IMG/VR virus record: IMGVR_UViG_3300042549_005931
Span: 1-64,000 of that record
Reading direction: 5' to 3' (one strand)
DNA: 64,000 nt
This document shows, one piece after another, positions 1 to 64,000 of this stretch. The notes under the pieces were generated by a model. It ran no database searches and had not been told where the DNA came from. It saw only the letters and a list, made by a program, of their open reading frames with translations. Numbering within the stretch: position 1 is the first letter of the stretch; the number at the start of each line of letters is the position of its first letter. The position numbers and the translations under genes were made by a program.

Positions 1-67
1 ATAATCTCTGTGGCGTAACAAATCTTTGTTCCAACACAATATACACATTTTCTTTGATATTTTCCAT
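1..67 (-). CDS. 5' end of a hypothetical gene running off the window (MENIKENVYIVLEQRFVTPQRL...)
   Basis: ATG at 67 just after the NlpC/P60 stop, same strand, frame open to the window edge. Confidence 0.4.
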   Translation of the reverse strand, partial: MENIKENVYIVLEQRFVTPQRL

Positions 68-79
68 ATATGGTTAAAT

Positions 80-544
80 TTATATACTAATATAAGAATA
101 AAATTTAATTCTACCAGCTCCTTTAAAATGTTTATCGTATTTTGGTTCACTAAGATTACTAATCTTCACCCCCTCAACTCGATTGGCTGCATGAACAAAG
201 TTACCATTACCAAGATACAATCCACAGTGCCAACCACTTGGACTTATTCTACTTCTAAAGAATAGAATGTCACCAACTACTAAACTATCCCTTTGTACAC
301 GTTTAGTTTGATTCCATTGTTGTTGACAGTTATTACCAAGCTTAATACCATATACTTCACCGTATAATTTCTTTGTAAATTGTGAACAATCAATACCATT
401 TTTGGTTGAACCACCTAACCTATATCTAACTCCCATCCATTCGTTAATAAATGTTGAAAGTTCTTTTGTTTGACCAACACATGACATCGTAATTAATAAC
501 ATTACAATTATCAGAATGGTTATATCTTTAAATGTTTGTTTCAT
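80..544 (-). CDS. NlpC/P60 peptidoglycan endopeptidase, probable lipoprotein
   Basis: Hydrophobic N-terminus ending LLITMSC (lipobox-like); YRLGG..GIDCSQF catalytic Cys, GDILFF, HCGLYLGNGNFVHA. Confidence 0.9.
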   Translation of the reverse strand: MKQTFKDITILIIVMLLITMSCVGQTKELSTFINEWMGVRYRLGGSTKNGIDCSQFTKKLYGEVYGIKLGNNCQQQWNQTKRVQRDSLVVGDILFFRSRISPSGWHCGLYLGNGNFVHAANRVEGVKISNLSEPKYDKHFKGAGRIKFYSYISI

Positions 545-1052
545 TTGATTTTAATTTATTTATAATCTTATCCTTTAGACCAGATTTCTTTACACCATCA
601 CGGTTTGTGGTAGCAAAGTATTTGTCATCATCACCCGTATGTACCATATACTTACCAATGTTTAAGTCATCGATAACCACGTAGTTTGTTATATTGTGTT
701 CCTTAATATACTCACCAATCTCGGCAGCTCTTGTCATCTCCTGATTACCTGACGCAATGAATACTTCACCCGTTACCGCAATGGGACATTTCTTAACTCT
801 GTTAAACTTGAAAATGGTTTCTAAGTTTGATAGACTAAAATACAATCTCCAATCAGATGACAATACAATCTCTGCACCGGTCTCATCCAATATCTCATTG
901 AATACGTCAACAGCACCTTTGTCCCACGGATATGGGACATCCAGTTCTTCCATCTCAGGATTCTTTCTCCAAAACTTGGCACGGTTCATAAAGAACTGTA
1001 AGTTAGTGGCTAAGACCCCATCAATATCAAGAAATATTACTGCTTTACCCAT
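528..1052 (-). CDS. HAD-superfamily protein (Swiss-army-knife RNA-repair-type HAD domain)
   Basis: FLDIDGVL motif I, IVLSSDWR, YVVIDD. Confidence 0.8.
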   Translation of the reverse strand: MGKAVIFLDIDGVLATNLQFFMNRAKFWRKNPEMEELDVPYPWDKGAVDVFNEILDETGAEIVLSSDWRLYFSLSNLETIFKFNRVKKCPIAVTGEVFIASGNQEMTRAAEIGEYIKEHNITNYVVIDDLNIGKYMVHTGDDDKYFATTNRDGVKKSGLKDKIINKLKSNETNI

Positions 1053-1399
1053 TTTTGTTCACTGTTTAATTTAAATGTCCCCATATGTTCTCGGTTCCAT
1101 TCGGTTGGACCTATCAAAGATAAGAATAAATTTCCATCTTTACCAATGTACAAATGATATGTCTCACCAATCACCGGTTCAAATGAAAAGTTAGAACGAT
1201 AAACCAAATCATTCCATTGGAATTCTTCAATCAGTTTATTATATTCTTCTTTTAATTCATTGAACTTGGTATTCAATTGTTTGTTAACCTTTTGAACCCC
1301 ACGGTTCTTCCACGTTGATACATCTTCAACTTTAATTGCCGGAGCACCAACATTACTACCATAAGGTAAAAGACCAGGATTTTCTGATATATTATCCAT
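1037..1399 (-). CDS. DUF2452-like protein
   Basis: LPYGSNVGAPAI, FEPVIGETYHLY, FLSLIGPTEW; ATG at 1399 preferred over the track's alternative start at 1408. Confidence 0.75.
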   Translation of the reverse strand: MDNISENPGLLPYGSNVGAPAIKVEDVSTWKNRGVQKVNKQLNTKFNELKEEYNKLIEEFQWNDLVYRSNFSFEPVIGETYHLYIGKDGNLFLSLIGPTEWNREHMGTFKLNSEQKWVKQ

Positions 1400-1514
1400 T
1401 GATTCCAAATAATAATCCTATAAGATATTGCCCCAAACGAATTAATAGATATATTGATAAGAGAAAAAAGGTGAATCCAATTAAGAAATCTTTAAAATCG
1501 TCAAACTTATTCAT
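1392..1514 (-). CDS. Small membrane peptide, 40 aa (MNKFDDFKDFLIGFTFFLLSIYLLIRLGQYLIGLLFGING), not in ORF track
   Basis: Fills the gap between DHFR and DUF2452 on the same strand; one hydrophobic helix. Confidence 0.55.
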   Translation of the reverse strand: MNKFDDFKDFLIGFTFFLLSIYLLIRLGQYLIGLLFGING

Positions 1515-1515
1515 A

Positions 1516-1899
1516 TTAATTTGTTTTAAAATAATAATGATATATCCTACATTGAGGATTTAAATTTCTGAAGTCAGGTTCGGGTGTGTCACCATCGGTA
1601 TAGTCATGTATGTGTGAGATGTGTAACTCGGTAAACCTATCACAGAAATGTTCATATGTTGCTTTACCCCCAATACACCAGTCCGCCAAATCATAATTTG
1701 TATCAATGTTATTACGGTCGTGAACAATTATCTCTCTACCGGGTAACTTAGGTAATGTTTGTGACGTTCTATAACCGACTAACAATGAACCACCCATGGT
1801 AAGTTTCTTGAAGTGTTGTAAATCTTCACTTGACCTCCAAGGTAAATCATTATTTAATCCGATGTAACCAGCCTTGTTAATTGCAATTATTCCCTTCAT
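1516..1899 (-). CDS. folA: Dihydrofolate reductase (short form)
   Basis: IGLNNDLPW..EDLQHFKKLT, GYRT, LPGR, IGGK motifs; adjacent to thyA. Confidence 0.9.
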   Translation of the reverse strand: MKGIIAINKAGYIGLNNDLPWRSSEDLQHFKKLTMGGSLLVGYRTSQTLPKLPGREIIVHDRNNIDTNYDLADWCIGGKATYEHFCDRFTELHISHIHDYTDGDTPEPDFRNLNPQCRIYHYYFKTN

Positions 1900-1900
1900 G

Positions 1901-3073
1901 TTAGTTTGATAATGGAGCTTTAATTTTTGGATGTGATTGATAATTCACCAACTCAAAACAATCGGGTCTATATGATAGTATTTTATCATTAAATGATTTT
2001 GGACCCAAATGTTCTTTTACTTTTTCATGCATATACCAATTTCTTTCCGTAATTGTAATAGCCGGTAAATCATATGGTTCTCTACTGATTTGTTCTTTTG
2101 CTTGTTCAATGTGGTTTTTATATAAATGCACATCTCCCAAATTACCAATCAAATCTTCAGGTATCATATTAACTTCTTTTGCTATAATCTCTAATAGTAA
2201 TGCATAAGATGCAATGTTAAATGGTAATCCTAAAAATGTATCTACTGAACGTTGATTCCACATTAATGATATGGTTCTTTTAGGGACAGGATATAATTTA
2301 TCAATTTCGTTATGGTCAACCACATGAAAATCAAAAGGGTCAAACACTTCATATTTTTTAGACGCCAAATCCAATCGTTCCTCTATACTCAGCTCTCTTG
2401 TATAAACTTGGAACCCGTAATGACATGGAGGTAAAACCATTTGGTCTAACTCTGCTACATTCCAAGCATTTACCATCAATCTTCTACTATCAGGATTTGT
2501 TTTTAGGTCATGTACTAATCGTAGTATTTGGTCATACCACAATGAACCTTTCTCATTCTTATCCATATCCATCCACCCTTGCCACTGTCTCCACTGCTTA
2601 CCATAGATTGGTCCTAAATCACCCCATTTCTTTGCAAACTCATTATCGGTTTTTATTTTGTTGATAAACTCTTTTTGTGTTAAAATTATGTAATCATCAC
2701 CATCTTCAGTTTCAATTTTAATCATTTCACCTCTTATGGTTTTGATAATAAAATCATCAATAGGATTCTCCAATTGAAAATCATTAGTGATTTTCTCATA
2801 GTTCTTATAAGTATCACCATCCCAAATGTGGCAATCGTAATCTAATAGGAATTTGATGTTAGTATCTCCTCTTAAAAACCATAAGAGTTCTGTTACAATG
2901 GAGTTCCAATGCATCTTCTTTGTGGTTAGTAATGGAAACCCCTGTGACATCTTATGACGAATCTGTCTACCAAATACTGATATCGTACCGGTACCTGTTC
3001 TATCATCCTTTTCAACTCCGTTATCTAAAATATCTTGTAGGAGTTCTTGGTACTTACTATCGATTGTATTCAT
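1901..3073 (-). CDS. thyA: Thymidylate synthase with insertions
   Basis: DRTGTGT, ELLWFLRG, LGPIYGKQWR, LPPCH (catalytic Cys), QRSVDTFLGLPFN, GDVHLY. Confidence 0.97.
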   Translation of the reverse strand: MNTIDSKYQELLQDILDNGVEKDDRTGTGTISVFGRQIRHKMSQGFPLLTTKKMHWNSIVTELLWFLRGDTNIKFLLDYDCHIWDGDTYKNYEKITNDFQLENPIDDFIIKTIRGEMIKIETEDGDDYIILTQKEFINKIKTDNEFAKKWGDLGPIYGKQWRQWQGWMDMDKNEKGSLWYDQILRLVHDLKTNPDSRRLMVNAWNVAELDQMVLPPCHYGFQVYTRELSIEERLDLASKKYEVFDPFDFHVVDHNEIDKLYPVPKRTISLMWNQRSVDTFLGLPFNIASYALLLEIIAKEVNMIPEDLIGNLGDVHLYKNHIEQAKEQISREPYDLPAITITERNWYMHEKVKEHLGPKSFNDKILSYRPDCFELVNYQSHPKIKAPLSN

Positions 3074-3437
3074 CTTTAATATTTAATCTTTTTTTGTTTT
3101 CTCTTTCATCTTCGTGGCTATAGGATTCCTTGTGTGAAATAATTCTATGAAATTCTTTATAAGCACTTGGATGTGTTTCTCTTATACGGTCGATACCAAA
3201 CTCATATTCAAATAAGACATCTTCGTATCTCCGCTCTTTAGAATCAAAACCATCTTCCAACGTGGTAATGTCAATTTGTAATGATTGAATTACATTCCTC
3301 AATGAATCTTCTTTACACACATGTGCATCGATTGCAACCGGTGCACTACGTTGATTGTAATTTTCGGCGAGTCCCCATGATAGTAAGACCGCTATGGCAA
3401 CGAAACTTATTAATAATACATTGTTTTTATTTTCCAT
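3057..3437 (-). CDS. Hypothetical protein, N-terminal TM helix plus coiled coil
   Basis: Tightly packed ORF; hydrophobic residues 7-24. Confidence 0.6.
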   Translation of the reverse strand: MENKNNVLLISFVAIAVLLSWGLAENYNQRSAPVAIDAHVCKEDSLRNVIQSLQIDITTLEDGFDSKERRYEDVLFEYEFGIDRIRETHPSAYKEFHRIISHKESYSHEDERENKKRLNIKDEYNR

Positions 3438-3645
3438 AATATGGGTTTTTTTGAGATTGAATTCCTATTGTTAATTTTAAAAATTGAAAATATAACCCCC
3501 AACCTGGTGATGTCTCACCGGTCGTCCAAAATTGATATGGGTTATGAAAAAATACTATGGTTGGTAATATAAACCATTCCTTTCTACCCCATCTAATGAA
3601 ATAGTCAGTATATCTTTTTGGTTCTTTATTCGTCATAATTTCCAC
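3427..3645 (-). CDS. Hypothetical small protein
   Basis: Overlaps neighbours on the same strand. Confidence 0.5.
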   Translation of the reverse strand: MEIMTNKEPKRYTDYFIRWGRKEWFILPTIVFFHNPYQFWTTGETSPGWGLYFQFLKLTIGIQSQKNPYYGK

Positions 3646-3928
3646 TTGTTCTTCTCATCAATCTATCAACTTCATCCTCTTTCTCTTTTAGTTCAATGAT
3701 TCTCATGTAATAATTTTTCTTATCTCTATTTGAGTCCACGTTAACATTTTTATCGAACCATTTACTAAACCAAGTACCTTTATAAACTAAAACTTGACAT
3801 CTTTCATCAAACTCATCCGCATCATCCTTTTCCAATAATCCTTCTTGAACTAATTTTGACAATACGAGTTCTTTTACCTTTTGGTAATTCGACATATCTT
3901 GTTCTAAATCTAACAATTGTTGGTCCAT
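3626..3928 (-). CDS. Hypothetical protein
   Basis: Operon packing, plausible composition. Confidence 0.6.
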   Translation of the reverse strand: MDQQLLDLEQDMSNYQKVKELVLSKLVQEGLLEKDDADEFDERCQVLVYKGTWFSKWFDKNVNVDSNRDKKNYYMRIIELKEKEDEVDRLMRRTSGNYDE

Positions 3929-3929
3929 C

Positions 3930-4097
3930 TTATTTCTTTTTTAAGTAATCTAAAACAATGTTAAATGACCCGAGACCAATTGCTCCGAATCCAAAATACT
4001 TATCAAGTTGTGGGTCACCACCACTACCGTACTTCTCAATTAGAATCCCCGTGATTATCATCATCACGTAGACTATTTGTTTCAATGTTATTTTCAT
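3930..4097 (-). CDS. Small membrane protein, 55 aa (MKITLKQIVYVMMIITGILIEKYGSGGDPQLDKYFGFGAIGLGSFNIVLDYLKKK), not in ORF track
   Basis: Fills the 3928-4036 gap; stop 1 nt before the next ATG; two hydrophobic segments. Confidence 0.55.
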   Translation of the reverse strand: MKITLKQIVYVMMIITGILIEKYGSGGDPQLDKYFGFGAIGLGSFNIVLDYLKKK

Positions 4098-4287
4098 TTT
4101 CTTTTAATTTACTGATACACTTATATAAACAAAAAGATTCACTTATTGAATATAAACCATTACTTAATGCATAGTTTATACCAACTTCGATAATCTTAAT
4201 TGCGGATTCTTTATCCAAGGATTCAACAAAATTATCAAAATCCTTTTGAGTGTCAAATTCAATTAATCCTCCAAATATATTTTCCAT
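4036..4287 (-). CDS. Hypothetical protein
   Basis: First gene of the leftward operon; AT-rich upstream region. Confidence 0.6.
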   Translation of the reverse strand: MENIFGGLIEFDTQKDFDNFVESLDKESAIKIIEVGINYALSNGLYSISESFCLYKCISKLKENENNIETNSLRDDDNHGDSN

Positions 4288-4334
4288 ATGACAATAATAA
4301 AAAAATATTTTGATAAAACCAAATAATTATAGTT

Positions 4335-4700
4335 ATGTCAGTACACATCAACAACAAAACATTCCCTGCAGAATACTTATCAAGTCCCGAAGATATCCGT
4401 CAAGGTATGATGGGTCGTACTTCATTAGATGGTTGTATGGTATTTAAAATGGGAAAAGGTCACCATTCATTTTGGATGAAAAAATGCCTAATCCCATTAG
4501 ATATTGTTTTTGTTCTTAATAATCGTATCAACCGTATCCATTCAAACTGTGAAGTACCCGATTCTCATACAATGAATCCACCAAGATATACAGGTATTGG
4601 TGACCATGTTATTGAGTTTCCTGCCGGTACTGCCAACGATTGGAGAGTTGGTGACCGTGTTGCTATGTATTTGGGAACTCCTCAGAATCCTGTTCGATAG
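4335..4700 (+). CDS. DUF192 family protein
   Basis: RQGMMGR, MVF, FWMKKCLIPLDIVF, VIEFPAG. Confidence 0.85.
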   Translation: MSVHINNKTFPAEYLSSPEDIRQGMMGRTSLDGCMVFKMGKGHHSFWMKKCLIPLDIVFVLNNRINRIHSNCEVPDSHTMNPPRYTGIGDHVIEFPAGTANDWRVGDRVAMYLGTPQNPVR

Positions 4701-5373
4701 TTACCTCTTCAGAGTACGGCTCAATGTTTGAGAAATCATATTTTACTTTTGGTTTAGTCTTTTGGAATACCCAAAAATAAGAATGGTATTTACGAGCGTG
4801 TTCTTGTTTAGTCCACTTAGTACCAAAACTATTTATACGTAAATTGGCCACCAAAATAAAAAGGTCTTTAGGATAGAAACCTAACTCCATGGCCATATTC
4901 ATTACCATTGAGTGCGTAAAGTGATTACGTCCACCTGATACTGTATCTTGACACTTGAATACAACAAATCCGTTCTTATCTGTGATTCGATACAATTCTT
5001 TTAAGGTATTGTAATAGTTTCTCATCAAATGTCCGTAACTTTCATATCCCTCGTATCTTTTTGCTATGATAGAACTACCTTCAGCATTATCACGATATGA
5101 CTTACCCGCAATAACAAACGGAGGGTCGTACATAACAGACTTCATTGAATTATCATCAAATGGTAAGTTCTCGGAACTCGCTTCAATGATACTGTCGTTT
5201 TTGGGGAACAAATCCGACTTAAGTTTTGGTTCGGGTAAGTTTTTCCAAAAGTTACCTGTTGAATATGTACAGTCGAGGTCAAATTGTTCAATCCCATACA
5301 ATTCCATGATACTTTTAATAACTTCATCATTAGTGTTATAAACACTTTTAATCGGTTTAAAGTCTTTTTCCAT
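4663..5373 (-). CDS. Putative amino (N6-A/N4-C) DNA methyltransferase
   Basis: LDCTYSTGNFW SAM-binding region, DPPF catalytic motif, QEHARKYHSYFWVF tail. Confidence 0.7.
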   Translation of the reverse strand: MEKDFKPIKSVYNTNDEVIKSIMELYGIEQFDLDCTYSTGNFWKNLPEPKLKSDLFPKNDSIIEASSENLPFDDNSMKSVMYDPPFVIAGKSYRDNAEGSSIIAKRYEGYESYGHLMRNYYNTLKELYRITDKNGFVVFKCQDTVSGGRNHFTHSMVMNMAMELGFYPKDLFILVANLRINSFGTKWTKQEHARKYHSYFWVFQKTKPKVKYDFSNIEPYSEEVTIEQDSEEFPNT

Positions 5374-5438
5374 TGATTTTTAAATATTTTTTTCGTATAC
5401 TTTTTACAAATATAACCAATAAAAACAATAAACCAAAA

Positions 5439-5446
5439 TATTTATA
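5439..5446 (+). promoter_or_regulatory. TATTTATA motif, putative phage promoter
   Basis: 16 nt upstream of ATG 5463; recurs upstream of other gene starts in sense orientation. Confidence 0.45.
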
Positions 5447-5462
5447 AAAAAACAATACTACT

Positions 5463-5576
5463 ATGGCTTGTGGATGTAAAAAAAGAAATGAACAACCGGT
5501 ACAACCAATATCGATTCAAGTAAACGAAATTAAAACTCCGGCACCGACTTCAATACCGTCGGCACCTCAACAATAA
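5463..5576 (+). CDS. Small protein, 37 aa (MACGCKKRNEQPVQPISIQVNEIKTPAPTSIPSAPQQ), not in ORF track
   Basis: Preceded by TATTTATA and followed directly by a terminator-like hairpin. Confidence 0.6.
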   Translation: MACGCKKRNEQPVQPISIQVNEIKTPAPTSIPSAPQQ

Positions 5577-5577
5577 G

Positions 5578-5606
5578 ATATATCGGGTAACCCCCGATAT
5601 ATTTTT
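5578..5606 (+). terminator. Intrinsic terminator-like hairpin
   Basis: Stem ATATATCGGG (5578-5587) / CCCGATATAT (5593-5602), 5-nt loop, followed by a T run. Confidence 0.6.
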
Positions 5607-5633
5607 AACAAAAGATTATATAAATATATACAT

Positions 5634-5831
5634 ATGAAAAATGTAACAAAATTAACGAGTGTAAATGTTCTTGAGGACGTTTACAATAAATTTAAAGTTA
5701 AGGCTGTAAACAGTGAAATCAATTTACAAAAGTTAGTCAATAGGTCATTAGACTTATATAATAATGACCAAACTTACAGAGATAAGATAAATAATCACGA
5801 TAACTTAACTGCTACGGGTACCAAATTTTAA
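5634..5831 (+). CDS. Small putative ribbon-helix-helix DNA-binding protein
   Basis: KLTSVNV strand followed by two helices; heads the GT operon. Confidence 0.5.
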   Translation: MKNVTKLTSVNVLEDVYNKFKVKAVNSEINLQKLVNRSLDLYNNDQTYRDKINNHDNLTATGTKF

Positions 5832-5834
5832 TTT

Positions 5835-7190
5835 ATGAAGAAAAAGATATTACTATTATCTGACGACTTAAGGTCAACATCGGGTATTGCTACAATGTCA
5901 AAGGAATTTGTGTTGGGTACGGTGGATAAATACGATTGGGTCCAATTGGGTGCCATGATAAAACATCAAGATATTGGTAAAACCATTGACGTTAGTGAGG
6001 ATGTAAGAAATAAAACGGGGGTAAAAGATGCAAATGTAAAATTATATCCCAATAATGGTTATGGTGATATATTCACATTGAGGAGATTAATTGATATTGA
6101 AAAACCAGACGCCATTCTTCACTTTACAGACCCACACTATTGGCAATGGTTATACGATAATGAACAAGAAATTAGACAAAAATGTCCAATTTTGTTCTAT
6201 CATATATGGGATAATTTGCCTGACCCAAAATACAATAGAGATTATTATGAAAGTTGTGATTGGTTGGGTTGTATTTCCAAACAAACATACGGTATTGTTC
6301 ATCGTGTAGGTAAAATGAATAATGAATCAACATATAAACCATTAGAGGATTGGCAAATAAGTTATGTACCTCACGGTATTAATCAAAATGTTTTCAAACC
6401 AATTAAAAAAGTATCGGAAGATATTAGTAACTTTGTATATGGTGATAAAAAATATGATTTCATTTTGTTCTATAACAATCGAAACATTAGAAGAAAACAA
6501 CCAAGTGATGTAATCGCGTCATATAAATTATTCTGTGATAGTTTACCTAAGGACAAATCAAGTAAGTGTTTGTTATTAATGCACACACAACCAGTTGATG
6601 AGAATGGTACGGATTTAATTGCTGTAAAGAATAGTATATGTCCTGAATATGATGTGAAATTCACTAACTTTAAGTTGGAAGCCGATAAATTAAATGAGTT
6701 ATATAATTTAGTCGATTGTACAATTAATATTGCAAACAACGAGGGGTTTGGATTGGCTACGGCAGAGAGTATTATGACCGGCACACCTATTATTGTTAAT
6801 GTAACCGGTGGATTACAAGACCAATGTGGGTTTGATTTTAGTGCAGATGATTATATTTCAATTGGTTCTTTACATAATAAAGGTGAGAGGTCACAAACAA
6901 AACATGGTGAGTGGGTGATACCTGTATGGTCATCATCACAGAACTTAAATGGTTCAGTACTTACCCCATACATCTATGAAGATAGAGTTAATCTACAGGA
7001 TGTGGCAGACGCTATTAATAAAATGTATGAGTTGGGTAACAAGAAAAGAAAAGCTAATGGACAAAAAGGAAGAGAATGGGCAATTAAAAACCTATCTTCC
7101 AAAGTAATGTGTGATTCAATGTCTGAAGGTATTGATACAGCATTAAAGAACTATAAACCAAAGAGTAAATTTAAATTATACAAATTATAA
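5835..7190 (+). CDS. GT4-like (GT-B) glycosyltransferase
   Basis: VPHGIN, NRNIRRKQ, NEGFGLATAES (ExFG..E) motif. Confidence 0.9.
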   Translation: MKKKILLLSDDLRSTSGIATMSKEFVLGTVDKYDWVQLGAMIKHQDIGKTIDVSEDVRNKTGVKDANVKLYPNNGYGDIFTLRRLIDIEKPDAILHFTDPHYWQWLYDNEQEIRQKCPILFYHIWDNLPDPKYNRDYYESCDWLGCISKQTYGIVHRVGKMNNESTYKPLEDWQISYVPHGINQNVFKPIKKVSEDISNFVYGDKKYDFILFYNNRNIRRKQPSDVIASYKLFCDSLPKDKSSKCLLLMHTQPVDENGTDLIAVKNSICPEYDVKFTNFKLEADKLNELYNLVDCTINIANNEGFGLATAESIMTGTPIIVNVTGGLQDQCGFDFSADDYISIGSLHNKGERSQTKHGEWVIPVWSSSQNLNGSVLTPYIYEDRVNLQDVADAINKMYELGNKKRKANGQKGREWAIKNLSSKVMCDSMSEGIDTALKNYKPKSKFKLYKL

Positions 7191-8437
7191 TGAATAGACC
7201 AATATTATTATTTAGAGGACCGGTTGAAACACGGTCGGGATATGGAAGTCATGCAAGGGATGTGTTAGAATCTTTATATAAAATGGATATGTTCGATATT
7301 AGTATTGATAGTTGTAATTGGGGTGTCACTCCAATGAATGCGTTGGAAGATGGTAATGAATTTCATCAATGGATTAAAGAACACAAAGTTGCATCAATAA
7401 GTGGACAACCTGACATTTATGTGTCGGTTACAATATCAAATGAATTCAGAAGAATTGGTAAATTTAATGTTGGTGTTACTGCAGGCGTTGAGACTACAGT
7501 TGTGGGTAAAGATTTAATTGACGGGTGCAATGAGATGGATTTAATTATTGTTCCATCTACATTTACAAGAGACTCATATTACAACACCGTTTATAATGAA
7601 ACTGAACAATCAACCAATAGATTGATTAAACAATTTAGAGTTAATAAAACTATTGAAGTTTTATTTGAAGGTATTAATACAAACATATATAATGATGTTG
7701 TAGACGAATCTTTTGATTTGGATATTAAAGAGGATTTTGCGTTTCTATTTGTTGGTCATTGGTTAAAAGGTGACCTTGGTCAAGATAGAAAGGATGTGGG
7801 AATGTTAATTAAAACATTTGTTGAAACATATAAAGATGTTGAGGATAAACCCGCATTGGTATTAAAAACATCATCAGGTGCGTTTTCTGTTAAAGATAGA
7901 GAACTAATTGCTCAAAAAATTAAACACATCGTTGGTGGTTCAAATGTACCCGTTTATCTTTTGTATGGTGATTTAAGTGATAATGAGATGAATTCATTAT
8001 ATAATCACCCTAAAATTAAATCTATGATTAGTTTAACCAAGGGTGAAGGTTTTGGTAGACCATTATTGGAATTCTCAATGACCGGTAAACCTATCATTGC
8101 TTCCAATTGGTCGGGACATAAAGATTTTTTACCAATGGATAAGGCTATTATGATTGGTGGTTCATTAAATGATGTTCATGATAGTGCGGTTGATAAGTTC
8201 ATATTAAAGGGTGCCAAATGGTTTACTGCAAACTATGGTGAGGCTGCTTCCATTTTAAAATTGGTGAGGGATGAATATGATACCTTTAAAACAAAGTCAG
8301 AAGAATTAAAAGAGATTAATAGACGTGATTTTAGTTTGGAAATGATGACTAAGAAGTTTGAAACTATCTTGACACCATATATTCAAAGACCTGAACGTGT
8401 TGACCTAAAATTACCGAAGTTAAATAAGATTGGATAA
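7190..8437 (+). CDS. GT4-like (GT-B) glycosyltransferase
   Basis: SGYGSHAR, GEGFGRPLLEF, ASNWSGHKDF. Confidence 0.9.
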   Translation: MNRPILLFRGPVETRSGYGSHARDVLESLYKMDMFDISIDSCNWGVTPMNALEDGNEFHQWIKEHKVASISGQPDIYVSVTISNEFRRIGKFNVGVTAGVETTVVGKDLIDGCNEMDLIIVPSTFTRDSYYNTVYNETEQSTNRLIKQFRVNKTIEVLFEGINTNIYNDVVDESFDLDIKEDFAFLFVGHWLKGDLGQDRKDVGMLIKTFVETYKDVEDKPALVLKTSSGAFSVKDRELIAQKIKHIVGGSNVPVYLLYGDLSDNEMNSLYNHPKIKSMISLTKGEGFGRPLLEFSMTGKPIIASNWSGHKDFLPMDKAIMIGGSLNDVHDSAVDKFILKGAKWFTANYGEAASILKLVRDEYDTFKTKSEELKEINRRDFSLEMMTKKFETILTPYIQRPERVDLKLPKLNKIG

Positions 8438-8685
8438 TGAAAGAATTCAAATTTTTTAAAGAGAACGATACTCGATTATGTTTGGAGAATAGTTTTTTGA
8501 CCTTTCCTTCCCAAATAAGATATGATAACGTTGAGTTTTGTTTTCAATTTGATGATGATGAACCCACCGTTTTTGCAAACGGTACCGAAGAAATTAGTAT
8601 TATAATAGAACCAACGAATGGTGGTAATATCACATTTACTACCAATGATAAACAGTTTACAATATTTGCAAGAGAAAGACAATGA
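8437..8685 (+). CDS. Hypothetical protein starting MKEFKFFK
   Basis: Translationally coupled to neighbours. Confidence 0.6.
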   Translation: MKEFKFFKENDTRLCLENSFLTFPSQIRYDNVEFCFQFDDDEPTVFANGTEEISIIIEPTNGGNITFTTNDKQFTIFARERQ

Positions 8686-9068
8686 GAGAGTTTAAATTTT
8701 TCCGTGGTATTATAAGTCCACGTAAAATAAGAGTTACTTGGTCTCCTGAAATGGAACAAGATTTACAATCACACCATGGTATTGACGTTGAATCTGAATT
8801 AGCTTCATTGTTATCTGAAGAAATTGCTAGAGAAGTTGACAACGAAATATTAAGAAATCTAACAGGAACATTTCCATTTCCATTAACAGGAACCGGAACA
8901 ATAACTACTAATGGTGGTTACGCATTGACGACAACAAACACAGGTACTGCTAATTACACCACATTAACTGCAACAAACATCGCTAATACCAATTATACTA
9001 CAACAGCATCTGATAATTTACGTTACTTAAATCATTATATTAATATGGAGGGAGGTAATCGTGCATAG
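8682..9068 (+). CDS. Small protein containing a T4 Gp23 major-capsid-like fragment
   Basis: RKIRVTWSPEMEQDLQSHHGIDVESELASLLSEEIAREVDNEILRNL resembles the Gp23 core RxLKAxYSxELAQDLxAxHGxDAxAELxxILxxEIxxEINRE. Confidence 0.7.
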   Translation: MREFKFFRGIISPRKIRVTWSPEMEQDLQSHHGIDVESELASLLSEEIAREVDNEILRNLTGTFPFPLTGTGTITTNGGYALTTTNTGTANYTTLTATNIANTNYTTTASDNLRYLNHYINMEGGNRA

Positions 9069-9154
9069 ATGTGATTGGCATATATGGCAACCAGAAGGAT
9101 GGGAATTCTGTTGGAGATGTGAAGAATTAACTAGAGAACATAACAAAAAAAAAT

Positions 9155-9775
9155 ATGAAAATAAGTTTCGCAATAACAGTTTGCAACGAGTTGGAGGAAA
9201 TCAAGAAGTTGGTTCCGTTCTTACTGGAAAACAAGAGAGTTCAGGACGAGATAGTAGTTCTTTATGACAATAAGAATGGTAATCCTGAGGTGTTAGATTT
9301 CTTATTACCTTATAACAAATTACCAAATGTCCAAACATGGAGAGGGTTTGATTTTGAGGATAACTTTGCAGATTGGAAGAACAAACTAAATGAATACTGC
9401 ACAGGAGATTACATCGTTCAAATCGACGCTGATGAAATGATTAGTAAGTACATGATTCAAAATATCAATGTTATTATTGGTATGAATCCTGATGTTGATT
9501 TATATTATCTACCAAGAATTAATACGGTTGATGGTTTAACTCCCGAACATATTGATAAATGGAAGTGGAGTATTGATGAAAAAGGGTGGGTTAATTTTCC
9601 GGATTATCAAGGAAGAGTTTATAAATCTGATTTAAAATGGTCAGGTAAGGTTCATGAAAGTATTATCGGGTCTAAAAAGTATTCACTTTTACCTGAAGAT
9701 TTTGTATATTGCATTCAACATCATAAAACAATTGAACGTCAAGAAAAACAAAATAATTACTATAATACACTATGA
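9155..9775 (+). CDS. GT2-like glycosyltransferase
   Basis: ISFAITVCNE, IDADE (DxD), FPDYQGR, KVHE. Confidence 0.85.
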   Translation: MKISFAITVCNELEEIKKLVPFLLENKRVQDEIVVLYDNKNGNPEVLDFLLPYNKLPNVQTWRGFDFEDNFADWKNKLNEYCTGDYIVQIDADEMISKYMIQNINVIIGMNPDVDLYYLPRINTVDGLTPEHIDKWKWSIDEKGWVNFPDYQGRVYKSDLKWSGKVHESIIGSKKYSLLPEDFVYCIQHHKTIERQEKQNNYYNTL

Positions 9776-10359
9776 GTAAGATAGAATTTATAATCCCAAC
9801 CTATAATCGACCCGATTTATTAATGTGTACAATCAACTCGATTGTTGCACAAAGAAGTGATAAATGGAAAATACATGTAGTTGCCGATTGTCCACCTGAA
9901 GGTACATTAGATAAGATAATGAAATATTTTGAGGGTGATGAGAGGATTAAATTTACAATATTACCCGAAAGATATAATGATTGGGGACATACACCAAGAA
10001 ATTACGGTATGGAACATGCAACGGAAGATTGGGTGGTTATGACAGGTGAGGATAACTATTACGTGCCAGTGTTTGTTGACCATTTTTTAGGTGCAGTTAG
10101 TGGTAAGCGAAATGTTCATTTTGTTTTTTGTAATATGGTACATAATTGGACCAATTTTCAATATTATGCAATTGATTGTTCACCAAAAAAAGATGAAATT
10201 GATATTGGTAATTTTATGGTTAGAAGAAAATTTGGTAATAAAATTAAATTAAATGTAACAAGGGCGGCCGCCGATGGGGAATATGTTGAGGAGTATTTAA
10301 AACAATATCCTATGGGTGTTACTTTAAAAATTAATAAAATATTATACGTACACAATTAA
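9772..10359 (+). CDS. GT2-like glycosyltransferase
   Basis: IIPTYNRP, WGHTPRN, GEDNYY, C-terminal YVHN. Confidence 0.85.
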   Translation: MSKIEFIIPTYNRPDLLMCTINSIVAQRSDKWKIHVVADCPPEGTLDKIMKYFEGDERIKFTILPERYNDWGHTPRNYGMEHATEDWVVMTGEDNYYVPVFVDHFLGAVSGKRNVHFVFCNMVHNWTNFQYYAIDCSPKKDEIDIGNFMVRRKFGNKIKLNVTRAAADGEYVEEYLKQYPMGVTLKINKILYVHN

Positions 10360-10411
10360 TATGATTAAAATTACAGTTACAACTAAATAACTTTTATAAA
10401 AAAAAATTAAA

Positions 10412-11593
10412 ATGAAAAAAGAGATACCGTTATTTAAGGTTTTTATGGCAAACACCGCCGCAGATAAAGTTGCTAAAGTATTAAACAGTGGATTCATCGG
10501 TCAAGGACCTGTTGTAGATGAATTCGAAAATACCCTTAGTCAATATTTTCAACATCCTTACATTTCAACATTAAACGCAGCAACATCTGCCGAACATTTG
10601 GCATTACATTTAATTAAAAAACCATTCACATTCACAAAGGCGGATGGATATGGTATTAGAGAAAATGTTTGGGATGGTATGAAAGATGGTGATGAGGTTT
10701 TGACAACAGCATTAACATGTACAGCAACAAACTGGCCAATACTTGCAAATAACTTCAAGATTAAATGGGTTGATATTGACCCTAAAACTTTGAATATGGA
10801 TTTGGATGATTTGGAAAGAAAAATCGGTCCTAAAACAAGAGCCATTATGGTCGTTCATTGGGGTGGGTATCCGGTAGATTTGGATAGACTTAGACAAATT
10901 CAAGAGAAGTCATTACGTATGTACGGTTTCAAACCAGCAGTTATTGAAGATTGTGCACACGCAATGGGTAGTAAGTATAAAGGTAAATTGATTGGTACAC
11001 ATGGTAACATATGTACATTCTCATTACAGGCAATTAAACACATTACATCAGTTGATGGTGGGTTATTATTCTTACCTCATGAAGAACTAAACAGACGAGC
11101 TCGTTTATTGAGATGGTATGGTATCGATAGAGATTCACCAAGAAAAGATTTTAGATGTGAAGCTGACATTGAAGAGTGGGGTTTTAAATTCCATATGAAT
11201 GATGTTAATGCGGCCATTGGTGTAGAAAATTTCAAACACGTAGATGAAATTGTTGGTAAACATAAATCAAACGCTAAGTACTATGATGATAATTTAAAGT
11301 TTGTATCAGGTGTAACTTTATTAGAAAGAAATCCAGATATGGAAAGTGCCTTTTGGATTTATTCATTATTAGTTGAAAGAAAAGGTGACTTCATGAAATA
11401 TATGAAAGAATGTGGAATTGCTGTTTCACAAGTTCATGAAAGAAATGATATTCATACTTGCGTAAAAGACTATCGTGCGATGTTGCCTAACTTAGATAGA
11501 ACCATCGGTAGTGTTATCTCAATTCCAATTGGTTGGTGGGTAACAGAAGAAGATAGAAAATATATTGTAGATTGTATTAAAAAAGGTTGGTAA
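10412..11593 (+). CDS. DegT/DnrJ/EryC1/StrS PLP-dependent sugar aminotransferase
   Basis: GPVVDEFE, VHWGG, IEDCAHAMG, FSLQAIKHIT (PLP Lys), DGG. Confidence 0.93.
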   Translation: MKKEIPLFKVFMANTAADKVAKVLNSGFIGQGPVVDEFENTLSQYFQHPYISTLNAATSAEHLALHLIKKPFTFTKADGYGIRENVWDGMKDGDEVLTTALTCTATNWPILANNFKIKWVDIDPKTLNMDLDDLERKIGPKTRAIMVVHWGGYPVDLDRLRQIQEKSLRMYGFKPAVIEDCAHAMGSKYKGKLIGTHGNICTFSLQAIKHITSVDGGLLFLPHEELNRRARLLRWYGIDRDSPRKDFRCEADIEEWGFKFHMNDVNAAIGVENFKHVDEIVGKHKSNAKYYDDNLKFVSGVTLLERNPDMESAFWIYSLLVERKGDFMKYMKECGIAVSQVHERNDIHTCVKDYRAMLPNLDRTIGSVISIPIGWWVTEEDRKYIVDCIKKGW

Positions 11594-12558
11594 TGGAGAG
11601 AATAATTGATGACTCGTTTTTAAAATCTGATGTAACGGAGTTTGCATTAGGTTATGATAAAGTTAAGAATCATACTTGGTATGATAACTTAAATTATATG
11701 GTTGATTTATCTAAAAAATATTTCAATGAGGATAACTTCATTATGGATTATTCTTGTGGTACCGGCATTTTTTGTGAGAGATTATTAAAATCTACAATTG
11801 ATTGTCCAAGAATTTTAATGATGGACTCCTCACCAAAATATTTGAAGTTATCTCATGATAAATTCGGTAGAAATTATAAGTTTCATTTTAGGGTTATTAA
11901 CTATCTTAAAAATGAGGGTAGGTTACAAACAATATCCGAAACTTTAGGTGAAGATTATAAAGAACTATTAGATGGGATTGTTTGTACAAACGCAATTCAT
12001 TTATACCCAACAATCGATGATACAATTAAATCTTGGAATGATATTTTAGTTAAGGGTGGTAAATTATTAATAAATTCGGGTAACATATACAACCCATTAA
12101 TGGGTGAAGAAACGAAGTTGATTGACCAGACAGTAGAGGAGATTTCTAAAATGTCATATGACATTGTAAAAGGTGATTCTAAATATTCCAAATATGTTGA
12201 TTTAATTGACAATTTCGACTATATTGAAAAACATAATGTACTTAGAGATAAATACTTTTTACCTATTCGACCGATTAATTTCTACACAGATGAATTAATT
12301 AAAAATGGGTTTAAAATTGTGGAAGTTAAAACTATTGATGTCGATGCTAAAGTTGACGAGTGGTTTGATTTCTTAAAAGTATATCACGAAGGTATTATTG
12401 GTTGGATTGGTGGTTCTAAAAAAATTACCGGTGTTGAACCAAGTGAAGATGAAGTTAATGATAGAGTCGAAATTATAAAATTGGCGCTAACAAAAATGTT
12501 TAATAACCAAAACGATTTTAAAGCGTGTTGGAACTATATAATTTGTGAAAAAATATAA
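11587..12558 (+). CDS. Class I SAM-dependent methyltransferase
   Basis: MDYSCGTG, NAIHL, LVKGGKLLI; likely ATG at 11593. Confidence 0.8.
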   Translation: MVMERIIDDSFLKSDVTEFALGYDKVKNHTWYDNLNYMVDLSKKYFNEDNFIMDYSCGTGIFCERLLKSTIDCPRILMMDSSPKYLKLSHDKFGRNYKFHFRVINYLKNEGRLQTISETLGEDYKELLDGIVCTNAIHLYPTIDDTIKSWNDILVKGGKLLINSGNIYNPLMGEETKLIDQTVEEISKMSYDIVKGDSKYSKYVDLIDNFDYIEKHNVLRDKYFLPIRPINFYTDELIKNGFKIVEVKTIDVDAKVDEWFDFLKVYHEGIIGWIGGSKKITGVEPSEDEVNDRVEIIKLALTKMFNNQNDFKACWNYIICEKI

Positions 12559-13237
12559 AAACATTATGAATCATTGGGATGAGTATTGGGTTAACGTTAA
12601 ATGGAGTCCTTTATTAAAAAATCCGTCTCCTAAGATGTATGGTGGAACAAATTACGAACCATTAGCAACTATTGGTATGACCGCATTTCTTGATGCGGTT
12701 AAAGATAAATTTGTAGAAAATTTTTCAATATTAGATTATGGTTGTGGTGCAGGTATATTGATTAATCCAATAAGTGAAAGACTTGCTAATTTTACATATT
12801 ATGGGTTAGAACCAATAAATGGGGATGGTCCATCAAGAATAGAATTGGGTAAAGAATCTTTTAATGATTCAAGAGTAAAATTTGGATTCATTGAAAGTGA
12901 TTATGATGATGTAATTAAAAATAAATTAGATTGTGTAATTTTAATATCAATTTTTACACATTTAACAATTGAGGACATTTATTTAACGTTAGACAAATTA
13001 ATTAAAGTTTTTGAGGTTAGTCCTAATTCCTCCATTGTTTTTTCTTGTTTTATTTCGAATAAGAGAGTATTGGTAAACCATCTCCCAAATATATGGGAAA
13101 GATTTTACGGTGAAAGTCATATAATGATAGATGATTTAGTAACATATTGCAATAAAAATAATTTAAAATTAATTAAACATATGGATTTTATCGCAGCCGG
13201 GGGATATAATCATCAAATATTTAAAATCGAAAAATAA
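12545..13237 (+). CDS. Class I SAM-dependent methyltransferase
   Basis: ILDYGCGAG, SIFTHL. Confidence 0.85.
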   Translation: MKKYKNIMNHWDEYWVNVKWSPLLKNPSPKMYGGTNYEPLATIGMTAFLDAVKDKFVENFSILDYGCGAGILINPISERLANFTYYGLEPINGDGPSRIELGKESFNDSRVKFGFIESDYDDVIKNKLDCVILISIFTHLTIEDIYLTLDKLIKVFEVSPNSSIVFSCFISNKRVLVNHLPNIWERFYGESHIMIDDLVTYCNKNNLKLIKHMDFIAAGGYNHQIFKIEK

Positions 13238-13803
13238 TGGTAGGTTGGAACGAAGAAATTAAAAAAGAATTGGGTTACTGTGGTGACAATGTCTTTATAG
13301 GTCATAATGTTGTTTTTACCAATCCTAAAAATGTTATATTAGGTGATAACGTTAGAATTGACCCGTTTTGTTTGATAACAACGGCATTAGAAGTTGATAA
13401 ATATACTCAAATATGTTCACACGCAGTTTTAGGTGGTGGAGTACAACATAAAATTACATTAGGTAAATGGAATTTTATTGGTTATGGGTCTAAATTATTT
13501 TGTGCATCCGAAGATTATAGCGGTGAGTTTGGTCCCGTAAATGAATATTGGGGTAACAATAAAATTTTTAGAGGTGATATCACTTTTAAAGACTATTCAG
13601 GAATCGCGTCCGATGTAATGGTTTTACCGGGTGTCACATTTCCCGAAGGTTGTACTATTGGTGCTAAAAGTTTTGTTTATTCAAAATCGAAACTAAATGA
13701 ATGGTCAATTTATTTGGGTAACCCATTAGTATTTCATAAAGAAAGAAATAAAGATAATGTGATTAGTTTATCTAATGACCCAAATTTCCTTAAGAATAAA
13801 TGA
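13237..13803 (+). CDS. Left-handed beta-helix sugar acyltransferase (VioB-like)
   Basis: Hexapeptide repeats GDNVFIG/GDNVRID, ASEDYSG, VLPGVT..IGAKS..GNP. Confidence 0.85.
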   Translation: MVGWNEEIKKELGYCGDNVFIGHNVVFTNPKNVILGDNVRIDPFCLITTALEVDKYTQICSHAVLGGGVQHKITLGKWNFIGYGSKLFCASEDYSGEFGPVNEYWGNNKIFRGDITFKDYSGIASDVMVLPGVTFPEGCTIGAKSFVYSKSKLNEWSIYLGNPLVFHKERNKDNVISLSNDPNFLKNK

Positions 13804-14531
13804 GTAAGTGTTTAAAAATAATATGTTGTTACTTGGGTCGGAGGAATGGTACACACAATACTCCTACCAATATTTTACCATTTATTAATCAATCAATAGA
13901 AAATGAAATTGAAATTGAAAATGGTTTTGATACTGATGTTATTTTTGTTGTAAATGAAAGCTCAAACATGAGTGGATTTGAATGTATTTTGGAACAAAAT
14001 GGTAAACAAACAAAAAACGGTAAGATAATAATAGAAACAAGACCCAATATAAATGGTTCATTTGGTGCATATTATGATATGTTTAGAAAATACATAAATG
14101 CTTACGATTATTTCTTTTTTTGTGAAGATGATGTTTTAATATATAAAGAAAATTATATTAAGGATTTTATTGAATTTTGTGATAGTGACGATTCTGTTGG
14201 ATTTGTATCTTTAGCCCCTATACACGATGGTAAAAATTATGCTATACATTCAGGAGGTGGTTGTGGTCTTACAAGTAAAGAAAAATTTTTATCCGCAAAT
14301 ACAATGAATGAAATTGATAATTTTAATAATAACGGTATTAATGTTCCGTATTCAAATTTACTTTTAATGGAAGTTTCATTTACAAATAAATTCGTAATAT
14401 GTGGATTATCGTTAAAAAATCACCCTAAATTTAATCCATTATGTGATAATTATGAAAAACATATTGGTCATAGAAACAATTTTAAACCCGAATATTTGGG
14501 TTTAGAATTTATATACAAAGTTGGAAATTAA
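13800..14531 (+). CDS. Putative GT-A fold glycosyltransferase-like protein
   Basis: RPNINGSFGAY, YFFFCEDD. Confidence 0.5.
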   Translation: MSKCLKIICCYLGRRNGTHNTPTNILPFINQSIENEIEIENGFDTDVIFVVNESSNMSGFECILEQNGKQTKNGKIIIETRPNINGSFGAYYDMFRKYINAYDYFFFCEDDVLIYKENYIKDFIEFCDSDDSVGFVSLAPIHDGKNYAIHSGGGCGLTSKEKFLSANTMNEIDNFNNNGINVPYSNLLLMEVSFTNKFVICGLSLKNHPKFNPLCDNYEKHIGHRNNFKPEYLGLEFIYKVGN

Positions 14532-14545
14532 AAATATTTAATATT

Positions 14546-15427
14546 ATGAGAAATTTTAAACAGAATCATAAGGAAATGAATTGGCCGTGGGTTGAGTCCC
14601 CCTTCTTCAATGAATTAATTAAACATCAAGAATTAACTAATGAACAAAGAGATTTAGCCATAAAATTAAATAAAGATGGATATGTCATTTTAGATTTAGG
14701 TTTAACCGATGAACAAATTGATGCGTTTAAAACTGAGATTGATACCTTAAATGATAGAGATACTGTCGTTACTCAAGCCGATGGATATCATTATTCAAAA
14801 GGTAAGAGAATATTCGAGGGTTGGAAAGATAGTGAGATGTTACAATCTCTTTCTTTAAATCCTGTGGTTATGGATGCATTAAGATTACTTTACAAGAGAG
14901 AACCATATCCATTTCAAACAATTACATTTAATTATGGTTCTAATCAACCATTACATAGTGACTTAATTCACTTCGATTCAATACCACACAGATGGTTAAC
15001 CGCGGTATGGGTGGCGTTAGAAGATATGACCAACCAGAATGGTTCATTGTTATATGTTCCAGGTTCCCATAAACTACCCATATTTGACTTCTACGACCTT
15101 AAAGTTAAAGTTCCTGAGTATGGTAAACAATTTGATAGTTATGCAGAATATGAGGAGTTTATTAGACAACTGGTGGAAGTACAAGAATTAGAAGTAAAAC
15201 CATTAATATGTAAGAAGGGTCAAGCACTTGTTTGGTCTGCCAATTTAATACATGGTGGTGACATTATCAGAGACCCGAATAGTACACGTTATTCACAAGT
15301 AACCCATTACTATTACGACGATTGTGAAGTTTACTATTCACCTATGTTCTCAGAATCATGGAAGGGTGACTTCAAAACAAAAGATTTAACCGGTAAAAAT
15401 ATTAGAGAATTTAAACATACAAAATAA
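14546..15427 (+). CDS. PhyH-family 2OG-Fe(II) dioxygenase
   Basis: HSD (HxD), WVALED..NGSLLYVPGSH, HGG, R.SQVTHY. Confidence 0.9.
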   Translation: MRNFKQNHKEMNWPWVESPFFNELIKHQELTNEQRDLAIKLNKDGYVILDLGLTDEQIDAFKTEIDTLNDRDTVVTQADGYHYSKGKRIFEGWKDSEMLQSLSLNPVVMDALRLLYKREPYPFQTITFNYGSNQPLHSDLIHFDSIPHRWLTAVWVALEDMTNQNGSLLYVPGSHKLPIFDFYDLKVKVPEYGKQFDSYAEYEEFIRQLVEVQELEVKPLICKKGQALVWSANLIHGGDIIRDPNSTRYSQVTHYYYDDCEVYYSPMFSESWKGDFKTKDLTGKNIREFKHTK

Positions 15428-16356
15428 TGAGTGTAAAAATAGTTGGGATTGGAGCGTATGTTCCTGAAAAAAAATTAACAAATAAAGATATTGAAAAAAT
15501 GGTCGATACTGATGACCAATGGATTCAAGATAATTTAGGGATTAGGGAAAGAAGAATTAGTGATGATAATCAGTTAAGTTCTGATTTAGCAGTTAAATCA
15601 AGTATATCGGCTATTCATGATGCAAATTTAACTGTTAATGATATTGACTTTATAATCTTGGCAACCTCTTCACCAGATAGGATTAGTCCATCGACGGCCT
15701 GTTTATTACAAGAAAAAATTGGAGCCGTTAATGCCGCCTGTGTTGATATTAATGCAGTTTGTCCGGGATTTTTATATGGTTTACAAATTGCTAAAGGGTT
15801 ATTATCAATTGGTCAATATAAGAACATATTACTTGTTGCATCGGAAACTTATTCTAAATTAACTGATTGGTCAAGACGTGATTGTGTATTCTTTGGTGAT
15901 GGTTCGGGTGCTGTGGTTCTTCAAAGAGATGAAACAAATTATTGTGAAATTGATTTATATGCGGATGGTACCGGAAAAGAAGCGTTTACTGTTCATCACA
16001 ATGAATATTTTTCAATGATTGGTAAAGAGATTTATAAAGGTGGAACCACTAAATTACCATCGTCAATACAATCATTGTTAGAAAGAACCGGTGTTGATAA
16101 AAATGATATCACACATGTGGTACCACATCAACCAAGTATTAATATTTTAAAGAAAACTGCGGAGATATTAGACGTTGATTTTTCTAAATTTGCATTATCA
16201 ATGGGTGAATATGCAAACACCGCAGGTGCATCTATCCCAATTACACTTAACAAACTTTACGAACAAAACAAATTAAAGAAAAATGATTTATTACTACTAA
16301 CAACAATAGGTTCTGGTTGGGTTTGGGGTAGTGGATTGATTAAATGGACAAAATAA
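15427..16356 (+). CDS. fabH: 3-oxoacyl-ACP synthase III
   Basis: GIRERR, AVCPGFLY (Cys), FGDG, PHQPS (His), ANTAGAS (Asn) catalytic triad. Confidence 0.93.
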   Translation: MSVKIVGIGAYVPEKKLTNKDIEKMVDTDDQWIQDNLGIRERRISDDNQLSSDLAVKSSISAIHDANLTVNDIDFIILATSSPDRISPSTACLLQEKIGAVNAACVDINAVCPGFLYGLQIAKGLLSIGQYKNILLVASETYSKLTDWSRRDCVFFGDGSGAVVLQRDETNYCEIDLYADGTGKEAFTVHHNEYFSMIGKEIYKGGTTKLPSSIQSLLERTGVDKNDITHVVPHQPSINILKKTAEILDVDFSKFALSMGEYANTAGASIPITLNKLYEQNKLKKNDLLLLTTIGSGWVWGSGLIKWTK

Positions 16357-17000
16357 TGAAAAAGATATTACTGGTTGGTGGTACTGGAGGGTTGGGAAAT
16401 CAATTAACTGAACATTTAAGTTTAAGTTATACATGTTTTTCTGTCGGGTCTAAGATGTTAGACGTTACTAATGAAGAACAAGTAAAAGAATTTTTAGATG
16501 AAAACGATTATGATATTATCATTTATCTTTCAGTAAAGAATATCGATGGTTTAATACACAAACAAACAAAAGAAACAACTGAATCCCAATTAAATGTAAA
16601 TCTATTTGGATTCTTAAATGTTCTTCGTCATTCTACGAATAAACTTAGAGAAAAAGGTTATGGTAGAATCATATACATATCATCTGTATTATCTAAGAAA
16701 CCAATTAGAGGTACCGGTATTTATTCAGCGAGTAAAGCATTTTGTGATAATATAATTAAAACATATTCATTAGAAAATTCAAAGTATGGAATTACATCCA
16801 ATTCTATTCAATTAGGATATTTTGAAGGTGGTTTAACTGATAAAGTTCCCATAGACATTTTACAAAATGTAAAAAATAGTATATCTTTAAAAAGATTAGG
16901 TAAAGTAGAAGAAATGTCTAACTTAATTAAAACAATAATAGAGACTGAATATATTAACGGTACAAATATTTCGATTACAGGTGGTTATGAAAATGAATAA
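16344..17000 (+). CDS. SDR oxidoreductase (FabG-like)
   Basis: GGTGGLG, ISS, YSASK, NGTNISITGG. Confidence 0.85.
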   Translation: MDKIMKKILLVGGTGGLGNQLTEHLSLSYTCFSVGSKMLDVTNEEQVKEFLDENDYDIIIYLSVKNIDGLIHKQTKETTESQLNVNLFGFLNVLRHSTNKLREKGYGRIIYISSVLSKKPIRGTGIYSASKAFCDNIIKTYSLENSKYGITSNSIQLGYFEGGLTDKVPIDILQNVKNSISLKRLGKVEEMSNLIKTIIETEYINGTNISITGGYENE

Positions 17001-17724
17001 ATTTTTAATTATTTTGGCATATTATGAAAGGTCAAAAATTGTGCAAAATGCATTAAATTCTATATTGGATATATCATATCCAGAATTTGAGGTTCATTTT
17101 ATTGATGATGGGTCAACAACTAAAGGAGAACCGATTGTTAGAGAAATGTGTTCATCCATAATTGATAAATTTACATTTCATTATATTGACAACACCGTAG
17201 AACAAAAAAAAGCTCAGGGTGGTAGTATACATGGACAATATCTTAACCTTGCAATAGAACAAAGCGATGCTGACCATGTTATTATTTTGTGTGATGATGA
17301 TGCAATATTTCCACATTTCTTAACCAAACTAAATATTTTTTTAAATAAAACAGAAAACTTAGATAAAAAATATTTTTATCACAATATTCTTACATACAAT
17401 TCAATTATAGAACCATATACTGTGGGTGTTGAAAGGATGGATATGAGTTATCATACAAATCATCACACACAACCAATTCATTGTTCTTGTCAGGTGGATT
17501 CAACACAAGTTACTTATTCACGTAAATTTTTTATGGATGATGGTTTAAAATATCCATCACCACAAACATCGATGTTGGATTTAGTCATTTATAGACAAAT
17601 GTTTAATGCTTGGGGTCCGGCTTATTATAGTGGATTAATTTCACAAGTTAAATCTAATAATGAAGATAATTTAATTTTTAAGGATAAAACAGATAAAATG
17701 TTTATTACAAATGACATGAAATAA
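16981..17724 (+). CDS. GT2-like glycosyltransferase
   Basis: FIDDGS, LCDDD; likely ATG near 16993. Confidence 0.8.
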   Translation: MVMKMNKFLIILAYYERSKIVQNALNSILDISYPEFEVHFIDDGSTTKGEPIVREMCSSIIDKFTFHYIDNTVEQKKAQGGSIHGQYLNLAIEQSDADHVIILCDDDAIFPHFLTKLNIFLNKTENLDKKYFYHNILTYNSIIEPYTVGVERMDMSYHTNHHTQPIHCSCQVDSTQVTYSRKFFMDDGLKYPSPQTSMLDLVIYRQMFNAWGPAYYSGLISQVKSNNEDNLIFKDKTDKMFITNDMK

Positions 17725-17823
17725 AAAAACTTTTAGTACCGGTGTAAATCTTTGTAAAAAAATAAAAGAAGAAGAGTGTCTTGTAATAAGTGTTAAAACC
17801 TACATTAAAAATTATTTAAGTAA

Positions 17824-18927
17824 ATGAATATAACATTAGTATTGGCTGTTTACAATAACCTATCATTAACCAAAGAATGTTATAGACACATTCGTGGTTT
17901 GTATAATGATGCACCAATTGTTATTAGTAGTGGTGGGTCCGATGATGGTACATTCGAATGGTTAGAACAAACATCTGAGAATGATACACATTTTTCTTTT
18001 GTTCACGAATCTGAAAAGATAAACTTCTCGGAAAATTATAACCAAGGAATTAAACTTGTCGATACAGATAAGTTAGTTCTTATTCATAATGATATGGTTA
18101 TCGGTAAGGGTTTCTTAGAATCACTTGACAAACAACTAACTGAGAACATGTTATTATGTTACACCACTGTTGAACCACCAATCTTTAAAGGTCATAATAG
18201 ACCGGGTAAGTTCATATTGGATTGTGGAACATCATTCAATAACTTCAATATGAATTTGTTCAACCAATATATTGATAGTGTACCAAAAACTGGTAATCTA
18301 TATGATGGTGGTTCATTCTTTATGTCAGGATACAAATCATTATTTGAAGATGTAAACTATTTCGACGGGTTTAGTTTCTTTCCTTGTTTTTGTGAGGATG
18401 ATGACTTCTTAATAAGAACTAAACTTAAAGGTTACGACATCAAGACAACCGAAGAAGCAATAACGTATCATTTCGTTTCTAAGACCTCCAGATTTAGTGA
18501 TGAGTACAAAGACACCACAAAACAAAATGAACTCAACAGCAACCGAAATTTCATACGAAAATGGGGTATTCCATCTCATTTATTTACCATGATTAGGTAT
18601 TGGGAGGATGATGACTTCAAATATAAGAATTATGATATGGGTTTAACATTAGTAAACTCATCTCAATTAGAAATATTGGAACCATTTTTTGATAAGATAT
18701 CAATTGATAAGGTACCAGAAGATTACATAGTTTCCGAACAGAAAAAAACTAATTATGATTTAAGAAGTAAATTCACATTCATAGATAATGTTGATGTAAT
18801 GATTTACATTGATGGTAATATTTCTGAGATTGAGTTTGATGTTATTCAAAAACTAAGATTAAGTTTACCGGATTACGAACCGGGTATATACGAGAGTGGT
18901 AGATTAAAGATTGAGATTAAATCCTAA
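17824..18927 (+). CDS. GT2-like glycosyltransferase with C-terminal extension
   Basis: GSDDGT, IHNDM, CEDDDF, YHFVSKTSR. Confidence 0.85.
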   Translation: MNITLVLAVYNNLSLTKECYRHIRGLYNDAPIVISSGGSDDGTFEWLEQTSENDTHFSFVHESEKINFSENYNQGIKLVDTDKLVLIHNDMVIGKGFLESLDKQLTENMLLCYTTVEPPIFKGHNRPGKFILDCGTSFNNFNMNLFNQYIDSVPKTGNLYDGGSFFMSGYKSLFEDVNYFDGFSFFPCFCEDDDFLIRTKLKGYDIKTTEEAITYHFVSKTSRFSDEYKDTTKQNELNSNRNFIRKWGIPSHLFTMIRYWEDDDFKYKNYDMGLTLVNSSQLEILEPFFDKISIDKVPEDYIVSEQKKTNYDLRSKFTFIDNVDVMIYIDGNISEIEFDVIQKLRLSLPDYEPGIYESGRLKIEIKS

Positions 18928-19323
18928 TTTTTTAAATACGTTAATTGATTTTTTATTCCATTCATCAACGAATGATTTGACCGGTCCATTTGTGTGATTT
19001 TTAATCACAAGATATAACATATCTGTTGCACCGTAGTTTCTTTCACCGACATGTTGTTTAGAGAACACATTGTATATAACATCATCATCTAACCAGCAAT
19101 ACCCATAAATCTTTTTTTCATGATATGCAACAAAGAATTTATGACCATTTAAAATTCTGTCTTGTGCATCATCTAAATTAAACATTAAGTCCCAATTAAG
19201 TTCATTGTTAAACATCTTTATACAATGTTTAATAATTTGGTAGTCATATGTTTCTTGGATTTCAATTTCTTCTGATATATTTCTATCAATTAAATCATTT
19301 GAATTAAGAATATAATTAATCAT
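18904..19323 (-). CDS. GNAT-like acetyltransferase
   Basis: IYGYCW, YNVFS, VDEWNKKSINVFKKLGF (motif B N..S..F.KLGF). Confidence 0.65.
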   Translation of the reverse strand: MINYILNSNDLIDRNISEEIEIQETYDYQIIKHCIKMFNNELNWDLMFNLDDAQDRILNGHKFFVAYHEKKIYGYCWLDDDVIYNVFSKQHVGERNYGATDMLYLVIKNHTNGPVKSFVDEWNKKSINVFKKLGFNLNL

Positions 19324-20027
19324 ATTAATACGTTTCTTTTTTGGAATTGTTTTTCAAACTTATCCCAAACCCATTGTTTTAATTCATCATTTATCACAAT
19401 TTTACTACTTACTTTACTACTATGATTTAATTTTTCAATGTTTAGTCTTTCTCCAAACTGATTATAAATGAAATCTGAAAATTTATCAATTTCAGATATA
19501 TCAAATTCATAATCTGCCGGTTCATTTTCTTTAATCCAATTTTGAGATAGTAGAACCGATAATATACCATTATAATGTCTAACGACGAATCCATTAATAA
19601 GATGAATATCTTTTAGTTCTTTTTCTTTTATCAATCTTAAATGAATACTATCCCATTCAGAATTATCAGTAGAGTATAATGTATTCACAAACTCAAAATC
19701 AAATGTTTTAAAAATAAAATCATTATCAACATCTTCCCATTTTATAATTGGTGTGTATAATTTTGATTTTTCCGTTATATGAAAAAAATATTGTAGACCT
19801 GACAACCACTTATCAAACCAATCTCTTTTTATACAGATAGTTTTCCGTATTCCAAACTCTTCATATAATATAGATTTTTTAAAATGAGTATGTTCATTTG
19901 GGTATTCTAAATCCAAATCTAAACGTTTTATATTTAAATTTGAAGTTAATAAAGCTTTTTCTATTGAAACGGATGCACATCTTGGAATTGATAACCAAAT
20001 CAATTCATTATTTATCAGTAACCCCAT
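19320..20027 (-). CDS. Sulfotransferase-like protein
   Basis: LSIPRCASVSI resembles the 5'-PSB loop (HIPKxAxTS); KRDWFDKWLSG resembles the 3'-PB motif. Confidence 0.6.
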   Translation of the reverse strand: MGLLINNELIWLSIPRCASVSIEKALLTSNLNIKRLDLDLEYPNEHTHFKKSILYEEFGIRKTICIKRDWFDKWLSGLQYFFHITEKSKLYTPIIKWEDVDNDFIFKTFDFEFVNTLYSTDNSEWDSIHLRLIKEKELKDIHLINGFVVRHYNGILSVLLSQNWIKENEPADYEFDISEIDKFSDFIYNQFGERLNIEKLNHSSKVSSKIVINDELKQWVWDKFEKQFQKRNVLI

Positions 20028-20042
20028 TGAATAAATTTATAT

Positions 20043-20135
20043 TTACGAATTTTCAACAATAATTAAAGAGCCAATTGTTGCCATTGTTTCATTTAAAACT
20101 TGTATCTGTTCGTTTGTTAATTTTGTATATTCCAT
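20043..20135 (-). CDS. 30-aa ORF (MEYTKLTNEQIQVLNETMATIGSLIIVENS), not in ORF track
   Basis: Fills the gap between the Hint fusion and the sulfotransferase-like gene on the same strand; A-rich upstream. Confidence 0.55.
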   Translation of the reverse strand: MEYTKLTNEQIQVLNETMATIGSLIIVENS

Positions 20136-20154
20136 TATATTTTTTATTTAATAA

Positions 20155-21663
20155 TTAGCAACCACCCGTACAATAACCATTATAACCCCCAAATTCGGTT
20201 GCATAGGTACCAATACATCTAAAACCTTTACCACAGGTGGCATTGTTACATTCGGAACATGGGTCATTATAATATCCACCACAAAAACAAGCTGAACCTT
20301 CACTGTTGTGTTCTATGGCAACATACGATGTTGTATTATTCTCATCCGATTTTGTTAAAAATAAATGTTGTCTTTCAACCGTTAATACCCACCCCTCAAA
20401 TATACTATGTGTTCTTTCTATTGTACTTACTATTTTTTGAACAAAAGATAATTCTGATGTTGAAGTATCGATTAACATAACAATGTCACCCGGTTTAAGA
20501 ATACCTATCCTAATAAATCTAATAACATCATCTCTTTCAACCAAATATCTTGATTCCGATACATCACTCCATGTACTACCATCTTGGAATCCTATTGTTA
20601 TAGAATTTGTTTTTCTGTGAATTCTAACCTTGTTAGTGATTTTATTTGTAGAATAGGTTGAACCCGTAATTAATTGGTTTATATCTATTTCATAATTTAC
20701 ATCTTCATCTATAACATCTACATTATTAGGGTTGGGTATGTCTATAGTTTTTAAATCGTCGCCAATTTCTAAATCTAACGCCGTTTTAAAACTACCATCG
20801 GCCATTTCAACTAAATCAGTATCTTCTAATTTTGGTGTCCAATCACTCTTAATTGTTGTTAAATAACGGGCTCTATCGCCTAAATAACTAAAATTAATTT
20901 CATCGTATTCTGGTTGTTCATCTATGGTATCAAAACATATTTTATGATATTGACCAATTTGTAATGATTCTAAATTGGGTGGAAATAATAAATTTAAACT
21001 TCTTACAACTTGTATATGGTTGTTATATAATTTATTAGAATTATAATAATATGGCATTAAAAAATATTCACCATTAACTTCATTAAGTATTGTATTTAAT
21101 TCTTCTTGAGTTGATACTTTAAATAATTTCGGGTATTGTGATTTATTATAATGTGGACCCGAAGTTTTTAGTATAAAATTTGGGTGGTTACCGTTATCAA
21201 GTATGTTTGTTATTGAATTTACCAAGGTACCATCACCTAAACGGTATGCAAATTCGGAACCAAATGATTGATTTTTTATTAGATTTAAAAAATTAACTTT
21301 ATTAGAACAATATTCATCATCAACAATCGCTGTTGTATCATACGCACTTCGTATAATTAATGTGGTATCATTATCTTCTATATATGGTATTGTTAATGAA
21401 CTATATACTGTATGCATATTACATTCAATATCTACAGATTTAGAAAGTTCATCATAAAAACCAGGTATAGCTCCAATGTATTCAATTTTAGTGAAACCGT
21501 TGTCACTGATAAATTGTAGTAAACTTGTTAGATTAAGTGATTCCTCATTTGATTCAATTCTTGTAGTAAGATTGTCCCATCCAACATTTGTATTGATTTC
21601 AATTGGGACTAAATCCCCATTTGAATTATACATAAAATCGCTACCAATTAAAACTGTCCTCAT
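20155..21663 (-). CDS. Circularly permuted ATP-grasp domain, Hint domain and Cys-rich C-terminal peptide fusion
   Basis: N-terminal GSDF..GDLVPIEINTNVG (D..ExN), PNFILK, YFLMPYY, VVRS; Hint from about K278 (LEDTDLVEMADGSFKTALDLEIGD) to WVLTVERQHLFL..AIEHN453; then a 49-aa, 8-Cys peptide. Confidence 0.75.
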   Translation of the reverse strand: MRTVLIGSDFMYNSNGDLVPIEINTNVGWDNLTTRIESNEESLNLTSLLQFISDNGFTKIEYIGAIPGFYDELSKSVDIECNMHTVYSSLTIPYIEDNDTTLIIRSAYDTTAIVDDEYCSNKVNFLNLIKNQSFGSEFAYRLGDGTLVNSITNILDNGNHPNFILKTSGPHYNKSQYPKLFKVSTQEELNTILNEVNGEYFLMPYYYNSNKLYNNHIQVVRSLNLLFPPNLESLQIGQYHKICFDTIDEQPEYDEINFSYLGDRARYLTTIKSDWTPKLEDTDLVEMADGSFKTALDLEIGDDLKTIDIPNPNNVDVIDEDVNYEIDINQLITGSTYSTNKITNKVRIHRKTNSITIGFQDGSTWSDVSESRYLVERDDVIRFIRIGILKPGDIVMLIDTSTSELSFVQKIVSTIERTHSIFEGWVLTVERQHLFLTKSDENNTTSYVAIEHNSEGSACFCGGYYNDPCSECNNATCGKGFRCIGTYATEFGGYNGYCTGGC

Positions 21664-21935
21664 TATATTATTGTTTTATTGTATTTTTTTGTGGACACAT
21701 CCACCTCGTCAACTTTATCCCAATGACCTAATCTACACGCACCTTTAATTGGTGAGAAAATTTTTTTACCGATTGGACATCCACACTCACCACATTTGGT
21801 TTCAAATAAATAAGAATTTCTTATCCAATCACATTTTAAACAAATCTCATGTCGCTTTAGTGCCAGTTCTTGTTCTTCTTCTGTTGGATTAGCCGCAGTT
21901 ACCCAAGATTTAAATATTTCAGTGGCCTTGTTCAT
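21663..21935 (-). CDS. Small Cys-rich, putative metal-binding protein
   Basis: RHEICLKC..KCGECGC..KIFSP..AC.LGHW pattern. Confidence 0.7.
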   Translation of the reverse strand: MNKATEIFKSWVTAANPTEEEQELALKRHEICLKCDWIRNSYLFETKCGECGCPIGKKIFSPIKGACRLGHWDKVDEVDVSTKKYNKTII

Positions 21936-21939
21936 TTAA

Positions 21940-21947
21940 TATAAATA
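21940..21947 (-). promoter_or_regulatory. TATTTATA motif upstream of the Cys-protein/ATP-grasp-Hint unit
   Basis: TATAAATA on + strand, 4 nt from ATG 21935. Confidence 0.4.
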
Positions 21948-21953
21948 GTTTGT

Positions 21954-22067
21954 TTAATGTTTGTAAATAAATGGGTCTCGTTTTCTTAACTCCTTCAATT
22001 TTTTCTTAAATTTCCTGTTACGTCTCCATTCTTTGAAGATACGTATTAACCAATTAATGAATAACAT
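21954..22067 (-). CDS. 37-aa basic peptide (MLFINWLIRIFKEWRRNRKFKKKLKELRKRDPFIYKH), not in ORF track
   Basis: Directly downstream of the carbamoyltransferase; ends in DPFIY. Confidence 0.7.
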   Translation of the reverse strand: MLFINWLIRIFKEWRRNRKFKKKLKELRKRDPFIYKH

Positions 22068-22073
22068 ATTATC

Positions 22074-23744
22074 TTATTTATATACAATATAGTTATTTAA
22101 TACCAAAATATCAAGTTCGGTATCGTAAAACGTTTTTAATGCATCTTGTGGTGTTAATACCATTGTTTTATCTTTCACATTGAATGATGTGTTTAATAAA
22201 ATTGGGTATCCTGTTAATTTTTCAAATTCTCGGAGTATATTATAAAATAACGTTCCTCTATATACTGTTTGAACTCTGGCACTACCATCTATGTGTGTCA
22301 CTGCCGGTAATTCATCTCTATGTGATTGTCTCACTTGAACCACTTGATTCATGTAAGGTATATCATTTGTCATCATAAAATAATCGTGTTGTCTTTCCAT
22401 TGTTACCGCCGGTGCAAATGGTCTGAAAGATTCACGCTTTTTAATGACACTATTAATCCTATCCTTCATGTTAGGTAACAATGGACTTGCTAAGATGGAA
22501 CGATTACCTAACGCTCTTGAACCAAATTCACATTTACCGTTAAAACATCCAACCACTTTACCATCTTTAATTTTCTTTGCAATCCAAATCGCTAATTGTT
22601 CGTCATTAGGAAATTTAAAATGTTTAGGATTTTTACCAATAGCATCCACAATATCTTTATTAGAATATGATGGACCCAAAAATGGGTTATTAGTTATTTT
22701 CTTTTTTAATTTATTGTTCTTGACCAAGTAATGAATACATGCTCCGATTGCTGAACCAGCATCTGATGGTGCCGGTGGTATCCATAAATTTTTAAAATTT
22801 GTATTGTTAATTATTTTACCATTTGCAGTACCGTTATATGCACAACCACCAGCTAATGATAGGTCGGTATTATCAAGAAATGTGGATATATAATTGAGAA
22901 CCTCAAATAAAATTTCTTCGTATACTCGTTGTACTGATGCAGCCAAATCATTATGATATGGTTCAATACCTGTACCGGGTATTCTTGGTTCTAATTCCAA
23001 TAACTCAATAAGATTTTCATTAAACATGAGTGTGTTGGAGGTGTTCCAAGTAAACACATCCATGTTACATTTTAATTCATTATCTTCATACGTTATTAAT
23101 TTCCTAACTTTATTGATGTATGTGTTTGGATTACCGTAAGAAGCTAATCCCATCACCTTATATTCACCTTCATTTGGTCTAAACCCAAGGAATGATGTCA
23201 TTGCAGAATAGAACAATCCAAGTGAATGTGGATATTGTGCAAGACTATCATAAACCATATTCCCACCATAATCAATAAACCCAAGTGACATGGTATCTAA
23301 TTCACCAACACCATCGATTGATAATGTTGTGGATTTATTAAATGGTGATGTGTAATGTGAATAGTATATGTGCGATTCGTGATGTGTTGAATAATGTACG
23401 TTATTTGAATATAACGGTAACATCTTATTCAATTCACTAATGTTCTTTTTAATTCTTAAATACGATTTGATAGAATATATTGGATTCTTAAAAAACTGTG
23501 GTTTAATGTTATCGATAACCCTTTTTAATTTTAATTTAGGGTCTTCATAATAACAAACAGTTTCAATTTTATCACGAGTTAAATTATATTTTTTAAAAAT
23601 ATATTCAAGTGTATTAACCGGAAACGAACTATCGTGTTTGATACCCGTGAACTTTTCTTCTTCACATGCAAAAATTAATTCCCCGTTCTTGAATAAACAA
23701 GCCGATGAATCATGATAATAAGCCGAAATTCCGATTATGTACAT
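22074..23744 (-). CDS. NodU/CmcH-family carbamoyltransferase
   Basis: HDSSA..EEKF..KH, HHESH, IDGVGE, EYKVMGLASYG, AGGCAYNGTANG, EFGSRALGNRSIL, RPFAP, THIDGSARVQT, LLNTSFN. Confidence 0.95.
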   Translation of the reverse strand: MYIIGISAYYHDSSACLFKNGELIFACEEEKFTGIKHDSSFPVNTLEYIFKKYNLTRDKIETVCYYEDPKLKLKRVIDNIKPQFFKNPIYSIKSYLRIKKNISELNKMLPLYSNNVHYSTHHESHIYYSHYTSPFNKSTTLSIDGVGELDTMSLGFIDYGGNMVYDSLAQYPHSLGLFYSAMTSFLGFRPNEGEYKVMGLASYGNPNTYINKVRKLITYEDNELKCNMDVFTWNTSNTLMFNENLIELLELEPRIPGTGIEPYHNDLAASVQRVYEEILFEVLNYISTFLDNTDLSLAGGCAYNGTANGKIINNTNFKNLWIPPAPSDAGSAIGACIHYLVKNNKLKKKITNNPFLGPSYSNKDIVDAIGKNPKHFKFPNDEQLAIWIAKKIKDGKVVGCFNGKCEFGSRALGNRSILASPLLPNMKDRINSVIKKRESFRPFAPAVTMERQHDYFMMTNDIPYMNQVVQVRQSHRDELPAVTHIDGSARVQTVYRGTLFYNILREFEKLTGYPILLNTSFNVKDKTMVLTPQDALKTFYDTELDILVLNNYIVYK

Positions 23745-23749
23745 TTTTA

Positions 23750-24427
23750 TTAAAGTTTACTATAATAAGTGTAGTTATAATAATTGGTGCTAAGTAATTC
23801 AAATTCCAAATTAAATTTTTCTAAAACATAAGATAAAGCAATACCCTCACTACTACCATATGCTGAATATCCGTTATTACCAACAATACTCATATATTCA
23901 AATATTGGTTTGATTTTTTCAATTTCATAAATAATTTTAGAAATTTCATCGGTATATGGGAAATAAAAAAAACATTCTCTTATAGTTTTAAATTTATCAT
24001 AATTATAATTATTCGTTTCCCAATATTTTATTATTGGATTAAAATATTCGGTATTATAATCGGTTAAATAAGTCCAGTTTTCCCAATCCGTTCCATTCCA
24101 ATATTTCCAACCTTCAGGATATAAACATTTTGTATGACCATTAAAATTATCAATAAAGTCATCTGTTAAATACTTTAACCAATCGTGGTCGGAATACACA
24201 ATATCCGTTTTATACTTTTCCATCAATCTTAATGGAAATAATATTTTATCAATATATGAAAATATTTTATTTTGATAATAGTATGTTTCACCAATTGAAA
24301 ATGGGTCAATATTATCCGTTAATATTTTTATATCCCATTTTTTATTATCAAATCTTTGTAATTGATTAATAATTTTTGATGGTTCATCTTTGTAATTTTC
24401 ACCAACACATATTATACTTAAAATCAT
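23750..24427 (-). CDS. Putative glycosyltransferase-like protein (paralogue of 35432..36157)
   Basis: ILTD, YIDK, YSDHD, GSSEGIALS. Confidence 0.5.
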   Translation of the reverse strand: MILSIICVGENYKDEPSKIINQLQRFDNKKWDIKILTDNIDPFSIGETYYYQNKIFSYIDKILFPLRLMEKYKTDIVYSDHDWLKYLTDDFIDNFNGHTKCLYPEGWKYWNGTDWENWTYLTDYNTEYFNPIIKYWETNNYNYDKFKTIRECFFYFPYTDEISKIIYEIEKIKPIFEYMSIVGNNGYSAYGSSEGIALSYVLEKFNLEFELLSTNYYNYTYYSKL

Positions 24428-24445
24428 AATAAATATTTTTTAATA

Positions 24446-25444
24446 TTATTCAATTTTATAATCCATCCATTTAAAATAACCAAAAGTATCTACAACTTTA
24501 TTTAGTATATCCGAATCTAATTCTTTTAATAAAGAACAAATTAAAATTTTATAATATAATGTCCATCTCATTCCGGATAAATGAACAGCTTTTGATTCCA
24601 AAAAATGTAATTTTAATTTATTGAATATGATAGATTCCAATAATTCATAATCATTACAAGTTCTAATTTTACTATCATATTCAGGTATCATCAAATAACC
24701 GGTTTTTAAATTATCATCAAATGTATGAATATCGGTATAAAATGATTTCTCTTCCAATAAAAATGAAAATTGATAATATTGTTCTAATGCTAAATTTATA
24801 TCTTTTACTTTGAGTAATTTTTCATTATTATTTATAAAAAACTCCCAAGTTCTTTTAAATGATTTACATAATGAAGTATCATCGCATCCAAATAATGAAC
24901 AATTGGCAGCATTATTACTATTAAAATTTCCCAATTGATTCCATTCCGATTCATCCAATACACTTATTGTTTTTTTAAATGCATTAAAATATAATTCATA
25001 GTATCCATCCTTTTCAGTAGGAGAATCATTTGTCATTACATTTTCAATAAAAGAAAATATTACAGATTTTGTAACATCCAAAAAAAAGTTTTTATCGTTT
25101 ATAACCAAATCAGCATCTATATGGATAAATGGTTCTGTCTGTTCCGCAGCAGCAATTATTTTAAAAATTGTGTGTTTAGCACAGATACCCTGTATTTGAT
25201 TTTTTATATGTTCTTTATTATCTTCGATGTCATAAACTTCATCAAAATAATCGTTAGTATCAAAAAACTTTTTTAACTCTGTTGATGTGTAAAGTTTTAA
25301 TTTTTTATATTTAAACTTATTTTTAAATAACCTAACAGAATAAACCATACAAATTAAATCAATTAGATAATAATCACGATTACACTCCCAGTCAATTTCG
25401 GGTGGTACATAAGTGTAGATAATATTTTTATTAAAAGTTTCCAT
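24446..25444 (-). CDS. Putative nucleotide-sugar transferase-like protein
   Basis: EPFIHIDADL (DxD), LEQ, HLSG. Confidence 0.5.
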   Translation of the reverse strand: METFNKNIIYTYVPPEIDWECNRDYYLIDLICMVYSVRLFKNKFKYKKLKLYTSTELKKFFDTNDYFDEVYDIEDNKEHIKNQIQGICAKHTIFKIIAAAEQTEPFIHIDADLVINDKNFFLDVTKSVIFSFIENVMTNDSPTEKDGYYELYFNAFKKTISVLDESEWNQLGNFNSNNAANCSLFGCDDTSLCKSFKRTWEFFINNNEKLLKVKDINLALEQYYQFSFLLEEKSFYTDIHTFDDNLKTGYLMIPEYDSKIRTCNDYELLESIIFNKLKLHFLESKAVHLSGMRWTLYYKILICSLLKELDSDILNKVVDTFGYFKWMDYKIE

Positions 25445-26194
25445 TTATATTATATTATTTTTTATGTGTGGTATTACTAACTCCTCACTAAATTTTTTAT
25501 GACCAAATTCTGTTGGGTGTATACCTATAAATCCAAAATTATCTGGACTATTAAATCCTCCAGTTTTACCATAATTTTCATTTACCCATTCGTGACACCC
25601 ACCAATTGGTAAAAACTTTGTTCTATCAACCATTTTAAACCAATGTTGGACTTCAGGTTCATTAATTCTATTTGTGGTTTTTGGGAAAAATATATCGGTA
25701 TATGTTGTCATAAAATACTTTACTCCCTTTTTTTCTAAATACCATTGTGTCAATAAAATATTTTGAATTGTTAATATCATTGCCGAAATGTCATTATGAA
25801 ATAAACGATAATATGTTGGTGAATTGGCAACTTCCCAATGTGGGTTAGTTATAATCCAATTTCTATATAAGTTGTCATTGTGTGGGATTACACTTGTAGG
25901 ATTTTCAACCCAACCGTCAGTGTTATTTAATTGGTTAGTGTTTTCACTGTAGAATTCATGTCTATCAACACCGCTCCACATAACCCCAACCAAAATATCG
26001 TCAGGATTTTTACCTTCATTTAATAACGTATCAACAGCATAAATTAATTTTTTTGAAATTAATCCATTACCTTGACTTGCCATACCAACATTTTTTAAAT
26101 CATAATTAATACCTTCCGCAACAAATGTTGGCCAATTCCATGGTTCAAATGTAAAACTACATCCACTGGTCACCAGTATTTTTTTATTATCCAT
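25445..26194 (-). CDS. SGNH-hydrolase-like protein
   Basis: GCSFT, GNGLI, MWSGVDR, HPTEFGH. Confidence 0.65.
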   Translation of the reverse strand: MDNKKILVTSGCSFTFEPWNWPTFVAEGINYDLKNVGMASQGNGLISKKLIYAVDTLLNEGKNPDDILVGVMWSGVDRHEFYSENTNQLNNTDGWVENPTSVIPHNDNLYRNWIITNPHWEVANSPTYYRLFHNDISAMILTIQNILLTQWYLEKKGVKYFMTTYTDIFFPKTTNRINEPEVQHWFKMVDRTKFLPIGGCHEWVNENYGKTGGFNSPDNFGFIGIHPTEFGHKKFSEELVIPHIKNNII

Positions 26195-27332
26195 AGTAAT
26201 ATACTTTTATATTTTTATTTTTATATTCTCTCCAAACATCCAATATAATACTATTTTTAGGAAAATCAATATTATAAAACTCACCCCTATGACCTAACAA
26301 ATAAATTGCCGGTTTATCTATAATGTCGAAATCGACATCTTTACCCATTTCTTTTACATAGTAACTTGTAAGTATGGTTGTGGAACCTTCAACATAATCG
26401 ACACCAGGTTTATATGATTTACCTAAAATTACTATTGGTAGATTATATGAATTTGATAAATTTACCAATTTTTTTGCAATGTTATATGCTTGCTTTTCTC
26501 GTGCTAACATTATTGAATCGAATAAATCATAACCTAAATCGTACTTATTTGCCATCCATCTTAGTGCTATATTGTCACGTGGATGACACCCTCCCCCATC
26601 TCCCATACCTGCCTTCATGTAAGATTTACTGACAATTCGTTTTGTACTTCGTTCTAATGCTTGGGTTACCACATCTGTATTAATATTACCATTTTTCTCA
26701 GCAACATCTTGAATCATATTAACAAGTGCCACCTTAGTTGAAATGAAGGTGTTATAAAAAATCTTAATAGCTTCCGCCTCATCCCACGTTCCTATTTCAA
26801 AACGAGTATCTTTGTTAACAAATGTCCTATAAAAATCAACCAATAACTTTGCATCACCGGTCTCAGTTCCATCTTCTGTTCCAATGATAATCATCTCAGG
26901 ATTTACCATATCTTCTTTTACGGTCCCCATTGCTATTAAATAGGGGTTGTATATAAATCTATAGTTTCTAACCAATTGTATTAGACTATCACTTATTGTA
27001 CCGGGTAAAACCGTTGAAATTAAAACAACTAGTTGATTGATATTTGTCCATTCATTTATTTGATATAATATTGTTTTAACTATTTCATAATCAAAATCTT
27101 TTGGTTCTAAATGCGATGTTGGATATCTACCATCGTAATCAGGATGATGTGGTGTTGGTAGAGCAATAAAAATAATATCTTTATTTTTACAAACATCTTG
27201 AATGGTGTCCACCATTTTAAAATTTATTGGGTTAACTTTATTAATATCGTAACCCTCGACATAATGATTTTCTGCCATTACTTCGGCGGCATCTTTTCCC
27301 AATTTACCAACCCCTATAAATCCAATTTTCAT
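26187..27332 (-). CDS. UDP-glucose/GDP-mannose dehydrogenase family protein
   Basis: GVGKLG, LPTP, STVLPGT, AEAIKIFYN, GGGCHPRD, GKSYKP. Confidence 0.9.
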   Translation of the reverse strand: MKIGFIGVGKLGKDAAEVMAENHYVEGYDINKVNPINFKMVDTIQDVCKNKDIIFIALPTPHHPDYDGRYPTSHLEPKDFDYEIVKTILYQINEWTNINQLVVLISTVLPGTISDSLIQLVRNYRFIYNPYLIAMGTVKEDMVNPEMIIIGTEDGTETGDAKLLVDFYRTFVNKDTRFEIGTWDEAEAIKIFYNTFISTKVALVNMIQDVAEKNGNINTDVVTQALERSTKRIVSKSYMKAGMGDGGGCHPRDNIALRWMANKYDLGYDLFDSIMLAREKQAYNIAKKLVNLSNSYNLPIVILGKSYKPGVDYVEGSTTILTSYYVKEMGKDVDFDIIDKPAIYLLGHRGEFYNIDFPKNSIILDVWREYKNKNIKVYYYG

Positions 27333-28777
27333 ATTAACTTTTTATTTTTATTATTATTGATATTTTCATCTTTAAACGAAAGAAAATATAAAACATCATC
27401 AATATCTTTATCTGAAATAAATTTAAAAAAATTGTTTGTTAAAACTTCTTCCATTTCTTGCGTAACCCTAAAACATTTATCCATATCCCATTTTGAAATT
27501 TCTTCCAAAACATCGATGATTTTTTCCATTCTTTTAATAAAATTTATCTCATCGTCATAACTTTCATCCCACCATCTATCAAAAGTCATATAACCCAATT
27601 CTTTTAATTTTTTTAATGAATGTGGATTACCACACATGATAAAAGGTTGACAAGCTAATATTGGTTTAAATGTTTTTTCTGAGAAAAAAATAGTGGTATT
27701 ATCCACCATTGATTCACTAATTATATTTAAAAAACTACGACCGTGTGCCTCTTTATTAAAAATACCAGCTTTATTATTCTCTAAGTCTTCCACATCATAA
27801 GTTGAGTGTTTTTTTGAGTCATATGTTTTATAGAATTCAAATAATTTTTCTTTTGAATGTTTATATTCATTTGGAATATTAACACTAATTATTTTAGAGT
27901 ATTCATCGGAATCCATCTCGGGTGTACCTCCCAATGTTGTTATTGATTTACCTTTTAAATTTTCATTTAAATTTAACTCGGCAAATAATAATAATCTATG
28001 TAATTTTGGTACCCTATTGAAATTTAAAAAATGAATATTTTTTTTAATAGTCTTATTATTTTGGAGCATATTATAAAATATGTTACTTAAAGAATTTTTT
28101 GTAAAAATATTTAATTTTTTACCATAATGAAACCATATATTATGTTCAAAATATGAATATGGGTATACCGTAAAATTATCTTCAATTATTCCTCTTGATA
28201 TAAGTTCATATTGTCTGTCCTTCGCCTGCATATTTGCAGTTATCATAATCACATCGTCACTATTTAATGAATATTTTTTAGATAATTTATTGAGCCAAAT
28301 AAATTCATTATCATTCATACCAAAAAATCCTTCAGTAGGTTGTATAAAAACTAATTTAGCCATTTTATTTTTAATAGATTCAATAACCATATCGTTTAAA
28401 TTCATAGTCTCATATCTTATGAATAAATCATTGTTATATAAAACCACCGGATAAATAAATTTTTGATTATTGTCATAAAAATGCTTGACGGTATTTTTTA
28501 CCATATTTTCATAAGTGTTATCTAGTATATTTTCCAAATTTTGACTGGCAAATTGAAATAATTCATGTTTTAATTGAACGTCATCGTTATTTTTTAAAAA
28601 ATATGGAAATTTAATGCCTAATTCTTCTTCAACAACAGATAGTGGTTTATGGGTAATTGTATGCCAAGGATGTATATCATAATGAGCGACATTTGAGGTA
28701 CCGTACAATGGTTTACCATTTTCATCGTACACTAATATATTATCGTAAGCCACATTAATTTTTAAATTTCTTATCAT
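27329..28777 (-). CDS. Hypothetical protein, possibly GT-B-like
   Basis: FNRVPKLHR, IISES..FFSEKTFKPI..QPF..LKELGY.TF..WWDESYD. Confidence 0.5.
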   Translation of the reverse strand: MIRNLKINVAYDNILVYDENGKPLYGTSNVAHYDIHPWHTITHKPLSVVEEELGIKFPYFLKNNDDVQLKHELFQFASQNLENILDNTYENMVKNTVKHFYDNNQKFIYPVVLYNNDLFIRYETMNLNDMVIESIKNKMAKLVFIQPTEGFFGMNDNEFIWLNKLSKKYSLNSDDVIMITANMQAKDRQYELISRGIIEDNFTVYPYSYFEHNIWFHYGKKLNIFTKNSLSNIFYNMLQNNKTIKKNIHFLNFNRVPKLHRLLLFAELNLNENLKGKSITTLGGTPEMDSDEYSKIISVNIPNEYKHSKEKLFEFYKTYDSKKHSTYDVEDLENNKAGIFNKEAHGRSFLNIISESMVDNTTIFFSEKTFKPILACQPFIMCGNPHSLKKLKELGYMTFDRWWDESYDDEINFIKRMEKIIDVLEEISKWDMDKCFRVTQEMEEVLTNNFFKFISDKDIDDVLYFLSFKDENINNNKNKKLI

Positions 28778-29505
28778 GTTCTATTTTTTTCTATGTATAT
28801 GTGATTGTTATTACCTGTAAAATCAAATATTTTAAATTTAGTTAATTCTTTAAAATCATATAATCCCAATAAACCATATCTTTCTGAATTTACATATTCG
28901 TTATATTGATTTAAATTATTCACATAATCTGTTTTTATTAATTTAATTTCAGAATCTGTTAAATTATTTTTAGATAATAACAAATATTTGAAATCGATAC
29001 AATATGTTGGTTCATTATCGAATTTATCGTTACCTAACAAAATTTGTGGATTTTCATGTTGACTAAAAATGTTATCACCCACTTCAATCTCAAATATGAA
29101 CTCATAATCAATATAATATTTTATTTTTTTATCTTTTACTGAATAATTTACAGTGAATTCATAATTTTTATTGAATTCAAAATTAAAATTTAAACCTTTT
29201 CTTGTGATGTCTTCTTTATCGTTGATATTGAAAGAACAATTAGTAAAAAATAAATTGGAATAGATTGTTTGACCGTCCGAATCTTGGTAGGTGTGTGGAT
29301 TTATACCAATTGAAAAAATAAAGGGTACTTTCCAAAATATTGCAATTGGTTCATTAGTGTAATTCTCTTTTTTATCAACAGAAAATTCAACATGTACCGT
29401 AAAATCGTTATCATTAAAAACATTTTTACAAATTTCACCTTTTTCTAAGTTATATGTTTTTAATGATGGCCACAAAATTAATGTCTGGTCTTTTTCTACC
29501 CTCAT
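28774..29505 (-). CDS. Divergent LamG/ConA-like domain protein
   Basis: Beta-rich; ends LLGLYDF..IFDFTGNNNH like the LamG inserts in the neighbouring GT7s. Confidence 0.5.
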   Translation of the reverse strand: MRVEKDQTLILWPSLKTYNLEKGEICKNVFNDNDFTVHVEFSVDKKENYTNEPIAIFWKVPFIFSIGINPHTYQDSDGQTIYSNLFFTNCSFNINDKEDITRKGLNFNFEFNKNYEFTVNYSVKDKKIKYYIDYEFIFEIEVGDNIFSQHENPQILLGNDKFDNEPTYCIDFKYLLLSKNNLTDSEIKLIKTDYVNNLNQYNEYVNSERYGLLGLYDFKELTKFKIFDFTGNNNHIYIEKNRT

Positions 29506-30884
29506 ATTTTATTTTTTATTTTATGATAAAATTCTTCCATCTCGGGAAATGTTTTTAAAAAATTAGTACCTCTTCTTAAATCATGTTCATCAACAAATTT
29601 AACAAAATCAATTCGATTTTGGTTTAAATCTTCATCTTCGGATAATGACCAATCATATATTCTTTTAATTTTTTGAACTTCAATATCATTAAATCCCATA
29701 GTATTACCGTCATAATTTTCAACTGAATTGTACACCACAAATTCTGCTTGTTTTCTTATCAATTCTTTATGTTCCGGTTCTAATATTTTAACTGTCTGAT
29801 GTGGTGGGTATCTTAAATAAGATGCATCGACCGGTGCCGTTGTTAACCAATATCTATGAAAATTTTTGTGTTGTTTTCTTAAATCCAATACATTCTTTAA
29901 AAAAGTCCTAAAAGAAAAAACACTTAATGCGTTATATGTTGTCATAAACACAATAGTCACTTTTGGTACTTTTTCTAAAATCTTATTTACATTGTCCCAA
30001 AAACTATTAAATTCTAATCCATGTCTAATATATTCGGCCTGTGCTCCCCACCCATCTAATGATGTGTATATTATCATTTCGTTTACCAAATCTTTATCGG
30101 TAATAATTTGTAATTTTTGAATTAATCTATCAATTAAATTGTTAGGTACACCTAAATTTGAATTTATGGATAAGTTTAACTTAGTATTTGGGGATGGATG
30201 TTCTATAATATAATCCAATACGTTCCAAGTATCTTTACTTAATAATGGTTCCCCACCAGTTATCCTAAATGTATGTAAATCTTTATATAAATCCGGCCAC
30301 CAATCCCAAAATGCCTCCACATATGGATTATGTTCAGAATGTTTATATGGCATTTTACCTCCGGATTTAATCCAACTTAATTCACCAAAATCGTTGGATG
30401 TTGGGTATTTTCCATATCTTTCAATCTCTTCCATCCATTTAGATGAAAACATTGGTCCGCAATATGAACATTTAAAATTACAAGTATTTGAAAAAGATAC
30501 TTCCACGTATTTTGGATTATAGTTTTCCCTCCAACTTAAATTTTTAATTTCATCAAAATATTGTTGTGACCATGGTTCTTCGGATTTAAAAACTCTATCT
30601 GATAACATATCTGAATTATCCTCAACATCCCAACAGTACTTACATTCTTTTGGTCTTTCACCATTTAACATTTGTTTTCTTGCTTCTTTTTTTTCCTTAG
30701 TGTTATGTAAGGCGGTAGGATTCCTTGATAATTCAGATAGTGGTATTTTATGTGGTGTTGGATGATGACACGAATGTGTTAATCCATTATGTAAATGCAT
30801 AGTAACTTGTGTCCATTTAGCCAAACAAAATCCACACCCAACAGAGTCTAACTTATTTTTTATTTGATTATGAACATCACTCAT
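29502..30884 (-). CDS. Radical SAM protein with an N-terminal Cys-rich (twitch/SPASM-like) region
   Basis: CNFKCSYC, ITGGEPLL, N-terminal CLAKW..SCHH..ECKYCW. Confidence 0.9.
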   Translation of the reverse strand: MSDVHNQIKNKLDSVGCGFCLAKWTQVTMHLHNGLTHSCHHPTPHKIPLSELSRNPTALHNTKEKKEARKQMLNGERPKECKYCWDVEDNSDMLSDRVFKSEEPWSQQYFDEIKNLSWRENYNPKYVEVSFSNTCNFKCSYCGPMFSSKWMEEIERYGKYPTSNDFGELSWIKSGGKMPYKHSEHNPYVEAFWDWWPDLYKDLHTFRITGGEPLLSKDTWNVLDYIIEHPSPNTKLNLSINSNLGVPNNLIDRLIQKLQIITDKDLVNEMIIYTSLDGWGAQAEYIRHGLEFNSFWDNVNKILEKVPKVTIVFMTTYNALSVFSFRTFLKNVLDLRKQHKNFHRYWLTTAPVDASYLRYPPHQTVKILEPEHKELIRKQAEFVVYNSVENYDGNTMGFNDIEVQKIKRIYDWSLSEDEDLNQNRIDFVKFVDEHDLRRGTNFLKTFPEMEEFYHKIKNKI

Positions 30885-32251
30885 AGTTCTACATTTATAA
30901 TTTTAGTGTTATTGTTGTAATATACGTCTTTTAAGTTATATTTTAAACTATTCATCCCATCATTTTTATAGTTGATTTTCCCTTGTTGCATCTCTGTAAC
31001 AAATCTTCTTTCGTTCTTTGCCGTTGTCTCACCTTTGGCCCATTTACCATTAACAAATCCTTCATCAATGTGTGGTAAACATTCAAACTTTCCTTCTCGT
31101 CTAAATGGTAGAACATCTTTCATTACTTTAATATTTTCTTTACCGGAAATTACATTATTATACACCACACCTTCAAATTTTTCTGATGAATTAAAATGTA
31201 AAATTGGTGATTCATGTATCTCATCAATTGAGGTGTCATAAATTTTAACTTCAGATATCTTACCCTTAAATCTTGTATTGGTGTGATTACAGAAACCAAG
31301 TAAGAATGGTTTAATTGAATCGTGTAACCTTAATTTAGTGGTTAATATTCTTGGCGTATTGTATTTTGCACCCATGTAATTTAAAATCAAATCATCGTTA
31401 ACATACATACTATATTCGTCAGTATCTTTCTTATATGAAACAGTAAACCATGTCCAAAGATTCTCAAATCGTTTTGACCACGTATAGTAATGGTTGTTCG
31501 ACCTATCAATAACCATTGAATTAACCGTTCTTGAATTATTAAACGATAAACCCCAAGTCCAACTACCATCTTTTCTTAATAATGGGTACTCAATAAATTT
31601 TCTTTCGGTATCTCCAACCAACCAAATGGGTACTTTATCTTGCTGTTGTTCTGCGGTGAATAAAATTGATATGGTATGGTCATTGTGTAAACAAGAACTG
31701 ATTTCTCTATTGGTTGGTATTTCAATATGTGAATCGATACCATTAAATTCATAATAATCTTTGTCCTCATATTGATTAACCACTTCACCGGTTGTGTATC
31801 CTTCGTAATAACATCTCCAAAACAAATCATCGTCCTCTTGACCCCAATCCCAATATTCATTTGAATAACCATTAGTTCTTTCTACCTGTTCTTTGGTGAA
31901 CAAAATAACACCACCAAAATACTGGTCATAGTTTATACCATAATCATATTTTGATAGTTGTGTTGCTATATGAATAGGGTTATTTTCAGGATATGAATAG
32001 TCAACATTTTCATCCGGTATCATATCAACATCATGCCAGGCAATATAGTCACATCCGTCATTGAACGCATATTGTGCGGCAATGTTTTTCATCGCACCCC
32101 TATTAAATAGTTTATCATCAACTTGATGTCCAACATAAAATTCATGGTCGATACCTTTACCGGTTAATAGTTTACCAAGTTTATCAACAAGTTCATCTAA
32201 ATGATTTTTTCTGTCTCTGTACGGTATACAAATACCTAATTTATGACTCAT
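30881..32251 (-). CDS. GT7 (beta-1,4-galactosyltransferase-like) with inserted LamG domain
   Basis: IPYRDR, FNRGAMKN, HDVD, YFGGV, NGYSNEYWDWGQEDDD, LamG insert, C-terminal DGMNSLKY. Confidence 0.88.
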   Translation of the reverse strand: MSHKLGICIPYRDRKNHLDELVDKLGKLLTGKGIDHEFYVGHQVDDKLFNRGAMKNIAAQYAFNDGCDYIAWHDVDMIPDENVDYSYPENNPIHIATQLSKYDYGINYDQYFGGVILFTKEQVERTNGYSNEYWDWGQEDDDLFWRCYYEGYTTGEVVNQYEDKDYYEFNGIDSHIEIPTNREISSCLHNDHTISILFTAEQQQDKVPIWLVGDTERKFIEYPLLRKDGSWTWGLSFNNSRTVNSMVIDRSNNHYYTWSKRFENLWTWFTVSYKKDTDEYSMYVNDDLILNYMGAKYNTPRILTTKLRLHDSIKPFLLGFCNHTNTRFKGKISEVKIYDTSIDEIHESPILHFNSSEKFEGVVYNNVISGKENIKVMKDVLPFRREGKFECLPHIDEGFVNGKWAKGETTAKNERRFVTEMQQGKINYKNDGMNSLKYNLKDVYYNNNTKIINVEL

Positions 32252-33672
32252 ATTCCTACATTAATTTCTGTTATTTTTTTATCTTTTGTTTTACCATATT
32301 CGATAAACTCTAATGTATTTAACCCATCTTCATTAGTTAAATCGGTATTAATTGATATTTCATTGTGGTATCTTAACTGATTCCATCTTGTCGATTGGTC
32401 TTTCCATTTATTATCCAAAAATCCATTTTCATTATGCTTTAAAGATTTAAAAAGTGATTTTCTTCTATATGGTATTTTCACTTCTTTATATTCTGGTAAA
32501 TTTAAATTAACAATTTCACATTTTTCTATTTGTCCATTATTTTTATTACCCGAAAGGTCAATTAATTGGTAATTTTTAATAAAATTTGCATTATAATAAA
32601 TTTTTAAATCAGATGGTGACCTATGTATATTAAAATTTTCAGTTAATAACCCGGTTCTATTAATTGATATTTCTTCAACTTCTTTTTCGGTTAATGCAAT
32701 GTCATAATAGGCAAATTCATCAATATGACCCCTAAAATAATTAGGTATTAATTCTCTATCGGGTTTACCCACACCCAAATAAAAATATGGTTCCGTTCTA
32801 TAAGACCTTAGTTTTTTAAAATGTTCTGTTTGACCTATAAAAATACCGTCTTGATATACTTTTAAGGTTTTTTCAAACATGTCTAACACAATCACTATGT
32901 TAGTTTTATAGTTTGTTTTAATATTTGAATTGACGTAAAGTGCATTGTTAAAATTATCAAACGCACAAAAATTGTATCTTGAAAATGAATTATAACAAAC
33001 GGCAAAATCCCATCCTGGAATACTAAAAACGGTAAACTCGTCAGATTCTTTTTCATGATTTAATATTAAATTTTCAGGTAAAAACGAAATGAATATCGTG
33101 GCATTTGAATTAATATTAATCGTGTTATTACATTTTATTAATGAATCTATACCGTTAAACTTTAATGCCTTAGTTTTAATATTAAAATTTTTTAATTTTA
33201 ACGTGTTTAGATTAACATCATTTTTTCTACATCTCAATAATAAATCATCATCCTCAAACCCCCACGCCCAATACTTGTTTGAGTACCCGTTAATTTTTTT
33301 AAATGTCTCAACAGGGAACATAGTCACACCACCAAAATACTCATCAAATAACTCTCTCGTCTTCCCATTCTCGTCGGGTAAGAAATCGGTTGCAAGGTGT
33401 AACGGTACTTCAGAATATGAATAATCAACATCAATAGGTAACATATCCACATCGTGAAAAACAACGTAGTCACATTCCATTTTTAGTGCGTAATTAAACC
33501 CTATGTTTAATAACATACCTCTATTGAATTGTTTTGCATTATCTTGATTGACTATAATTAATTCATACCGAATATTACGTCCATCTAAATAATCGGTGAT
33601 ATGTTTTTTAAATAAATCTAAATGCTCAAATCTATCTCTATAAGGGACAATTACACCTAATTTTTTATCCAT
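32248..33672 (-). CDS. GT7 (beta-1,4-galactosyltransferase-like) with inserted LamG domain
   Basis: VPYRDR, FNRGMLLNIG, FHDVD, YFGGV, NGYSNKYWAWGFEDDD, ALKFNG..FRGHIDEFAYYDIAL, C-terminal DGLNTL. Confidence 0.9.
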   Translation of the reverse strand: MDKKLGVIVPYRDRFEHLDLFKKHITDYLDGRNIRYELIIVNQDNAKQFNRGMLLNIGFNYALKMECDYVVFHDVDMLPIDVDYSYSEVPLHLATDFLPDENGKTRELFDEYFGGVTMFPVETFKKINGYSNKYWAWGFEDDDLLLRCRKNDVNLNTLKLKNFNIKTKALKFNGIDSLIKCNNTININSNATIFISFLPENLILNHEKESDEFTVFSIPGWDFAVCYNSFSRYNFCAFDNFNNALYVNSNIKTNYKTNIVIVLDMFEKTLKVYQDGIFIGQTEHFKKLRSYRTEPYFYLGVGKPDRELIPNYFRGHIDEFAYYDIALTEKEVEEISINRTGLLTENFNIHRSPSDLKIYYNANFIKNYQLIDLSGNKNNGQIEKCEIVNLNLPEYKEVKIPYRRKSLFKSLKHNENGFLDNKWKDQSTRWNQLRYHNEISINTDLTNEDGLNTLEFIEYGKTKDKKITEINVGI

Positions 33673-33862
33673 TTATTGTTGGGTCTTTTGGTTTGGTGGT
33701 CTTGTGCCACTCCGATAAGTAATATTGGATTCTTTCACTCCATTCATTCTTATCAACTTCTTCAAACCAAACGGTTAACGCATCTAGTGAATTTGCTATC
33801 TTCTCTAATGCCTTTACTTTTCTTTGTTCAATTAATAATTGTTCTTTTTCTAATTCCGTCAT
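33665..33862 (-). CDS. Small hypothetical protein
   Basis: Coupled to neighbours; helical composition. Confidence 0.6.
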   Translation of the reverse strand: MTELEKEQLLIEQRKVKALEKIANSLDALTVWFEEVDKNEWSERIQYYLSEWHKTTKPKDPTING

Positions 33863-34710
33863 ATCGATATAATTTTTTTACTTAGTAATCCCCATTTTTT
33901 AAAGTTATTGTAATCTGGTGTGGTTAAATCCATTTCAAACATAAAGTCAGGTCTTTTTAAATCAATTTTAAAATTACTTTTTCTCAATACATTAAACATT
34001 AATTCATACTCATTTGAAAATGCGTATTCTTCTTTAATATTTGCCACGTCTTGTATTCTTTGAATTGCGGTATCATCCCATTTAAAATGATGTACTTGGA
34101 CATATCCGTGTGGATAAATTAATGGGTGATTCCATCCTTGCCATTTCCAAGTTGTGTGACCATCATTATCAACATAGTGTTGACCAGATGTCAATTGTAT
34201 AAAACCTTTTTTAATACAAATTTTATTTGGGTTAGCTCCACTCATGGGATGTCTGAAGAATCCGGCATTTGGAAACTGTTCCCAAATTGATATTTTAGAT
34301 TTTAAATTTGTAAACTCTCCGTTAGTACCAATTCTATCAATAAATCCACCTCTAACAATTGCATAATTATTTTCTTCACAATAATTGATAATTTTATTTA
34401 TGTCGTTGTCAGGATATAAATGGAACTCATCAATATCTGCAATGACCCACCAATCATTTGGTTCTTTGTTTGTTATGTAGTTATATAACATTGTAACTTT
34501 GTTCCAATCAAAAACTCTATCTTGATGAACCCTTACAATCTTTACATTATTATAATGTTGAGTCACACCCATAACATCCTTATTTAAGGAAGAGTACATT
34601 TCAGATTCATAAACTACGATGTTTATCTCATCAACATAGTTTTGATAATGATTAATGAAATGTGGTAATAATTTGACTCCGTGTCCGATAACCGTTAATA
34701 ATCTTGTCAT
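33859..34710 (-). CDS. GT2-related glycosyltransferase
   Basis: LLPHFINHY, WWVIADIDEF, GGFIDR, HHFKW. Confidence 0.75.
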   Translation of the reverse strand: MTRLLTVIGHGVKLLPHFINHYQNYVDEINIVVYESEMYSSLNKDVMGVTQHYNNVKIVRVHQDRVFDWNKVTMLYNYITNKEPNDWWVIADIDEFHLYPDNDINKIINYCEENNYAIVRGGFIDRIGTNGEFTNLKSKISIWEQFPNAGFFRHPMSGANPNKICIKKGFIQLTSGQHYVDNDGHTTWKWQGWNHPLIYPHGYVQVHHFKWDDTAIQRIQDVANIKEEYAFSNEYELMFNVLRKSNFKIDLKRPDFMFEMDLTTPDYNNFKKWGLLSKKIISI

Positions 34711-35432
34711 TTTCTATTAATAATGGTAATACCACTTGAGGATGGTTTATCCATTAATATACGAAAATTGAATAGATTAATCAAGTTCCATTCAGGATTA
34801 TCTTGTAATTCTTTGACTAACTTGGATGGTCCATCAAACCGGTGGTGGTCTTTTTTTGCATCTTCTGAAACTATAAATGTTTCTTCATATTCTCCATCAG
34901 TATCGTGTAACATAATGATACCTTTTTCGGATAAGATTGTTGAATATAATTCGAAATCTTTTTTTACTCCTTCATATGAATGGTCTCCATCGATAAATAA
35001 AAAATCTATTTTAATATCTTGTCTAATAAAAAAATCATAAAACGCGTCGACAGAAGTCGATTTGATAAAACGAGGAACAAATACCTTACGAAGGAATGAG
35101 TGTTCGTTTTCCAAGTCGTTATACCCACCAACCCCATTACAAGCGTCAACGACATAAGTAGTCCCAATGTCGCCCCAATTAAAATCATTGTTTCCATTGA
35201 ATATATTTTGTTTATGTAAATCTACTCTGGCCTGTGTTATTATTCTTGGTATATAACCACCACCAGAACCAATACAAACACAATTCTTGGCCCTCATGTG
35301 TTGAATTGTTGAATAAACCATGATACCATCACCCATATGTTCACTAGTTGCTCCGTGGGACCATAAGTATGGAACCATTTCTCCACCATTTGATGTGATG
35401 TTATTTGTTATAAAATCTTGATTGGTAATCAT
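34707..35432 (-). CDS. SAM-dependent methyltransferase (Methyltransf_24-like)
   Basis: IGSGGG, FIDGDHSYEGVKKDF, IMLHD. Confidence 0.85.
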   Translation of the reverse strand: MITNQDFITNNITSNGGEMVPYLWSHGATSEHMGDGIMVYSTIQHMRAKNCVCIGSGGGYIPRIITQARVDLHKQNIFNGNNDFNWGDIGTTYVVDACNGVGGYNDLENEHSFLRKVFVPRFIKSTSVDAFYDFFIRQDIKIDFLFIDGDHSYEGVKKDFELYSTILSEKGIIMLHDTDGEYEETFIVSEDAKKDHHRFDGPSKLVKELQDNPEWNLINLFNFRILMDKPSSSGITIINRK

Positions 35433-36157
35433 TATCTTATTTTAGATGTTAAATGTGTCGGAACGTGTCTTTTACTATCACCATCGGTATATTTTTTCAT
35501 TAAATTGTATAAATCCATATCTCTCTGTATTGGTGTTTGAGATAATAATGCAGATATTGCTGTTGATATTCCTTCACCGGCACCATTTACTTTTTTATTA
35601 AATTGTAAATCAGAAAAATCTTTGGTTAATTGTAACTTTTCATAAAAATTATAAAATTCATAATGGTTAAATCCATTATTATTAATCACCATAAAGTATT
35701 CCCAAATGGTTTCTAAATCACCATAGTTTGGATAAATTTGTTCGGCATATTTTATATAAGGTCCCCACTGGTCTTCTTTCAAATGAAAATCCTTAACAAA
35801 CTCTTTTTTCGCACTATGGTTTAACAATGTATCAATATACGAAATTCCTGGCTTAAATTCAAATGTCTTGAGGTCCCTTAAAAACGAATAGTCTTTTATT
35901 TTAACATCCGCGTCTAATATGATAGCAATATCGTGGTCTTGTAGAATATATTTTGGAAGAATTAGTTTATCGTGATATGATTTGTATGATTTATAGTATG
36001 GAATTGTTTTAGCGTATTTGTTATAAATTAAATTTGGCGTGTCGGTAAGAACGTAACAACTAAAACCAAAATTTAATATTTCATTTATCTTATCATTTGT
36101 TCCTTGATAAAAATAATCATCACCAAAACACATTATACCAAACCCAATATTATTCAT
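35432..36157 (-). CDS. Putative glycosyltransferase-like protein (paralogue of 23750..24427)
   Basis: VLTD, YHDK, ILDAD, GAGEGIS. Confidence 0.5.
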   Translation of the reverse strand: MNNIGFGIMCFGDDYFYQGTNDKINEILNFGFSCYVLTDTPNLIYNKYAKTIPYYKSYKSYHDKLILPKYILQDHDIAIILDADVKIKDYSFLRDLKTFEFKPGISYIDTLLNHSAKKEFVKDFHLKEDQWGPYIKYAEQIYPNYGDLETIWEYFMVINNNGFNHYEFYNFYEKLQLTKDFSDLQFNKKVNGAGEGISTAISALLSQTPIQRDMDLYNLMKKYTDGDSKRHVPTHLTSKIR

Positions 36158-36197
36158 ACGAAACCGTTTTTTAATATTTCATTATAATATAAATACC

Positions 36198-36653
36198 TTA
36201 GACTTTTTTAACAAGTTCATTATCCATAATAGTCTCAATTGTTTCATAAACTGTTCTGTTTGTGGTGTCTATATCAATAAAATTATCTGTTGGTTCTTGA
36301 TAATTTTCAACATGAAATTGTTCTCTACCCCTAATATCTGAGGTGTGAACAAATATTTCAACTACATTTTCTTTTAATTCTTTTTTAAAATTATCCCTCA
36401 AATCTTTAAACGGTGACACTATTGACATGACAACATTTTTACCATCATTAAACGAAAGTTTTGCCATGTTTTGTGCAAGTTCAATATTTGTTCTTCTCCC
36501 ATTTTCAGAATAATCTTTGTTTTGTGTTAAATTACGCAAGTCGTCACCGTCAATGTGATGTACGTTTGTCAATTTATGTTCACACAGATATTTTGCTAAT
36601 GTTGTTTTACCGGCACCAGGTTGTCCAATAAAATAAAAAATCTTCTTACTCAT
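36198..36653 (-). CDS. cysC: Adenylyl-sulfate (APS) kinase, compact form
   Basis: GQPGAGKTT P-loop, IDGDDLR, YSENGRRTNI, SPFKDLR, YQEP. Confidence 0.85.
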   Translation of the reverse strand: MSKKIFYFIGQPGAGKTTLAKYLCEHKLTNVHHIDGDDLRNLTQNKDYSENGRRTNIELAQNMAKLSFNDGKNVVMSIVSPFKDLRDNFKKELKENVVEIFVHTSDIRGREQFHVENYQEPTDNFIDIDTTNRTVYETIETIMDNELVKKV

Positions 36654-38445
36654 TGTAAATTTTATTTACATATCTCTCATGTACCCCAAATCTTGACTCA
36701 ACACTCAATGGGTCATCTTTATTCTCATCGTAACAATAGTCTTCAAATCCCAATTGTTTAAATCTTTCATTAATTCTTTCATTATAATGATACATAATGG
36801 TTCTAACCCTTCTCTGAATGTCTTTTCTTGATAAATCATGTGAGTTACTACTATGAATGTATTGTAGATACAACATTTTAGGTATTCTCATCATAATCGT
36901 ATGTAAGAATGTACGAATAATTAATTCATAATCATCCGCAATTGCTAAGTGTCTGTTATGACCCCCGATTTGGTGGTATACTTCCCTTCTCCACGTTCTA
37001 ATATGATTTGGGACTCCAACTATATGTCGAATGGTTTTAGGGTTTATATTGACAGCAATGCAACTTTGGTAGAGTTTATCATTCCAATAGTAATCTTCAT
37101 AATGACCATACCCCATTGCAAATCCCGGTTCGTATGTTAATGAGTTGTGTTCGTTATCTATTTCGGCATTGTCTGAATAAAAGAAACCAACCTCAGGATG
37201 TTTTTGTGAAGCATCATATAATGATTGGGTACAATCTTCCGTAATAATGTCATCGTGGTCTAATTCACATAATAGATATCCATTACACAACATAGCCGCA
37301 CGATATTTGGTTTCACCAATAATTCCATTTGACTTTTCCCTGAAATCATACACCTTAACTCTTGTGTCTTGTGACGCAATACTTTCAGCAATCTTCAATG
37401 TTTTACCATTATCACTTGAGTCGTTTACCATTACCCATTCCCAATTGGTATATGTTTGGTTTCTTAATGACTCGTAAGTTCTGTAAAGTACGTCGCCGGT
37501 ATTGTAGATTGGTGTGAAATAAGATATTAAAAGACTTGTGTCATTTACCAATATGTTATTCATCGCACAGTGATATGCATGTTCACCAGTCCATTCATTT
37601 ACCTCAGGTAAGGTAATCCATTTGTTACGAATTTGTAATGGTTGATTTGCAAGATTGGGGAAATTTTTCCAATCATCACTTATCGTAATAATCGAATCGG
37701 GTTTAAATTTTATCAATGCTTCCTCAATGTTAACATCGGTAGGTAATGTTAATGTTTCTAAACTGTCATCTTCATAATCTGCGGCTTTATATGATTTTAA
37801 TTCCCTATCTAATTTATCAATCAATAGTATTTTGGGTACCTTAGGTTTTTTGGGATTTTCAAAATAGTTATAATAACTTAAAACTTCATTAATCCAAAAG
37901 AAAACGTCTGGTTTATCACCATAAATTTTATCAATTAAAAATCCATCACCGGCATAATGACCGGTAAATTGATACTCTTTAAACACACTATGATGAAAAA
38001 GTATTTGTCCCACATCAACACCTTGATATTTCGTATTTTCTGGTTTTGCATCTCTAATATCCAATCCCGTAAAGTCTTTTCCATCGACCCTTTGGGAAAC
38101 AATGAATATCTCCTTATTTGGATTATCCTCAATAGACTTTTCGAGTTTTGAACAGAAATCTTCGTGAATAATATTATCATCATCCAACAGATAAATCCAA
38201 CCATCTAATTTAGACGCGAGTTCACCGCATTGTGGATATAAGTAATCATCACCATTACCATTAACAAAGTGTAATTTTATTTTATCACTTTGTAAGTTTT
38301 GTAATAGGTCTACAGGTATTTCTTTTAAACGACTTGTATCGAATAAAAGGTGCCATGTTATATCAAATTCATTAAACAAGATGGAATCTCGAATAAAAAT
38401 TAGATTTTGGAATCGGGTACATCTTGTTAATATGTGTAATTTCAT
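36646..38445 (-). CDS. Two-domain GT2-like glycosyltransferase
   Basis: N-domain YLLDDDN; C-domain TPIYNT, VNDSSD, ELDHDD, ADDYEL. Confidence 0.85.
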   Translation of the reverse strand: MKLHILTRCTRFQNLIFIRDSILFNEFDITWHLLFDTSRLKEIPVDLLQNLQSDKIKLHFVNGNGDDYLYPQCGELASKLDGWIYLLDDDNIIHEDFCSKLEKSIEDNPNKEIFIVSQRVDGKDFTGLDIRDAKPENTKYQGVDVGQILFHHSVFKEYQFTGHYAGDGFLIDKIYGDKPDVFFWINEVLSYYNYFENPKKPKVPKILLIDKLDRELKSYKAADYEDDSLETLTLPTDVNIEEALIKFKPDSIITISDDWKNFPNLANQPLQIRNKWITLPEVNEWTGEHAYHCAMNNILVNDTSLLISYFTPIYNTGDVLYRTYESLRNQTYTNWEWVMVNDSSDNGKTLKIAESIASQDTRVKVYDFREKSNGIIGETKYRAAMLCNGYLLCELDHDDIITEDCTQSLYDASQKHPEVGFFYSDNAEIDNEHNSLTYEPGFAMGYGHYEDYYWNDKLYQSCIAVNINPKTIRHIVGVPNHIRTWRREVYHQIGGHNRHLAIADDYELIIRTFLHTIMMRIPKMLYLQYIHSSNSHDLSRKDIQRRVRTIMYHYNERINERFKQLGFEDYCYDENKDDPLSVESRFGVHERYVNKIYNE

Positions 38446-39359
38446 TCTACGTCAAAGAAAAATAATTGGAAAAATCTTGAATTGTTTATTGTGTCACCAA
38501 AATAGTCGGAGGCTGAATGTATTGCTTTAGCATCCCAAATCACTAATCTATTATATACATTTGCAACGTTATCAACGGTTTCAAATTGTGTTTTATCATA
38601 GTAATTATAATCTTGACTAATTCCTCTGAATGTTTCTTCAACACCCTCTTCAAATGAATCTTCAAAACGTTTTTTACCTGTAACTTTACTACGATATGTT
38701 TTAGTACCGGTTTCTAATGGTGCATCGGGTGTTAGATAAACAACACCGGCATATTGTTGAACATCGGCGTGGATAACTATTGGGTCGTAAGATGTACAAT
38801 ATTGGAATATACCATTTGAATAATCCTCACTTTCCCAATTTGTTATTCTTCTCCCCATTATATTTTCTATCTTTTCTTTTGTTCCATCAACAAAAAATCT
38901 TTCCATACTTCTTTTACCTCTTGATGAGGATGTTGATTGAAAAGTTAGATTATTCATTGCGTAGTCTCTAATTAGGTCGGGATTTTTATAGAAATTATCA
39001 ACAACAATTAAATTCTTATGACCTTCACTAAATTCAGCACGAAACGCAATAAACTTATACACACTTTCAATTTCCATTGTTGTGTTATCCATCAATCTAA
39101 TTGTTAATGGTAAATCAATTTGTGATTGGTTTAATGTTATTTCAAAACCAATCTTATCGACATCACCAGCATGTGGGTATATCTCTTTCACATCTTTTCT
39201 TGTAAACCTATATGTGATTAAATCAACACCACCAATTTCAATTGATTTAATGTCTTGATTTGTGTGTAGCATCCATCCATTTAATATATATAACCCAAAA
39301 GAATGGGTTACACTATCAACATACCATAGAATTGCCGGTTGTTTTGAAATATGATTCAT
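38442..39359 (-). CDS. 2OG-Fe(II) oxygenase-like protein with an extra N-terminal domain
   Basis: VVDNFYKNPD, IHAD, AGVVYLTP, YNRLVI..IHSA, SRFFQLFFF. Confidence 0.75.
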   Translation of the reverse strand: MNHISKQPAILWYVDSVTHSFGLYILNGWMLHTNQDIKSIEIGGVDLITYRFTRKDVKEIYPHAGDVDKIGFEITLNQSQIDLPLTIRLMDNTTMEIESVYKFIAFRAEFSEGHKNLIVVDNFYKNPDLIRDYAMNNLTFQSTSSSRGKRSMERFFVDGTKEKIENIMGRRITNWESEDYSNGIFQYCTSYDPIVIHADVQQYAGVVYLTPDAPLETGTKTYRSKVTGKKRFEDSFEEGVEETFRGISQDYNYYDKTQFETVDNVANVYNRLVIWDAKAIHSASDYFGDTINNSRFFQLFFFDVE

Positions 39360-39913
39360 AATTTATTTTTTAGTAATTTTTTATAGTACTCCTTTTCACT
39401 TTCTAATCGTTCCATCATGATTTGATATTCATTTGGATAAGTTTTACTTACATATTCCTCAACCTCTTCTTTTGTTTTCCATACATCAAAATAATTCCAA
39501 TCGTATTCGTTTTTATCATATGGAACATCGTAACCCTTTTCTTTAACTAAAGATGTTAATTCACTTAAATCGATAATCTTTGCAAATCTATCGGTATTTT
39601 CCCAATATTCATAAATCCATCTATATAAATTTAAAGAATAATGACCACTACCGTTTGTTGTTATATTTTTAATGATTTCTTGTTCAGTCATCCCCGGCCA
39701 ATAATCATTCCATATGTGTAATAAATCGGTATGTAATGCCGTTATCAAATGACCGTATGGTTCTCTTACAACAATATATTCGGTTTTTAATGTTTGTTTC
39801 GGTAATTCAATAGCACCAATAGTCAAATCATTTTGAAAAATTGAATTCAAATAACGTGAACCACATTTACCTGAACACATAATAAAATCACCGTAAACAT
39901 TTAAAATTATCAT
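39356..39913 (-). CDS. Sulfotransferase-like protein
   Basis: SGKCGSRYL (PSB-like), VVREPYGHLITAL (3'-PB-like). Confidence 0.5.
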   Translation of the reverse strand: MIILNVYGDFIMCSGKCGSRYLNSIFQNDLTIGAIELPKQTLKTEYIVVREPYGHLITALHTDLLHIWNDYWPGMTEQEIIKNITTNGSGHYSLNLYRWIYEYWENTDRFAKIIDLSELTSLVKEKGYDVPYDKNEYDWNYFDVWKTKEEVEEYVSKTYPNEYQIMMERLESEKEYYKKLLKNKL

Positions 39914-39914
39914 A

Positions 39915-40946
39915 TTATTTATTTAGAACTTTATCAATATATTCATCAATATCAATCGGTGGTACATCAATATTTTTGGATAGTACTTCTTTTAATTCTT
40001 CTTTAGAACAATTTGACCACAATGCTTCATGTATACTACGCTCATAAAACCAATTGTGTTCTTCTAAATCAGTATAGTCTTTGGATTTTCTACAACCCAA
40101 ACAAAAATCTTCGTTTGGATACATGTAACCGTATTTACAATTTACCAATGAGTTTGTTTTAAAACCACAACCTTTAATGTCTCTTGATGCGGTTTCAAAA
40201 TCATCATCATAATCCCAATGGTCACAATGAACAAAGTTACCAAATTTTAGATATGCGGTACCCAAGTGTTTGTTACCAATTCTTGATGCAATGATTTCAG
40301 CTTGACCCCATAATGGTTTACCTTTCAATTCTTCCGGTTCACCATCCTCACCAATAAACTCTTGCAAGGGGAATATACCACAATCATAGTATTTTTGGTT
40401 TCTTCTAATCGTTGGGTTATTGTTGTATTCTCTATTGTTTAGATAAATGAATTTTTCATCTTCATTCTTTATATTATTTTTTCTCATCCAGTAACCATAC
40501 CCAAATTGTCTATCATCCACATCATGTTGAAATTTTCTTAAATGTATTTGGTCAATTTCTTGATTTGTTTGTAATAGATTTAGACATTCATCTAACCAAT
40601 TTTTATCTATACCACTTAATTGTTCCGGTAATGTAATCCAATCACCTTCTAAAAATAATGAGAACTCAGATAATTTTAACCATTCATTTAAACGATTAAT
40701 ACCATAACCGACACCCATGTTTTTACCTTCACAGAATAAATGAAAGTTAACTTTGTGTGACCATTTTTCAATTACTTCACGCATAGCACCAATAACGGGA
40801 CTATCATAATCACCATTAACATAGATAAACCAATTGGTACCTTCGGGAACATTAGTATTTTCCATAAAGGTATTAATTGTTAATTTCAAAAATTTATCAC
40901 GATTTGGTGCGTCGTGTGTTAATGTTCCAATATTAAAATTATTCAT
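39915..40946 (-). CDS. Putative glycosyltransferase-like protein
   Basis: NMGVGYGIN, LFLEGDW, Cys-rich tail; ATG at 40946 preferred. Confidence 0.55.
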   Translation of the reverse strand: MNNFNIGTLTHDAPNRDKFLKLTINTFMENTNVPEGTNWFIYVNGDYDSPVIGAMREVIEKWSHKVNFHLFCEGKNMGVGYGINRLNEWLKLSEFSLFLEGDWITLPEQLSGIDKNWLDECLNLLQTNQEIDQIHLRKFQHDVDDRQFGYGYWMRKNNIKNEDEKFIYLNNREYNNNPTIRRNQKYYDCGIFPLQEFIGEDGEPEELKGKPLWGQAEIIASRIGNKHLGTAYLKFGNFVHCDHWDYDDDFETASRDIKGCGFKTNSLVNCKYGYMYPNEDFCLGCRKSKDYTDLEEHNWFYERSIHEALWSNCSKEELKEVLSKNIDVPPIDIDEYIDKVLNK

Positions 40947-40950
40947 TTTA

Positions 40951-41535
40951 CTATCTAAATGTAGAACCGCCAACCCACAAGACTAAACTTTTACGAACGC
41001 CTTGGGTCACCGGTGTTATTCTATGTAACATATAACTTGGAAATAAAATTGCACATCCTTTATGTTTTTCTACGTTTTGGATACCTGCACCTGTCCACAA
41101 TTCTAACTCACCACCTTCATAATCCTCGGGATTCGATAGCTGAATGGTTATACTTACTTTTCTATGGTTAATAGGATGTGGACCAATGTCCATATGCCAT
41201 CCATAATGTCCACCATCATCATAATATTCGGTATATTGTATTGAGTCAACTATTGAATGTAAATCAAATTTCCAAACATTATTTGCTTCCAAAATAAACG
41301 ATTGTATTTTATCATATACCCAATGTGATTTATCATCAATATGAATCCATTTAACTTTTGATTTACGAACATTTTTTACTTCATCACCTCCTACAACGGT
41401 AGCTTCTTCATATGGATATAATTCTTTAAGATTATCTATCCATTCCAATTCTTGCTCAGAAAATCCTTCTTTAAAGCAATAGTAATTTGATTGGTCAATC
41501 GTTGAGTCTGTATTGAAAATTGGTTTAATTTGCAT
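40951..41535 (-). CDS. 2OG-Fe(II) oxygenase (PKHD/prolyl-hydroxylase-like)
   Basis: WHMD, RKVSITIQLS..YEGGEL, FPSYMLHRITPVT.G.RKSLVLW. Confidence 0.9.
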   Translation of the reverse strand: MQIKPIFNTDSTIDQSNYYCFKEGFSEQELEWIDNLKELYPYEEATVVGGDEVKNVRKSKVKWIHIDDKSHWVYDKIQSFILEANNVWKFDLHSIVDSIQYTEYYDDGGHYGWHMDIGPHPINHRKVSITIQLSNPEDYEGGELELWTGAGIQNVEKHKGCAILFPSYMLHRITPVTQGVRKSLVLWVGGSTFR

Positions 41536-42172
41536 GATTTATTAATTTTTTTACCACATCTTGAAACGTATCGGATTCTAATTGCATCACATGTTCATAA
41601 TCTTTACTTGTAACACTCAATTCACCAACTGCCTTAAAATTAGTTATGTTATATATTTTTCTTTTATGATAATCTTTATTCCACCAATATAATAAGTCAT
41701 CACCAAAAAATACTTTTAATCCTTTGTCGATAACAATGTAGTTTGATTTTTTGATTATCATCATACAACCAAAACCTAAACTTCTACACGGTGCTTCTTC
41801 AAAAATATAATCATCATTATCGTTATTGTGTTCTTCATAAAAGTTTGCATTTGCATCAAACCCAATAACACCAAAATCTAAATCATTGATTCTTGATAAG
41901 TTGTGATGTAAATTTTTAAAATTAAAACTTATATCATCATTCAATATACATAAAATTTCGTTAGTTGCATACTCAAAACCTAAATTCCACGCAGGATTTA
42001 CAAAAATGTTCTCATCTTGTTTGAATACTTTTATTTGTGGGTCATTAAATGATGAATCTGTGTTATCGATAACAATAAATTCTGAATTTGGAATGTTGGC
42101 TTCTTTAAATAATTCGATATTGTCCAATATCTTATCCGATTTCCACAAAGTTGGGGTTATAAATGTTATCAT
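41525..42172 (-). CDS. GT2-like glycosyltransferase
   Basis: VIDN, VNPAWNLG, ILNDD, FGC, FFGDD. Confidence 0.75.
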   Translation of the reverse strand: MITFITPTLWKSDKILDNIELFKEANIPNSEFIVIDNTDSSFNDPQIKVFKQDENIFVNPAWNLGFEYATNEILCILNDDISFNFKNLHHNLSRINDLDFGVIGFDANANFYEEHNNDNDDYIFEEAPCRSLGFGCMMIIKKSNYIVIDKGLKVFFGDDLLYWWNKDYHKRKIYNITNFKAVGELSVTSKDYEHVMQLESDTFQDVVKKLINHAN

Positions 42173-42229
42173 ATTATCTAATATATAAATTTTATTAATA
42201 ATAAGGTATATTATAACTTAATTATTGTG

Positions 42230-42736
42230 TTAAAAAAATGATTGAAGGGTGATACGTAAATTAGCGTCTAAATTAACTGTGGATACTGAATGGTGTACAC
42301 CACCTGTTTGAATTACACCTAAGTTTCTTTCGGGTTTAATGGCTCTAATTTCATTATTTAACTTATACATAAAATAACCACCCCAATCTGGGTCCCAATA
42401 ATCATTTAAGTATATAGTCAATGCAGATTCTACATGTGAATCATCGTGCCATGGTATATAACTTAATTTAGTCCAAATATATAACATTAATTGTTCAACA
42501 TTTAGTCCTGTTTTAGCATCTATTTCAGCCTTTAATTTGTTATGTAAAGGACTATTCTCATCTATGTCTATTATTAAAACCGGTGTAGTTTGGTTTCTTA
42601 TTTCATCTGGCCAACAGAAATTAGTTCTTCCCAAATATGGATTAGGACTTTTTATAGTTTTTTCCGCAAATGTTTGTACTTCATCAAACAAATCGTTTGA
42701 TAGGAATTCATCATATACTATTATGTTCTTATTCAT
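42230..42736 (-). CDS. 2OG-Fe(II) oxygenase
   Basis: WHDD, TIYLN..WGG, HSVS, RITLQ. Confidence 0.88.
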   Translation of the reverse strand: MNKNIIVYDEFLSNDLFDEVQTFAEKTIKSPNPYLGRTNFCWPDEIRNQTTPVLIIDIDENSPLHNKLKAEIDAKTGLNVEQLMLYIWTKLSYIPWHDDSHVESALTIYLNDYWDPDWGGYFMYKLNNEIRAIKPERNLGVIQTGGVHHSVSTVNLDANLRITLQSFF

Positions 42737-42739
42737 AAT

Positions 42740-43381
42740 TTATGGTTTAGGGGGGTGAAAAAGGAATGGTTTAGGGGTGACAAATAAAAATTTACTTATA
42801 GCATATCTACCATACCCAGAAAATGGTGTGTTGTTTTGTATCATTTTTATAGGATTTACTGAGTGTAGATTATGAGATGGGAATATTACTAATCTATTAT
42901 TTTTATATTCTATTTCTGTTCTTTCATCACCCAACATTAAATTACCACCTTCAAATGATTGTGGAGTTTTATTACACCAATATATACAGGATAAAATGGC
43001 TTGGTCCTTGTGAGGTTTATAATAATCACTATCTTGATAGTAACTAATAAATGTTCGGTCATGTCCCACAAATTTAAAATATTTAAATTCATTGGGTAAA
43101 TCGTCTATAATATCGGATACTTCCTCATTATATATTTTTTCAAAATTATTTAATATGGTTGATGTTTCTCTTTTTTGGTATAAATCATCTAAAAATAAAA
43201 CATTATTTTTCTTTAATGGTATTTTTGTTTCGAGGTCTATTGCACCATTAGATTTTTCAGGAGGTAACATAATTTCCTCTTTAGTTAAAAAATCTAACTC
43301 TAACCAATTCTTTTTTAATTCGTCATCATTAAAAAAATCATCAATAATTAAATAATTGTAAGAACTACTTGTAACTTTCAT
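42740..43381 (-). CDS. 2OG-Fe(II) oxygenase
   Basis: PHKD, FEGGNL, NNRLVIFPS..HSV, GRYAI. Confidence 0.88.
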   Translation of the reverse strand: MKVTSSSYNYLIIDDFFNDDELKKNWLELDFLTKEEIMLPPEKSNGAIDLETKIPLKKNNVLFLDDLYQKRETSTILNNFEKIYNEEVSDIIDDLPNEFKYFKFVGHDRTFISYYQDSDYYKPHKDQAILSCIYWCNKTPQSFEGGNLMLGDERTEIEYKNNRLVIFPSHNLHSVNPIKMIQNNTPFSGYGRYAISKFLFVTPKPFLFHPPKP

Positions 43382-43386
43382 TTTAT

Positions 43387-43950
43387 TTATTTTTTATAAC
43401 AATACCATCCGGTTAGTATGTATTTTGTTTCTGTATTTGAAATAACTCCTCTATGGGTGTGAGTAAAATCGGCTGGCCATATTAGTAATTTACCCACTTC
43501 CGCCTTTTCAATGTGATTTTGATATAAAAACTCGGTACCGCCATCTTTAACATCATTTAAATAAATCATCCACACTAATAATCTATCGATATATTCCTTA
43601 TCTCCATTTCTTTCACAATGCCACCCATAAAATCCTTCTCCTGGTTCGTATTTTTGAAGATTGAATGTTGATAATGAAAATGGATTCATGTGTTTTAAAG
43701 CAGAATACTTTTCTACATATTCGTCTATTCCAATGTTTACTGATTTGACTAATTCATCAAATAAATCATACCATTCAATATAATTTTTTTCACTTTCTAA
43801 TATACCCGGATAAAATAAAATTTCACTCGCTCTTTTAAAGTCTTCAGGTAATTCAGATGATTGTTTTAAATCAGAATGTTCAAATGTGGTGATAAATTCT
43901 TCACATATCTCTTTAGATAAAACATTAGGTTTAGAATATATAAAATCCAT
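43387..43950 (-). CDS. 2OG-Fe(II) oxygenase (HxE type)
   Basis: QKYEPGEGFYGWHCE, YLNDV..GGTEF, WPA.FTHTHRG, KYILTGW. Confidence 0.88.
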   Translation of the reverse strand: MDFIYSKPNVLSKEICEEFITTFEHSDLKQSSELPEDFKRASEILFYPGILESEKNYIEWYDLFDELVKSVNIGIDEYVEKYSALKHMNPFSLSTFNLQKYEPGEGFYGWHCERNGDKEYIDRLLVWMIYLNDVKDGGTEFLYQNHIEKAEVGKLLIWPADFTHTHRGVISNTETKYILTGWYCYKK

Positions 43951-43951
43951 A

Positions 43952-44539
43952 TTATACTTTTAAAGAGTACCAACCCGTTATAATATATTTAGTTTTAGTG
44001 TTACTTATTTGTCCTCGATGATAGTGAGTCCAATCTGTTGGCCATATAAGTAACTTACCAGTTTCCGCCTTTTCAGTATGGTTTTGATACATAAATTCTG
44101 TACCCCCATCATCTAAATCATTTAAATAAACCATAAAAACTAACATTCTAGGTAATGTGGAGACATGTGCTCTCTCACAGTGCCATTGATGAAACCCTTC
44201 ACTAGGTTTGTATTTCTGTATATTATACCCATCTAAAACAAATTTAGACATGTTTTCTAAAGGTTCATAACGTTCAACATAATTATCAATTTCGAATTGT
44301 AATTTGTTTTGAAATTTATTAACTAAACTACCCCATTCTTTTTTATTTTCTTCCTTATCCAAAAAATTGGGCCAAAATGTAACGTCAGTAGACTGTTTTA
44401 TATAATCTACTTCTACAGCTTCACCATATTTTCCGGCAATACATCCTCTAGCACGTAATGGTGATGACTCAAATTTATTGATTAAATCCGCACACATTTC
44501 AGAAGATAAAAAATTGTTTTTTCTATATATAAAATCCAT
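43952..44539 (-). CDS. 2OG-Fe(II) oxygenase (HxE type), paralogue of 43387..43950
   Basis: QKYKPSEGFHQWHCE, YLND..GGTEF, THYHRG, KYIITGW. Confidence 0.88.
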   Translation of the reverse strand: MDFIYRKNNFLSSEMCADLINKFESSPLRARGCIAGKYGEAVEVDYIKQSTDVTFWPNFLDKEENKKEWGSLVNKFQNKLQFEIDNYVERYEPLENMSKFVLDGYNIQKYKPSEGFHQWHCERAHVSTLPRMLVFMVYLNDLDDGGTEFMYQNHTEKAETGKLLIWPTDWTHYHRGQISNTKTKYIITGWYSLKV

Positions 44540-44540
44540 A

Positions 44541-45128
44541 TTATTTAAAAACAGTACCTCCTACCCACAATACTAAACTTTTACGAATACCCTTTGTTAC
44601 TGGTGTTACCCTATGTAAAATATAACTAGGAAATAACACCGCACACCCTTTTTCTTTAGGCATCTTACTTACTTTATTTCCCATCATCAACTCTAAATCA
44701 CCACCCTCATATTCATCGGGGTCAGATAATTGAACTGTTATACTAATTTTTCTTGTATTATAAGGATGTGGTCCAGTATCTACGTGCCAATCATAATGAC
44801 CACCATTTTCGTAGTATTGTGTGTATTGTACTGTATCTAAAATTGATGGTATATCGAATTGCCACATTTCTTTATTGGCCATCATAACAATATTGGATAA
44901 ACGACTATACACCCAATCTGTCTTTTCATCATGGGTTAACCATTTTACATCTGATTTTCGCATCGTATTCTCATCTTCAAACGCACCTGTGGATGCTTTT
45001 TGTATATCGTATAATTTTTGTAAATTATTTAACCATCCTAATTCTTCTTCGGAAAACGAATCGTAATAAGGATAAAACCCCATTGGGTTACTTTGACTAT
45101 GAACGGGAAATACCGGTTTTAAATCCAT
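44541..45128 (-). CDS. 2OG-Fe(II) oxygenase (PKHD-like), paralogue of 40951..41535
   Basis: WHVD, RKISITVQLS..YEGGDL, HRVTPVTKGIRKSLVLW; ATG at 45128 aligns with the paralogue's start. Confidence 0.9.
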   Translation of the reverse strand: MDLKPVFPVHSQSNPMGFYPYYDSFSEEELGWLNNLQKLYDIQKASTGAFEDENTMRKSDVKWLTHDEKTDWVYSRLSNIVMMANKEMWQFDIPSILDTVQYTQYYENGGHYDWHVDTGPHPYNTRKISITVQLSDPDEYEGGDLELMMGNKVSKMPKEKGCAVLFPSYILHRVTPVTKGIRKSLVLWVGGTVFK

Positions 45129-45138
45129 AACTTTTTTT

Positions 45139-45681
45139 TTATAATTCAAACGAAAAACCATATGACAAATTAATTCTTAATTTATCACCTTTAACTACTT
45201 CTGAAGAATGTTCCACTATACCAGCATCACACCTCCATAACATTTTTTCTTCAACTGGAAGTAATTCACCACCATATATTGGTTTACCTCCACCATCGGG
45301 AAACGAAATTAATAAATTATATCTAACAGTATAATATTCACGAAAACTATCATCAATGTGTGGTTCAACATATGAGTCTTCCCCAACAATCCCTATCCAA
45401 TCATAATTTACAGGTGCGTGTAAGGGATTTGTAATGTTTTCTAAATCTAATATTTTATTTCTTATTGCATAAAATATATTTGGTTTTTCATCATTGGGAT
45501 ATAATATTCTAAAATGACGTTTTAATCCTGATTTATATTGGTCTTTTTCTGAATTTACGGGTTGGGAAAAACTCATACCTGTTTGTTCGGATAATACCCA
45601 ATCTCTTAACTCCGATTGTTCATCATCATTAATAAAATCTCTATAACCATAGGTTCCGCCAAAATATACTTTTTCAAACAT
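45139..45681 (-). CDS. 2OG-Fe(II) oxygenase-like protein
   Basis: PHID, YNLLISFPDGGG, EHSS, RINLSYGF. Confidence 0.7.
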   Translation of the reverse strand: MFEKVYFGGTYGYRDFINDDEQSELRDWVLSEQTGMSFSQPVNSEKDQYKSGLKRHFRILYPNDEKPNIFYAIRNKILDLENITNPLHAPVNYDWIGIVGEDSYVEPHIDDSFREYYTVRYNLLISFPDGGGKPIYGGELLPVEEKMLWRCDAGIVEHSSEVVKGDKLRINLSYGFSFEL

Positions 45682-45687
45682 AATTTA

Positions 45688-47310
45688 TTATTTCAAATAT
45701 ATTAAAAAATCTGCGTGGTCTTGTAATATTTTTAAATTTAATAACATATTTCTTTTAAATTTCTCATCGAAAGTAAAAAAATGTTCTCTACGAACGTCAC
45801 TATTAGTGGCTCCATAAAGTTCAAACGCTCTTTCTCTATTAAATAAATGTAACCCATTAGTTATCGCATAAAAACTAGATACATCATACGCGTCATTAAT
45901 TGTTTTTATAAATTTACGTTCCGGCATAGTAATAGAACATTGTTCTAAGTATTTTTCTATGTTTTCTGTAATTTTATTTTTATCTCTAAATGTTTTCCAA
46001 AATTCAGAATCACTACGTTTTGTTAAATAATGTAGGTAAATAAAATCTTTAGTATCATCGTGAAATTTGTTCACTCTCTCATTATATCTATTAATATAAA
46101 ACTCATTGTTTGAAATAGCACCTAAATTATTGGAGATATACTCATTTAATGATGTAGTGATTGTCCAAATTGATGTTGCTTCTAACGGTTCGATAAAACC
46201 GGAAGACAAACCAATAGCTATACAGTTTTTAATCCACGTTTGTTTGTATCGTCCGGCATCATATGTAAATGGATTACCAAATTCGATATCGTTTCCAAAT
46301 CGTTCTTTGATTTCTTCCTTTGCTTGTTCATCTGAAATAAAATCTGAATCAAACACATAACCACAACCAAATCTACCTTCAACCGGTATCTTCCACATCC
46401 ATCCATATTTTAAAGCAATTGATTCTGTATATGGTGGTACATCATTACTTTCATTAGGGATTACAAATGGGATTGCTCGTTTCATTGGTAAACTATCTGA
46501 ATATGATTCCCATTCACCCTTAAAATGTTTACCGATAATTAATCTATTGAACCCACTACAATCAAACACAAAATTACAAGGTAATTTATCACCCCGTTTA
46601 GTTGTAATTTCTTTTATAGAACCATCATTTTCATTACTTATAATTTCATTGAGTTCGGATTCAACATACCTAACTCCACGGTACATAGCATTCTTTTTTA
46701 AAAACTTGGCCAATAATCTAGCGTCAAAATGCATACCAAAACTAGATAATGAATTAAAATGTGTAATTGGGTTTTGGTCTTTATTATCTATATTTACAGA
46801 TGGAATAAAGTTAACTAAATTTCTTTTTGATGCATTAGCACTAAATGAAATATCATCCAATGATTCTCCTTTAGCAATTGAATTTAAAACTAAAGTAGAA
46901 ATCCCACCACCATTTGTTGCATCATTAGTTTCGAATGAATTTACATTTGTGTTTTCAAAAAATGGGTGAAAATATGACGTATCATCACCATTCCAATCGG
47001 TAAATTTAATACCACTTTTGATTGTTCCTTTCGCATATTTTACAATATCTGAAACGGAAATTCCTACACTGTCCATAAAATGAACAAAATGTGGTGTTGT
47101 TCCTTCACCAGCACCTAAAATACCAATTTCAGCACTTGCCAATACGGTAATATTAATCCATGGATAGTTTTTCTTTAAAAATAAAGCAGTCATCCATCCG
47201 GCAGTTCCACCACCTACAATGACAAAATTGAATTTATTTTCTATAACCTTGTCTAACGATTGGTCCATAGGGCCAATAGGACCGATTGGTCCAATTTGTT
47301 CTTCTTCCAT
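45688..47310 (-). CDS. Flavin-dependent halogenase (tryptophan-halogenase family)
   Basis: GGGTAGW, GAGEGT, TIKSGIKF (catalytic Lys position), DCSGF, GWMWKIP, FIEPLEATSI. Confidence 0.9.
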   Translation of the reverse strand: MEEEQIGPIGPIGPMDQSLDKVIENKFNFVIVGGGTAGWMTALFLKKNYPWINITVLASAEIGILGAGEGTTPHFVHFMDSVGISVSDIVKYAKGTIKSGIKFTDWNGDDTSYFHPFFENTNVNSFETNDATNGGGISTLVLNSIAKGESLDDISFSANASKRNLVNFIPSVNIDNKDQNPITHFNSLSSFGMHFDARLLAKFLKKNAMYRGVRYVESELNEIISNENDGSIKEITTKRGDKLPCNFVFDCSGFNRLIIGKHFKGEWESYSDSLPMKRAIPFVIPNESNDVPPYTESIALKYGWMWKIPVEGRFGCGYVFDSDFISDEQAKEEIKERFGNDIEFGNPFTYDAGRYKQTWIKNCIAIGLSSGFIEPLEATSIWTITTSLNEYISNNLGAISNNEFYINRYNERVNKFHDDTKDFIYLHYLTKRSDSEFWKTFRDKNKITENIEKYLEQCSITMPERKFIKTINDAYDVSSFYAITNGLHLFNRERAFELYGATNSDVRREHFFTFDEKFKRNMLLNLKILQDHADFLIYLK

Positions 47311-47326
47311 AATTTTATTTTATTTT

Positions 47327-47860
47327 TTAATTGTTTTCTTGATTATTTTCTTGTTCCAACTGTTGTTTGTATTTTCTATCTAATTCGGTCAAAATTTCGG
47401 GATTATTTTCAACATCTAATATTGTGATTGATGGTGGTGTTTCTTGTAAAACCCATTTGAGTTCGGATTCGTTCCAAATATAAACATAATTATCGGATTC
47501 TAATCCTTCAGGTAATTCTGTTGGCATTGGAACTGGTGGTTTCCATGTAAATGTATCGGGGTCCAATATAAATGATGCGTACGAAACAGGTTTGGCACCA
47601 TAAAAAGCGTCTGCCACCGGGTCATAATATCCACCTATTTTTGCGTAATTTTTTCTAAACGCGGGTTTACCACTTGGAACAAACGTGCCATAGTGATAAT
47701 GAGTACCAGCTCTTGTGTTACACGATGTTTGAATCCACGTTCCCCCTAATCCACAGTCTTCAGCTAAATATTCTTGTCCTCTGTGTTCTTGTTCATCAGG
47801 TACAACTAGTACATTTAATACCTGATTTGTTTCTTCGTCAATTTCTGCAAAATGTGCCAT
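47327..47860 (-). CDS. Phage protein of the type found next to Gly-rich fibre genes
   Basis: MAHFAEID..V..V.VV, WIQTS.NT, FRKNYA.IG..YD...DAF, W.PPVPMP. Confidence 0.7.
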   Translation of the reverse strand: MAHFAEIDEETNQVLNVLVVPDEQEHRGQEYLAEDCGLGGTWIQTSCNTRAGTHYHYGTFVPSGKPAFRKNYAKIGGYYDPVADAFYGAKPVSYASFILDPDTFTWKPPVPMPTELPEGLESDNYVYIWNESELKWVLQETPPSITILDVENNPEILTELDRKYKQQLEQENNQENN

Positions 47861-47864
47861 AATA

Positions 47865-48860
47865 TTATCCTGCGTAAGTTGTAAAGTTAGTTGTTTGATT
47901 TACTTCATGATAGAAATAACCATCCCCACCATTCCATCCACTTCCAGCGTTAAGTCTTTGTGGATTTGGATATCTAAGTCGGATTTGTCCGTTACCTCCT
48001 TTTGACCCATATGCGTAAGTCGAACTGGTTGTTGGGGTTGGGAATCCCCACGCTACGGCCTGTCCTCCACCTCCACCACCGGCACCTTCAGAATCGGCAC
48101 CTTGAGTAGAGAATTGACGACAACATGGGTCACGTCCGTCACCACCTCTACCTCCACCATTTTCACCACCATTAGCACCAGGGTCACCAGACCACGTTCC
48201 ACCACCTCCACCGGCACCATAGGTTCTACCTAAAGCGTTCGCACCATTACCTCCTTTTGTTGGTAATCCCCAACTATTAGTTTGACCAGCTTGACCCATT
48301 CCTCCCCCAGAACCACCAAAGAAATAAAATGCGGTAGTACCACCGTATCCTTGGTTACCGGAACCTCCTGGCATTTCATTATTCGGTGCCCCTGACCCAC
48401 CACCACCACAACCTCCGGGTTGTCCTGAATTGCAAGGGCTAGAATCCGCATTAAGTCCTGAAACACGGCTACCACCGCCTCCTCCACCTTGTCCTGTGTA
48501 TCCTAAAGCATTTGAGTTTCCACCTTGTCCACCATTTCCACCATAATCACTATCACCCGCACCACCACCACCTACGGTAAATGTGTAGTTAACGTTACGA
48601 TACATAGTTACGTTTGTTTGGCCAATCATACCGCCTCCGCCGCCGCCTCCACCATTATAGTATCCACCGCCACCACCTCCACCGACCATAGCCACTTGAG
48701 ATGTCCAATAAAATTGGTATCCATAAAATTCACTGAAAGAATCGGGAGTTCCTTTTCCCGCTGTTGAGCTTAAAGAACGTAATGAATATGAACCATTTAT
48801 TGCAGACAATTCATTACGAATTTGAGATAAGCTGATTGCACCTGAACCTTGTAATGTCAT
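47865..48860 (-). CDS. Glycine-rich putative tail-fibre adhesin
   Basis: N-terminal MTLQGSGAISLSQIRNEL, many polyGly runs, GGNGQIRLRY. Confidence 0.7.
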   Translation of the reverse strand: MTLQGSGAISLSQIRNELSAINGSYSLRSLSSTAGKGTPDSFSEFYGYQFYWTSQVAMVGGGGGGGYYNGGGGGGGGMIGQTNVTMYRNVNYTFTVGGGGAGDSDYGGNGGQGGNSNALGYTGQGGGGGGSRVSGLNADSSPCNSGQPGGCGGGGSGAPNNEMPGGSGNQGYGGTTAFYFFGGSGGGMGQAGQTNSWGLPTKGGNGANALGRTYGAGGGGGTWSGDPGANGGENGGGRGGDGRDPCCRQFSTQGADSEGAGGGGGGQAVAWGFPTPTTSSTYAYGSKGGNGQIRLRYPNPQRLNAGSGWNGGDGYFYHEVNQTTNFTTYAG

Positions 48861-48887
48861 AATTAAAAATTGTTATATAAATCTACA

Positions 48888-48895
48888 TATAAATA
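48888..48895 (-). promoter_or_regulatory. TATTTATA motif upstream of the Gly-rich gene
   Basis: TATAAATA on + strand, 27 nt from ATG 48860. Confidence 0.45.
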
Positions 48896-48909
48896 CAAAG
48901 TTAATAAAA

Positions 48910-50445
48910 TTATTGAACATTTTTTATCATCTCAATTAATTTTTTATTATCTATTGATGTTTTCATTGCTTGTTCTACGTTATATCTATATGTTTCCATC
49001 CACATCGAAAAATCACCATCTAATAGGTACGTTTCATTTTCTTTTTTAAATGTTTCTTTTGGTATTAAAGTTTCACAAAGCCCAACACCGACCTCAATAT
49101 AACTAATAATTGGGAATGTATCAACTTTATTTCTATCAAAAATGTTGGGTGTACGTTCTTTCCATGTTTTTAATTTTTTTTCTAATGTTTTAGGTATGAT
49201 TGTACGTTCTTTATACTCTTTCCAAAATGGAGTATCATTTCTTTCAGTTAAATAATGGTAATATAAAAAATCTAAAACACTATCATTAAAATTGTTGAAA
49301 TACTCATTATATTCTTCTCTAAATAAATCAGAGGGATGTGTAAAGTTCATTTTGGTAAGATATGTTAATTGAGATATGGCAATCCATATTGATGTGGCCT
49401 CAATTGGTTCTGTAAATCCCGCACTTAAACCAACAGATATACAATTTTTAACCCACACATCTTTAAATCTACCCGCATTAAAATCAATTACTTTATTAAT
49501 CTTAATTTCTTTACCAACCATTTCTTCCACTTCTTTCTTAGCTTCATCTACACTGATATAATTTTTATCAAAAATATAACCGCAACCATATCTACTTTGT
49601 AAAGGTATTTTCCACATCCAACCATATTTCATGGCAATTGCATCTGTATGTGGTTGTATAATGTCATCTTCTTTATCTAAAAAGAATGGTATCGCACAAT
49701 TGACTTTAAGTTGATTCTCATATGAAATCCACTCACTTTCATAATGCTTACCTATAATTAATCTTTTAAACCCACTACAATCAAAAACAAAATCAATATT
49801 AGATACTGTTATATCCTCAGTTAAGTTGATTGAACATATATTTCCGTTTTTATCATTTTGAATATCTTTTACAGTACCTTCAATTCTTTTTATACCTCTT
49901 TCTTCAGCCTTTTTTCTTAAAAATTTTGCCATTAAAGAAGCATCAAAATGATATGAATAACTTACAACTTTTTTAAATGTGTCATCGATATATAGATAAG
50001 GAGATTTATTATTATATGATAATAAATGAGTGATTAATGTGTTATCTAAATTTTCGTCGTTTGCAATTAAATTTGTAATGGTATAATTTGTTGCGTTAGG
50101 TGTTAAACCAACTGAAATAACATTTCCAGATTTAACAATCTCTTCAAAATTTAATGATTTATCTTCCACACTGAAACCATGCATATATTTTGTACCATCA
50201 CCTCTCCAATTTTCAAAATTAATTCCTAATTTAAATGTGGCATCCGTTTCTTTAATTATTTCTTCTTCACTTATACCCAAGTTATATAGAAAATATGGGA
50301 ATATCGGTACAGAACCTTCACCAGCACCCAAAATACCTATTTCCTCACTTTCAATAAGTGTGATATTATAATCAGGTGCAATTTTGTTTAAATAAAGAGC
50401 GGTTAACCAACCTGCAGTACCACCACCTACTATTACTAATTTCAT
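48910..50445 (-). CDS. Flavin-dependent halogenase (tryptophan-halogenase family)
   Basis: GGGTAGW, GAGEGS, TFKLGINF (catalytic Lys position), DCSGF, GWMWKIP, FTEPIEATSI. Confidence 0.9.
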   Translation of the reverse strand: MKLVIVGGGTAGWLTALYLNKIAPDYNITLIESEEIGILGAGEGSVPIFPYFLYNLGISEEEIIKETDATFKLGINFENWRGDGTKYMHGFSVEDKSLNFEEIVKSGNVISVGLTPNATNYTITNLIANDENLDNTLITHLLSYNNKSPYLYIDDTFKKVVSYSYHFDASLMAKFLRKKAEERGIKRIEGTVKDIQNDKNGNICSINLTEDITVSNIDFVFDCSGFKRLIIGKHYESEWISYENQLKVNCAIPFFLDKEDDIIQPHTDAIAMKYGWMWKIPLQSRYGCGYIFDKNYISVDEAKKEVEEMVGKEIKINKVIDFNAGRFKDVWVKNCISVGLSAGFTEPIEATSIWIAISQLTYLTKMNFTHPSDLFREEYNEYFNNFNDSVLDFLYYHYLTERNDTPFWKEYKERTIIPKTLEKKLKTWKERTPNIFDRNKVDTFPIISYIEVGVGLCETLIPKETFKKENETYLLDGDFSMWMETYRYNVEQAMKTSIDNKKLIEMIKNVQ

Positions 50446-50482
50446 ATGATAAATTATTTACATAATTTAACAAAAAAAATCG

Positions 50483-50836
50483 TTAAATGGAAGGGGTGTT
50501 AGGTGTTGTTGCAGTGGCCCACGGTAATGGTAAATTATATTTACCAATTAATTGTGATTCACTATCTATATTATTTTGTATTTGGGTTTTAAATTCTTCA
50601 ACATTAAGATTATTTTCCAACCATAATATGATAGTTTCTCGAGTTATCCCTGAATAATTAATAAATGTTCCACTATTTGGTGATGGTAAATCTAATTTAC
50701 CCGAAATAAATAAGTCAACACCATCTTCTCTTGTACCTCTATACACATATGTTATTGCACTAATTACATCATTTAAACCATCTAATGATTTTTTTGGATG
50801 TAAATTCATAATTTCCCATTGATATACCATTTCCAT
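50483..50836 (-). CDS. Putative tail-fibre-associated protein
   Basis: Follows the fibre gene; YQWEI..DVI..I.Y, FINYSGIT..II.W, LPLPW. Confidence 0.55.
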   Translation of the reverse strand: MEMVYQWEIMNLHPKKSLDGLNDVISAITYVYRGTREDGVDLFISGKLDLPSPNSGTFINYSGITRETIILWLENNLNVEEFKTQIQNNIDSESQLIGKYNLPLPWATATTPNTPSI

Positions 50837-50837
50837 A

Positions 50838-53800
50838 TTAATCTAAACCTACGTGTTTTTTAATTTTATTTACTTCTTCGGTTAATTCTTTAATTGCCTC
50901 AATTAACAATGGTACAATTTTATCATATTTTACCGTTAAATAGTTTTCACCTGATTTTGATTCCGTTTTCCCATCATCCGTTGTTCCAAAGTCAAACGGC
51001 GCCAAAGTGACAACTTCAGGTAGTACAGATTGTATTTCTTGTGCCGAAACTCCGACTTGTAATTTAGAATCGTTATAACCAAAACTTTTGGCCAAATCAT
51101 TATTAACATAATAGAAACCATTTAATTTGGATACTTTATCCAATGGATTTTCTATCGGTCCTAAATTTTCTTTTAATCTTTCATCTGAATAATACGCAGT
51201 AATATCACTTGTTGCAGCAATTTGATTGGGAACATAAAACGCTTTACCATTATAAACCCTAACCCACGTATTATCTTCCATAAAGATACCACCACCATAT
51301 GTTCCACTAAACCATCCCGAACTACCTTGACTTCTAAACCAGTTTGGTGTATAAACCGTATCAAATGTTGGACCATTGTTGGTATTAACATATTGGTTCA
51401 TGGCAGACGCATAAACGTTTGATGTACCTGAAGGACCTGTTGGCCCTTGAGGACCTGTGTTACCATTAGTACCATTAGTACCTGAAGGTCCTTGTCTACC
51501 TTGTGGACCTACGGGACCTATTGGACCTATCGGTCCTTGTGGACCTGCTCCACCAACGTTACCTGTTGGACCTGTATTTCCTTGATTACCCTGTGGACCA
51601 GCTGGCCCTGTGTTACCTATATTACCCTGTGGACCTACGGGACCTATTGGACCTTGTGGTCCCGTATTTCCATTATTACCCGCAGGTCCTGTATTTCCTT
51701 GATTACCTTGAGGACCAATGTTACCTTGTGGTCCCGTATTTCCATTATTACCCGCAGGTCCTGTATTTCCTTGATTACCTTGTGGCCCGATGTTACCATT
51801 GTTACCAGCAGGTCCCGTATTTCCTTGGTTACCTTGGGGTCCTATGTTACCATTTGTTCCGTTATTACCTGAAGGACCTTGTCTACCTTGCGGACCTACG
51901 GGTCCAATTGGTCCTATATTACCTTGTGGACCTATGTTACCCTGAGGTCCAATTGGTCCAGTGTTTCCTTGATTTCCTTGAGGTCCTGTAGCACCATTGT
52001 TACCATTGTTACCTGCAGGTCCTGTGTTACCTTGATTACCTTGAGGGCCTGTTGGTCCTGTGTTACCCTGATTACCCTGAGCACCATTATTACCATTATT
52101 ACCTGAAGGACCTTGTCTACCTTGAGGGCCTACGGGACCAATTTGGCCAGTATTTCCTTGATTACCCTGTGGACCAGTTGGACCTGTATTTCCTTGGTTA
52201 CCTTGAGCACCGTTGTTACCATTATTACCTGATGGTCCTTGTCTACCTTGAGGGCCTACGGGACCAATTGGGCCAGTATTTCCTTGATTACCTTGAGGAC
52301 CGGTTGGACCTGTATTTCCCTGATTACCTTGTGGGCCAGTTGCACCCGTATTTCCTTGATTACCCTGTGGGCCAGTTGCACCCGTATTTCCTTGATTACC
52401 CTGTGGGCCAGTTGCACCCGTATTTCCTTGATTACCCTGTGGACCTGTAGCACCCGTATTTCCTTGGTTACCTTGGGGTCCTGTTGGTCCTGTATTTCCT
52501 TGGTTACCTTGAGCACCGTTGTTACCATTATTACCTGATGGTCCTTGTCTACCTTGTGGACCGACAGGTCCGATTGGGCCAGTATTTCCCTGATTACCTT
52601 GTGGACCTGTCGGTCCTGTATTTCCTTGGTTACCTTGAGGACCTGTTGGTCCAACATTACCTTGAGAACCCACGTTACCCTGAGCACCAGTATTTCCTTG
52701 ATTTCCTTGTGGACCTAAGTTACCAAATGCACCTTGATTTCCTTGCGGACCTGTTAGTCCTGTATTTCCTTGGTTACCCTGAGGACCTGTTGGTCCGACA
52801 TTACCTTGCGGACCTGTGGCTCCTTGATTACCTTGTGTACCCACATTACCTTGAGGACCAAGATTACCAAACGCACCTTGATTTCCTTGCGGGCCTGTTG
52901 GTCCTGTATTTCCTTGGTTACCCTGAGGACCAGTTGGTCCAACATTACCTTGAGGCCCACTATTTCCTTGATTACCTTGCGGTCCTGATGGACCTGTGTT
53001 TCCTATTGGACCTGTGTTACCCTGATTACCTTGAGGACCTGTTGGTCCTGTGTTACCCTGATTACCTTGTGGACCAGTTGGTCCTGTGTTTCCTTGATTT
53101 CCTTGTGGTCCTATAACACCCTGAGGGCCCGTTGGTCCTTGTGGTCCTGATACATTTGAAGAACCACCAGCAGGACCGGTAGCTCCTTGATTACCTTGAA
53201 AACCTTGAGGACCGGTTGGTCCTGTACCACCTTGATTTCCTTGAAAACCTTGAGGACCAACATTACCATTTAAACCATTATTACCTGCAGGTCCTGTGTT
53301 TCCTTGGTTACCTTGAGGACCGGTTGGTCCTGTTACACCTGTGTTACCCTGATTTCCTTGTGGACCAGTTGGTCCCACGTTACCTTGGGGACCAGTAGCA
53401 CCTTGATTGCCTTGAGTTCCCGCAGGTCCTGTGTTACCTTGATTACCCTGAGGTCCGGTTAAACCAGTATTACCTTGATTACCTTGTGGACCAGTTGGTC
53501 CAACATTACCTTGTGGGCCGACATTTCCTTGATTTCCTTGTGGTCCTGTTAAACCAGTATTTCCTTGATTACCTTGAGCACCTGTTGCACCCACATTACC
53601 CTGATTACCTTGTGGGCCTGTTGGTCCCACGTTACCTTGGGGTCCTGTTGGTCCTTGTGGACCACCCACTAATAAATTTGTGGCAACACCTGCAGCAGTT
53701 TCAGTTAAATCAATATACGCACCTCGAGCGGAACCTCCTTGTTCAAAAATTCTTATTTTATTTTGGTAAGAGTCGATTGTTATACCACTACCTGTAAGTG

Positions 53801-53966
53801 TGGTATTTGTCTCAGGTTTACCTAATAATAATTCTCCACCTTCGTCACCCCCAATTGCGTCTAGTGTTAATTTTCCACCAGCACCACCACCAACCGATAA
53901 AGAACCGGTAATTACAGAATTATTTTTAGCAATGACACCATTGCGTGCCACAAATTCATTTGCCAT
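50838..53966 (-). CDS. Collagen-like fibre protein with C-terminal intramolecular chaperone (peptidase S74)
   Basis: About 250 G-X-Y triplets; WFRSQG..W....YGGGIFM.D.TWVR head motif; YSDERLKEN..GVSAQE..PEVV..YDKIVPLLIEAIKEL. Confidence 0.92.
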   Translation of the reverse strand: MANEFVARNGVIAKNNSVITGSLSVGGGAGGKLTLDAIGGDEGGELLLGKPETNTTLTGSGITIDSYQNKIRIFEQGGSARGAYIDLTETAAGVATNLLVGGPQGPTGPQGNVGPTGPQGNQGNVGATGAQGNQGNTGLTGPQGNQGNVGPQGNVGPTGPQGNQGNTGLTGPQGNQGNTGPAGTQGNQGATGPQGNVGPTGPQGNQGNTGVTGPTGPQGNQGNTGPAGNNGLNGNVGPQGFQGNQGGTGPTGPQGFQGNQGATGPAGGSSNVSGPQGPTGPQGVIGPQGNQGNTGPTGPQGNQGNTGPTGPQGNQGNTGPIGNTGPSGPQGNQGNSGPQGNVGPTGPQGNQGNTGPTGPQGNQGAFGNLGPQGNVGTQGNQGATGPQGNVGPTGPQGNQGNTGLTGPQGNQGAFGNLGPQGNQGNTGAQGNVGSQGNVGPTGPQGNQGNTGPTGPQGNQGNTGPIGPVGPQGRQGPSGNNGNNGAQGNQGNTGPTGPQGNQGNTGATGPQGNQGNTGATGPQGNQGNTGATGPQGNQGNTGATGPQGNQGNTGPTGPQGNQGNTGPIGPVGPQGRQGPSGNNGNNGAQGNQGNTGPTGPQGNQGNTGQIGPVGPQGRQGPSGNNGNNGAQGNQGNTGPTGPQGNQGNTGPAGNNGNNGATGPQGNQGNTGPIGPQGNIGPQGNIGPIGPVGPQGRQGPSGNNGTNGNIGPQGNQGNTGPAGNNGNIGPQGNQGNTGPAGNNGNTGPQGNIGPQGNQGNTGPAGNNGNTGPQGPIGPVGPQGNIGNTGPAGPQGNQGNTGPTGNVGGAGPQGPIGPIGPVGPQGRQGPSGTNGTNGNTGPQGPTGPSGTSNVYASAMNQYVNTNNGPTFDTVYTPNWFRSQGSSGWFSGTYGGGIFMEDNTWVRVYNGKAFYVPNQIAATSDITAYYSDERLKENLGPIENPLDKVSKLNGFYYVNNDLAKSFGYNDSKLQVGVSAQEIQSVLPEVVTLAPFDFGTTDDGKTESKSGENYLTVKYDKIVPLLIEAIKELTEEVNKIKKHVGLD
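51424..53664 (-). repeat. Collagen G-X-Y coding repeat (dominant 36-bp unit encoding GPQGNQGNTGPT/GAT)
   Basis: 9/36-bp periodicity with synonymous variation; one interruption (GGSSNVS) near 53150-53170. Confidence 0.95.
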
Positions 53967-53974
53967 ATATTGTT

Positions 53975-53998
53975 ACTTTAGTTCACTGTCCCTAAAGT
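53975..53998 (-). promoter_or_regulatory. Leader hairpin upstream of the collagen fibre gene
   Basis: 7-bp stem ACTTTAG/CTAAAGT, sense loop GGACAGTGAA, ending 8 nt before ATG 53966. Confidence 0.4.
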
Positions 53999-54054
53999 GA
54001 GGGTTTATTAATTAATAAATATCGGAAAATACATAATTATCTTAATTCAAAATA

Positions 54055-54306
54055 TTAAATGTTATCTATTGATGATGTCCATTCTTCAGTTGATAGTATC
54101 TCTAATATTTCTTCATGTGTATATGGTCCTTCTGTATTCTCTAAAGTAGACATAAATGAAGGTTGTTCACCCGACCATTTTACAAATGTTTTTGAATTAT
54201 CAACTGATTTTCTTACAGTTTCTTCTGAGGTTTCTAATACTTGACTAAAATCAACTTTAGAAAGTTCTGTGATTGGAAAAATGAGGTATTCTCTTGTGCT
54301 GTACAT
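54055..54306 (-). CDS. Small acidic phage protein following the LamG genes
   Basis: VDFSQVLETSEETVRKSVD..KTFVKW..PYTHEEILEIL..EEW. Confidence 0.7.
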   Translation of the reverse strand: MYSTREYLIFPITELSKVDFSQVLETSEETVRKSVDNSKTFVKWSGEQPSFMSTLENTEGPYTHEEILEILSTEEWTSSIDNI

Positions 54307-54307
54307 A

Positions 54308-54985
54308 TTATATTAAATTAAATCTTGATTTTAATGCGTTATAGTTTTGAAGTTGTTCCTCTGCAGATAATTGTCTATTATACATATAAACCGATACCAA
54401 TTTTCCTTGAAATCCTCTACCTGGATATCCACTTGCACCTAAATGATATGCAAAGTTAACAGGAAAATTTACACCTTGATTTGTTCTATATCCACCAAAG
54501 ATATTCCAACCTGAAACTAATGTATTTGAAACTGTTCCATTTCTATAATATGTTGTAGCAGTTCCACTTGCCCAGTTATTTTGGTCTCCAGGATTTGATA
54601 TATTCCAAGGACCGATACCATTTATATTACCAAATCTTAAACTATTATCTTGTGAAACACTATTAGGGGTATCCGCAATTAATCCAGATATACCATTAGC
54701 TTGAGAATGAGTAAAATCCGGTTGAAATACTATGGTAACATCTAAATAATTTTGACTAATTGTAGAAGAAATATAGTTTCCATCACCCGCCGTGGCAAAA
54801 TTAAAATAACTTTTTGGACCATCATTTACAAAAGCCACACTTCCATTTATGGTTCCGTGTGCATTATTTCCTGATAAATCGTACCATGTTGTTCCATTAC
54901 CTGGGTATGAATTTTTATCAGTAGCATCTAACGCTAATATTAACCCATTCGTTACTATTTTTCCATTTGCATATTGTACTGCCAT
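54308..54985 (-). CDS. LamG/ConA-like putative virion protein
   Basis: IVTNGLILALDA..SYPG.GTTWYDLSGN; YNRQLS..E..QNYNALKSRF. Confidence 0.85.
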   Translation of the reverse strand: MAVQYANGKIVTNGLILALDATDKNSYPGNGTTWYDLSGNNAHGTINGSVAFVNDGPKSYFNFATAGDGNYISSTISQNYLDVTIVFQPDFTHSQANGISGLIADTPNSVSQDNSLRFGNINGIGPWNISNPGDQNNWASGTATTYYRNGTVSNTLVSGWNIFGGYRTNQGVNFPVNFAYHLGASGYPGRGFQGKLVSVYMYNRQLSAEEQLQNYNALKSRFNLI

Positions 54986-54991
54986 ATATTT

Positions 54992-55687
54992 TTATCTTAA
55001 TCCAAATCTTGATTTTAATGCGTTATAGTTTTGTTGTACTTCTGTTGCAGATAGTGTTTTGTTGTAAACTTTTGCAGATGCCATTGAGCCAGAAAACCAA
55101 CCACTGCCGAAGTTACTTCGACCCATATTTAAACTAGCCGAAGTTACTAAAGGTGATAGGGCCATTGACCCCGCACCCATTAATACACCATTCACATAAA
55201 CACTTGAGGTTTGGTTAGTATAGTTAAAAGTATTAACAAAATGATACCATGAACCAGTAGTAATTGTTCCTCCACCGATGTCAGTATATGTTGGTGTCCC
55301 ATAAAATGAAGCGTAAATGTTATTTCCTCTAACAGTTATTGAATATGAACCTCCATTGATTGCGGATTGTGCAGAATTAATTAAGGTTCCATTTGAACCT
55401 GTGGTAAAATTTGCCCAAAATTCGGTAGTAAAACTACTACTAATTAAACTAAAATTTGAATTGGGTAAAGTGTTCAACGTAACATAATCATTTGTTCCGT
55501 CAAATACTATTGAACCTCCTTTAGTTGAGTTATAGGTTGGTCCATTGGTCAATGTCCCATTATTTACCTTCCCACTAACGTCTTTCCATGTTAAACTACC
55601 ACTGATATAACTATTTTGGTCACTAGCATCTAAATCTAACACTAAACTTGAATCTCTTACAATGTTTGGTCCTGCAGATATTCCCAT
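54992..55687 (-). CDS. LamG/ConA-like putative virion protein
   Basis: LVLDLDAS..SY, FDGTNDYV, WYHFV, YVNGV, YNKTLS..QNYNALKSRF. Confidence 0.88.
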   Translation of the reverse strand: MGISAGPNIVRDSSLVLDLDASDQNSYISGSLTWKDVSGKVNNGTLTNGPTYNSTKGGSIVFDGTNDYVTLNTLPNSNFSLISSSFTTEFWANFTTGSNGTLINSAQSAINGGSYSITVRGNNIYASFYGTPTYTDIGGGTITTGSWYHFVNTFNYTNQTSSVYVNGVLMGAGSMALSPLVTSASLNMGRSNFGSGWFSGSMASAKVYNKTLSATEVQQNYNALKSRFGLR

Positions 55688-55688
55688 A

Positions 55689-56384
55689 TTATTTTAAATT
55701 AAATCTTGATTTTAATGCGTTATAGTTTTGTTGTATTTCTAATGGTGTGAGCGCCCTATTAAATGTTAAAACATTACCAATATACCCTGCAAATCCGTTC
55801 TGATATCCATATCCAATATTTAATGTATTAGACGTATCTCTAATTCCTGCAGTAGAAAATGTTGTACTTGCAACAGATACTCCATTAACCCAAAGATTAG
55901 ATGCTGTACCGTCAATTGTTAAACCAATTTGTGTCCAAACACCAATTAACCCACCCGGTACAACATATCCACCAACAGCCGACGCAGTTCCCGCCGCATT
56001 TTTTTTATATCCCACAATTGCCGTGGAGTTTGAAGTAACATATAACATATAGTCATAATCGGCGGCTGCATAATTTCCTTTATGTACAATACCCACCGAA
56101 TTACGAGCCGAGGTGGCGTTAATCCACGTCAAAATAGTTAATGAATTTGTCATTGAAACAGAGGTGTTATCCGCAACAGTAACTACGTCATTACTTCCAT
56201 CAAATAATATACTACCACCATTTGTTGAACTATAAGTTGGCCCATTTGTTAATGTACCGGTATTTCCATTACCACTCAAATCGTTCCATACCGTTCCGGT
56301 ACCAGAATAACTATTTCTATCCACAGCATCTAATGATAATATTAAACCACTTGTTACAATTTTAGGACCATTTCCAAATGCCAT
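55689..56384 (-). CDS. LamG/ConA-like putative virion protein
   Basis: Start MAFGNGPKIVTSGLILSLDA (ATG 56384 overlaps the upstream stop); FDGSND, FNRALT..QNYNALKSRF. Confidence 0.88.
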   Translation of the reverse strand: MAFGNGPKIVTSGLILSLDAVDRNSYSGTGTVWNDLSGNGNTGTLTNGPTYSSTNGGSILFDGSNDVVTVADNTSVSMTNSLTILTWINATSARNSVGIVHKGNYAAADYDYMLYVTSNSTAIVGYKKNAAGTASAVGGYVVPGGLIGVWTQIGLTIDGTASNLWVNGVSVASTTFSTAGIRDTSNTLNIGYGYQNGFAGYIGNVLTFNRALTPLEIQQNYNALKSRFNLK

Positions 56385-59300
56385 TATAATAGATTTACAA
56401 AACTTTTTATTGTCCAACCAGTGGTTGGTAACACAGTAGATAATACAACATTTCCCGTACTTAGTGAAGCGGTTAATGCAACGTTGCCTGTTGTTCCAAT
56501 ATCAGTTGTTGAATTTTCTGTATACGTTATTGAATTTCCGTTCCAAACGGCTATTAATTGGCCAGCTCTAGCGTTAGAACCTGATGCCAATGTATAATTG
56601 TAAAATACCGATGTAAATGAACTTGTTGCGTTGGTTGATATTGTTTGGGTACCTGAAGCCAATGACGCAATATTTTGATTTACTAATTGAGATGAACTAA
56701 GAATTATTTGATTAGTTACTCTCAAACTACCACTAATATCCGCCTTATATATTGGTGTTTCTGTACCAAAACCAACCATTGATTGTGAAACAAATAACGC
56801 CTTTTGACCAAATTGTCCTATACGTACTGTATTATCTGAGAATCCTTCCATTAATGGTAGACCCGCAGCAGTATTAACTGAGAATAATGAACCTGATAAT
56901 GAATCATCTATTTGGAATAGACGACCTGAAGTTCCATCCACTGTGAATACACCTGAACCACTACCAATTAACGATGCCGCAACTCCTGAACTTGATACAA
57001 ACAATGAACCTGTTATTGCTTCACTACCACTAATGTTAAGTGAACCTGTAACTTTGTGAATGTCAGTAGAAATGTTACCAATTGTAACACCGGTTTGATT
57101 CACTTGTAATTCGGTAGAACCACCAATTGATACTGCTAAAACACCATTTAATGTTTGACTACCCGATATATTTAAAGAACCTGTAATTTTGTGAGTGTCA
57201 GTAGAAATGTTACCAATTGTAACACCTGTTTGATTAACTTGTAATTCGGTAGAACCGCCAATTGTGACATTTAAATTACCAATTAACGTTTGACTACCTG
57301 AAATATTAACCGAACCCGTGAATTGATGAGTATCATCTATAGTATCACCAAATTTAGTTGAACCTGATGAGAATGATGTGGTTAAATATGTGACAGAAGA
57401 TGAGACAATAAATTGTTGTGCAATTAAATTACCTTGAACGGTTAAATCTCCCGTTATTGTACCACTACCTATAACATTTAATGAACCTGTAAGTGATGAT
57501 GAACCACTTACGTTTAATGAACCGGTAACAGTTTGATTACCGACGAATATATTTGACCCTGTTGTTGCAAACCCAAAGTTACTTATTTGTGAACTACCAC
57601 TTACAATACCTGATGGTATACCTGTTAACCCACTATATATAACTTGTGAAGAACCTGATATTACACCGTCAGAATTTAATTTATTTTTAATAGTCGTATT
57701 GATAGAACTACTAAATGTATTTAAACTACTTGTTACACCTTCAATTGAATCTAATCTATTGTTTTGTCCTAAATTGGTTGATGCCACTGATGATGATAAT
57801 TCACCTATACTTGAACTTAATGAACTACTAAATGTTGAGTATCCTGTTGTTCCTGTAATTTCAATTTGTGAAGAACCTGATACCAATGGTGTTGTTTCCG
57901 AAACTATGGTTCCCGTAACTATTAAAGAACCAGTAATAACTTGAGATTGTTTAAAGTGGTTTGAACCTGTTGTTGCATAACTACCTGTAACACCTTCAAT
58001 TGAATTTAGTCTATTGTTTTGTGCTAAATTGATTGATGCTACTGATGATGATAATTCACCAATACTTGAACTTAACGAACTACTAAATGTTGAATAACCT
58101 GTGGTTCCTGTAATCAATATTTGTGAAGAACCTGATACTAATGTGGGTGTATTTTTAACATTACTAAAATCTATTGAACCGGTAAATGCGTTAGCTACTA
58201 CAGTGCCGCCATTTATTGTAATTACCGTTCCCGACTCACTTATTATCGAATTATCTAAGTGGTCACCACCGACAGATTTTGGAATTCTACCACTAGTCAA
58301 ACTTAGTTCGTCACCCAAAGAACCAGTATTTCTTGGTCCCGCAAGTAACATACCACCTGAATAAGAGCTACCGCTCGCGTTTTGATACACCCAGTGATTA
58401 CGTAAACTATCCCAAGCTAAAGATGCTGTCGCCAAATGTGATAATGAACCCGAATCATAGACTTTTATACCACCAAATCTTTCTGCCGGTTCAAACACAT
58501 TAAGTGATAAAAATGATGAACTAAGTGCAATTTGTGATGAGGTTACAATTAATAAAGACGACGAGCCTAATACTGTTAAATTTTGTGATATTACCAAACT
58601 ACCTGTAATTGTTTGGTCACCAAAAAATGAATTGGAACCCGTTGTAGCATATGGTAAGTCAGTTAATAAATGTCCATTACCTTTAAACGTACCACTAATG
58701 ATACCACCATCATAAACGTATAGATTACTACCACTGTTTAAGATTAATGAACTATTTTCAGTTAATGCCAATGTCGCATCAAATGTTGCAGAACCTGAAG
58801 AAACAATTAATGAACCTGTAATTTGGGTATTTGAATTAATACTTACAGTCGTTCCATCATCACTTATGTTTGAATCAATTATATGATGTTCGTCATCCGC
58901 TTTTGGAATACTATTTGTCGTTAATCCATATTCTTGACCTAAAGACCCCGTATTTCTAGGACCCATGATAAATAACGAAGAACTATATGTATCATGATTT
59001 GGTACAACTTCCACCCATCTATCTTCTAATGTATCCCACGCTAACGATGCGGTTTCATTTACACCCTCATAATCTAAAACTTTTATACCACCAAATCTAC
59101 CTAAAGAACTTGTGGTTGTTACTGTAATCCAGTTATCGTTTACCAATAATGTGGACGCTGTTACATAATTATAATACGCAGTACCTGAAACGGTTAAGTC
59201 ACCCACAATAGTTGCCTCACCTGTAACTTTTAATGTACCGGTAATTTCTGTATTAGTGTTAATTCTTAAACCTTCAGTATTTGAAATAGAAGCAGTTGCA

Positions 59301-60493
59301 TTACCATCCGCAATTCTTGCCGTATTTAACCCCGTAACACCACTTATTGGTATATTATAAAGTCCTGCACCATTTCCTGTAAATGAACCCGATACGGTAT
59401 TTCCTACTATTGCTCCATTTACTTTTAATCCGGCATTATCACCAATAACTTCAACCCCACCATAACCAGGTTGAAGAACTATTGCACCGTCAAGTGATTG
59501 TATATATGTTTGACCAAAACTATTACCAACTATATTAAATTTGGTTGCTTCACTTGCCAAAGATATACTACCAGTGAATTGGTGTGTGTCGTCATTTGAG
59601 TTACCAAATTTAGTGGAACCAGATTGAAATAAAACAGACGATGTAACATAATCTGTATGTATTTCTTTTGCGGTGATTGTTCCATCAATATAAACATCGG
59701 TGTTTACTCTAAATCCATTGGCTTGAGATATTGATGCACTAACATTACCATCATAAATTTTATTTAAGTTAGTTATACCTGATATTGGTATGTTAGTTAA
59801 TCCACTACCATCACCACTAAATAAACCGGTTAAAGAACCTGTAAATGAACCCGTAAAAGAACCTGTTGAGTATGATGATGTAAATGAATTAAAATTACTT
59901 CTTATACTACCACTTTCAGTTTCTAAAGACCCTAATCTACTATCAATTGATGATGAAACTGATGTTAAATTTGTTACACCATCTATTGGTATATTTGTTA
60001 AAGCGATACCATCACCATTAAATGAACCAGTAAAGGAACCTGTAAATGAGCCAGTGGTATACGATGATGTGAATGAGTTAAAATTGCCTCTTATACTACC
60101 ACTTTCATCTTCTAAAGCGTCCAATTGTATACTAACAGAACTCGAATAAAACGCTAATCCTGTTACACCACTAAATGGTACGTTATATAACTGACTACCA
60201 TCACCTTTGAATGAACCGGTAAATGATGCGGATTCAAAGTTAGATGCATAAGAACCCGATAATTGAAGAAAACTTGATGATAAATCGGTATAACTTGAAC
60301 TAAAATTATCATATCCTGTTGTACCTGTTAAGAATACTTGTTCCGAACCCGATATTAAATTACCACTATTAAATAGACTTGATGAACTAATTGTTTCCCA
60401 CAATTTTGTATCTCCATCAAAAATTGGTAGATAACCATTTAATGGTGAATTTAAATTAATCTCTACAGGTTTTCTACTTACTAATCTTCCCAT
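56384..60493 (-). CDS. Very large Ser/Thr/Gly-rich repetitive putative virion fibre protein
   Basis: Many TGS/SGS repeats; several internally duplicated modules (RFGGIKV..ASLAWD..GPRNTGSLG x2; SGSTKFG..DDTHQFTGS x2; IGGSTELQVNQTGVTIGN x2). Confidence 0.75.
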   Translation of the reverse strand: MGRLVSRKPVEINLNSPLNGYLPIFDGDTKLWETISSSSLFNSGNLISGSEQVFLTGTTGYDNFSSSYTDLSSSFLQLSGSYASNFESASFTGSFKGDGSQLYNVPFSGVTGLAFYSSSVSIQLDALEDESGSIRGNFNSFTSSYTTGSFTGSFTGSFNGDGIALTNIPIDGVTNLTSVSSSIDSRLGSLETESGSIRSNFNSFTSSYSTGSFTGSFTGSLTGLFSGDGSGLTNIPISGITNLNKIYDGNVSASISQANGFRVNTDVYIDGTITAKEIHTDYVTSSVLFQSGSTKFGNSNDDTHQFTGSISLASEATKFNIVGNSFGQTYIQSLDGAIVLQPGYGGVEVIGDNAGLKVNGAIVGNTVSGSFTGNGAGLYNIPISGVTGLNTARIADGNATASISNTEGLRINTNTEITGTLKVTGEATIVGDLTVSGTAYYNYVTASTLLVNDNWITVTTTSSLGRFGGIKVLDYEGVNETASLAWDTLEDRWVEVVPNHDTYSSSLFIMGPRNTGSLGQEYGLTTNSIPKADDEHHIIDSNISDDGTTVSINSNTQITGSLIVSSGSATFDATLALTENSSLILNSGSNLYVYDGGIISGTFKGNGHLLTDLPYATTGSNSFFGDQTITGSLVISQNLTVLGSSSLLIVTSSQIALSSSFLSLNVFEPAERFGGIKVYDSGSLSHLATASLAWDSLRNHWVYQNASGSSYSGGMLLAGPRNTGSLGDELSLTSGRIPKSVGGDHLDNSIISESGTVITINGGTVVANAFTGSIDFSNVKNTPTLVSGSSQILITGTTGYSTFSSSLSSSIGELSSSVASINLAQNNRLNSIEGVTGSYATTGSNHFKQSQVITGSLIVTGTIVSETTPLVSGSSQIEITGTTGYSTFSSSLSSSIGELSSSVASTNLGQNNRLDSIEGVTSSLNTFSSSINTTIKNKLNSDGVISGSSQVIYSGLTGIPSGIVSGSSQISNFGFATTGSNIFVGNQTVTGSLNVSGSSSLTGSLNVIGSGTITGDLTVQGNLIAQQFIVSSSVTYLTTSFSSGSTKFGDTIDDTHQFTGSVNISGSQTLIGNLNVTIGGSTELQVNQTGVTIGNISTDTHKITGSLNISGSQTLNGVLAVSIGGSTELQVNQTGVTIGNISTDIHKVTGSLNISGSEAITGSLFVSSSGVAASLIGSGSGVFTVDGTSGRLFQIDDSLSGSLFSVNTAAGLPLMEGFSDNTVRIGQFGQKALFVSQSMVGFGTETPIYKADISGSLRVTNQIILSSSQLVNQNIASLASGTQTISTNATSSFTSVFYNYTLASGSNARAGQLIAVWNGNSITYTENSTTDIGTTGNVALTASLSTGNVVLSTVLPTTGWTIKSFVNLL

Positions 60494-60495
60494 TT

Positions 60496-60849
60496 TTAGT
60501 TATTTGCGTTTTCAAGCACGGATAATACTACATCTAAAACTCCAGATTCGTTGGTTGTCATTACTAATTTATCATTTCTTTCCAATACAAGTTTACCACC
60601 AAAAGGATTTAACGATTCTTCAGTTGGTATCGCACCATTGTTAAGTAATGTAACTGTGGTTCCCGTATATCCACTTTTTATTATCCCAACACTAACTCTT
60701 TTAGTGGTGGCAGACATATTTGTAACCTGTGCAGATAAAACAATTGTTGAAATGTCCAAATCTTCTTGGTATATGTCATTACTACCACTTGTTAATGTTG
60801 TGGTAATTAATCGGAATTTATTTAAAGGTAATGAACTAGTAACTGCCAT
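60496..60849 (-). CDS. Hypothetical putative virion protein
   Basis: Between two large fibre genes; beta-rich. Confidence 0.65.
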   Translation of the reverse strand: MAVTSSLPLNKFRLITTTLTSGSNDIYQEDLDISTIVLSAQVTNMSATTKRVSVGIIKSGYTGTTVTLLNNGAIPTEESLNPFGGKLVLERNDKLVMTTNESGVLDVVLSVLENANN

Positions 60850-60875
60850 ATTTTTATTTATTTAAAATTTTTATT

Positions 60876-63047
60876 TTAGGTCTCAAGTGCTAAATTTATT
60901 GGTGTTATTTGTGCAGAAATCGCTTTATTAAACGTTCTACCTTCAATCGTACCCGTTTGTTGTCTAATAACAAAGTCGTTACCTTGATATTGGTCACCCG
61001 TTTCATCACCACCTGTGTAATAAACACGACCACCACTCTCTTGGAATACTCTGATTGTTAAATTAGTTTCTCCAACACCACCTTGGTTAATTGGTAGTCC
61101 TAAAAAGTTAACACCTGAACCCGCATATGAGAAATCATGTGACGTTGATGTAATTAGTGAACCAAATTCGACTAACAAATCTCCACCCGCCTCGTCAATA
61201 ATTACTCTCTGTATGGTATCTTCAACAACATCTAATAATTGACTCACTTTGGTAATTGTCGAAGCACTTATTGAACCAAATAAATTATCAGGGTCATCTA
61301 CAAAATATTCTCTAATGTATTGGTATGCCCTAACAAAGTCATCCGCAATACCCGTATTTCCCGATGTAATTGGGAAAGAAACGACTGCACCCTGTGTAAA
61401 ACCACTCTGAACAGGTAATGTTTGCGTCTGACCCGTTGTTGTGTCTTGACCAACAAAGAATCCAGACGCTATTTGTGAAACACGTGCAACTACGGGTGAT
61501 AATAAATCATCACAGATGGCATCGATTAACAATCCTGAATCCTTAATTGTTGACGCATATATTGTGGAACCGGTATTACTATACGATGCCGCATATGTAC
61601 CATACAATGCCAATTGTGAAATCATATATGTTTGAATATCGGTTTTCTTTGTTGCAATGTATGCCGAAGCAACTGAATCAACGGTGGTACCCGTAACTAA
61701 TGTAATATCCGGTTTTACTAATATTCTTAACCCTTTTGAACGTAAACCATAATCACCAAATGTTGTATTTGAGTTTAACAATGAAGCGTGTCCACCATCA
61801 ATACAATAAACACCAACTCTACTAAAGTTAGTAAAGAATGATACCATTTGACCGTATCCTCGACCTCTGGCACACATACCAATACCATTAAAAGCAACCT
61901 GAGTATATGAATCCACAATCATTGATTTAAGTGGACTGTATGGGTCTAAAACGGAGTCATCTATTAACATTCCACCCGGTCCATTACCCACCAACGGATT
62001 TGCGTTATCAAAATCTAATGGAGTGTAGAACTTATTGAATGGTGTATTAATTGCTGAACAGTTTTGTACATATGGTGATGTTGAAATGTATGCACCGGGT
62101 GCAAATGCGAAGAAGAAACCACTTCTTGGGTCTTCTAAATCATCAATTTCACAACCTTCCAATCTTAATCCTTGTGCATAACAACCATTATTCATTAAAA
62201 ATAGATTATTACCTTTTGTTCCATTAGTAGGTCGTACAACTACAGACCTTAAATCATCACCTAAAAGTGAAACATTACTTACTAATGTAATTGGTGCCTC
62301 TTCAACATAGTATCCACTTTTAACACGGATACTTGTTCTGTAAGGATAAGGATTTGGTGGATTTAATGCGAGTGATGCGGAAGCCGCTTGTGCCGCCACT
62401 TTAATTGTTCTAAATGGTGTCGATAATGTTTTTCCATCATTTGAATCACTACCATCTTCACTAACATAAAATACTTTTTCAGTATAACCTACGTTAGTTA
62501 AATTACTTCCATCACCATAAATTGAACCTGATACCTTTAACGAACCCGTAATTTCTGTTTTAGTGTTTATTCTTAAACCTTCGGTATTTGATATTGAAGC
62601 CGTTGCGTTACCATCGGCAATTCTTGTTGTATTTAATCCGGTAACTCCACTTATTGGTATATTAATTAATTGACTACCGTCACCTCTAAATGAACCACTA
62701 ATGTATCCTGTATCTTGTACGTGTAGATTACTACCACTTGTTAATATTAAATCACTATTTTGTGCAATTAAACCAGTATCAATATAACCAATTCCATCGG
62801 TAACTATCAATGAACCTGTTATTCTTTGAGTACCTTCTAATCTAATACTACCACTAAGATTTATAGAACCCGTATTCGATGCGTTGGTGATAATTAGTTC
62901 TTCAATCGATGTTCCTAATGAACCCGATTTTGCCATGAACGCCTTACCGTCAGTTGTGTTTAATGCTAATTCACCTAATTCAAGATTTGAATTTGTTGGT
63001 TTTTGACCTGATACACTACTCCTACGCAGTCTAATGATTTGTGCCAT
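60876..63047 (-). CDS. Putative tail/fibre protein with Mtd-N-like N-terminus and beta-helix-like domain
   Basis: IRLRRS..G.KP..L.LGELALNT.DGK; FYVSEDGSDSNDG..PFRTI..A; GDDLRSVVVRP; SPYVQNCS. Confidence 0.7.
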   Translation of the reverse strand: MAQIIRLRRSSVSGQKPTNSNLELGELALNTTDGKAFMAKSGSLGTSIEELIITNASNTGSINLSGSIRLEGTQRITGSLIVTDGIGYIDTGLIAQNSDLILTSGSNLHVQDTGYISGSFRGDGSQLINIPISGVTGLNTTRIADGNATASISNTEGLRINTKTEITGSLKVSGSIYGDGSNLTNVGYTEKVFYVSEDGSDSNDGKTLSTPFRTIKVAAQAASASLALNPPNPYPYRTSIRVKSGYYVEEAPITLVSNVSLLGDDLRSVVVRPTNGTKGNNLFLMNNGCYAQGLRLEGCEIDDLEDPRSGFFFAFAPGAYISTSPYVQNCSAINTPFNKFYTPLDFDNANPLVGNGPGGMLIDDSVLDPYSPLKSMIVDSYTQVAFNGIGMCARGRGYGQMVSFFTNFSRVGVYCIDGGHASLLNSNTTFGDYGLRSKGLRILVKPDITLVTGTTVDSVASAYIATKKTDIQTYMISQLALYGTYAASYSNTGSTIYASTIKDSGLLIDAICDDLLSPVVARVSQIASGFFVGQDTTTGQTQTLPVQSGFTQGAVVSFPITSGNTGIADDFVRAYQYIREYFVDDPDNLFGSISASTITKVSQLLDVVEDTIQRVIIDEAGGDLLVEFGSLITSTSHDFSYAGSGVNFLGLPINQGGVGETNLTIRVFQESGGRVYYTGGDETGDQYQGNDFVIRQQTGTIEGRTFNKAISAQITPINLALET

Positions 63048-63075
63048 ATATATGGTTCTATTTTATATAAAATCT

Positions 63076-63125
63076 TGTGATATATATCACATTTAATTTG
63101 ACCTATATAGGTCTCTATATAAATA
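63076..63125 (-). promoter_or_regulatory. Leader with two perfect palindromes and a TATTTATA motif
   Basis: TGTGATATATATCACA (63076-63091), GACCTATATAGGTC (63100-63113), TATAAATA on + strand (63118-63125). Confidence 0.45.
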
Positions 63126-63164
63126 CACAAAATTTCTATTTAAATAAATAAAATGTGAAAAAAA

Positions 63165-64000
63165 TTATAAACCGTATTTAGATTTTGTAACGTTAAAATT
63201 ATTTGTTACATCCAACGCACTTAATCCTTTGGTGTAAAAATAAGCGGCTCCTATTTTACCATCTAAGAATGTGGAACTAATTCCAGTTCCAATGTATCCT
63301 AAATATAATGGATTGGTTTCACCATATCCGTCACTACCATGTGCGGTTGAAGATACTTCAGTTGTATTAATGTAAACTTTTGTAGTATTTACGGTTGCGG
63401 TTATTTGTGATATAAATGTATATAAATACCACGTATTAACAGATACTGGATTAGTGGTGGAATCGGTTATCTTTTGAACTCCAGTTCCATTTGTTACGAT
63501 TCTTGTCTTACCGGCATTTGAAAACAACCCACCCCAATACCCATCAAATCCAAACGAAGATGATAACTTTCCAAACACGGGTTGTCCTTGTGTATTTAGT
63601 GCGGGTAATGTATCAAACTTAACCCAAACTTGAATAGTTCTTTGAGTTGATGTGTTTAGTGAAAAATTTGATTTATGTGGAATTTGAATAGTATCGTTTA
63701 CACCATCTAAATCAAATATACCACCATTGTCACTCAACCAAGTTGCACCATTTATAGTTGCATTATTTCCATTAACCGTTCTATCATTCCAATTACCCGA
63801 TATATAATCCGTAGCATTCAATTCCATGAATAATCCATCAGTTATAAGTGTTGAAGTAACCGTTGTTGGCGTTATACTTGGTGTAACACTATTTGTTGGT
63901 GTTATTGTTGTAGTAACACTTGGAGTTGGTGTAACACTGTTTGTTGGTGTTATTGTTGTAGTAACACTTGGAGTTGGGGTAACAGTGTTTGTGGGTGTAA
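63165..64000 (-). CDS. 3' part of a larger protein: Thr/Pro-rich repeats followed by a LamG domain (start lies beyond the window)
   Basis: Frame of track ORF 63165..63827 stays open to 64000 (..TPTNSVTPTPSVTTTI..TLITDGLFMELNA..); LamG motifs WVKF, WYLYT, LDGKIG. Confidence 0.8.
   Translation of the reverse strand, partial: TPTNTVTPTPSVTTTITPTNSVTPTPSVTTTITPTNSVTPSITPTTVTSTLITDGLFMELNATDYISGNWNDRTVNGNNATINGATWLSDNGGIFDLDGVNDTIQIPHKSNFSLNTSTQRTIQVWVKFDTLPALNTQGQPVFGKLSSSFGFDGYWGGLFSNAGKTRIVTNGTGVQKITDSTTNPVSVNTWYLYTFISQITATVNTTKVYINTTEVSSTAHGSDGYGETNPLYLGYIGTGISSTFLDGKIGAAYFYTKGLSALDVTNNFNVTKSKYGL
63880..64000 (-). repeat. 48-bp tandem repeat encoding TPTNSVTPTPSVTTTI
   Basis: Units start at 63880, 63928 and 63976 (last one partial). 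Confidence 0.85.

Follow-up and report, generated by a model that had tools for sequence, protein, structure and literature searches.

A gene module kept beside collagen-like tail fibre genes suggests chemical modification of phage collagen by phage enzymes

Introduction

A region of about 48 kb in the genome of a large freshwater phage, rich in sugar-, hydroxylase- and halogenase-type genes, adjoins the gene of a long collagen-like tail fibre and raises the question of what these enzymes modify. The window analysed here comprises the 64,000 nucleotides at positions 1 to 64,000 of IMG/VR record IMGVR_UViG_3300042549_005931; the source virus is a distant T4-like jumbo myovirus from lake metagenomes, with a contig of at least 269 kb. 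The initial annotation proposed a single factory of about 45 kb with which the phage hydroxylates and glycosylates its own fibres. Inspection of the ORFs and their Pfam domains confirms that tailoring genes stand beside an almost uncharged collagen fibre, with fibre genes adjoining on the same strand. The idea of a single factory has to be abandoned, as a carbamoyltransferase cluster and a frame of glycosyltransferase (GT) and amino-sugar genes are each conserved separately, without collagen. At least three gene sets, each with its own pattern of conservation (the collagen module described below, the carbamoyltransferase cluster and the GT frame), make up this mosaic region, which forms a hypervariable cargo site between the conserved GT frame on one flank and the 3' end of the tail-fibre block on the other.

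The collagen-like fibre and adjoining genes

The fibre ORF (50838..53966, minus strand) encodes 1042 residues with a Pfam Collagen match (E 4e-109) and a C-terminal Peptidase_S74 domain (PF13884, residues 927–986, E 2.7e-12). The protein is ordered as a non-collagen N-terminus of 101 residues, a collagen region of 748 residues, a knob of about 78 residues and the S74 chaperone, before which the Ser-Asp-x-Arg-x-Lys junction is present (...AYYSDERLKEN). Tail-fibre PHROG families match with E values down to 1e-169, and the collagen ORF is co-oriented with the tail-fibre PHROG genes. The earlier estimate of some 250 Gly-X-Y triplets without Lys, Asp or Glu agrees with the count: 248 triplets in two runs of 56 and 192 (residues 102–269 and 274–849), interrupted by one four-residue break; the triplets contain five Arg and no Lys, Asp or Glu. 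The commonest triplets are GPQ (53), GNQ (38), GNT (34) and GPT (20). All 102 prolines occupy the X position and none the Y position, in which Gln occurs 106 times and Thr 68 times. The argument that a chain devoid of charge pairs needs to be modified is weak, since X = Pro with Y = Thr or Gln is usual in bacterial and phage collagens, which are mostly thought to be unmodified (PMC8968730).

In over 30 related loci a fibre that ends in S74 is followed by a small DUF7936 protein (here 50483..50836, minus strand), which may have an accessory role for the fibre. The Gly-rich PF21722 protein (47865-48860, minus strand) and its 177-residue partner (47327-47860) recur directly downstream of S74 fibres elsewhere and are probably structural. 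Upstream, a block co-oriented with the collagen ORF (54055..63998, minus strand) contains u83, three LamG-type proteins, a 1369-residue protein, u117, a 723-residue tail-fibre protein and a last LamG protein that extends to 64934 in the genome; a PHROG tail fibre gene lies at 60876-63047.

Gene content of the tailoring region

The number of GTs had been put at about 17, of which 13 are supported and four (13800, 23750, 24446 and 25445) remain candidates. Eleven ORFs are assigned by Pfam: GT4-like at 5835 and 7190 (the latter below the curated cut-off), GT2 at 9155, 9772, 16981, 17824, 33859 (borderline), 36646 and 41525, and GT7+LamG at 30881 and 32248; the GT-A proteins at 39915 and 35432, assigned by fold or look-alike evidence, complete the 13. 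Eight of the nine proposed 2-oxoglutarate (2OG) oxygenases are likewise supported, namely PhyH (14546), DUF6445 (38442, fold confirmed) and six proteins with HxD/E...H (40951, 42230, 42740, 43387, 43952 and 44541); the ninth, 45139, shows the motif only. The three expected methyltransferases (11587, 12545 and 34707), the carbamoyltransferase (22074) and acyl-type enzymes (hexapeptide acyltransferase 13237, FabH-type KAS III 15427 and a weak GNAT 18904) were all recovered, as were both halogenases (45688 and 48910, full-length PF04820 matches with E 1e-104 and 4e-112). For the sulfotransferase-like function there were just two pointers: 39356, for which a language model gave a weak lead, and 36198, an APS-kinase-like P-loop protein below curated cut-offs.

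The GT frame (5634..18927, plus strand) consists of u65, GT4a, GT4b, u82, an MCP-fragment gene and GT2a through GT2d, and encloses a variable amino-sugar cassette (DegT aminotransferase, two methyltransferases, hexapeptide acyltransferase, PhyH, FabH, SDR and GT2); it is widespread without collagen. The carbamoyltransferase-centred cluster (18904..30884, minus strand) contains a twitch radical SAM protein (29502), u482, an NDP-sugar dehydrogenase (26187), DUF6071, DUF6734, the carbamoyltransferase, u90, u502, u235 and u139, including a Zn-ribbon-like 90-residue protein and one of 502 residues that combines a Hint-like segment with a Cys/Gly-rich tail. Many phages carry this cluster, and in none of the 54 large viral contigs in which it recurs is a collagen gene nearby. 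Next in coordinate order, also on the minus strand, come two paralogous GT7 (β-1,4-galactosyltransferase-like) genes (30881..33672), each fused to a LamG/concanavalin-like domain, and a group (33859..36653) comprising GT2_4 (33859), Methyltransf_24 (34707), the GT-A-fold protein (35432) and the P-loop protein (36198); this methyltransferase and the P-loop protein recur in other collagen-module loci.

Nearer to the fibre, six 2OG-type genes (42230..45681, minus strand: 45139, 44541, 43952, 43387, 42740 and 42230) lie at lower coordinates than two flavin-dependent halogenases (45688..47310 and, of the Trp_halogenase family, 48910..50445, both minus strand); a halogenase shares 45% identity with that of Pelagibacter phage HTVC008M. 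The 2OG array together with 45688-48860 is a mobile cassette, present in three other loci (L056, L105 and L117) at 72–80% amino acid identity and absent from a 96%-identical relative (G001), which has the same fibre and lacks five 2OG paralogs.

A five-gene module

Five genes, all on the minus strand, form a module spanning 36646-42172. The first (36646..38445) encodes a 599-residue protein whose C-terminal half contains a GT2 domain and whose N-terminal half gives only a weak second GT2 match. Its best solved match is the chondroitin polymerase K4CP, to residues 375–608 of which the C-terminal GT2 domain aligns (E 5e-14), and the next is heparosan synthase. The DUF6445 protein (38442..39359) combines an N-terminal β domain with a double-stranded β-helix 2OG oxygenase domain of prolyl-hydroxylase fold, in which H197, D199, H281 and R295 are invariant; the top solved matches of its model (pLDDT 90.5) are PHD2, OGFOD1, HygX and PPHD. 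The third gene, u352 (39915..40973), encodes a glycosyltransferase that is modelled as a GT-A fold (pLDDT 90.6) and is rich in Cys towards its C-terminus; it has no match in 50,697 GenBank phage genomes. It is followed by a P4H-family 2OG oxygenase (40951..41535, PF13640) and a small GT2 of 215 residues (41525..42172). Between the module genes lies a 185-residue protein (39356..39913, minus strand), the weak sulfotransferase-like lead mentioned above, of which few relatives carry a homologue.

The facial triad of the P4H-family oxygenase (H114, D/E116 and H171) is conserved across 15 sequences, as is an Arg, and all paralogs of this family retain HxD/E...H. The enzyme is generic, with 372 matches in GenBank phages, the best of which (58%) adjoins a topoisomerase in a 735-kb phage. 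Canonical collagen P4H of the animal C-P4H type acts on X-Pro-Gly, that is, on proline in the Y position of Gly-X-Y. Kinship and chemistry of this type were considered for 40951 and set aside: its nearest solved relatives are PKHD-type hydroxylases (PiuC and Sbal_3634), and none of the 102 prolines of the fibre is in the Y position. In fold comparisons the oxygenases score only modestly (TM 0.3–0.47), and enzymes that act on small molecules or DNA (HygX, AlkB) are among their matches; the module oxygenases could act on sugars instead of the fibre.

Linkage of the module to collagen genes

A search seeded with u352 yielded 63 viral loci (35–98% identity), which an identity threshold of 80% groups into 22 clusters. 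Counting a collagen-repeat ORF when at least 12 triplets occur within 10 kb of the seed, 19 of the 22 clusters have one, compared with 0 of 19 for the carbamoyltransferase seed (Fisher p = 8e-9); one of the three u352 negatives is a close relative in which the edge of the locus truncates the fibre. With the S74 C-terminus of the fibre as seed, the reverse search found P4H-family 2OG genes beside seven of eight clusters of Pro-containing collagens, two of seven clusters of Pro-poor (GTS)n fibres and none of 13 non-collagen clusters (p = 2e-4). The module lies upstream or downstream of the collagen gene or on the opposite strand, many of its loci adjoin tail sheath/tube homologues of just 31–43% identity, and it is also found in a contig of 61% GC. 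It is kept beside Pro/Gln/Thr-rich, nearly uncharged collagen fibres in about 20 diverged lineages. The module-associated collagens have Pro (27%) and Asn (17%) in X and Gln (44%) and Thr (21%) in Y, charge is rare, and Y-position Pro amounts to 1.7% in 57 of them. Proline is perhaps not the common target, because some module loci (e.g. L131) carry collagens with almost no Pro.

This synteny is suggestive, though not proof, of a chemical modification of collagen by the phages that encode it. We favour, with a probability of roughly 0.55, the reading that u352, the DUF6445 protein, the putative two-domain GT2, the small GT2 and the P4H-family oxygenase are a dedicated tailoring system for the collagen fibre. 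The reading is partly supported, by genomic context and by fold, from which we infer the substrate, the residues, the order of steps and any effects on stability, host range or shielding. The lack of membrane proteins in the island and the precedents described below also speak for it. The original proposal that the phage hydroxylates and glycosylates its own fibres is upheld in part for the five genes, by synteny only, and is unproven for the other 40 kb or so.

Alternative explanations

The enzymes might instead remodel the host surface, making or altering LPS, O-antigen or capsule, for example as a block to superinfection or with changed adsorption as the outcome; such genes are read as cell-surface modifiers in the literature (PMC12801897), and 'LPS / cell-wall modification' islands of large cyanomyoviruses are usually interpreted in this way. 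The content is like that of O-antigen/capsule loci (DegT/PseC-like aminotransferase, hexapeptide acyltransferase, NDP-sugar dehydrogenase, NodU-like carbamoyltransferase, a FabH/FabG-like pair and a K4CP-like GT), a similar island in S-SSM7 (2OG, PhyH, epimerases, UGD, GTs, DUF6445 and carbamoyltransferase) lies away from fibres, and the independence of the carbamoyltransferase cluster from collagen points the same way. Viewed as an O-antigen or capsule cluster, the region has nucleotide-sugar enzymes and the 13 GTs but lacks membrane components: a simple hydropathy scan (19-residue window, Kyte-Doolittle at least 1.6), which is not a dedicated predictor, finds no transmembrane segment in any of its approximately 50 ORFs, so that the island has no export machinery of its own, and no flippase, polymerase, ligase, initiating phosphoglycosyl transferase or ABC exporter is encoded in it. 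Soluble GTs might use host lipid-linked acceptors and host export machinery. Against remodelling, the island sits within the fibre region in the same orientation, and it is with collagen fibre genes that the five-gene module is linked. We regard host-surface remodelling as unlikely, although it is the strongest competitor. Somewhat less likely again is a recombination hot spot that gathers unrelated cassettes, fibre proximity reflecting insertion tolerance only, with such targets as small molecules or peptides tailored by the halogenases, the radical SAM enzyme, the carbamoyltransferase and the Cys-rich proteins. The replacement of cassettes between 96%-identical genomes, the separately conserved gene sets, the relatives in which just three genes separate GT frame and fibre, and the mixture of radical SAM, Zn-ribbon-like and Hint-like proteins in the carbamoyltransferase cluster are all in keeping with this; it leaves unexplained that the module follows collagen genes through rearrangements and unrelated neighbourhoods.

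Glucosylated hydroxymethylcytosine in T4 and other glycosylated phage DNAs are known means of restriction evasion, and the GTs and tailoring enzymes might in the same way decorate the bases of phage DNA. The plus-strand GT frame is back to back with a thymidylate synthase and a DNA methyltransferase, and phage GTs hypermodify DNA (Pyle et al. 2024, as cited in PMC12619734). On the other hand, the sole PF00303 gene of the 269-kb contig, which is 81% complete, is a true thymidylate synthase scoring above the NCBIfam equivalog cut-offs, so that no ThyA-family dCMP/dUMP hydroxymethylase is evident in that contig; the island content is typical of nucleotide-sugar pathways, and the module is linked to collagen genes rather than to replication genes. 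Hypermodification of DNA is accordingly very improbable.

Comparison with known systems

A close analogy to tailoring of the fibre is Mimivirus, which hydroxylates and glycosylates its own collagen by means of L230, a lysyl hydroxylase/glucosyltransferase (PMC8968730), and whose fibrils are glycosylated by enzymes that the virus encodes. Both viruses encode a collagen-like protein, 2OG oxygenase and GT and have no secretory pathway of their own; the present phage has a bacterial host, and the enzymes are compared by described activities. Whereas L230 is a single LH-GT fusion, here there are separate genes for two P4H/PHD-type oxygenases and three GT-A proteins, and hydroxylysine chemistry is excluded because the 748 collagen residues contain no Lys acceptor for L230- or LH3-type hydroxylation. 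Mycobacteriophage virions are glycosylated by phage GTs (Freeman et al. 2023, as cited in PMC12619734). They share with our phage soluble GTs beside structural genes and, on the present proposal, modification of virion proteins in the cytoplasm, and differ in that one or two GTs act on capsid and tail-tube C-termini, compared with a putative collagen fibre target, hydroxylases and a far larger enzyme set here.

Among cellular collagens, BclA of Bacillus is a Thr-rich filament that is O-glycosylated, and the P4H of B. anthracis accepts Pro for hydroxylation in either position, X or Y (PMC8968730). Our fibre, known from its sequence, resembles it as a Thr-rich prokaryotic collagen; BclA is cellular, with (GPT)n repeats, rhamnose/anthrose glycans and gene sets that are unrelated by description. 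S74-ended collagen-like tail fibres of phages and prophages, such as the E. coli O157 prophage collagens (PMC3368898), share Gly-X-Y repeats with a trimerising C-terminus in a fibre cluster but are generally taken as unmodified and are without hydroxylase/GT modules. The 'LPS / cell-wall synthesis and modification' islands of large marine cyanomyoviruses (S-SSM7, P-SSM2 and S-SCSM2R) overlap with the present one in several 2OG oxygenases, PhyH, UDP-sugar dehydrogenase, GTs, methyltransferase, NodU-like carbamoyltransferase, DUF6445 protein and Trp-halogenase homologues, most of which co-occur here as in the annotated S-SSM7 region (2OG, PhyH, UGD, GT, methyltransferase, carbamoyltransferase and DUF6445). 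Auxiliary metabolic genes such as hli and psbA surround those islands, whereas the present one is beside a collagen fibre. Its at least 13 GTs equal or exceed the count of 13 per genome that has been described as possibly the highest for any marine phage (PMC12801897).

Proposed pathway and implications

If the module does tailor the fibre, the host cytoplasm would be the site of the reactions, which would precede or accompany trimerisation. Both oxygenases would hydroxylate side chains on unfolded Gly-X-Y chains, the X-position Pro of GPQ and GPT being the leading candidate, and the (GPQGNQGNTGPT)n repeat would be the putative substrate of oxygenases and GTs. The soluble GT-A enzymes would then add O-linked glycans to the new hydroxyls and/or to Y-position Thr, while the S74 chaperone would trimerise the C-terminus and cleave itself off in a putative self-cleavage. 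By their adjacency, the amino-sugar set, the NDP-sugar dehydrogenase, the carbamoyl- and methyltransferases, the GT7-LamG proteins, the APS-kinase-like protein and the halogenases plausibly supply or decorate sugars or residues of virion proteins. Taken further, and only tentatively, this would amount to a cytoplasmic pathway of extracellular-matrix type in freshwater myoviruses, in which a portable module turns a plain Pro/Gln/Asn/Thr collagen into a hydroxylated, glycan-bearing fibre, to which neighbouring cassettes would attach further groups (amino, acyl, methyl, carbamoyl and halogen). With a chondroitin-synthase-like GT, β4GalT-like enzymes, a sugar dehydrogenase and an APS-kinase-like protein, the product could resemble a proteoglycan.

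Were this pathway to operate, it would provide a ready-made prokaryotic tool kit for the modification of recombinant collagen, and the swapping of cassettes would diversify the virion surface, giving the phage an evolvable 'glycocalyx'.

Collagen fibre genes and a conserved five-gene module

The fibre ORF (50838–53966, minus strand), the only collagen ORF of the whole contig, encodes 1042 residues arranged as a 101-residue N-terminal part, a collagen region, a short knob and a Peptidase_S74 intramolecular chaperone. The collagen region comprises 248 Gly-X-Y triplets (residues 102–269 and 274–849) with five Arg and no Lys, Asp or Glu, which bears out the initial annotation of about 250 triplets devoid of these three residues. 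All 102 Pro occupy position X and none position Y, where Gln (106) and Thr (68) prevail. The argument that a fibre without charge pairs must be modified has to be abandoned, because compositions of the Pro/Gln/Thr type are common among prokaryotic collagens (PMC8968730).

Among the loci found via the fibre C-terminal domain, P4H-family 2OG genes occur directly behind Pro-containing collagen fibres, and none was seen behind (GTS)n or non-collagen fibres. Counted over dereplicated clusters in which the sequence extends 4 kb or more downstream, a 2OG gene accompanies the fibre in 7/8 clusters with Pro-containing collagen, 2/7 with Pro-poor collagen and 0/13 with non-collagen fibres (Pro-containing collagen vs. 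the rest, p = 2e-4). Several of these loci, as well as loci found with the 599-residue GT2, have in common a set of five genes, located in the window at 36646–42172 on the minus strand: u352 (a GT-A-fold protein, 39915), a DUF6445 protein (38442), GT2-599 (36646), GT2-215 (41525) and a 2OG oxygenase (40951). The reciprocal search, seeded with an alignment of u352, returned 63 loci of 35–98% identity that form 22 clusters at 80% identity. A collagen-repeat ORF is present in the fetched flank of 19 of these 22 clusters vs. none of 19 in a carbamoyltransferase control (Fisher p = 8e-9), the three negatives being G001, a relative that is 96% identical and in which the edge of the locus truncates the fibre, a contig of 11.6 kb, and L103/L104, where u352 is found with a methyltransferase only. 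Gene order and strand of module and collagen differ from lineage to lineage, and in many loci both adjoin tail sheath/tube homologues (31–43% identity), a neighbourhood unlike that in the genome studied here. The single prokaryotic match to u352 among 185,579 species genomes lies on a contig of 61% G+C binned with a Verrucomicrobiota MAG, on which a collagen-repeat ORF stands beside u352, GT2-215 and a split GT2-599; u352 has no match among 50,697 GenBank phage records.

That this association persists through rearrangement and despite wide differences in base composition argues more strongly than any other finding of the analysis for a functional link between module and collagen. We infer, on well-founded genomic grounds, that the five genes would constitute a collagen-fibre tailoring module, with a probability of roughly 0.55. 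The idea that the phage hydroxylates and glycosylates its own fibres is partly supported, by synteny with collagen genes, as far as the module is concerned; extended to the entire 48 kb island as serving the fibre or the virion surface, it is based on adjacency and is possible at a lower probability. The linkage between module and collagen is new here, and a search of the full-text literature found no description of a comparable phage collagen hydroxylase/glycosyltransferase system.

Several other features of the fibre loci were observed. Directly 3′ of S74-ended fibre genes, collagenous or otherwise, a DUF7936 gene (50483–50836, minus strand, in the window) is present in more than 30 loci (L012–L050), and its product probably serves as an accessory of the fibre or in its assembly. 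A second fibre class (loci L009–L048, e.g. L017:2309–10495) consists of proteins of 2200–2900 residues with 130–190 GTS/GSS triplets and no Pro, which have the same S74 end and are without accompanying 2OG genes. In some lineages the DUF6445 oxygenase is fused to an extra domain within a protein of about 570 residues (L062:12242–13954 and L064:11748–13454), and these fusions adjoin a tandem series of three or four genes for Gln-rich collagen fibres.

Module proteins and possible chemistry

PDB sequence searches gave no match for ORFs 35432, 38442 and 39915. The u352 model (pLDDT 90.6) has a GT-A fold matching SpsA, TarS/TarP and K4CP, and its Atlas cluster carries GT2. That of the DUF6445 protein (pLDDT 90.5) shows an N-terminal β domain followed by a double-stranded β-helix, for which the best solved matches are PHD2 (HIF prolyl hydroxylase), OGFOD1, HygX and Pseudomonas PPHD, with a Foldseek probability of 1.0 but TM scores of 0.3–0.47. 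All 28 DUF6445 sequences compared keep H197, D199, H281 and R295. Profile comparison with the P4H-family alignment gave a low probability and aligned the distal His strand alone; it was the structure model that settled the fold. ORF 40951 is a PF13640 (P4H-family) protein that comes closest, among solved sequences, to PKHD-type hydroxylases, and HxD/E...H is kept in all six P4H-family paralogs. GT2-599 matches the E. coli K4 chondroitin polymerase best and heparosan synthase next. Outside the module, two paralogous proteins (30881–33672, minus strand) each consist of a GT7 fused to one LamG domain. Animal β-1,4-galactosyltransferases belong to the GT7 family, and the best solved matches of both enzymes (30881 and 32248) are β4GalT7 and β4GalT1 (E 6e-30); BLAST detected no similarity between their LamG domains and the LamG proteins of the fibre block. 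By analogy, GT2-599, the GT7-LamG enzymes, the sugar dehydrogenase and the APS-kinase-like protein bear a resemblance, as a set, to proteoglycan-building enzymes.

The fibre sequence sets limits on the reaction. Since its Pro is never at Y, it rules out the canonical reaction of collagen P4H, and hydroxylysine chemistry has no Lys acceptor in the collagen region. Hydroxylation of Pro at X is known for a B. anthracis enzyme (PMC8968730). Module-associated collagens have Pro (27%) and Asn (17%) at X and Gln (44%) and Thr (21%) at Y; a few are nearly Pro-free, so Gln, Asn or Thr are possible oxygenase targets, and sugars might be alternative substrates. The P4H-family gene itself is generic, with 372 GenBank phage matches, the best of which adjoins a topoisomerase. 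Two tandem HxE-type 2OG genes that share about 50% identity with 43387 and 43952 are also found among small genes at 208259–209387 (plus strand) of the genome, where neither the island nor any collagen gene is near.

Enzyme content and mosaic organization of the island

Pfam supports 11 glycosyltransferase ORFs, 8 2OG oxygenases (PhyH and DUF6445 included), 3 class-I methyltransferases, a NodU/CmcH-type carbamoyltransferase, a hexapeptide acyltransferase, a FabH-type KAS III, an SDR, a DegT aminotransferase, an NDP-sugar dehydrogenase, a radical SAM protein (named twitch-domain radical SAM by NCBIfam, above cut-off) and two Trp-halogenase-family enzymes. Evidence other than Pfam adds two GT-A proteins, u352 and ORF 35432, the latter matching GT8/TOD1/GT6-like models at TM about 0.65. 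These counts make the inventory of the initial annotation essentially right: methyltransferases, carbamoyltransferase, acyltransferase and both halogenases stand as described, 13 of about 17 glycosyltransferases are verified, and eight of nine 2OG oxygenases have Pfam support, the ninth (45139) being recognizable by its HxD...H pattern only. For the sulfotransferase-like enzymes we obtained nothing firmer than a weak lead for 39356 and an APS-kinase-like protein below curated cut-offs. PHROG and relaxed Pfam searches with ten ORFs of no known family yielded nothing usable.

Comparison with related loci shows the island to be a mosaic. In G001 (80.7 kb, flanks of 96% nucleotide identity), window positions 42174–48910, containing five 2OG genes, ORF 45139, a halogenase, a 177-residue gene and a Gly-rich gene, are cleanly replaced by a different 6.5-kb cassette (G001 11538–18056; L004/L097) with two further halogenase paralogs and unassigned genes; G001 retains the fibre as well as the genes of 30742–42174. 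The replaced cassette recurs in L056, L105 and L117 at 72–80% protein identity, behind quite different fibres. The carbamoyltransferase-seeded cluster (18904–30884, minus strand) comprises the carbamoyltransferase, an APS-kinase-like protein, u502, u90, u235, a 2OG oxygenase, u482, the radical SAM protein, DegT and the sugar dehydrogenase, often with a halogenase; among contigs of at least 15 kb it was found in 54, none of which has a collagen-repeat ORF within 10 kb (0/54). The conserved glycosyltransferase frame, searched with its second GT4 gene, was found in 41 contigs in the order ThyA and DNA methyltransferase (opposite strand), u65, GT4a, GT4b, u82, capsid-fragment gene, GT2a, variable sugar cassette and GT2d, and some of them have just three genes between GT2d and a converging S74 collagen fibre. 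Cassette swap, independent carbamoyltransferase cluster and conserved frame together indicate that 18904–50838 is cargo accumulated at a variable site between this frame and the fibre block.

Within the carbamoyltransferase cluster (loci L161–L240), the 502-residue u502 (20155–21663) has an apparent Hint/intein-like segment followed by a 45-residue Cys/Gly-rich tail, and the 90-residue u90 (21663–21935) a CxxC...CxxCGC pattern; a peptide-tailoring role of the cluster is conceivable. The capsid-fragment ORF of the frame (8682–9068, plus strand, 128 residues) is 58% identical over 50 residues to residues 339–388 of the phage's own major capsid protein, and its start, MREFKFF, resembles that of the preceding ORF (8437–8685, plus strand), MKEFKFF. 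Homologues of 72–104 residues lie between GT4b and GT2a in 19/41 related loci, so this is a conserved gene and not debris; an inserted Thr/Asn-rich stretch is unique to the copy described here.

Phage identity and promoter motif

The window, which makes up the first 64 kb of its source contig (IMG/VR, 269,133 bp, estimated completeness 81%), has a G+C content of about 0.30, except for 0.47 in the collagen gene. The major capsid protein of the contig is of gp23 type, with best GenBank matches of just 30–44% identity in Flavobacterium phage immuto, Microcystis phage Mel-JY01, Rhodothermus phage RM378 and a 484-kb uncultured phage, and sheath, portal, protease and terminase are also encoded. These features point to a distant T4-like jumbo myovirus and rule out a classical cyanomyovirus. 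Numerous metagenomes of lake water and freshwater, collected in several studies, contain near-identical DNA; a near-identity search against GenBank phages gave no match. The thymidylate synthase (1901–3073, minus strand) has 390 residues, about 120 more than usual, with an insertion between the conserved halves, and still scores above equivalog cut-offs.

Over the whole genome the 8-mer TATTTATA, as (A/G)TATTTATA, precedes about 35 start codons by 4–40 nt in the orientation of the gene. In the window it lies at 5439(+), 5619(−), 21940(−), 36188(−), 48888(−) and 63118(−), and all of these sites but 5619 stand before island sub-operons. Taken as its reverse complement, the motif is the T4 late promoter box TATAAATA; it resembles a promoter of general use in the phage, with leaders that are very short. 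Since it stands before replication genes, those of DNA polymerase and helicase, and equally before the structural genes and those of portal, sheath, protease and terminase, it was rejected as a marker of late expression. Between 35000 and 54500, sigma-70 promoter-like sites are at chance level and every terminator-like site lies inside an ORF.

Alternative acceptors

Large marine cyanomyoviruses and Pelagibacter phage HTVC008M have glycosyltransferase, 2OG, carbamoyltransferase and halogenase repertoires similar to that of the island, and such repertoires are usually interpreted as host cell-surface modification genes (PMC12801897). The same paper gives 13 glycosyltransferases per genome as possibly the maximum in a marine phage; at least 13 are found here within a single island. 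A hydrophobicity scan found no transmembrane-like segment in any island ORF, and the island thus has no flippase, polymerase, initiating transferase or exporter of a self-contained LPS/capsule pathway. Its enzymes are cytoplasmic, and proteins, nucleotide sugars, DNA and host lipid-linked intermediates are all conceivable as acceptors. Were DNA the acceptor, the island enzymes would glycosylate the bases of the phage genome; the sole ThyA-family gene is a true thymidylate synthase, so that glycosylated hydroxymethyl bases are not indicated in this contig, itself 81% complete.

Implications

Hydroxylation and glycosylation of collagen are regarded as eukaryotic, with Mimivirus as the viral case; to our knowledge prokaryotic examples are limited to a few bacteria, and phage virion glycosylation has been demonstrated so far for mycobacteriophage capsids and tail tubes only. 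If the five genes do tailor the fibre, they would provide soluble enzymes of the bacterial cytoplasm that might hydroxylate and glycosylate recombinant collagens, and part of the puzzling glycosyltransferase/2OG islands of large aquatic phages would acquire a concrete, testable role. Many uncultured aquatic phages would then chemically edit their receptor-binding fibres by means of a conserved, virus-restricted module, which could alter host range, particle stability and recognition.

What the first reader, a model, noticed from the sequence alone, without database searches (positions are those of the whole stretch)
10412..17000. Phage-encoded N-acyl amino-sugar module including FabH and a FabG-like SDR
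A DegT aminotransferase, two methyltransferases, an LbH acyltransferase, a PhyH hydroxylase, a FabH with intact Cys-His-Asn triad and an SDR are co-transcribed among GT2 genes. This parallels pathways for 4-(3-hydroxyacylamido)-4,6-dideoxy-O-methyl sugars, such as the modified viosamine of Pseudomonas syringae flagellin glycans and the anthrose on BclA collagen. FabH here is probably not a fatty-acid auxiliary gene; it more likely builds the short acyl group. No ACP or 4,6-dehydratase gene is in the window, so these must come from the host or elsewhere in the genome.
Basis: partly seen in the sequence, partly recalled or inferred. Interest (0 to 1): 0.62.

Follow-up and report, generated by a model that had tools for sequence, protein, structure and literature searches.

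The report
Phage module for acylated amino sugar
A freshwater jumbo phage carries a bacterial-style gene set, including a FabH-like condensing enzyme and its partner reductase, that most likely builds a hydroxy-acylated, methylated amino sugar to decorate the virus particle rather than to make fatty acids.

Summary
GT4 and GT2 genes flank them. The contig is a 269-kb T4-like jumbo phage from lake water.

The FabH and SDR do not group with housekeeping enzymes. They belong to a clade of FabH-SDR gene pairs that sit in bacterial polysaccharide clusters (SH-aLRT 98; AU test p 1.4e-7 against a housekeeping affinity). DegT, LbH, PhyH, FabH and SDR travel together in about 30 viral contigs down to 45-50% FabH identity.

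One amendment. Neither the phage nor the bacterial pairs have an ACP gene, and four of six basic residues recalled as the E. coli FabH ACP-docking site are lost. The LbH and SDR also resemble CoA-using enzymes. I infer a CoA-based, ACP-independent route to a 3-hydroxyacyl donor.

The exact sugar (4,6-dideoxyhexose or pentose) and the acceptor are not shown. The neighbouring collagen-like tail fibre and a capsid-protein fragment gene point to the virion.

This is a new variant of a known kind. Interest is moderate.

The parts
5835..7190 (+). GT4-type glycosyltransferase, first gene of the + strand island
   Evidence: PF00534 1.5e-7. Homologs at 72-74% identity lie at the same place in relatives L006-L013.
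7190..8437 (+). Second GT4-type glycosyltransferase
   Evidence: PF00534 6.5e-5, below the cut-off. Conserved in relatives at 63-83% identity.
8437..8685 (+). 82-aa ORF of unknown function, conserved in the island; not an ACP
   Evidence: No Pfam or PHROG family. Homologs at 43-76% identity in relatives. The PF00550 search of the contig found nothing.
8682..9068 (+). 128-aa ORF made of a fragment of the major capsid protein plus a Thr/Asn/Gly-rich tail
   Evidence: PF07068 Gp23 5.5e-16. Residues 11-60 are 58% identical to residues 339-388 of the phage's own 574-aa capsid protein. The N-terminal 60 aa are conserved at the same island position in relatives, 40-49% identity.
9155..9775 (+). GT2 glycosyltransferase
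   Evidence: PF00535 7.5e-6.
9772..10359 (+). GT2 glycosyltransferase
   Evidence: PF00535 8e-17.
10412..11593 (+). DegT-family PLP sugar aminotransferase; makes the sugar 4-amine (position inferred)
   Evidence: PF01041 2e-72. Solved relatives AtmS13 (4zwv, 4xau) and CalS13 (4zas) at 1e-121 and 3e-113. Lys209.
11587..12558 (+). Class I SAM-dependent methyltransferase 1 (probable true start at 11593)
   Evidence: Weak Pfam methyltransferase hits. The Atlas model matches methyltransferase clusters at TM 0.96, and the Atlas holds the protein from residue 3 on.
12545..13237 (+). Probable SAM methyltransferase 2; absent from the closest relatives
   Evidence: Methyltransf_25 1.7e-5, below the cut-off. 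46-50% identical homologs in L020/L132/L133. Absent from L006-L013.
13237..13803 (+). AntD-like left-handed beta-helix N-acyltransferase
   Evidence: Hexapep 1e-14. Best solved relatives are 3vbi/3vbk/3vbn (AntD of B. cereus) at 1e-18 over residues 6-186.
13800..14531 (+). 243-aa GT-A-fold protein (glycosyl- or nucleotidyl-transferase-like); present in only some relatives
   Evidence: No Pfam, NCBIfam or PDB sequence hit. Conserved FFCEDD motif. AF2 model pLDDT 72.6. Foldseek hits to GT-A glycosyltransferases and sugar nucleotidyltransferases at TM 0.35-0.5.
14546..15427 (+). PhyH-family Fe(II)/2-oxoglutarate dioxygenase
   Evidence: PF05721 5.6e-22. Best solved hit is human phytanoyl-CoA dioxygenase, 2e-6. 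H137-x-D139 and H236 are present.
15427..16356 (+). KAS III (FabH-like) condensing enzyme of the SDR-paired, polysaccharide-cluster clade
   Evidence: TIGR00747 310 bits, above the cut-off. Triad C112/H234/N264. Tree and AU test.
16344..17000 (+). Short (218 aa) classical-SDR ketoreductase paired with the FabH
   Evidence: adh_short 3.7e-20. Best solved hits are acetoacetyl-CoA reductases 4kms and 4k6c. Its best genomic matches are FabH-adjacent SDRs.
16981..17724 (+). GT2 glycosyltransferase that travels with the module
   Evidence: PF00535 1.5e-11. 70-81% identical in relatives and 76% in the distant phage L015, directly after the SDR.
17824..18927 (+). GT2 glycosyltransferase, last + strand gene of the island
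   Evidence: PF00535 8.6e-11.
50838..53966 (-). Collagen-like tail fibre, candidate acceptor of the glycan (inferred, not shown)
   Evidence: PF01391 Collagen 4e-109 plus Peptidase_S74. PHROG tail fibre e-169. About 790 aa of G-X-Y triplets rich in GPT, GNT and GAT.

Best explanation
The region is the sugar-tailoring core of a large phage glycosylation island.

Proposed steps:
1. The DegT enzyme transaminates a host-supplied NDP-4-keto sugar to an NDP-4-amino-4-deoxy sugar. This is either a 4,6-dideoxyhexose of the viosamine type or a 4-aminopentose.
2. The FabH-like KAS III condenses acetyl-CoA with a malonyl thioester, probably malonyl-CoA rather than malonyl-ACP, to give an acetoacetyl thioester.
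3. The paired SDR reduces this to a 3-hydroxybutyryl thioester. A longer chain is possible, because the primer pocket is enlarged.
4. The PhyH-family dioxygenase adds a further hydroxyl, on the acyl-CoA or on the finished sugar.
5. The AntD-like LbH enzyme transfers the acyl group to the 4-amine.
6. The two SAM methyltransferases O- or N-methylate the product.
7. The flanking GT2, GT4 and GT-A enzymes build the glycan directly on an acceptor in the infected cell. The most likely acceptor is a virion protein: the collagen-like tail fibre and/or the capsid.

Shown here: gene content, intact catalytic motifs, phylogenetic placement, conserved synteny, and the absence of ACP, PPTase, dehydratase and lipid-carrier priming genes from the contig.

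Inferred: substrates, order of steps, CoA versus ACP, product structure and acceptor.
For: - Family assignments and motifs.
- The LbH's only strong solved relative is AntD, which binds CoA and dTDP.
- The SDR's best solved relatives are acetoacetyl-CoA reductases.
- The DegT is 1e-121 to the sugar 4-aminotransferases AtmS13 and CalS13.
- Module conservation: DegT-LbH-PhyH-FabH-SDR-GT2 recurs in a 319-kb phage contig at 63% FabH identity. It also recurs, together with RmlC-like and dehydratase-like genes, in a 40-kb phage contig at 55%. In all, 30 IMG/VR contigs carry the FabH, 26 of them with an SDR detected next to it (3 of the other 4 loci end at or near the FabH gene), and most of those with enough upstream flank carry GT4/GT2 homologs.
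- Phylogeny: the phage FabHs form one clade (SH-aLRT 97). It is sister to 79 bacterial SDR-paired FabHs, and the union (SH-aLRT 98) excludes plsX-linked FabHs. The AU test rejects a housekeeping affinity (dlnL 210, p 1.4e-7).
- The bacterial pairs sit in polysaccharide clusters. Pedobacter: Wzx-DegT-WbqC-GNAT-FabH-SDR-GT2. Cloacimonadales: GT4-PIG-L deacetylase-FabH-SDR-LbH-epimerase-Bac_transf.
- The SDR co-segregates with the FabH.
- No ACP or PPTase gene in the phage, in four related viral contigs, or near the pair in five bacterial genomes.
- The basic E. coli residues R36, R151, K214, R249 and K257, which I recall as the ACP-docking site, are conserved 7 of 7 in plsX-linked FabHs. In the window protein these positions read N, R, K, N, I, and K256 reads E.
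- Published precedents for FAS-like modules that build N-acyl groups on 4-amino sugars: PMC3927599 and PMC6519341.
- For a virion acceptor: no Und-P priming transferase in the contig. The island is contiguous with tail-fibre genes, including a Thr-rich collagen-like fibre and six P4H-type oxygenases. A conserved capsid-protein fragment gene lies among the GTs.
Against: - There is no biochemical, transcript or glycan data of any kind. No RNA run holds the stretch.
- The contig is estimated to be 81% complete, so an ACP or dehydratase gene could lie in the missing part. The near-identical 297-kb relative could not be searched.
- The docking-residue argument is soft. R151 and K214 are kept in the window protein, and R249 is basic in 12 of 29 phage-clade members and 52 of 79 bacterial ones. 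Use of host AcpP is therefore not excluded.
- The window lacks the extended-SDR gene that a 96%-identical relative carries after the last GT2. The keto-sugar precursor must come from the host.
- The sugar's identity is open. The aminotransferase's nearest solved relatives are assigned to pentose pathways.
- The acceptor rests on gene neighbourhood only.
- The bacterial FabH sample was drawn with patterns taken from the phage clade, and the AU groups were named after the tree had been seen.
Confidence: 0.6

Rival explanations
1. Same sugar chemistry but a different target. The island remodels the host's surface polysaccharide (LPS O-antigen or capsule) during infection, for example to block superinfection or to release progeny, rather than decorating the virion.
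For: The nearest bacterial relatives of the FabH-SDR pair lie in O-antigen or capsule-type clusters that carry Wzx or Bac_transf. GT2 and GT4 enzymes are typical of such clusters.
Against: The 269-kb contig has no Bac_transf or WecA/MraY-type priming transferase. The 5.8-42 kb island has no Pfam match to a flippase or polymerase family, although several of its ORFs match no family at all. The island adjoins tail-fibre genes and contains a capsid-fragment gene. The phage could still feed a host pathway with the NDP-sugar.
Confidence: 0.17
2. The pathway is ACP-dependent as in the Pseudomonas and Flavobacterium precedents. The FabH and SDR work on the host's housekeeping AcpP, and the LbH transfers the acyl group from acyl-ACP in the manner of LpxA and LpxD. 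This is a sub-variant of the best explanation.
For: The known analogous islands encode an ACP. The FabH scores above the NCBIfam fabH cut-off. R151 and K214 are kept, and part of the clade keeps a basic residue at position 249. The LbH gives weak hits to LpxA and LpxD.
Against: No ACP gene accompanies any of the roughly 110 phage or bacterial pairs examined. R36, R249, K256 and K257 are replaced in the window protein. The closest solved relatives of the LbH and SDR use CoA thioesters.
Confidence: 0.25
3. The glycan is attached to phage DNA as a base hypermodification that protects against restriction.
For: In the most distant phage relatives (L017, L018) the DegT-SDR-LbH-FabH set lies among nucleotide-metabolism genes: a ThyA-like gene, DNMK and RNA ligase. 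In the window a ThyA-family gene (1901-3073) and a DNA methylase (4663-5373) lie just upstream of the island. Phage GTs that hypermodify DNA are known (cited in PMC12619734).
Against: The ThyA-family protein scores 304-308 bits against the thymidylate synthase model across its full length, which I take to favour an ordinary ThyA; hydroxymethylase profiles were not compared. I did not look for, and did not see, a base-hydroxymethylation or kinase pathway. An island with about 20 GT and tailoring genes, P4H-type oxygenases and LamG-fused GT7 enzymes next to fibre genes fits protein glycosylation better.
Confidence: 0.08
4. The FabH and SDR are auxiliary metabolic genes that boost host fatty-acid synthesis during infection.
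For: An annotation pipeline would name them FabH and FabG. The FabH passes the NCBIfam fabH subfamily cut-off.
Against: The tree and AU test place the FabH outside the plsX-linked housekeeping FabHs. The SDR scores far below every FabG cut-off, and its best matches are the paired SDRs. The gene order with DegT, LbH and PhyH is conserved across divergent phages. Pocket and docking residues differ from the housekeeping type.
Confidence: 0.03

Closest known systems
Viosamine island of Pseudomonas syringae pv. tabaci (vioA, vioM, vioT, vioS, vioB, vioR, acp) and the orfA-N flagellin glycosylation island of P. aeruginosa PAK (PMC3927599)
   Same: The enzyme classes match: a DegT aminotransferase, a methyltransferase, a KAS III, a 3-oxoacyl reductase, an LbH acyltransferase and a glycosyltransferase. 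Together they give a 4-(3-hydroxybutanamido)-4,6-dideoxy-O-methyl sugar that is put directly on a surface protein.
   Different: The phage set has no acp gene. It adds a PhyH dioxygenase, a second methyltransferase and a GT-A-fold ORF. Its LbH is AntD-like. It is carried by a phage. Direct sequence comparison with VioS and VioR was not possible with these tools.
Anthrose pathway of Bacillus anthracis/cereus (antABCD; the AntD N-acyltransferase, PDB 3vbi-3vbp), whose product decorates the collagen-like protein BclA
   Same: The phage LbH's best solved relative is AntD, at full length and 1e-18. As I recall, AntD transfers a short 3-hydroxyacyl group from CoA to dTDP-4-amino-4,6-dideoxyglucose. 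A Thr-rich collagen-like fibre is encoded nearby. The BclA acceptor is also recalled from memory.
   Different: In anthrose biosynthesis the acyl-CoA comes from leucine catabolism and an enoyl-CoA hydratase (from memory), not from a KAS III and ketoreductase pair. Identity to AntD is only moderate. The acceptor in the phage is not shown.
Flavobacterium psychrophilum O-polysaccharide genes wfpC-wfpG (PMC6519341)
   Same: In the likely host phylum, ketoacyl synthases, a ketoreductase and an LbH (PglD-like) acyltransferase are proposed to build a 3,5-dihydroxyhexanoyl group on the 4-amine of a 4-amino-4,6-dideoxy sugar.
   Different: That cluster encodes its own ACP (wfpD) and two ketosynthases, and it works on a lipid-linked O-antigen.
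ACP-less FabH-SDR gene pairs in bacterial polysaccharide clusters (79 loci, mostly Bacteroidota, Cloacimonadota and Ignavibacteriota; I found no paper that describes them)
   Same: This is the sister clade of the phage FabHs. It shares the immediate FabH-SDR adjacency, the lack of an ACP gene, the replaced docking residues and the small residue at pocket position 87.
   Different: FabH identity to the window protein is 37-52%. The partner acyltransferases vary (GNAT, other LbH types). Where I looked, the clusters carry Wzx or priming transferases.
Virus-encoded glycosylation: mycobacteriophage virion glycosylation (Freeman et al. 2023, cited in PMC12619734) and the Mimivirus viosamine pathway (recalled from memory)
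   Same: In both, a virus encodes its own glycosyltransferases or amino-sugar enzymes to decorate capsid, tail or fibrils.
   Different: As far as I recall, neither includes a KAS III and ketoreductase acyl-building unit. GenBank phage records hold no FabH more than 38% identical to this one.

Membership tests
KAS III / FabH (thiolase-fold condensing enzyme) | Cys-His-Asn catalytic triad and both ACP_syn_III domains | tested here: met
   C112/H234/N264 align with E. coli C112/H244/N274 and are invariant in all 115 aligned rows. PF08545 2.6e-23 and PF08541 7.4e-27. TIGR00747 310 bits against a cut-off of 292.
Housekeeping fatty-acid FabH | Groups in a tree with plsX/fabD/fabG/acpP-linked FabHs | tested here: not met
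   Identity to plsX-linked paralogs is 34-37%, against 45-52% to SDR-paired ones. A branch with SH-aLRT 98 separates them. The AU test rejects the joint clade, p 1.4e-7.
Housekeeping fatty-acid FabH | Basic ACP-docking residues (E. coli R36, R151, K214, R249, K256, K257; the list is from memory, the residue identities were checked) | tested here: not met
   The window protein reads N, R, K, N, E, I at these positions. plsX-linked FabHs keep R36, R151, K214 and R249, and a basic residue at 257, in 7 of 7.
FabG (3-oxoacyl-ACP reductase) equivalog | Score above the curated NCBIfam cut-offs; full-length classical SDR of about 245 aa | tested here: not met
   The best scores are about 100 bits against cut-offs of 222-300. 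The protein has 218 aa and alignments start near residue 35-45. The housekeeping fabG of a bacterial genome scores 46 bits, against 62-110 bits for the paired SDRs.
Classical SDR ketoreductase | Rossmann glycine motif and the catalytic Ser...Tyr-x3-Lys | tested here: met
   GGTGGLG at residues 12-18, Ser113/114, and Y127-x3-K131.
AntD-type LbH sugar N-acyltransferase | Full-length homology to AntD; use of a short hydroxyacyl-CoA donor on an NDP-4-amino sugar | tested here: inconclusive
   Homology is met: 1e-18 over residues 6-186, and the next solved hits are at 1e-6 or weaker. Donor and acceptor specificity cannot be read from the sequence.
DegT/DnrJ/EryC1 sugar aminotransferase | PLP-binding lysine and the family fold | tested here: met
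   PF01041 2e-72. Lys209 in SLQAIKH aligns with the corresponding Lys of AtmS13. It scores below the cut-off of every NCBIfam equivalog (best is PseC, 207 against 423), so the substrate is unassigned.
PhyH Fe(II)/2-oxoglutarate dioxygenase | His-x-Asp...His iron triad | tested here: met
   H137-S-D139 and H236 align with human PhyH. PF05721 79.5 bits against a cut-off of 22.
Viosamine-island-type module (DegT + LbH + KAS III + ketoreductase + methyltransferase + GT + ACP) | All seven components encoded together | tested here: not met
   Six of the seven are present. No ACP or PPTase gene is found in the 269-kb contig or in four related viral contigs.
Viosamine-island-type module | The product is an N-(3-hydroxyacyl)-4-amino-4,6-dideoxy-O-methyl hexose on a protein | not testable with these tools
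   This needs glycan mass spectrometry or NMR, or enzyme reconstitution.

The most novel reading that the evidence does not exclude
The FabH-SDR pair defines an ACP-independent, CoA-based 'mini-FAS' that supplies hydroxyacyl groups for amino sugars. It would be widespread but undescribed in bacterial polysaccharide clusters and captured by freshwater jumbo phages. The phage would use it, together with six P4H-type oxygenases and about 15 glycosyltransferases, to coat its collagen-like tail fibres and capsid with a BclA/anthrose-like glycan nap that is swapped cassette-wise between relatives, in the way O-antigens vary.
Probability: 0.3. Interest if true: 0.75.

Novelty: new variant of a known kind. 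Interest (0 to 1): 0.55.

Why it matters
1. Annotation. Pipelines would label these two genes as fatty-acid auxiliary metabolic genes. The evidence says they are glycan-tailoring enzymes, so counts of viral 'lipid metabolism' genes need this caveat.

2. Phage biology. The result extends phage-encoded glycosylation from simple GT pairs, as in mycobacteriophages, to a full tailoring pathway for a rare sugar. The phage lineage recurs in lake metagenomes from about ten studies. Glycan-coated fibres or capsids could affect host recognition, stickiness, grazing or enzyme resistance.

3. Enzymology. The work singles out a large clade of KAS III and ketoreductase pairs without an ACP, in both bacteria and phages. 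Their chemistry (primer, extender, chain length) can be tested directly with purified proteins.

4. Evolution. The cassette-level mosaicism suggests diversifying selection on the glycan. Methyltransferase 2, the GT-A ORF and an extended SDR come and go among relatives at 96-97% FabH identity. FabH-SDR pairs of only 50% identity sit in islands whose DegT is 86-94% identical.

Tried and rejected
- The promoter and terminator scan of 5000-20500 gave counts at chance level and says nothing about the operon structure.
- DNA-level search of GenBank phages found only the DegT gene of Flavobacterium phage immuto, at 67% identity. That phage has a syntenic GT-GT-x-GT2-DegT island but no FabH.
- Protein-level search of GenBank phages found no FabH above 38% identity. 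The hits are unannotated short 'phage' records of Listeria, Staphylococcus and similar, which look like host DNA.
- PDB sequence searches found nothing for methyltransferase 1 or the 243-aa ORF, and only one marginal hit for methyltransferase 2.
- The Atlas feature search gave no named family for the 243-aa ORF. The fold search placed it in the GT-A / nucleotidyltransferase fold only loosely, at TM 0.35-0.5.
- The 128-aa capsid-fragment ORF is not similar to the gene at the same position in phage immuto.
- My crude phmmer screen for DegT, GT or Wzx genes around the 80 bacterial FabH loci flagged only 30. Pfam annotation of one unflagged locus (L024) showed a clear polysaccharide cluster, so the screen undercounts. 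Only two bacterial loci were annotated in full.
- The 297-kb near-identical relative (L011) is not held and could not be searched for ACP or dehydratase genes.
- No RNA run holds the stretch.
- The large representative search, the complex prediction and two of the three word-index protein searches were not used, because the family scans and loci answered the questions.
- No genetic code other than table 11 was used. No contig that looked human was met.
- The idea that the 82-aa ORF is a hidden ACP was rejected.

Full report
**What is there**

- DegT aminotransferase, 10412-11593.
- Methyltransferase 1, 11587-12558.
- Methyltransferase 2, 12545-13237.
- Hexapeptide LbH transferase, 13237-13803.
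- An unannotated 243-aa ORF, 13800-14531.
- PhyH dioxygenase, 14546-15427.
- FabH, 15427-16356.
- A 218-aa SDR, 16344-17000.

Two GT2 genes follow (16981, 17824). Upstream lie two GT2 genes (9155, 9772), a 128-aa and an 82-aa ORF, and two GT4 genes (5835, 7190).

Inside 10412-17000 the genes overlap or are at most 14 bp apart. This supports one operon but does not prove it. The promoter and terminator scan was at chance level, and no RNA data exist.

The catalytic motifs are intact.
- FabH: C112/H234/N264.
- DegT: Lys209.
- PhyH: H137-x-D139...H236.
- SDR: GGTGGLG and Y127-x3-K131.

Methyltransferase 1 is a class I SAM methyltransferase by structure (TM 0.96). The 243-aa ORF has a conserved FFCEDD motif and a GT-A-like fold.

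**Whose genome**

The window is the first 64 kb of a single 269,133-bp IMG/VR virus record that CheckV rates 81% complete.
- It has a T4-type Gp23 capsid gene at about 174.5-176.2 kb and tail-fibre genes in the window.
- G+C is about 30% throughout, the module included.
- The nearest isolated phage is Flavobacterium phage immuto, which has a syntenic GT-rich island but no FabH.
- The module's DNA recurs in lake-water metagenomes from about ten studies.
- It may belong to, or lie near, the freshwater 'moraphage' lineage, for which Flavobacteriia hosts are predicted (PMC12619734). I did not test this.

**Is the FabH a fatty-acid gene?**

- A word-index search found a continuous series of homologs from 97% down to 50% identity.
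- The genome scan returned 80 bacterial loci at 37-52% identity.
- In nearly all of these loci an SDR gene starts at the FabH stop codon.
- In five of the genomes the SDR-paired FabH is 48-50% identical to the phage enzyme. The plsX-linked paralogs are only 34-37% identical; one of them sits in an rpmF-plsX-fabH-fabD-fabG row.
- In the maximum-likelihood tree (124 rows, LG+C20) the phage-context FabHs form one clade (SH-aLRT 97). It is sister to the 79 bacterial paired FabHs. The union (SH-aLRT 98) excludes the plsX-linked FabHs, E. coli's included.
- Forcing the phage clade together with the housekeeping FabHs costs 210 log-likelihood units (AU p 1.4e-7).
- The phage SDR behaves the same way. 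Its best match in each of the five genomes is the FabH-adjacent SDR (62-110 bits), well above the housekeeping fabG (46 bits).

Two bacterial loci were annotated in full, and both are polysaccharide clusters.
- Pedobacter: Wzx-DegT-WbqC-x-GNAT-FabH-SDR-GT2.
- Cloacimonadales: GT4-ATP-grasp-GT4-DUF354-PIG-L deacetylase-FabH-SDR-LbH-UDP-GlcNAc 2-epimerase-Bac_transf.

Caveats: the bacterial sample was drawn with peptide patterns from the phage clade, only two loci were fully annotated, and the AU groups were named after the tree had been seen.

**Is it one module?**

The genes travel together.
- A 319-kb phage contig whose FabH is 63% identical has DegT-LbH-PhyH-FabH-SDR-GT2 with no methyltransferases.
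- A 40-kb phage contig at 55% has RmlC-like, dehydratase-like and RmlD-like genes, then DegT, the 243-aa homolog, LbH, a methyltransferase, PhyH, FabH, SDR and a GT.
- Contigs at 50% have methyltransferase-DegT-SDR-LbH-FabH.
- A profile scan found 30 IMG/VR contigs. An SDR was detected next to the FabH in 26 of them; three of the other four loci end at or near the FabH gene, and the fourth (L148) has an LbH gene in the SDR's place. Most loci with enough upstream flank carry homologs of the window's GT4 or GT2 genes.

Composition varies among near-identical relatives.
- Methyltransferase 2 is unique to the window.
- The 243-aa ORF is present in some relatives and absent from others.
- A relative at 96% FabH identity carries an extra extended-SDR gene after the last GT2, which the window lacks.
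- Some islands share a DegT at 86-94% identity but carry a FabH-SDR pair of only 50% identity.

This is the cassette-swapping pattern familiar from O-antigen loci.

**What the enzymes resemble**

- The LbH's only strong solved relative is AntD of Bacillus cereus (1e-18, full length; the next hits are about 1e-6). AntD is the anthrose N-acyltransferase and binds CoA and dTDP.
- The SDR's best solved relatives are acetoacetyl-CoA reductases, followed by FabGs.
- The DegT is 1e-121 to AtmS13 and CalS13. AtmS13 is postulated to aminate C-4 of a TDP-4-keto-pentose (PMC10951976).
- The PhyH's best solved hit is human phytanoyl-CoA dioxygenase, an acyl-CoA hydroxylase.

The gene set equals the P. syringae viosamine island (vioA, M, T, S, B, R plus acp), which makes 4-(3-hydroxybutanamido)-4,6-dideoxy-2-O-methylglucose on flagellin (PMC3927599). 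It also parallels the F. psychrophilum wfpC-G genes proposed to make a 3,5-dihydroxyhexanoyl amide (PMC6519341). Both precedents encode an ACP.

**The missing ACP**

The contig has no match to any of these families:
- PP-binding (ACP) or PPTase;
- GDP_Man_Dehyd or Polysacc_synt_2;
- NTP_transferase.

The only Epimerase-family hit is the 218-aa SDR itself.

No ACP gene is seen in four related viral contigs. None lies near the pair in five bacterial genomes; the closest is 20 kb away beside a different KAS III. An E. coli AcpP search of all loci also found none.

I aligned the FabHs to E. coli numbering. The six basic residues I recall as the ACP-docking site do carry the recalled residue identities in E. 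coli.
- R36, R151, K214, R249 and a basic residue at 257 are conserved 7 of 7 in plsX-linked FabHs.
- The window protein reads N, R, K, N at the first four, E at 256 and I at 257.
- In the phage clade, position 249 is N in 15, R in 7, K in 5 and H in 2 of 29.
- In the bacterial pairs R36 is N in 57 of 79, K214 is mostly acidic or amide, and K257 is mostly Ile.
- The primer-pocket residue F87 is Ser in all phage members and Ala in 75 of 79 bacterial ones. F304 becomes Ile or Val.

Together with the CoA-using relatives of the LbH, SDR and PhyH, this leads me to infer a CoA-based route: acetyl-CoA plus malonyl-CoA gives acetoacetyl-CoA, then 3-hydroxybutyryl-CoA or a longer chain. Use of host AcpP is not excluded; I put it at about one in four.

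**The precursor sugar**

The window does not supply a 4-keto sugar, so the host must, or a part of the genome not on the contig.
- Relatives carry 4,6-dehydratase-family genes within 3 kb of the FabH or within the cassette. This favours a 6-deoxyhexose in the family at large.
- The window's DegT subtype and a UDP-glucose dehydrogenase at 26187-27332 keep a 4-aminopentose route open.

I leave this unresolved.

**The acceptor**

This is inference from neighbourhood.
- The module is part of a glycan island of about 36 kb (5.8-42 kb). On the - strand the island also holds a carbamoyltransferase, UDP-glucose dehydrogenase, a radical-SAM enzyme, two GT7-LamG fusions, an APS-kinase-like protein and more GT2 genes.
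- The island runs without a break into six tandem P4H-type 2OG oxygenases (40951-45161), two flavin 'halogenase'-like genes, a 1042-aa collagen-like tail fibre and further fibre genes.
- The fibre has about 790 residues of G-X-Y triplets rich in GPT, GNT and GAT, and a C-terminal S74 chaperone domain.
- The contig has no lipid-carrier priming transferase. This favours direct glycosylation of a soluble acceptor.
- A 128-aa ORF among the GTs carries a 50-residue copy of the phage's own capsid protein (58% identity) followed by a Thr/Asn/Gly-rich tail. Its N-terminal part is conserved at the same position in relatives.

These features point to the virion: fibre, capsid or both. Remodelling of a host polysaccharide and DNA hypermodification remain possible, at roughly 0.17 and 0.08. 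For DNA, the only hints are nearby nucleotide-metabolism genes, and the ThyA-family protein scores highly and at full length against the thymidylate synthase model.

**Novelty**

The chemistry has bacterial precedents. What differs here:
- the carrier is a phage, and no GenBank phage has a FabH above 38% identity;
- there is no ACP, and the docking surface is altered;
- a PhyH dioxygenase has been added;
- the LbH is AntD-like.

My literature searches found no description of a phage FabH in a glycan module. I rate it a new variant of a known kind.

Read laying, the large representative search and complex prediction were not used. Only table 11 was used.

Noticed in passing
window 50838-53966 (-): A 1042-aa collagen-like tail fibre. 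It has about 790 aa of G-X-Y triplets (GPQ, GNQ, GNT, GPT, GAT) and a C-terminal Peptidase_S74 chaperone domain. It causes the 47% G+C spike at 52-54 kb. With Thr in the Y position it resembles BclA-type O-glycosylated collagen.
   Followed up: partly
window 40951-45161 (-): Six tandem paralogous P4H-type 2OG-Fe(II) oxygenase genes (PF13640; 168-215 aa each) lie between the glycan genes and the collagen-like fibre. This suggests hydroxylation of the fibre. A DUF6445 protein lies nearby at 38442-39359.
   Followed up: partly
window 8682-9068 (+): A 128-aa ORF whose residues 11-60 copy residues 339-388 of the phage's own capsid protein (58% identity), followed by a Thr/Asn/Gly-rich tail. The N-terminal part is conserved at the same island position in relatives (40-49% identity). 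It could be a capsid-docking or acceptor mini-protein. Function unknown.
   Followed up: partly
window 45688-47310 (-) and 48910-50445 (-): Two flavin-dependent 'tryptophan halogenase'-like genes (phrog_2928, e-107 and e-111) lie beside the collagen-like fibre, together with a Gly_rich_2 protein at 47865-48860.
   Followed up: no
window 20155-38445 (-): The - strand half of the glycan island: a carbamoyltransferase (22074-23744), UDP-glucose dehydrogenase (26187-27332), a radical-SAM protein (29502-30884), two GT7 (beta-4-GalT-like) enzymes fused to LamG domains (30881-33672), an APS-kinase-like P-loop protein (36198-36653), a 599-aa GT2, and several ORFs with no family.
   Followed up: partly
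window 1901-3073 (-) and 4663-5373 (-): A 390-aa thymidylate-synthase-family protein (308 bits, with inserts relative to the 266-position model) and a DNA methylase lie just upstream of the island. Similarly long ThyA-like genes sit near the module in distant relatives (L017, L018).
   Followed up: partly
L135, L137, L138, L144 (IMG/VR contigs): These islands share a DegT at 86-94% identity and GT4/GT2 genes at 60-85% identity with the window, but carry a FabH-SDR pair of only 50% identity. No AntD-like LbH was detected by tblastn. This indicates cassette replacement inside an otherwise conserved island.
   Followed up: partly
L147 (IMGVR_UViG_GVMAG-S-ERX555964-61_000001, 141 kb): A contig labelled as a giant-virus MAG also carries PhyH, LbH, SDR, FabH (45% identity) and DegT together. 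Whether the label is right was not checked.
   Followed up: no
L024 (Cloacimonadales chromosome) 7314-10509: A bacterial variant of the module in which a PIG-L-type de-N-acetylase, rather than a DegT, precedes FabH-SDR-LbH. This suggests that an N-acetyl group on a sugar is swapped for a hydroxyacyl group.
   Followed up: no

Follow-up and report, generated by a model that had tools for sequence, protein, structure and literature searches.

The window (i.e., the whole 64,000-nt stretch of DNA analysed here) belongs to a phage whose source is lake water and carries five minus-strand ORFs (Table 1), all present and tightly packed as the first-pass annotation had described them. The stop codon of the 90-aa gene overlaps the start of the 502-aa fusion gene (TAATG), the 30-aa ORF is set off from its neighbours by 19 nt and 15 nt, and the 235-aa and 139-aa genes overlap through ATGA; at ~18.9 kb, the convergence with a plus-strand operon noticed earlier takes the form of a 24-nt overlap between the end of the 139-aa gene and a glycosyltransferase gene. 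The upstream boundary of a five-gene unit is missing, since a 37-aa ORF (18 nt from the 90-aa gene) and then, after 6 nt, a carbamoyltransferase gene continue on the same strand, within a run of minus-strand genes that reaches the window end. The TATTTATA motif named ahead of the 90-aa gene is present, ending 4 nt from its ATG, but as a promoter motif it is no commoner than chance (11 copies in the window vs 19.7 +/- 4.5 expected); sigma-70-like sites in the region also remain at chance level (56 vs 49 +/- 7). Around the cassette lies a sugar-modifying island with glycosyltransferases, UDP-glucose dehydrogenase, the carbamoyltransferase and APS kinase.

Table 1. Coordinates of the cassette, of the parts of its fusion protein and of neighbouring features in the window.
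Feature	Position	Strand	Description
Glycosyltransferase	17824-18927	plus	convergent gene
139-aa ORF	18904-19323	minus	GNAT-like
235-aa ORF	19320-20027	minus	sulfotransferase-like
30-aa ORF	20043-20135	minus	predicted helical peptide
502-aa ORF (fusion)	20155-21663	minus	predicted ATP-grasp, Hint and cargo tail
Fusion aa 454-502	20158..20304	minus	hypervariable Cys/Tyr/Gly-rich cargo peptide, 49 aa
Fusion aa 278-453	20305..20832	minus	Hint (hedgehog/intein-type) autoprocessing domain; Lys at position 1, Glu-His-Asn end
Fusion aa 1-276	20836..21663	minus	predicted circularly permuted ATP-grasp amidoligase domain
90-aa ORF	21663-21935	minus	six-Cys protein
TATTTATA motif	21940-21947	minus	named in the first-pass annotation; candidate without sign of function
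37-aa ORF	21954-22067	minus	recurrent upstream neighbour, outside the range first annotated
Carbamoyltransferase	22074-23744	minus	Pfam Carbam_trans_N and Carbam_trans_C, E 1e-62 or better
APS kinase	36198..36653	minus	PF01583, E 2.6e-16

Among 80 related loci in IMG/VR, with 56 distinct sequences of the fusion, same-strand homologues adjoin the fusion gene in 80 cases for the 30-aa ORF, 79 for the 90-aa gene, 60 for the 235-aa gene and 11 for the 139-aa gene, and thus the five genes are more than chance ORFs. The neighbourhood, whose conservation had been proposed as a check, is therefore kept for the first three of these genes and poorly kept for the GNAT-like one. The usual order is fusion, 30-aa ORF, 90-aa gene and sulfotransferase, with the 90-aa homologue downstream of the fusion in 77 loci and upstream in 2, so that the 90-aa-first order of the window is a minority one. 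Further upstream neighbours recur as well, the 37-aa ORF in 20/80 loci and the carbamoyltransferase in 32/80 (both also at loci L082 and L094). The family was found in viral contigs only; we found neither cultured-phage or cellular relatives of the cassette nor literature on it. The cassette is conserved and so far undescribed.

The fusion had been read as a ligase-type enzyme with a peptide-like tail attached via a Hint domain, a reading upheld by fold matches (VIA, Foldseek) and by the survey of the tail in 80 sequences. Known-family sequence models (Pfam, PDB) do not match the first 276 residues, for which the predicted model is of good quality (pLDDT 90.5). In a VIA-wide structure search, the best 15 matches were ATP-grasp enzymes throughout (Z 7.9 for 3k1t, 7.8 for YgiC, 7.8 for GspS and 7.1-7.3 for eukaryotic GSH synthetases), Foldseek returned ATP-grasp enzymes at E 2e-5, and the Atlas shape neighbours were GSP_synth, GSH_synth_ATP and CP_ATPgrasp_1/2. 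The best fold matches (GspS/YgiC/YjfC, eukaryotic GSH synthetase and CP_ATPgrasp) are collinear with fusion residues 1-270, whereas the classical ATP-grasp enzymes RimK, LysX and Ddl align only from residue ~56 onward, as expected of a circular permutation. In addition, D9, E22, N24, R105, D115, K166 and R221 are 99-100% conserved among 100 distant members; this set includes the D...E-x-N, Lys and Arg positions of Mg/ATP type shared with GspS/GSH-synthetase-type enzymes. Judging from the predicted structure, residues 1-276 are a circularly permuted ATP-grasp domain nearest to glutathionylspermidine and glutathione synthetases, with a middling fold match (Z 7-8).

The central domain is matched by none of the Pfam Hint models, while its VIA Z scores against BIL2, inteins and hedgehog range from 15.7 to 12 (15.7 to BIL2, 6y75; 14.9 to the NpuDnaB intein, 4o1r), the alignment running from intein residue 1 to the C-terminal Asn over model residues 278..453. 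Likewise, hhalign against canonical Hints gave a probability of 96.9% (E 1.7e-10) and placed K278 on Cys1. K278, E451, H452 and N453 are invariant in the 80 fusion sequences, the +1 residue after N453 is variable, and the x-His-Asn end is retained by the majority of distant family members. Since the N-terminal nucleophile is lost, the Hint cannot splice, and with Lys at position 1 and no conserved nucleophile at +1, neither splicing nor thioester chemistry is possible. The canonical steps of inteins include C-terminal cleavage by Asn cyclisation (PMC8616854).

What follows the His-Asn end is the least conserved part of the protein. The tail of the window ends in Cys, has 8 Cys and just one Lys, the latter within a C-G-K motif, and is modelled at low confidence (pLDDT 52-61). 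Across the 80 sequences, tails are 27-63 aa long and show a pairwise identity of 0.31 (0.16 without Cys) vs 0.55 and 0.51 for the ATP-grasp and Hint domains. The number of Cys is even in 79 of them (8 in 55, 10 in 15 and 6 in 9), and C-x(1,2)-K occurs in all, its Lys being the only residue other than Cys that the cargo conserves and, in 57/80 tails, the only Lys; acidic residues are absent from 9/80 tails.

The unannotated 30-aa ORF proved to be a real gene linked to the fusion: all 80 loci give an HMM match to it (79 at E<1e-5), its start lies 10-59 nt past the fusion stop in nearly all of them, and its codons vary mostly at the third position. The structure prediction with the fusion that the first-pass annotation had called for gave, for the 30-aa peptide and the ATP-grasp domain, an ipSAE of 0.93 vs 0.01 for the best control, with a partner pLDDT of 86-87 and runs that agree in at least 85% of contacts (in the benchmark, the ipSAE mark is attained by 58/80 solved complexes and 2/110 mismatched pairs). 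The model thus predicts a small helical partner of the ATP-grasp domain, in which the conserved helix (residues 13-26) contacts even-numbered strand residues. One may ask whether this peptide, and not the tail, is the ligase substrate, i.e., a scaffold or carrier that the enzyme would activate at its C-terminal Asn-Ser carboxylate and then either extend or join to the cargo Lys, as for LysW/LysX, RimK/S6 or Pup-type tagging. Such a role would fit an Asn29 that is invariant and a Ser30 that is nearly so at the extreme C-terminus, as well as the one Lys kept by the cargo. Moreover, the nearest folds, GSH synthetase and GspS, act by activating a small peptide at its C-terminal carboxylate, and the ATP-grasp domain and the 30-aa peptide form a constant pair in all variants, including the cargo-less, Hint-less proteins P0144, P0149 and P0165, where the two are fused. 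However, D9 and R221 (the putative active site) lie on one face of the sheet and the modelled helix on the other, and residue 30 has no confident contact, so that the peptide is not evidently a substrate; the fusion and the universal linkage are equally well explained if the helix serves to complete a minimal domain of 276 aa. We therefore regard this substrate role as very unlikely.

Profile searches extended the family to relatives with varied cargo after His-Asn, family-wide including Cys-rich peptides, BACON-domain tails of ~1200 aa and others. In six proteins (P0247, P0264, P0286, P0291, P0300 and P0312), a second Hint, of the canonical type (Cys1), follows this Hint, with the same Cys-rich peptides between the two; in P0239 the Cys-rich peptide precedes a Peptidase_S74-type self-cleaving end, and distant members carry an extra true PT-HINT domain. 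With a Hint set between a conserved N-terminal part and a variable C-terminal cargo, the architecture resembles that of pretoxin-HINT proteins, in which the Hint was proposed to release a C-terminal toxin by autoproteolysis (PMC3113570). By analogy, the N-terminal part and the Hint might do no more than deliver and release a diversifying effector peptide (antibacterial, anti-competitor or receptor-binding), the ATP-grasp domain acting on something other than the cargo and a small downstream gene protecting the producer; the hypervariability and wide variety of the cargo and the small ORFs directly after the fusion gene are in line with it. We hold this to be quite unlikely, since the N-terminus has no secretion or trafficking domain but an enzyme fold whose catalytic-type residues are conserved, no tail matched a toxin family in Pfam and PDB profile searches, immunity genes as a rule co-vary with their toxin but the two small downstream genes (30 aa and 90 aa) stay conserved, and the 30-aa peptide is predicted to sit on the ligase and not on the cargo.

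The small metal-binding protein of the first-pass annotation appears, from its motif (C-x2-C ... C-x2-C-G-C-P ... C-P-x2-K-W), to be zinc-ribbon-like: 7/25 members weakly match DUF6171 (best E 4.8e-4), which is also among its Atlas neighbours, and the others match zinc-ribbon families. For the two putative group-transfer enzymes, the sulfotransferase stood and the acetyltransferase fared less well. The 235-aa protein, present in 49/65 loci where flanks are ample, carries PRCASVS (5'-PSB-type), HxH and RDWFDKWLS (3'-PB-type), and its family profile aligns these to heparan sulfate 2-O-sulfotransferase at a sub-threshold E of 0.065, in register with the PK-x-AS-x-S-type 5'-phosphosulfate loop, HxH and RD-x-x-x-R-x-x-S 3'-phosphate motif of Sulfotransfer_2 (PF03567). 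PF03567 matches 1/26 family members (E 5.5e-5), the copy in the window has no Pfam match, and the Atlas neighbours include Sulfotransfer_2. The 139-aa protein gave a Pfam GNAT match under the cut-off (E 0.031), and 12 of its 14 weak PDB profile matches are GNAT acetyltransferases. APS kinase, which also lies near the cassette at L082, L084 and L094, is a possible source of PAPS, the sulfate donor. Cargos from loci that have the sulfotransferase and from loci that lack it are not significantly different in Tyr content (p 0.11). Elsewhere, cassettes include 2OG-Fe(II) oxygenases (PF13640, 9e-12), an Asp/Asn beta-hydroxylase (PF05118, 6.6e-15) and a second sulfotransferase (Sulfotransfer_2, E 1.4e-6), which fits peptide tailoring. 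The idea of a minimal tailoring cluster is partly supported overall. Its supposed distinctness from the surrounding sugar enzymes cannot be sustained, since the carbamoyltransferase, 37-aa ORF and APS kinase recur nearby and the nearest solved relative of the sulfotransferase acts on a glycan.

These last observations lead to the question of whether there is a peptide product at all. The 502-aa protein could be a stable three-part enzyme with the Hint as an inactive structural or regulatory module and the tail as a metal-binding or oligomerisation appendage, while glycans are the substrates of the sulfotransferase, GNAT-like protein and carbamoyltransferase, which are tied to the fusion by gene order alone. 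The sugar-gene island, the heparan sulfate enzyme as best solved match and a Hint without its N-terminal nucleophile would all suit this, as would the Hint-less variants: they keep the ATP-grasp domain and 30-aa peptide without cargo, so that the ligase must have a cargo-independent function. However, His-Asn in all 80 sequences and x-His-Asn in the majority of distant members are hard to explain without Asn cyclisation, and a tail that evolves fastest and keeps only its Cys framework shows a pattern typical of interacting peptides that are released, not of cofactor sites. In addition, a second self-cleaving domain flanks the same peptide in relatives, and where Hint and cargo are absent, so are the zinc-ribbon gene (three Hint-less variant loci) and the sulfotransferase; both genes are linked to Hint-plus-cargo forms (including L094). 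At L084, the GNAT-like gene directly follows a Hint-less ATP-grasp/30-aa fusion. A stable enzyme is, in our judgement, unlikely.

Altogether, we give somewhat better than even credence to the view that the conserved phage cassette encodes a self-processing precursor and turns it into a small, hypervariable peptide rich in disulfides. With a ligase, a self-cutting domain and a peptide in one chain, the fusion probably produces a modified peptide of its own and sets it free, and the 502-aa protein would be enzyme, protease and substrate at once. In our best reading, drawn from sequence, predicted structures and synteny, the peptide undergoes RiPP-like modification while still attached to its ligase and is then released by Asn cyclisation, the Hint cutting the Asn453|Ser454 bond, as its fold, residues and comparative architecture suggest. 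The tether would stand in for the leader peptide of a RiPP, and the Hint for the leader protease; a tethered cargo would need no leader for recognition by the conserved enzyme and would therefore be free to diversify. The ATP-grasp domain, with the 30-aa peptide as a predicted helix docked behind its beta-sheet, may form one amide bond on the cargo, tentatively at the Lys of C-x-K or at newly freed termini. The six-Cys zinc-ribbon protein accompanies the Hint and cargo and is probably concerned with handling the Cys-rich peptide. The sulfotransferase would add further decoration, the cassettes of other phages also hold 2OG oxygenases and an Asp/Asn hydroxylase, and the GNAT-like protein is an optional extra. 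Against this explanation, the disulfides would have to form in the cytoplasm of the infected cell, and the glycan-sulfating relative, the sugar-gene island and the cargo-less relatives also count, as do the middling ATP-grasp fold match, the docking of the 30-aa helix away from the putative active site, the low model confidence of the tail and the similar Tyr content of cargos with or without a linked sulfotransferase.

Compared with known systems, the fusion shares its Hint fold and the terminal His-Asn that drives C-terminal cleavage with BIL domains and inteins (BIL2 of the Tetrahymena BUBL locus; NpuDnaB), but it has an invariant Lys instead of Cys or Ser at position 1 and, unlike in inteins, its Hint lies between an enzyme and a hypervariable peptide and not within a host protein. 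As in pretoxin-HINT (PF07591) polymorphic toxins, the Hint is directly ahead of a variable C-terminal module; in contrast, the N-terminus is a predicted ATP-grasp enzyme, the cargo is mostly a Cys-rich peptide and not a nuclease or deaminase, and the neighbours are conserved, with no co-varying immunity gene evident. Relative to GspS, GSH synthetase and CP_ATPgrasp, the ligase domain is much smaller, is fused to a Hint and cargo, and appears to need the 30-aa peptide in trans. In borosins (omphalotin OphMA), the core peptide is a C-terminal extension of its own modifying enzyme, and in graspetides (microviridin-type), an ATP-grasp ligase, activated by a bound helical leader, modifies a ribosomal peptide. 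Release in the cassette would differ from both in being autocatalytic via the Hint instead of using a separate protease; moreover, unlike in graspetides, the cargo has no conserved Asp, Glu, Thr or Ser crosslink partners and no leader, and the helical peptide is encoded by a separate gene.

The AlphaFold2 model of the 502-aa fusion, built from 80 sequences (mean pLDDT 86), contains a Hint fold in which residues 278 to 453 correspond to an intein from its residue 1 through its terminal Asn. Indeed, the Hint model reaches a VIA Z of 15.7 to BIL2 (6y75; rmsd 2.3 A over 142 residues) and Z values of 12-15 to more than 40 structures of inteins, BILs and hedgehog autoprocessing domains, with a Foldseek E of 1e-6. 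Alignment by hhalign to the canonical Hints of distant family members (96.9%, E 1.7e-10) covered block A only and placed Lys278 on intein Cys1; block B Thr-x-x-His is not conserved in the family consensus. Canonically, splicing begins at Cys1, and C-terminal cleavage results when the last Asn cyclises (PMC8616854). The fusion family carries Lys278 in 80 of 80 sequences at the position where inteins have the Cys, Ser or Thr nucleophile, and its +1 residue is Ala, Val, Leu, Phe, Ser, Gly, Tyr or others, with Ser or Thr in only 11 of the 80. In addition, Glu451, H452 and N453 are found in all 80 sequences, and H433, at an F-block-like position, is kept in 75. This residue pattern suggests that the Hint domain has lost the capacity to start splicing and kept the residues for C-terminal cleavage.

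Positions of the cassette genes and of related features in the window and in other IMG/VR loci (L-numbers)
Feature	Location (strand)	Remark
139-aa protein	window 18904-19323 (-)	
235-aa protein	window 19320-20027 (-)	
30-aa ORF	window 20043-20135 (-)	
502-aa fusion	window 20155-21663 (-)	
90-aa protein	window 21663-21935 (-)	
35-37-aa ORF	window 21954-22067 (-); L082 4841-4954; L094 3826-3933	always directly after the carbamoyltransferase gene
460-aa protein	window 29502-30884 (-)	weak radical SAM match, E 1.3e-4
Four 2OG-Fe(II) oxygenase and two tryptophan-halogenase-like genes	window 40951-45161, 45688-47310, 48910-50445 (-)	in the array upstream of the cassette
Collagen-like tail-fibre gene, 1042 aa	window 50838-53966 (-)	GC peak of 0.47 at 52-54 kb (elsewhere ~0.30)
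176-177-aa protein	L014 9627-10157 (example)	directly after the 30-aa ORF, ahead of a 2OG-Fe(II) oxygenase
Hint-less ATP-grasp/30-aa fusion	L082 6001-8003	radical SAM enzyme directly after
Hint-less ATP-grasp/30-aa fusion	L084 81-1508	GNAT-like protein homologue directly after
P0239, relative with a Peptidase_S74-like end	L094 5001-8147	

The tail that follows N453 (residues 454-502) measures 27-63 aa across the 80 sequences and is composed of 18% Cys, 13% Gly and 10% Tyr, with few charged and aliphatic residues. Its Cys number is even in 79 of the 80, C-x(1,2)-K occurs in every sequence, and a single Lys is present in 57. Mean pairwise identity is 0.31 for the tail and drops to 0.16 once the Cys columns are left out; the ATP-grasp and Hint domains reach 0.55 and 0.51. 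Pairs with bodies ~85-95% identical have tails that are mostly 44-78% identical. The pattern is that of a predicted disulfide-framework peptide under diversification.

A word search returned more than 770 full-length relatives of ~500 aa (48-93% identity, all unnamed), and the family, from large uncultured aquatic phages, falls into more than 770 clusters when grouped at 90% identity and into 299 when grouped at 50%, again without a single named member. The ATP-grasp-domain profile retrieved only 299 representatives among 1.84 billion proteins, and the domain lies at or near the N-terminus in the 150 relatives listed. After the x-His-Asn of their Hint, relatives mostly carry a Cys-rich peptide, often with a Lys at or near its end; other tails span 145-1242 aa, one of them with BACON domains. 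Some relatives carry a second Hint that is fully canonical (Cys1, T-x-x-H-P-F, N-H-N-F-F-A-N-G-I-L-V-H-N). As an example, P0247, P0264 (locus L093), P0286, P0291, P0300 and P0312 hold a 27-35-aa peptide with 6-8 Cys exactly between the first His-Asn and the Cys1 of the second Hint, and most of them have Lys-Lys within a few residues of the second His-Asn. In P0239, a Peptidase_S74-like self-cleaving end (GQK/SDVLYKENI...) comes after a Cys-rich cargo of ~95 aa, in a locus that keeps the 90-aa and 235-aa homologues, with an APS kinase and a carbamoyltransferase upstream. On comparative grounds, the location of a peptide between two self-cleaving modules speaks strongly for its excision, and it supports a C-terminal cut made by the first Hint. 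A stable enzyme whose Hint is inactive, its neighbourhood being directed at glycans, seems unlikely to us: the position-1 nucleophile is indeed lost and glycosyltransferases abound in the window, and against these stand the invariant His-Asn and the doubly flanked peptides. Note that the piece between the two Hints is only 2-7 aa in P0236, P0316, P0324 and P0349. A further IMG/VR record, IMGVR_UViG_3300042892_005961 (211 kb), carries two diverged cassettes ~38 kb apart with different cargo peptides, and their fusions are 50% (L013) and 43% (L067) identical to that of the window.

Residues 1-276, folded alone, gave a pLDDT of 90.5, and their best 15 VIA matches among 48,161 PDB representatives, in a search independent of Foldseek, are all ATP-grasp enzymes (Z 7.9-5.2, 160-219 aligned residues), led by 3k1t (putative gamma-glutamylcysteine synthetase, Z 7.9), YgiC (7.8) and glutathionylspermidine synthetase (7.8), with eukaryotic glutathione synthetases at Z 7.1-7.3. 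Moreover, Foldseek gave an E of 2e-5, and Atlas a TM of 0.53-0.58 to GSP_synth, GSH synthase and CP_ATPgrasp. From these models, residues 1-276 form a probable ATP-grasp fold, graded probable and not certain because Z values of 7-8 are middling. Enzymes of the GspS, YgiC and GSH-synthetase types are collinear with the domain from residue 1 and RimK, LysX/ArgX and Ddl align only from about residue 56, which is the pattern expected of a circular permutation bringing the Mg/ATP-binding strands to the N-terminus. Conservation of D9, E22, N24, R105, D115, K166 and R221 at 99-100% in 100 distant members argues for an active enzyme, and D9 ... E22-x-N24-T, with a D-to-E spacing of 13, presumably resembles the Ddl-type metal-binding motif. 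Of the conserved residues, D9, E22 and N24 are candidates for the acidic-acidic-Asn triad of ATP-grasp enzymes, K166 for their ATP-binding Lys, and R105 and R221 for the Arg. Among sixteen members, no match to Pfam GSP_synth, GSH_synth_ATP, CP_ATPgrasp_1/2, RimK and others was obtained at E<=5, and a PDB profile search with the fusion family retrieved no known ATP-grasp family at E<=10.

The 30-aa ORF, which the first-pass annotation had listed without a function, is a genuine gene: across 80 related IMG/VR loci (56 distinct fusion sequences), its HMM detects it in every one (79 at E<1e-5) on the same strand, natural fusions contain it, and a complex model places it on the ligase. A chance ORF was rejected on these same three grounds. 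It starts 10-59 nt past the fusion stop in nearly all loci, its third codon position is the most variable, Asn29 never varies and the final Ser30 hardly does. In the natural fusions P0144, P0149 and P0165 (315-317 aa), the Hint and the tail are missing and the 30-aa peptide is joined to the end of the ATP-grasp domain, which suggests that the pair of ligase and peptide may also serve a cargo-free pathway. Complex modelling of the 30-aa protein with the fusion, proposed in the first-pass annotation, was run on the ATP-grasp domain and gave an ipSAE of 0.93, where the best of three controls had 0.01, with a partner pLDDT of 86-87 and at least 85% of contacts shared between runs; of 80 solved complexes, 58 reach this ipSAE mark, as do 2 of 110 mismatched pairs (approximate counts, own alignments used). 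The predicted interface puts peptide residues 13-26 on strand residues 6/8/10, 18/20 and 218-226 and on helices 113-134, that is, by strand parity, on the sheet face opposite D9 and R221, a placement from which we take the peptide to be a putative small subunit, or an activator, serving a minimal ATP-grasp domain. Its invariant C-terminus would allow a substrate role. A scaffold or carrier, for which this C-terminus and the constant pairing with the ligase speak and against which the predicted position away from D9 and R221 stands, appears highly improbable. An immunity protein was rejected, since the peptide stays conserved across varying cargos and its predicted partner is the ligase.

Conservation of the neighbourhood, on which the idea of a peptide-tailoring cluster depended, was found for the 30-aa ORF, for the 90-aa gene (79 of the 80 loci, the sole exception having only 1.8 kb of downstream sequence) and for the 235-aa gene (60 of 80; 49 of the 65 with ample flanks), and failed for the 139-aa gene (11 of 80). 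As a rule, the 90-aa gene comes after the 30-aa ORF; the window and two loci are the only ones to have it upstream of the fusion. Its product has six Cys, five of them invariant and the sixth in at least 90% of the sequences; its description as a small metal-binding protein finds weak matches to zinc-ribbon families, with 7 of 25 members matching PF19668 (DUF6171) at a best E of 4.8e-4, all under the 27-bit cut-off. The 235-aa gene, typically right after the 90-aa gene, had rightly been called sulfotransferase-like. Indeed, profile alignment of its family to HS2ST (3f5f), at an E of only 0.065, matches lPrcAStS with vPKTASTS, HlH with HGH and RdwfdrwlS with RDPIERLVS, so that the motifs P-R/K-C-A-S-x-S, H-x-H and R-D/N-x-x-x-R/K-W-x-S represent the phosphosulfate loop (5'-PSB), the catalytic His region and the 3'-phosphate motif (3'-PB). 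Its Atlas neighbours include Sulfotransfer_2; PF03567 gave no match for the window's protein and matched one of 26 homologues (E 5.5e-5). From these motifs, the 235-aa protein is very probably a PAPS-dependent sulfotransferase, whose acceptor may be either the Tyr-rich peptide or a glycan; the Tyr content of cargos with and without the sulfotransferase showed no significant difference (p 0.11, not phylogenetically corrected). The GNAT-likeness of the 139-aa protein stays below threshold: PF00583 matches at E 0.031 (15 bits, cut-off 20.7), 12 of its 14 weak PDB profile matches are GNATs, mainly over the C-terminal N-x-x-S-I-x-L-F-x-x-L-G-F, and the region of GNAT motif A (R/Q-x-x-G-x-G/A) is not conserved in its family. 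Both the 90-aa and the 235-aa genes are absent from the Hint-less loci and present beside the relative ending in Peptidase_S74, which keeps Hint and cargo; therefore, these two genes go with the Hint-plus-cargo half and the 30-aa ORF with the ligase half. In ~30 loci, the 30-aa and 90-aa genes are separated by a conserved 176-177-aa protein without a family match, followed by a 2OG-Fe(II) oxygenase; no counterpart of the former was seen in the window's cassette. One locus also has a Sulfotransfer_2 enzyme and an Asp/Asn beta-hydroxylase inserted. Three variant loci have an APS kinase close to the cassette, and in the window one lies 16 kb upstream of it; radical SAM/SPASM genes occur near the cassette in L082 and L094.

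The window, which covers the first 64 kb of a virus record of 269 kb (GC ~30%), encodes collagen-like tail fibres, a thymidylate synthase, many glycosyltransferases, several 2OG-Fe(II) oxygenases, an APS kinase and two tryptophan-halogenase-like proteins, a gene content that indicates a large tailed phage. About ten or more studies of lake and freshwater metagenomes contain near-identical copies of 18904-21947; no RNA run containing this segment was found. The first-pass annotation was correct in placing here five tightly packed minus-strand ORFs that converge at ~18.9 kb with the plus strand. They show TAATG and ATGA overlaps and gaps of 15-19 nt, and the convergent plus-strand gene, a glycosyltransferase, shares 24 nt with the last of them. 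Their delimitation as a unit does not stand: a 37-aa ORF and then a carbamoyltransferase continue the strand upstream (gaps of 18 and 6 nt), and the five genes therefore form the 3' end of a much longer array. The motif said to precede this unit, TATTTATA at 21940-21947, is not enriched (11 found against 19.7 expected) and was rejected as a promoter, as it ends 4 nt ahead of the start codon, too near the ATG. Promoter-like sites around the cassette are at chance level, and no terminator-like site was found at the 3' end of the five-gene run. The conserved 35-37-aa ORF, which blastp detects in 20 of 80 loci, is basic in its middle and ends in K-R-D-P-F-(I/T)-Y-K-H, and the carbamoyltransferase is only ~25-36% identical to cyanophage, pelagiphage and other phage copies. 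The 2OG-Fe(II) oxygenases and halogenase-like enzymes upstream are of types that could also act on a Tyr-, Trp- and Pro-rich peptide.

Computation establishes the three-part architecture, the junction residues, the hypervariable Cys framework, the synteny, the natural fusion and the predicted docking of the 30-aa peptide. In the mechanism that we propose, Asn453 cyclisation would free the tail, and the tethered ligase, completed by the 30-aa peptide, would make an amide bond on the cargo, most likely at the conserved Lys or at the freed termini. The zinc-ribbon 90-aa protein would handle the Cys-rich cargo, which the sulfotransferase and, in other phages, hydroxylases may decorate, and the tether would stand in for a leader peptide, so that the cargo may vary freely. 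On balance we lean towards this overall model of tethered ligase, Hint release and tailored cargo peptide; the cleavage step alone is more likely than the whole, and any specific ligation chemistry much less likely. Tentatively, and as a joint reading about which we are rather doubtful, the cassette could be a new virus-encoded route to modified peptides, in which the core is a C-terminal extension of its own ATP-grasp ligase, tethered and thus leaderless, and released without a protease by Asn cyclisation in a degenerate Hint; its products, in abundant freshwater phages, would be hypervariable, disulfide-rich and cyclotide- or conotoxin-like, maybe isopeptide-linked or head-to-tail cyclised, sulfated or hydroxylated, and the double-Hint relatives would perform a natural twin-intein cyclisation.

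What this would mean is hypothesis at this stage. If the model holds, enzyme, recognition element, protease and substrate are one polypeptide with unlimited product variation, which would offer a directly usable leader-free and protease-free expression scaffold for disulfide-rich peptides. It would also be a first hypothesis for a large unannotated family, and the peptide could be the target of many enzymes that lack a known one, namely the carbamoyltransferases, halogenase-like enzymes, sulfotransferases and 2OG-Fe(II) oxygenases packed into the hypervariable islands of these phages. The fast evolution of the cargo likely points toward a role in phage-host or phage-competitor interaction.

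Each domain type is by itself already known. What appears undescribed is their combination: a hypervariable peptide joined through a Hint without its nucleophile to an ATP-grasp ligase, alongside a split-off partner of 30 aa and a zinc-ribbon protein dedicated to the system. The fusion has no match among Pfam, PHROG or PDB sequence models, and 50,697 GenBank phage records gave none by blastn of 18-23 kb or by tblastn of the fusion and of the 90-aa protein. Scanning 185,579 prokaryotic species genomes with a pattern from the ATP-grasp alignment, a method that distant relatives may escape, yielded no relative; BFVD viral structures gave Hint-domain matches and no full-length look-alike; and a literature search returned no description of the ATP-grasp/Hint/peptide architecture, of DUF6171 or of Hint-released RiPPs. 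There is a substantial chance that the cassette represents a new class of peptide-maturation system. For polymorphic toxins, a Hint domain has been proposed to release the variable C-terminal module (PMC3113570), and the pretoxin-HINT toxins, like the fusion, have their Hint between a conserved N-terminal part and a variable module. A toxin-like effector release unconnected with the ligase is, nevertheless, distinctly unlikely: the N-terminal part is an enzyme fold and not a secretion or trafficking region, no tail matches a toxin family in Pfam, and the downstream genes are conserved without the co-variation of an immunity gene. Graspetides differ from the fusion in that Asp/Glu and Thr/Ser/Lys are conserved as partners for their crosslinks and that their precursor is separate and carries a leader, whereas 9 of 80 tails lack Asp and Glu, only Cys and one Lys are conserved, and the peptide is fused to its enzyme. 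Finally, the twin-intein arrangement is a laboratory route to peptide cyclisation, and the double-Hint relatives are a natural counterpart of this same arrangement.
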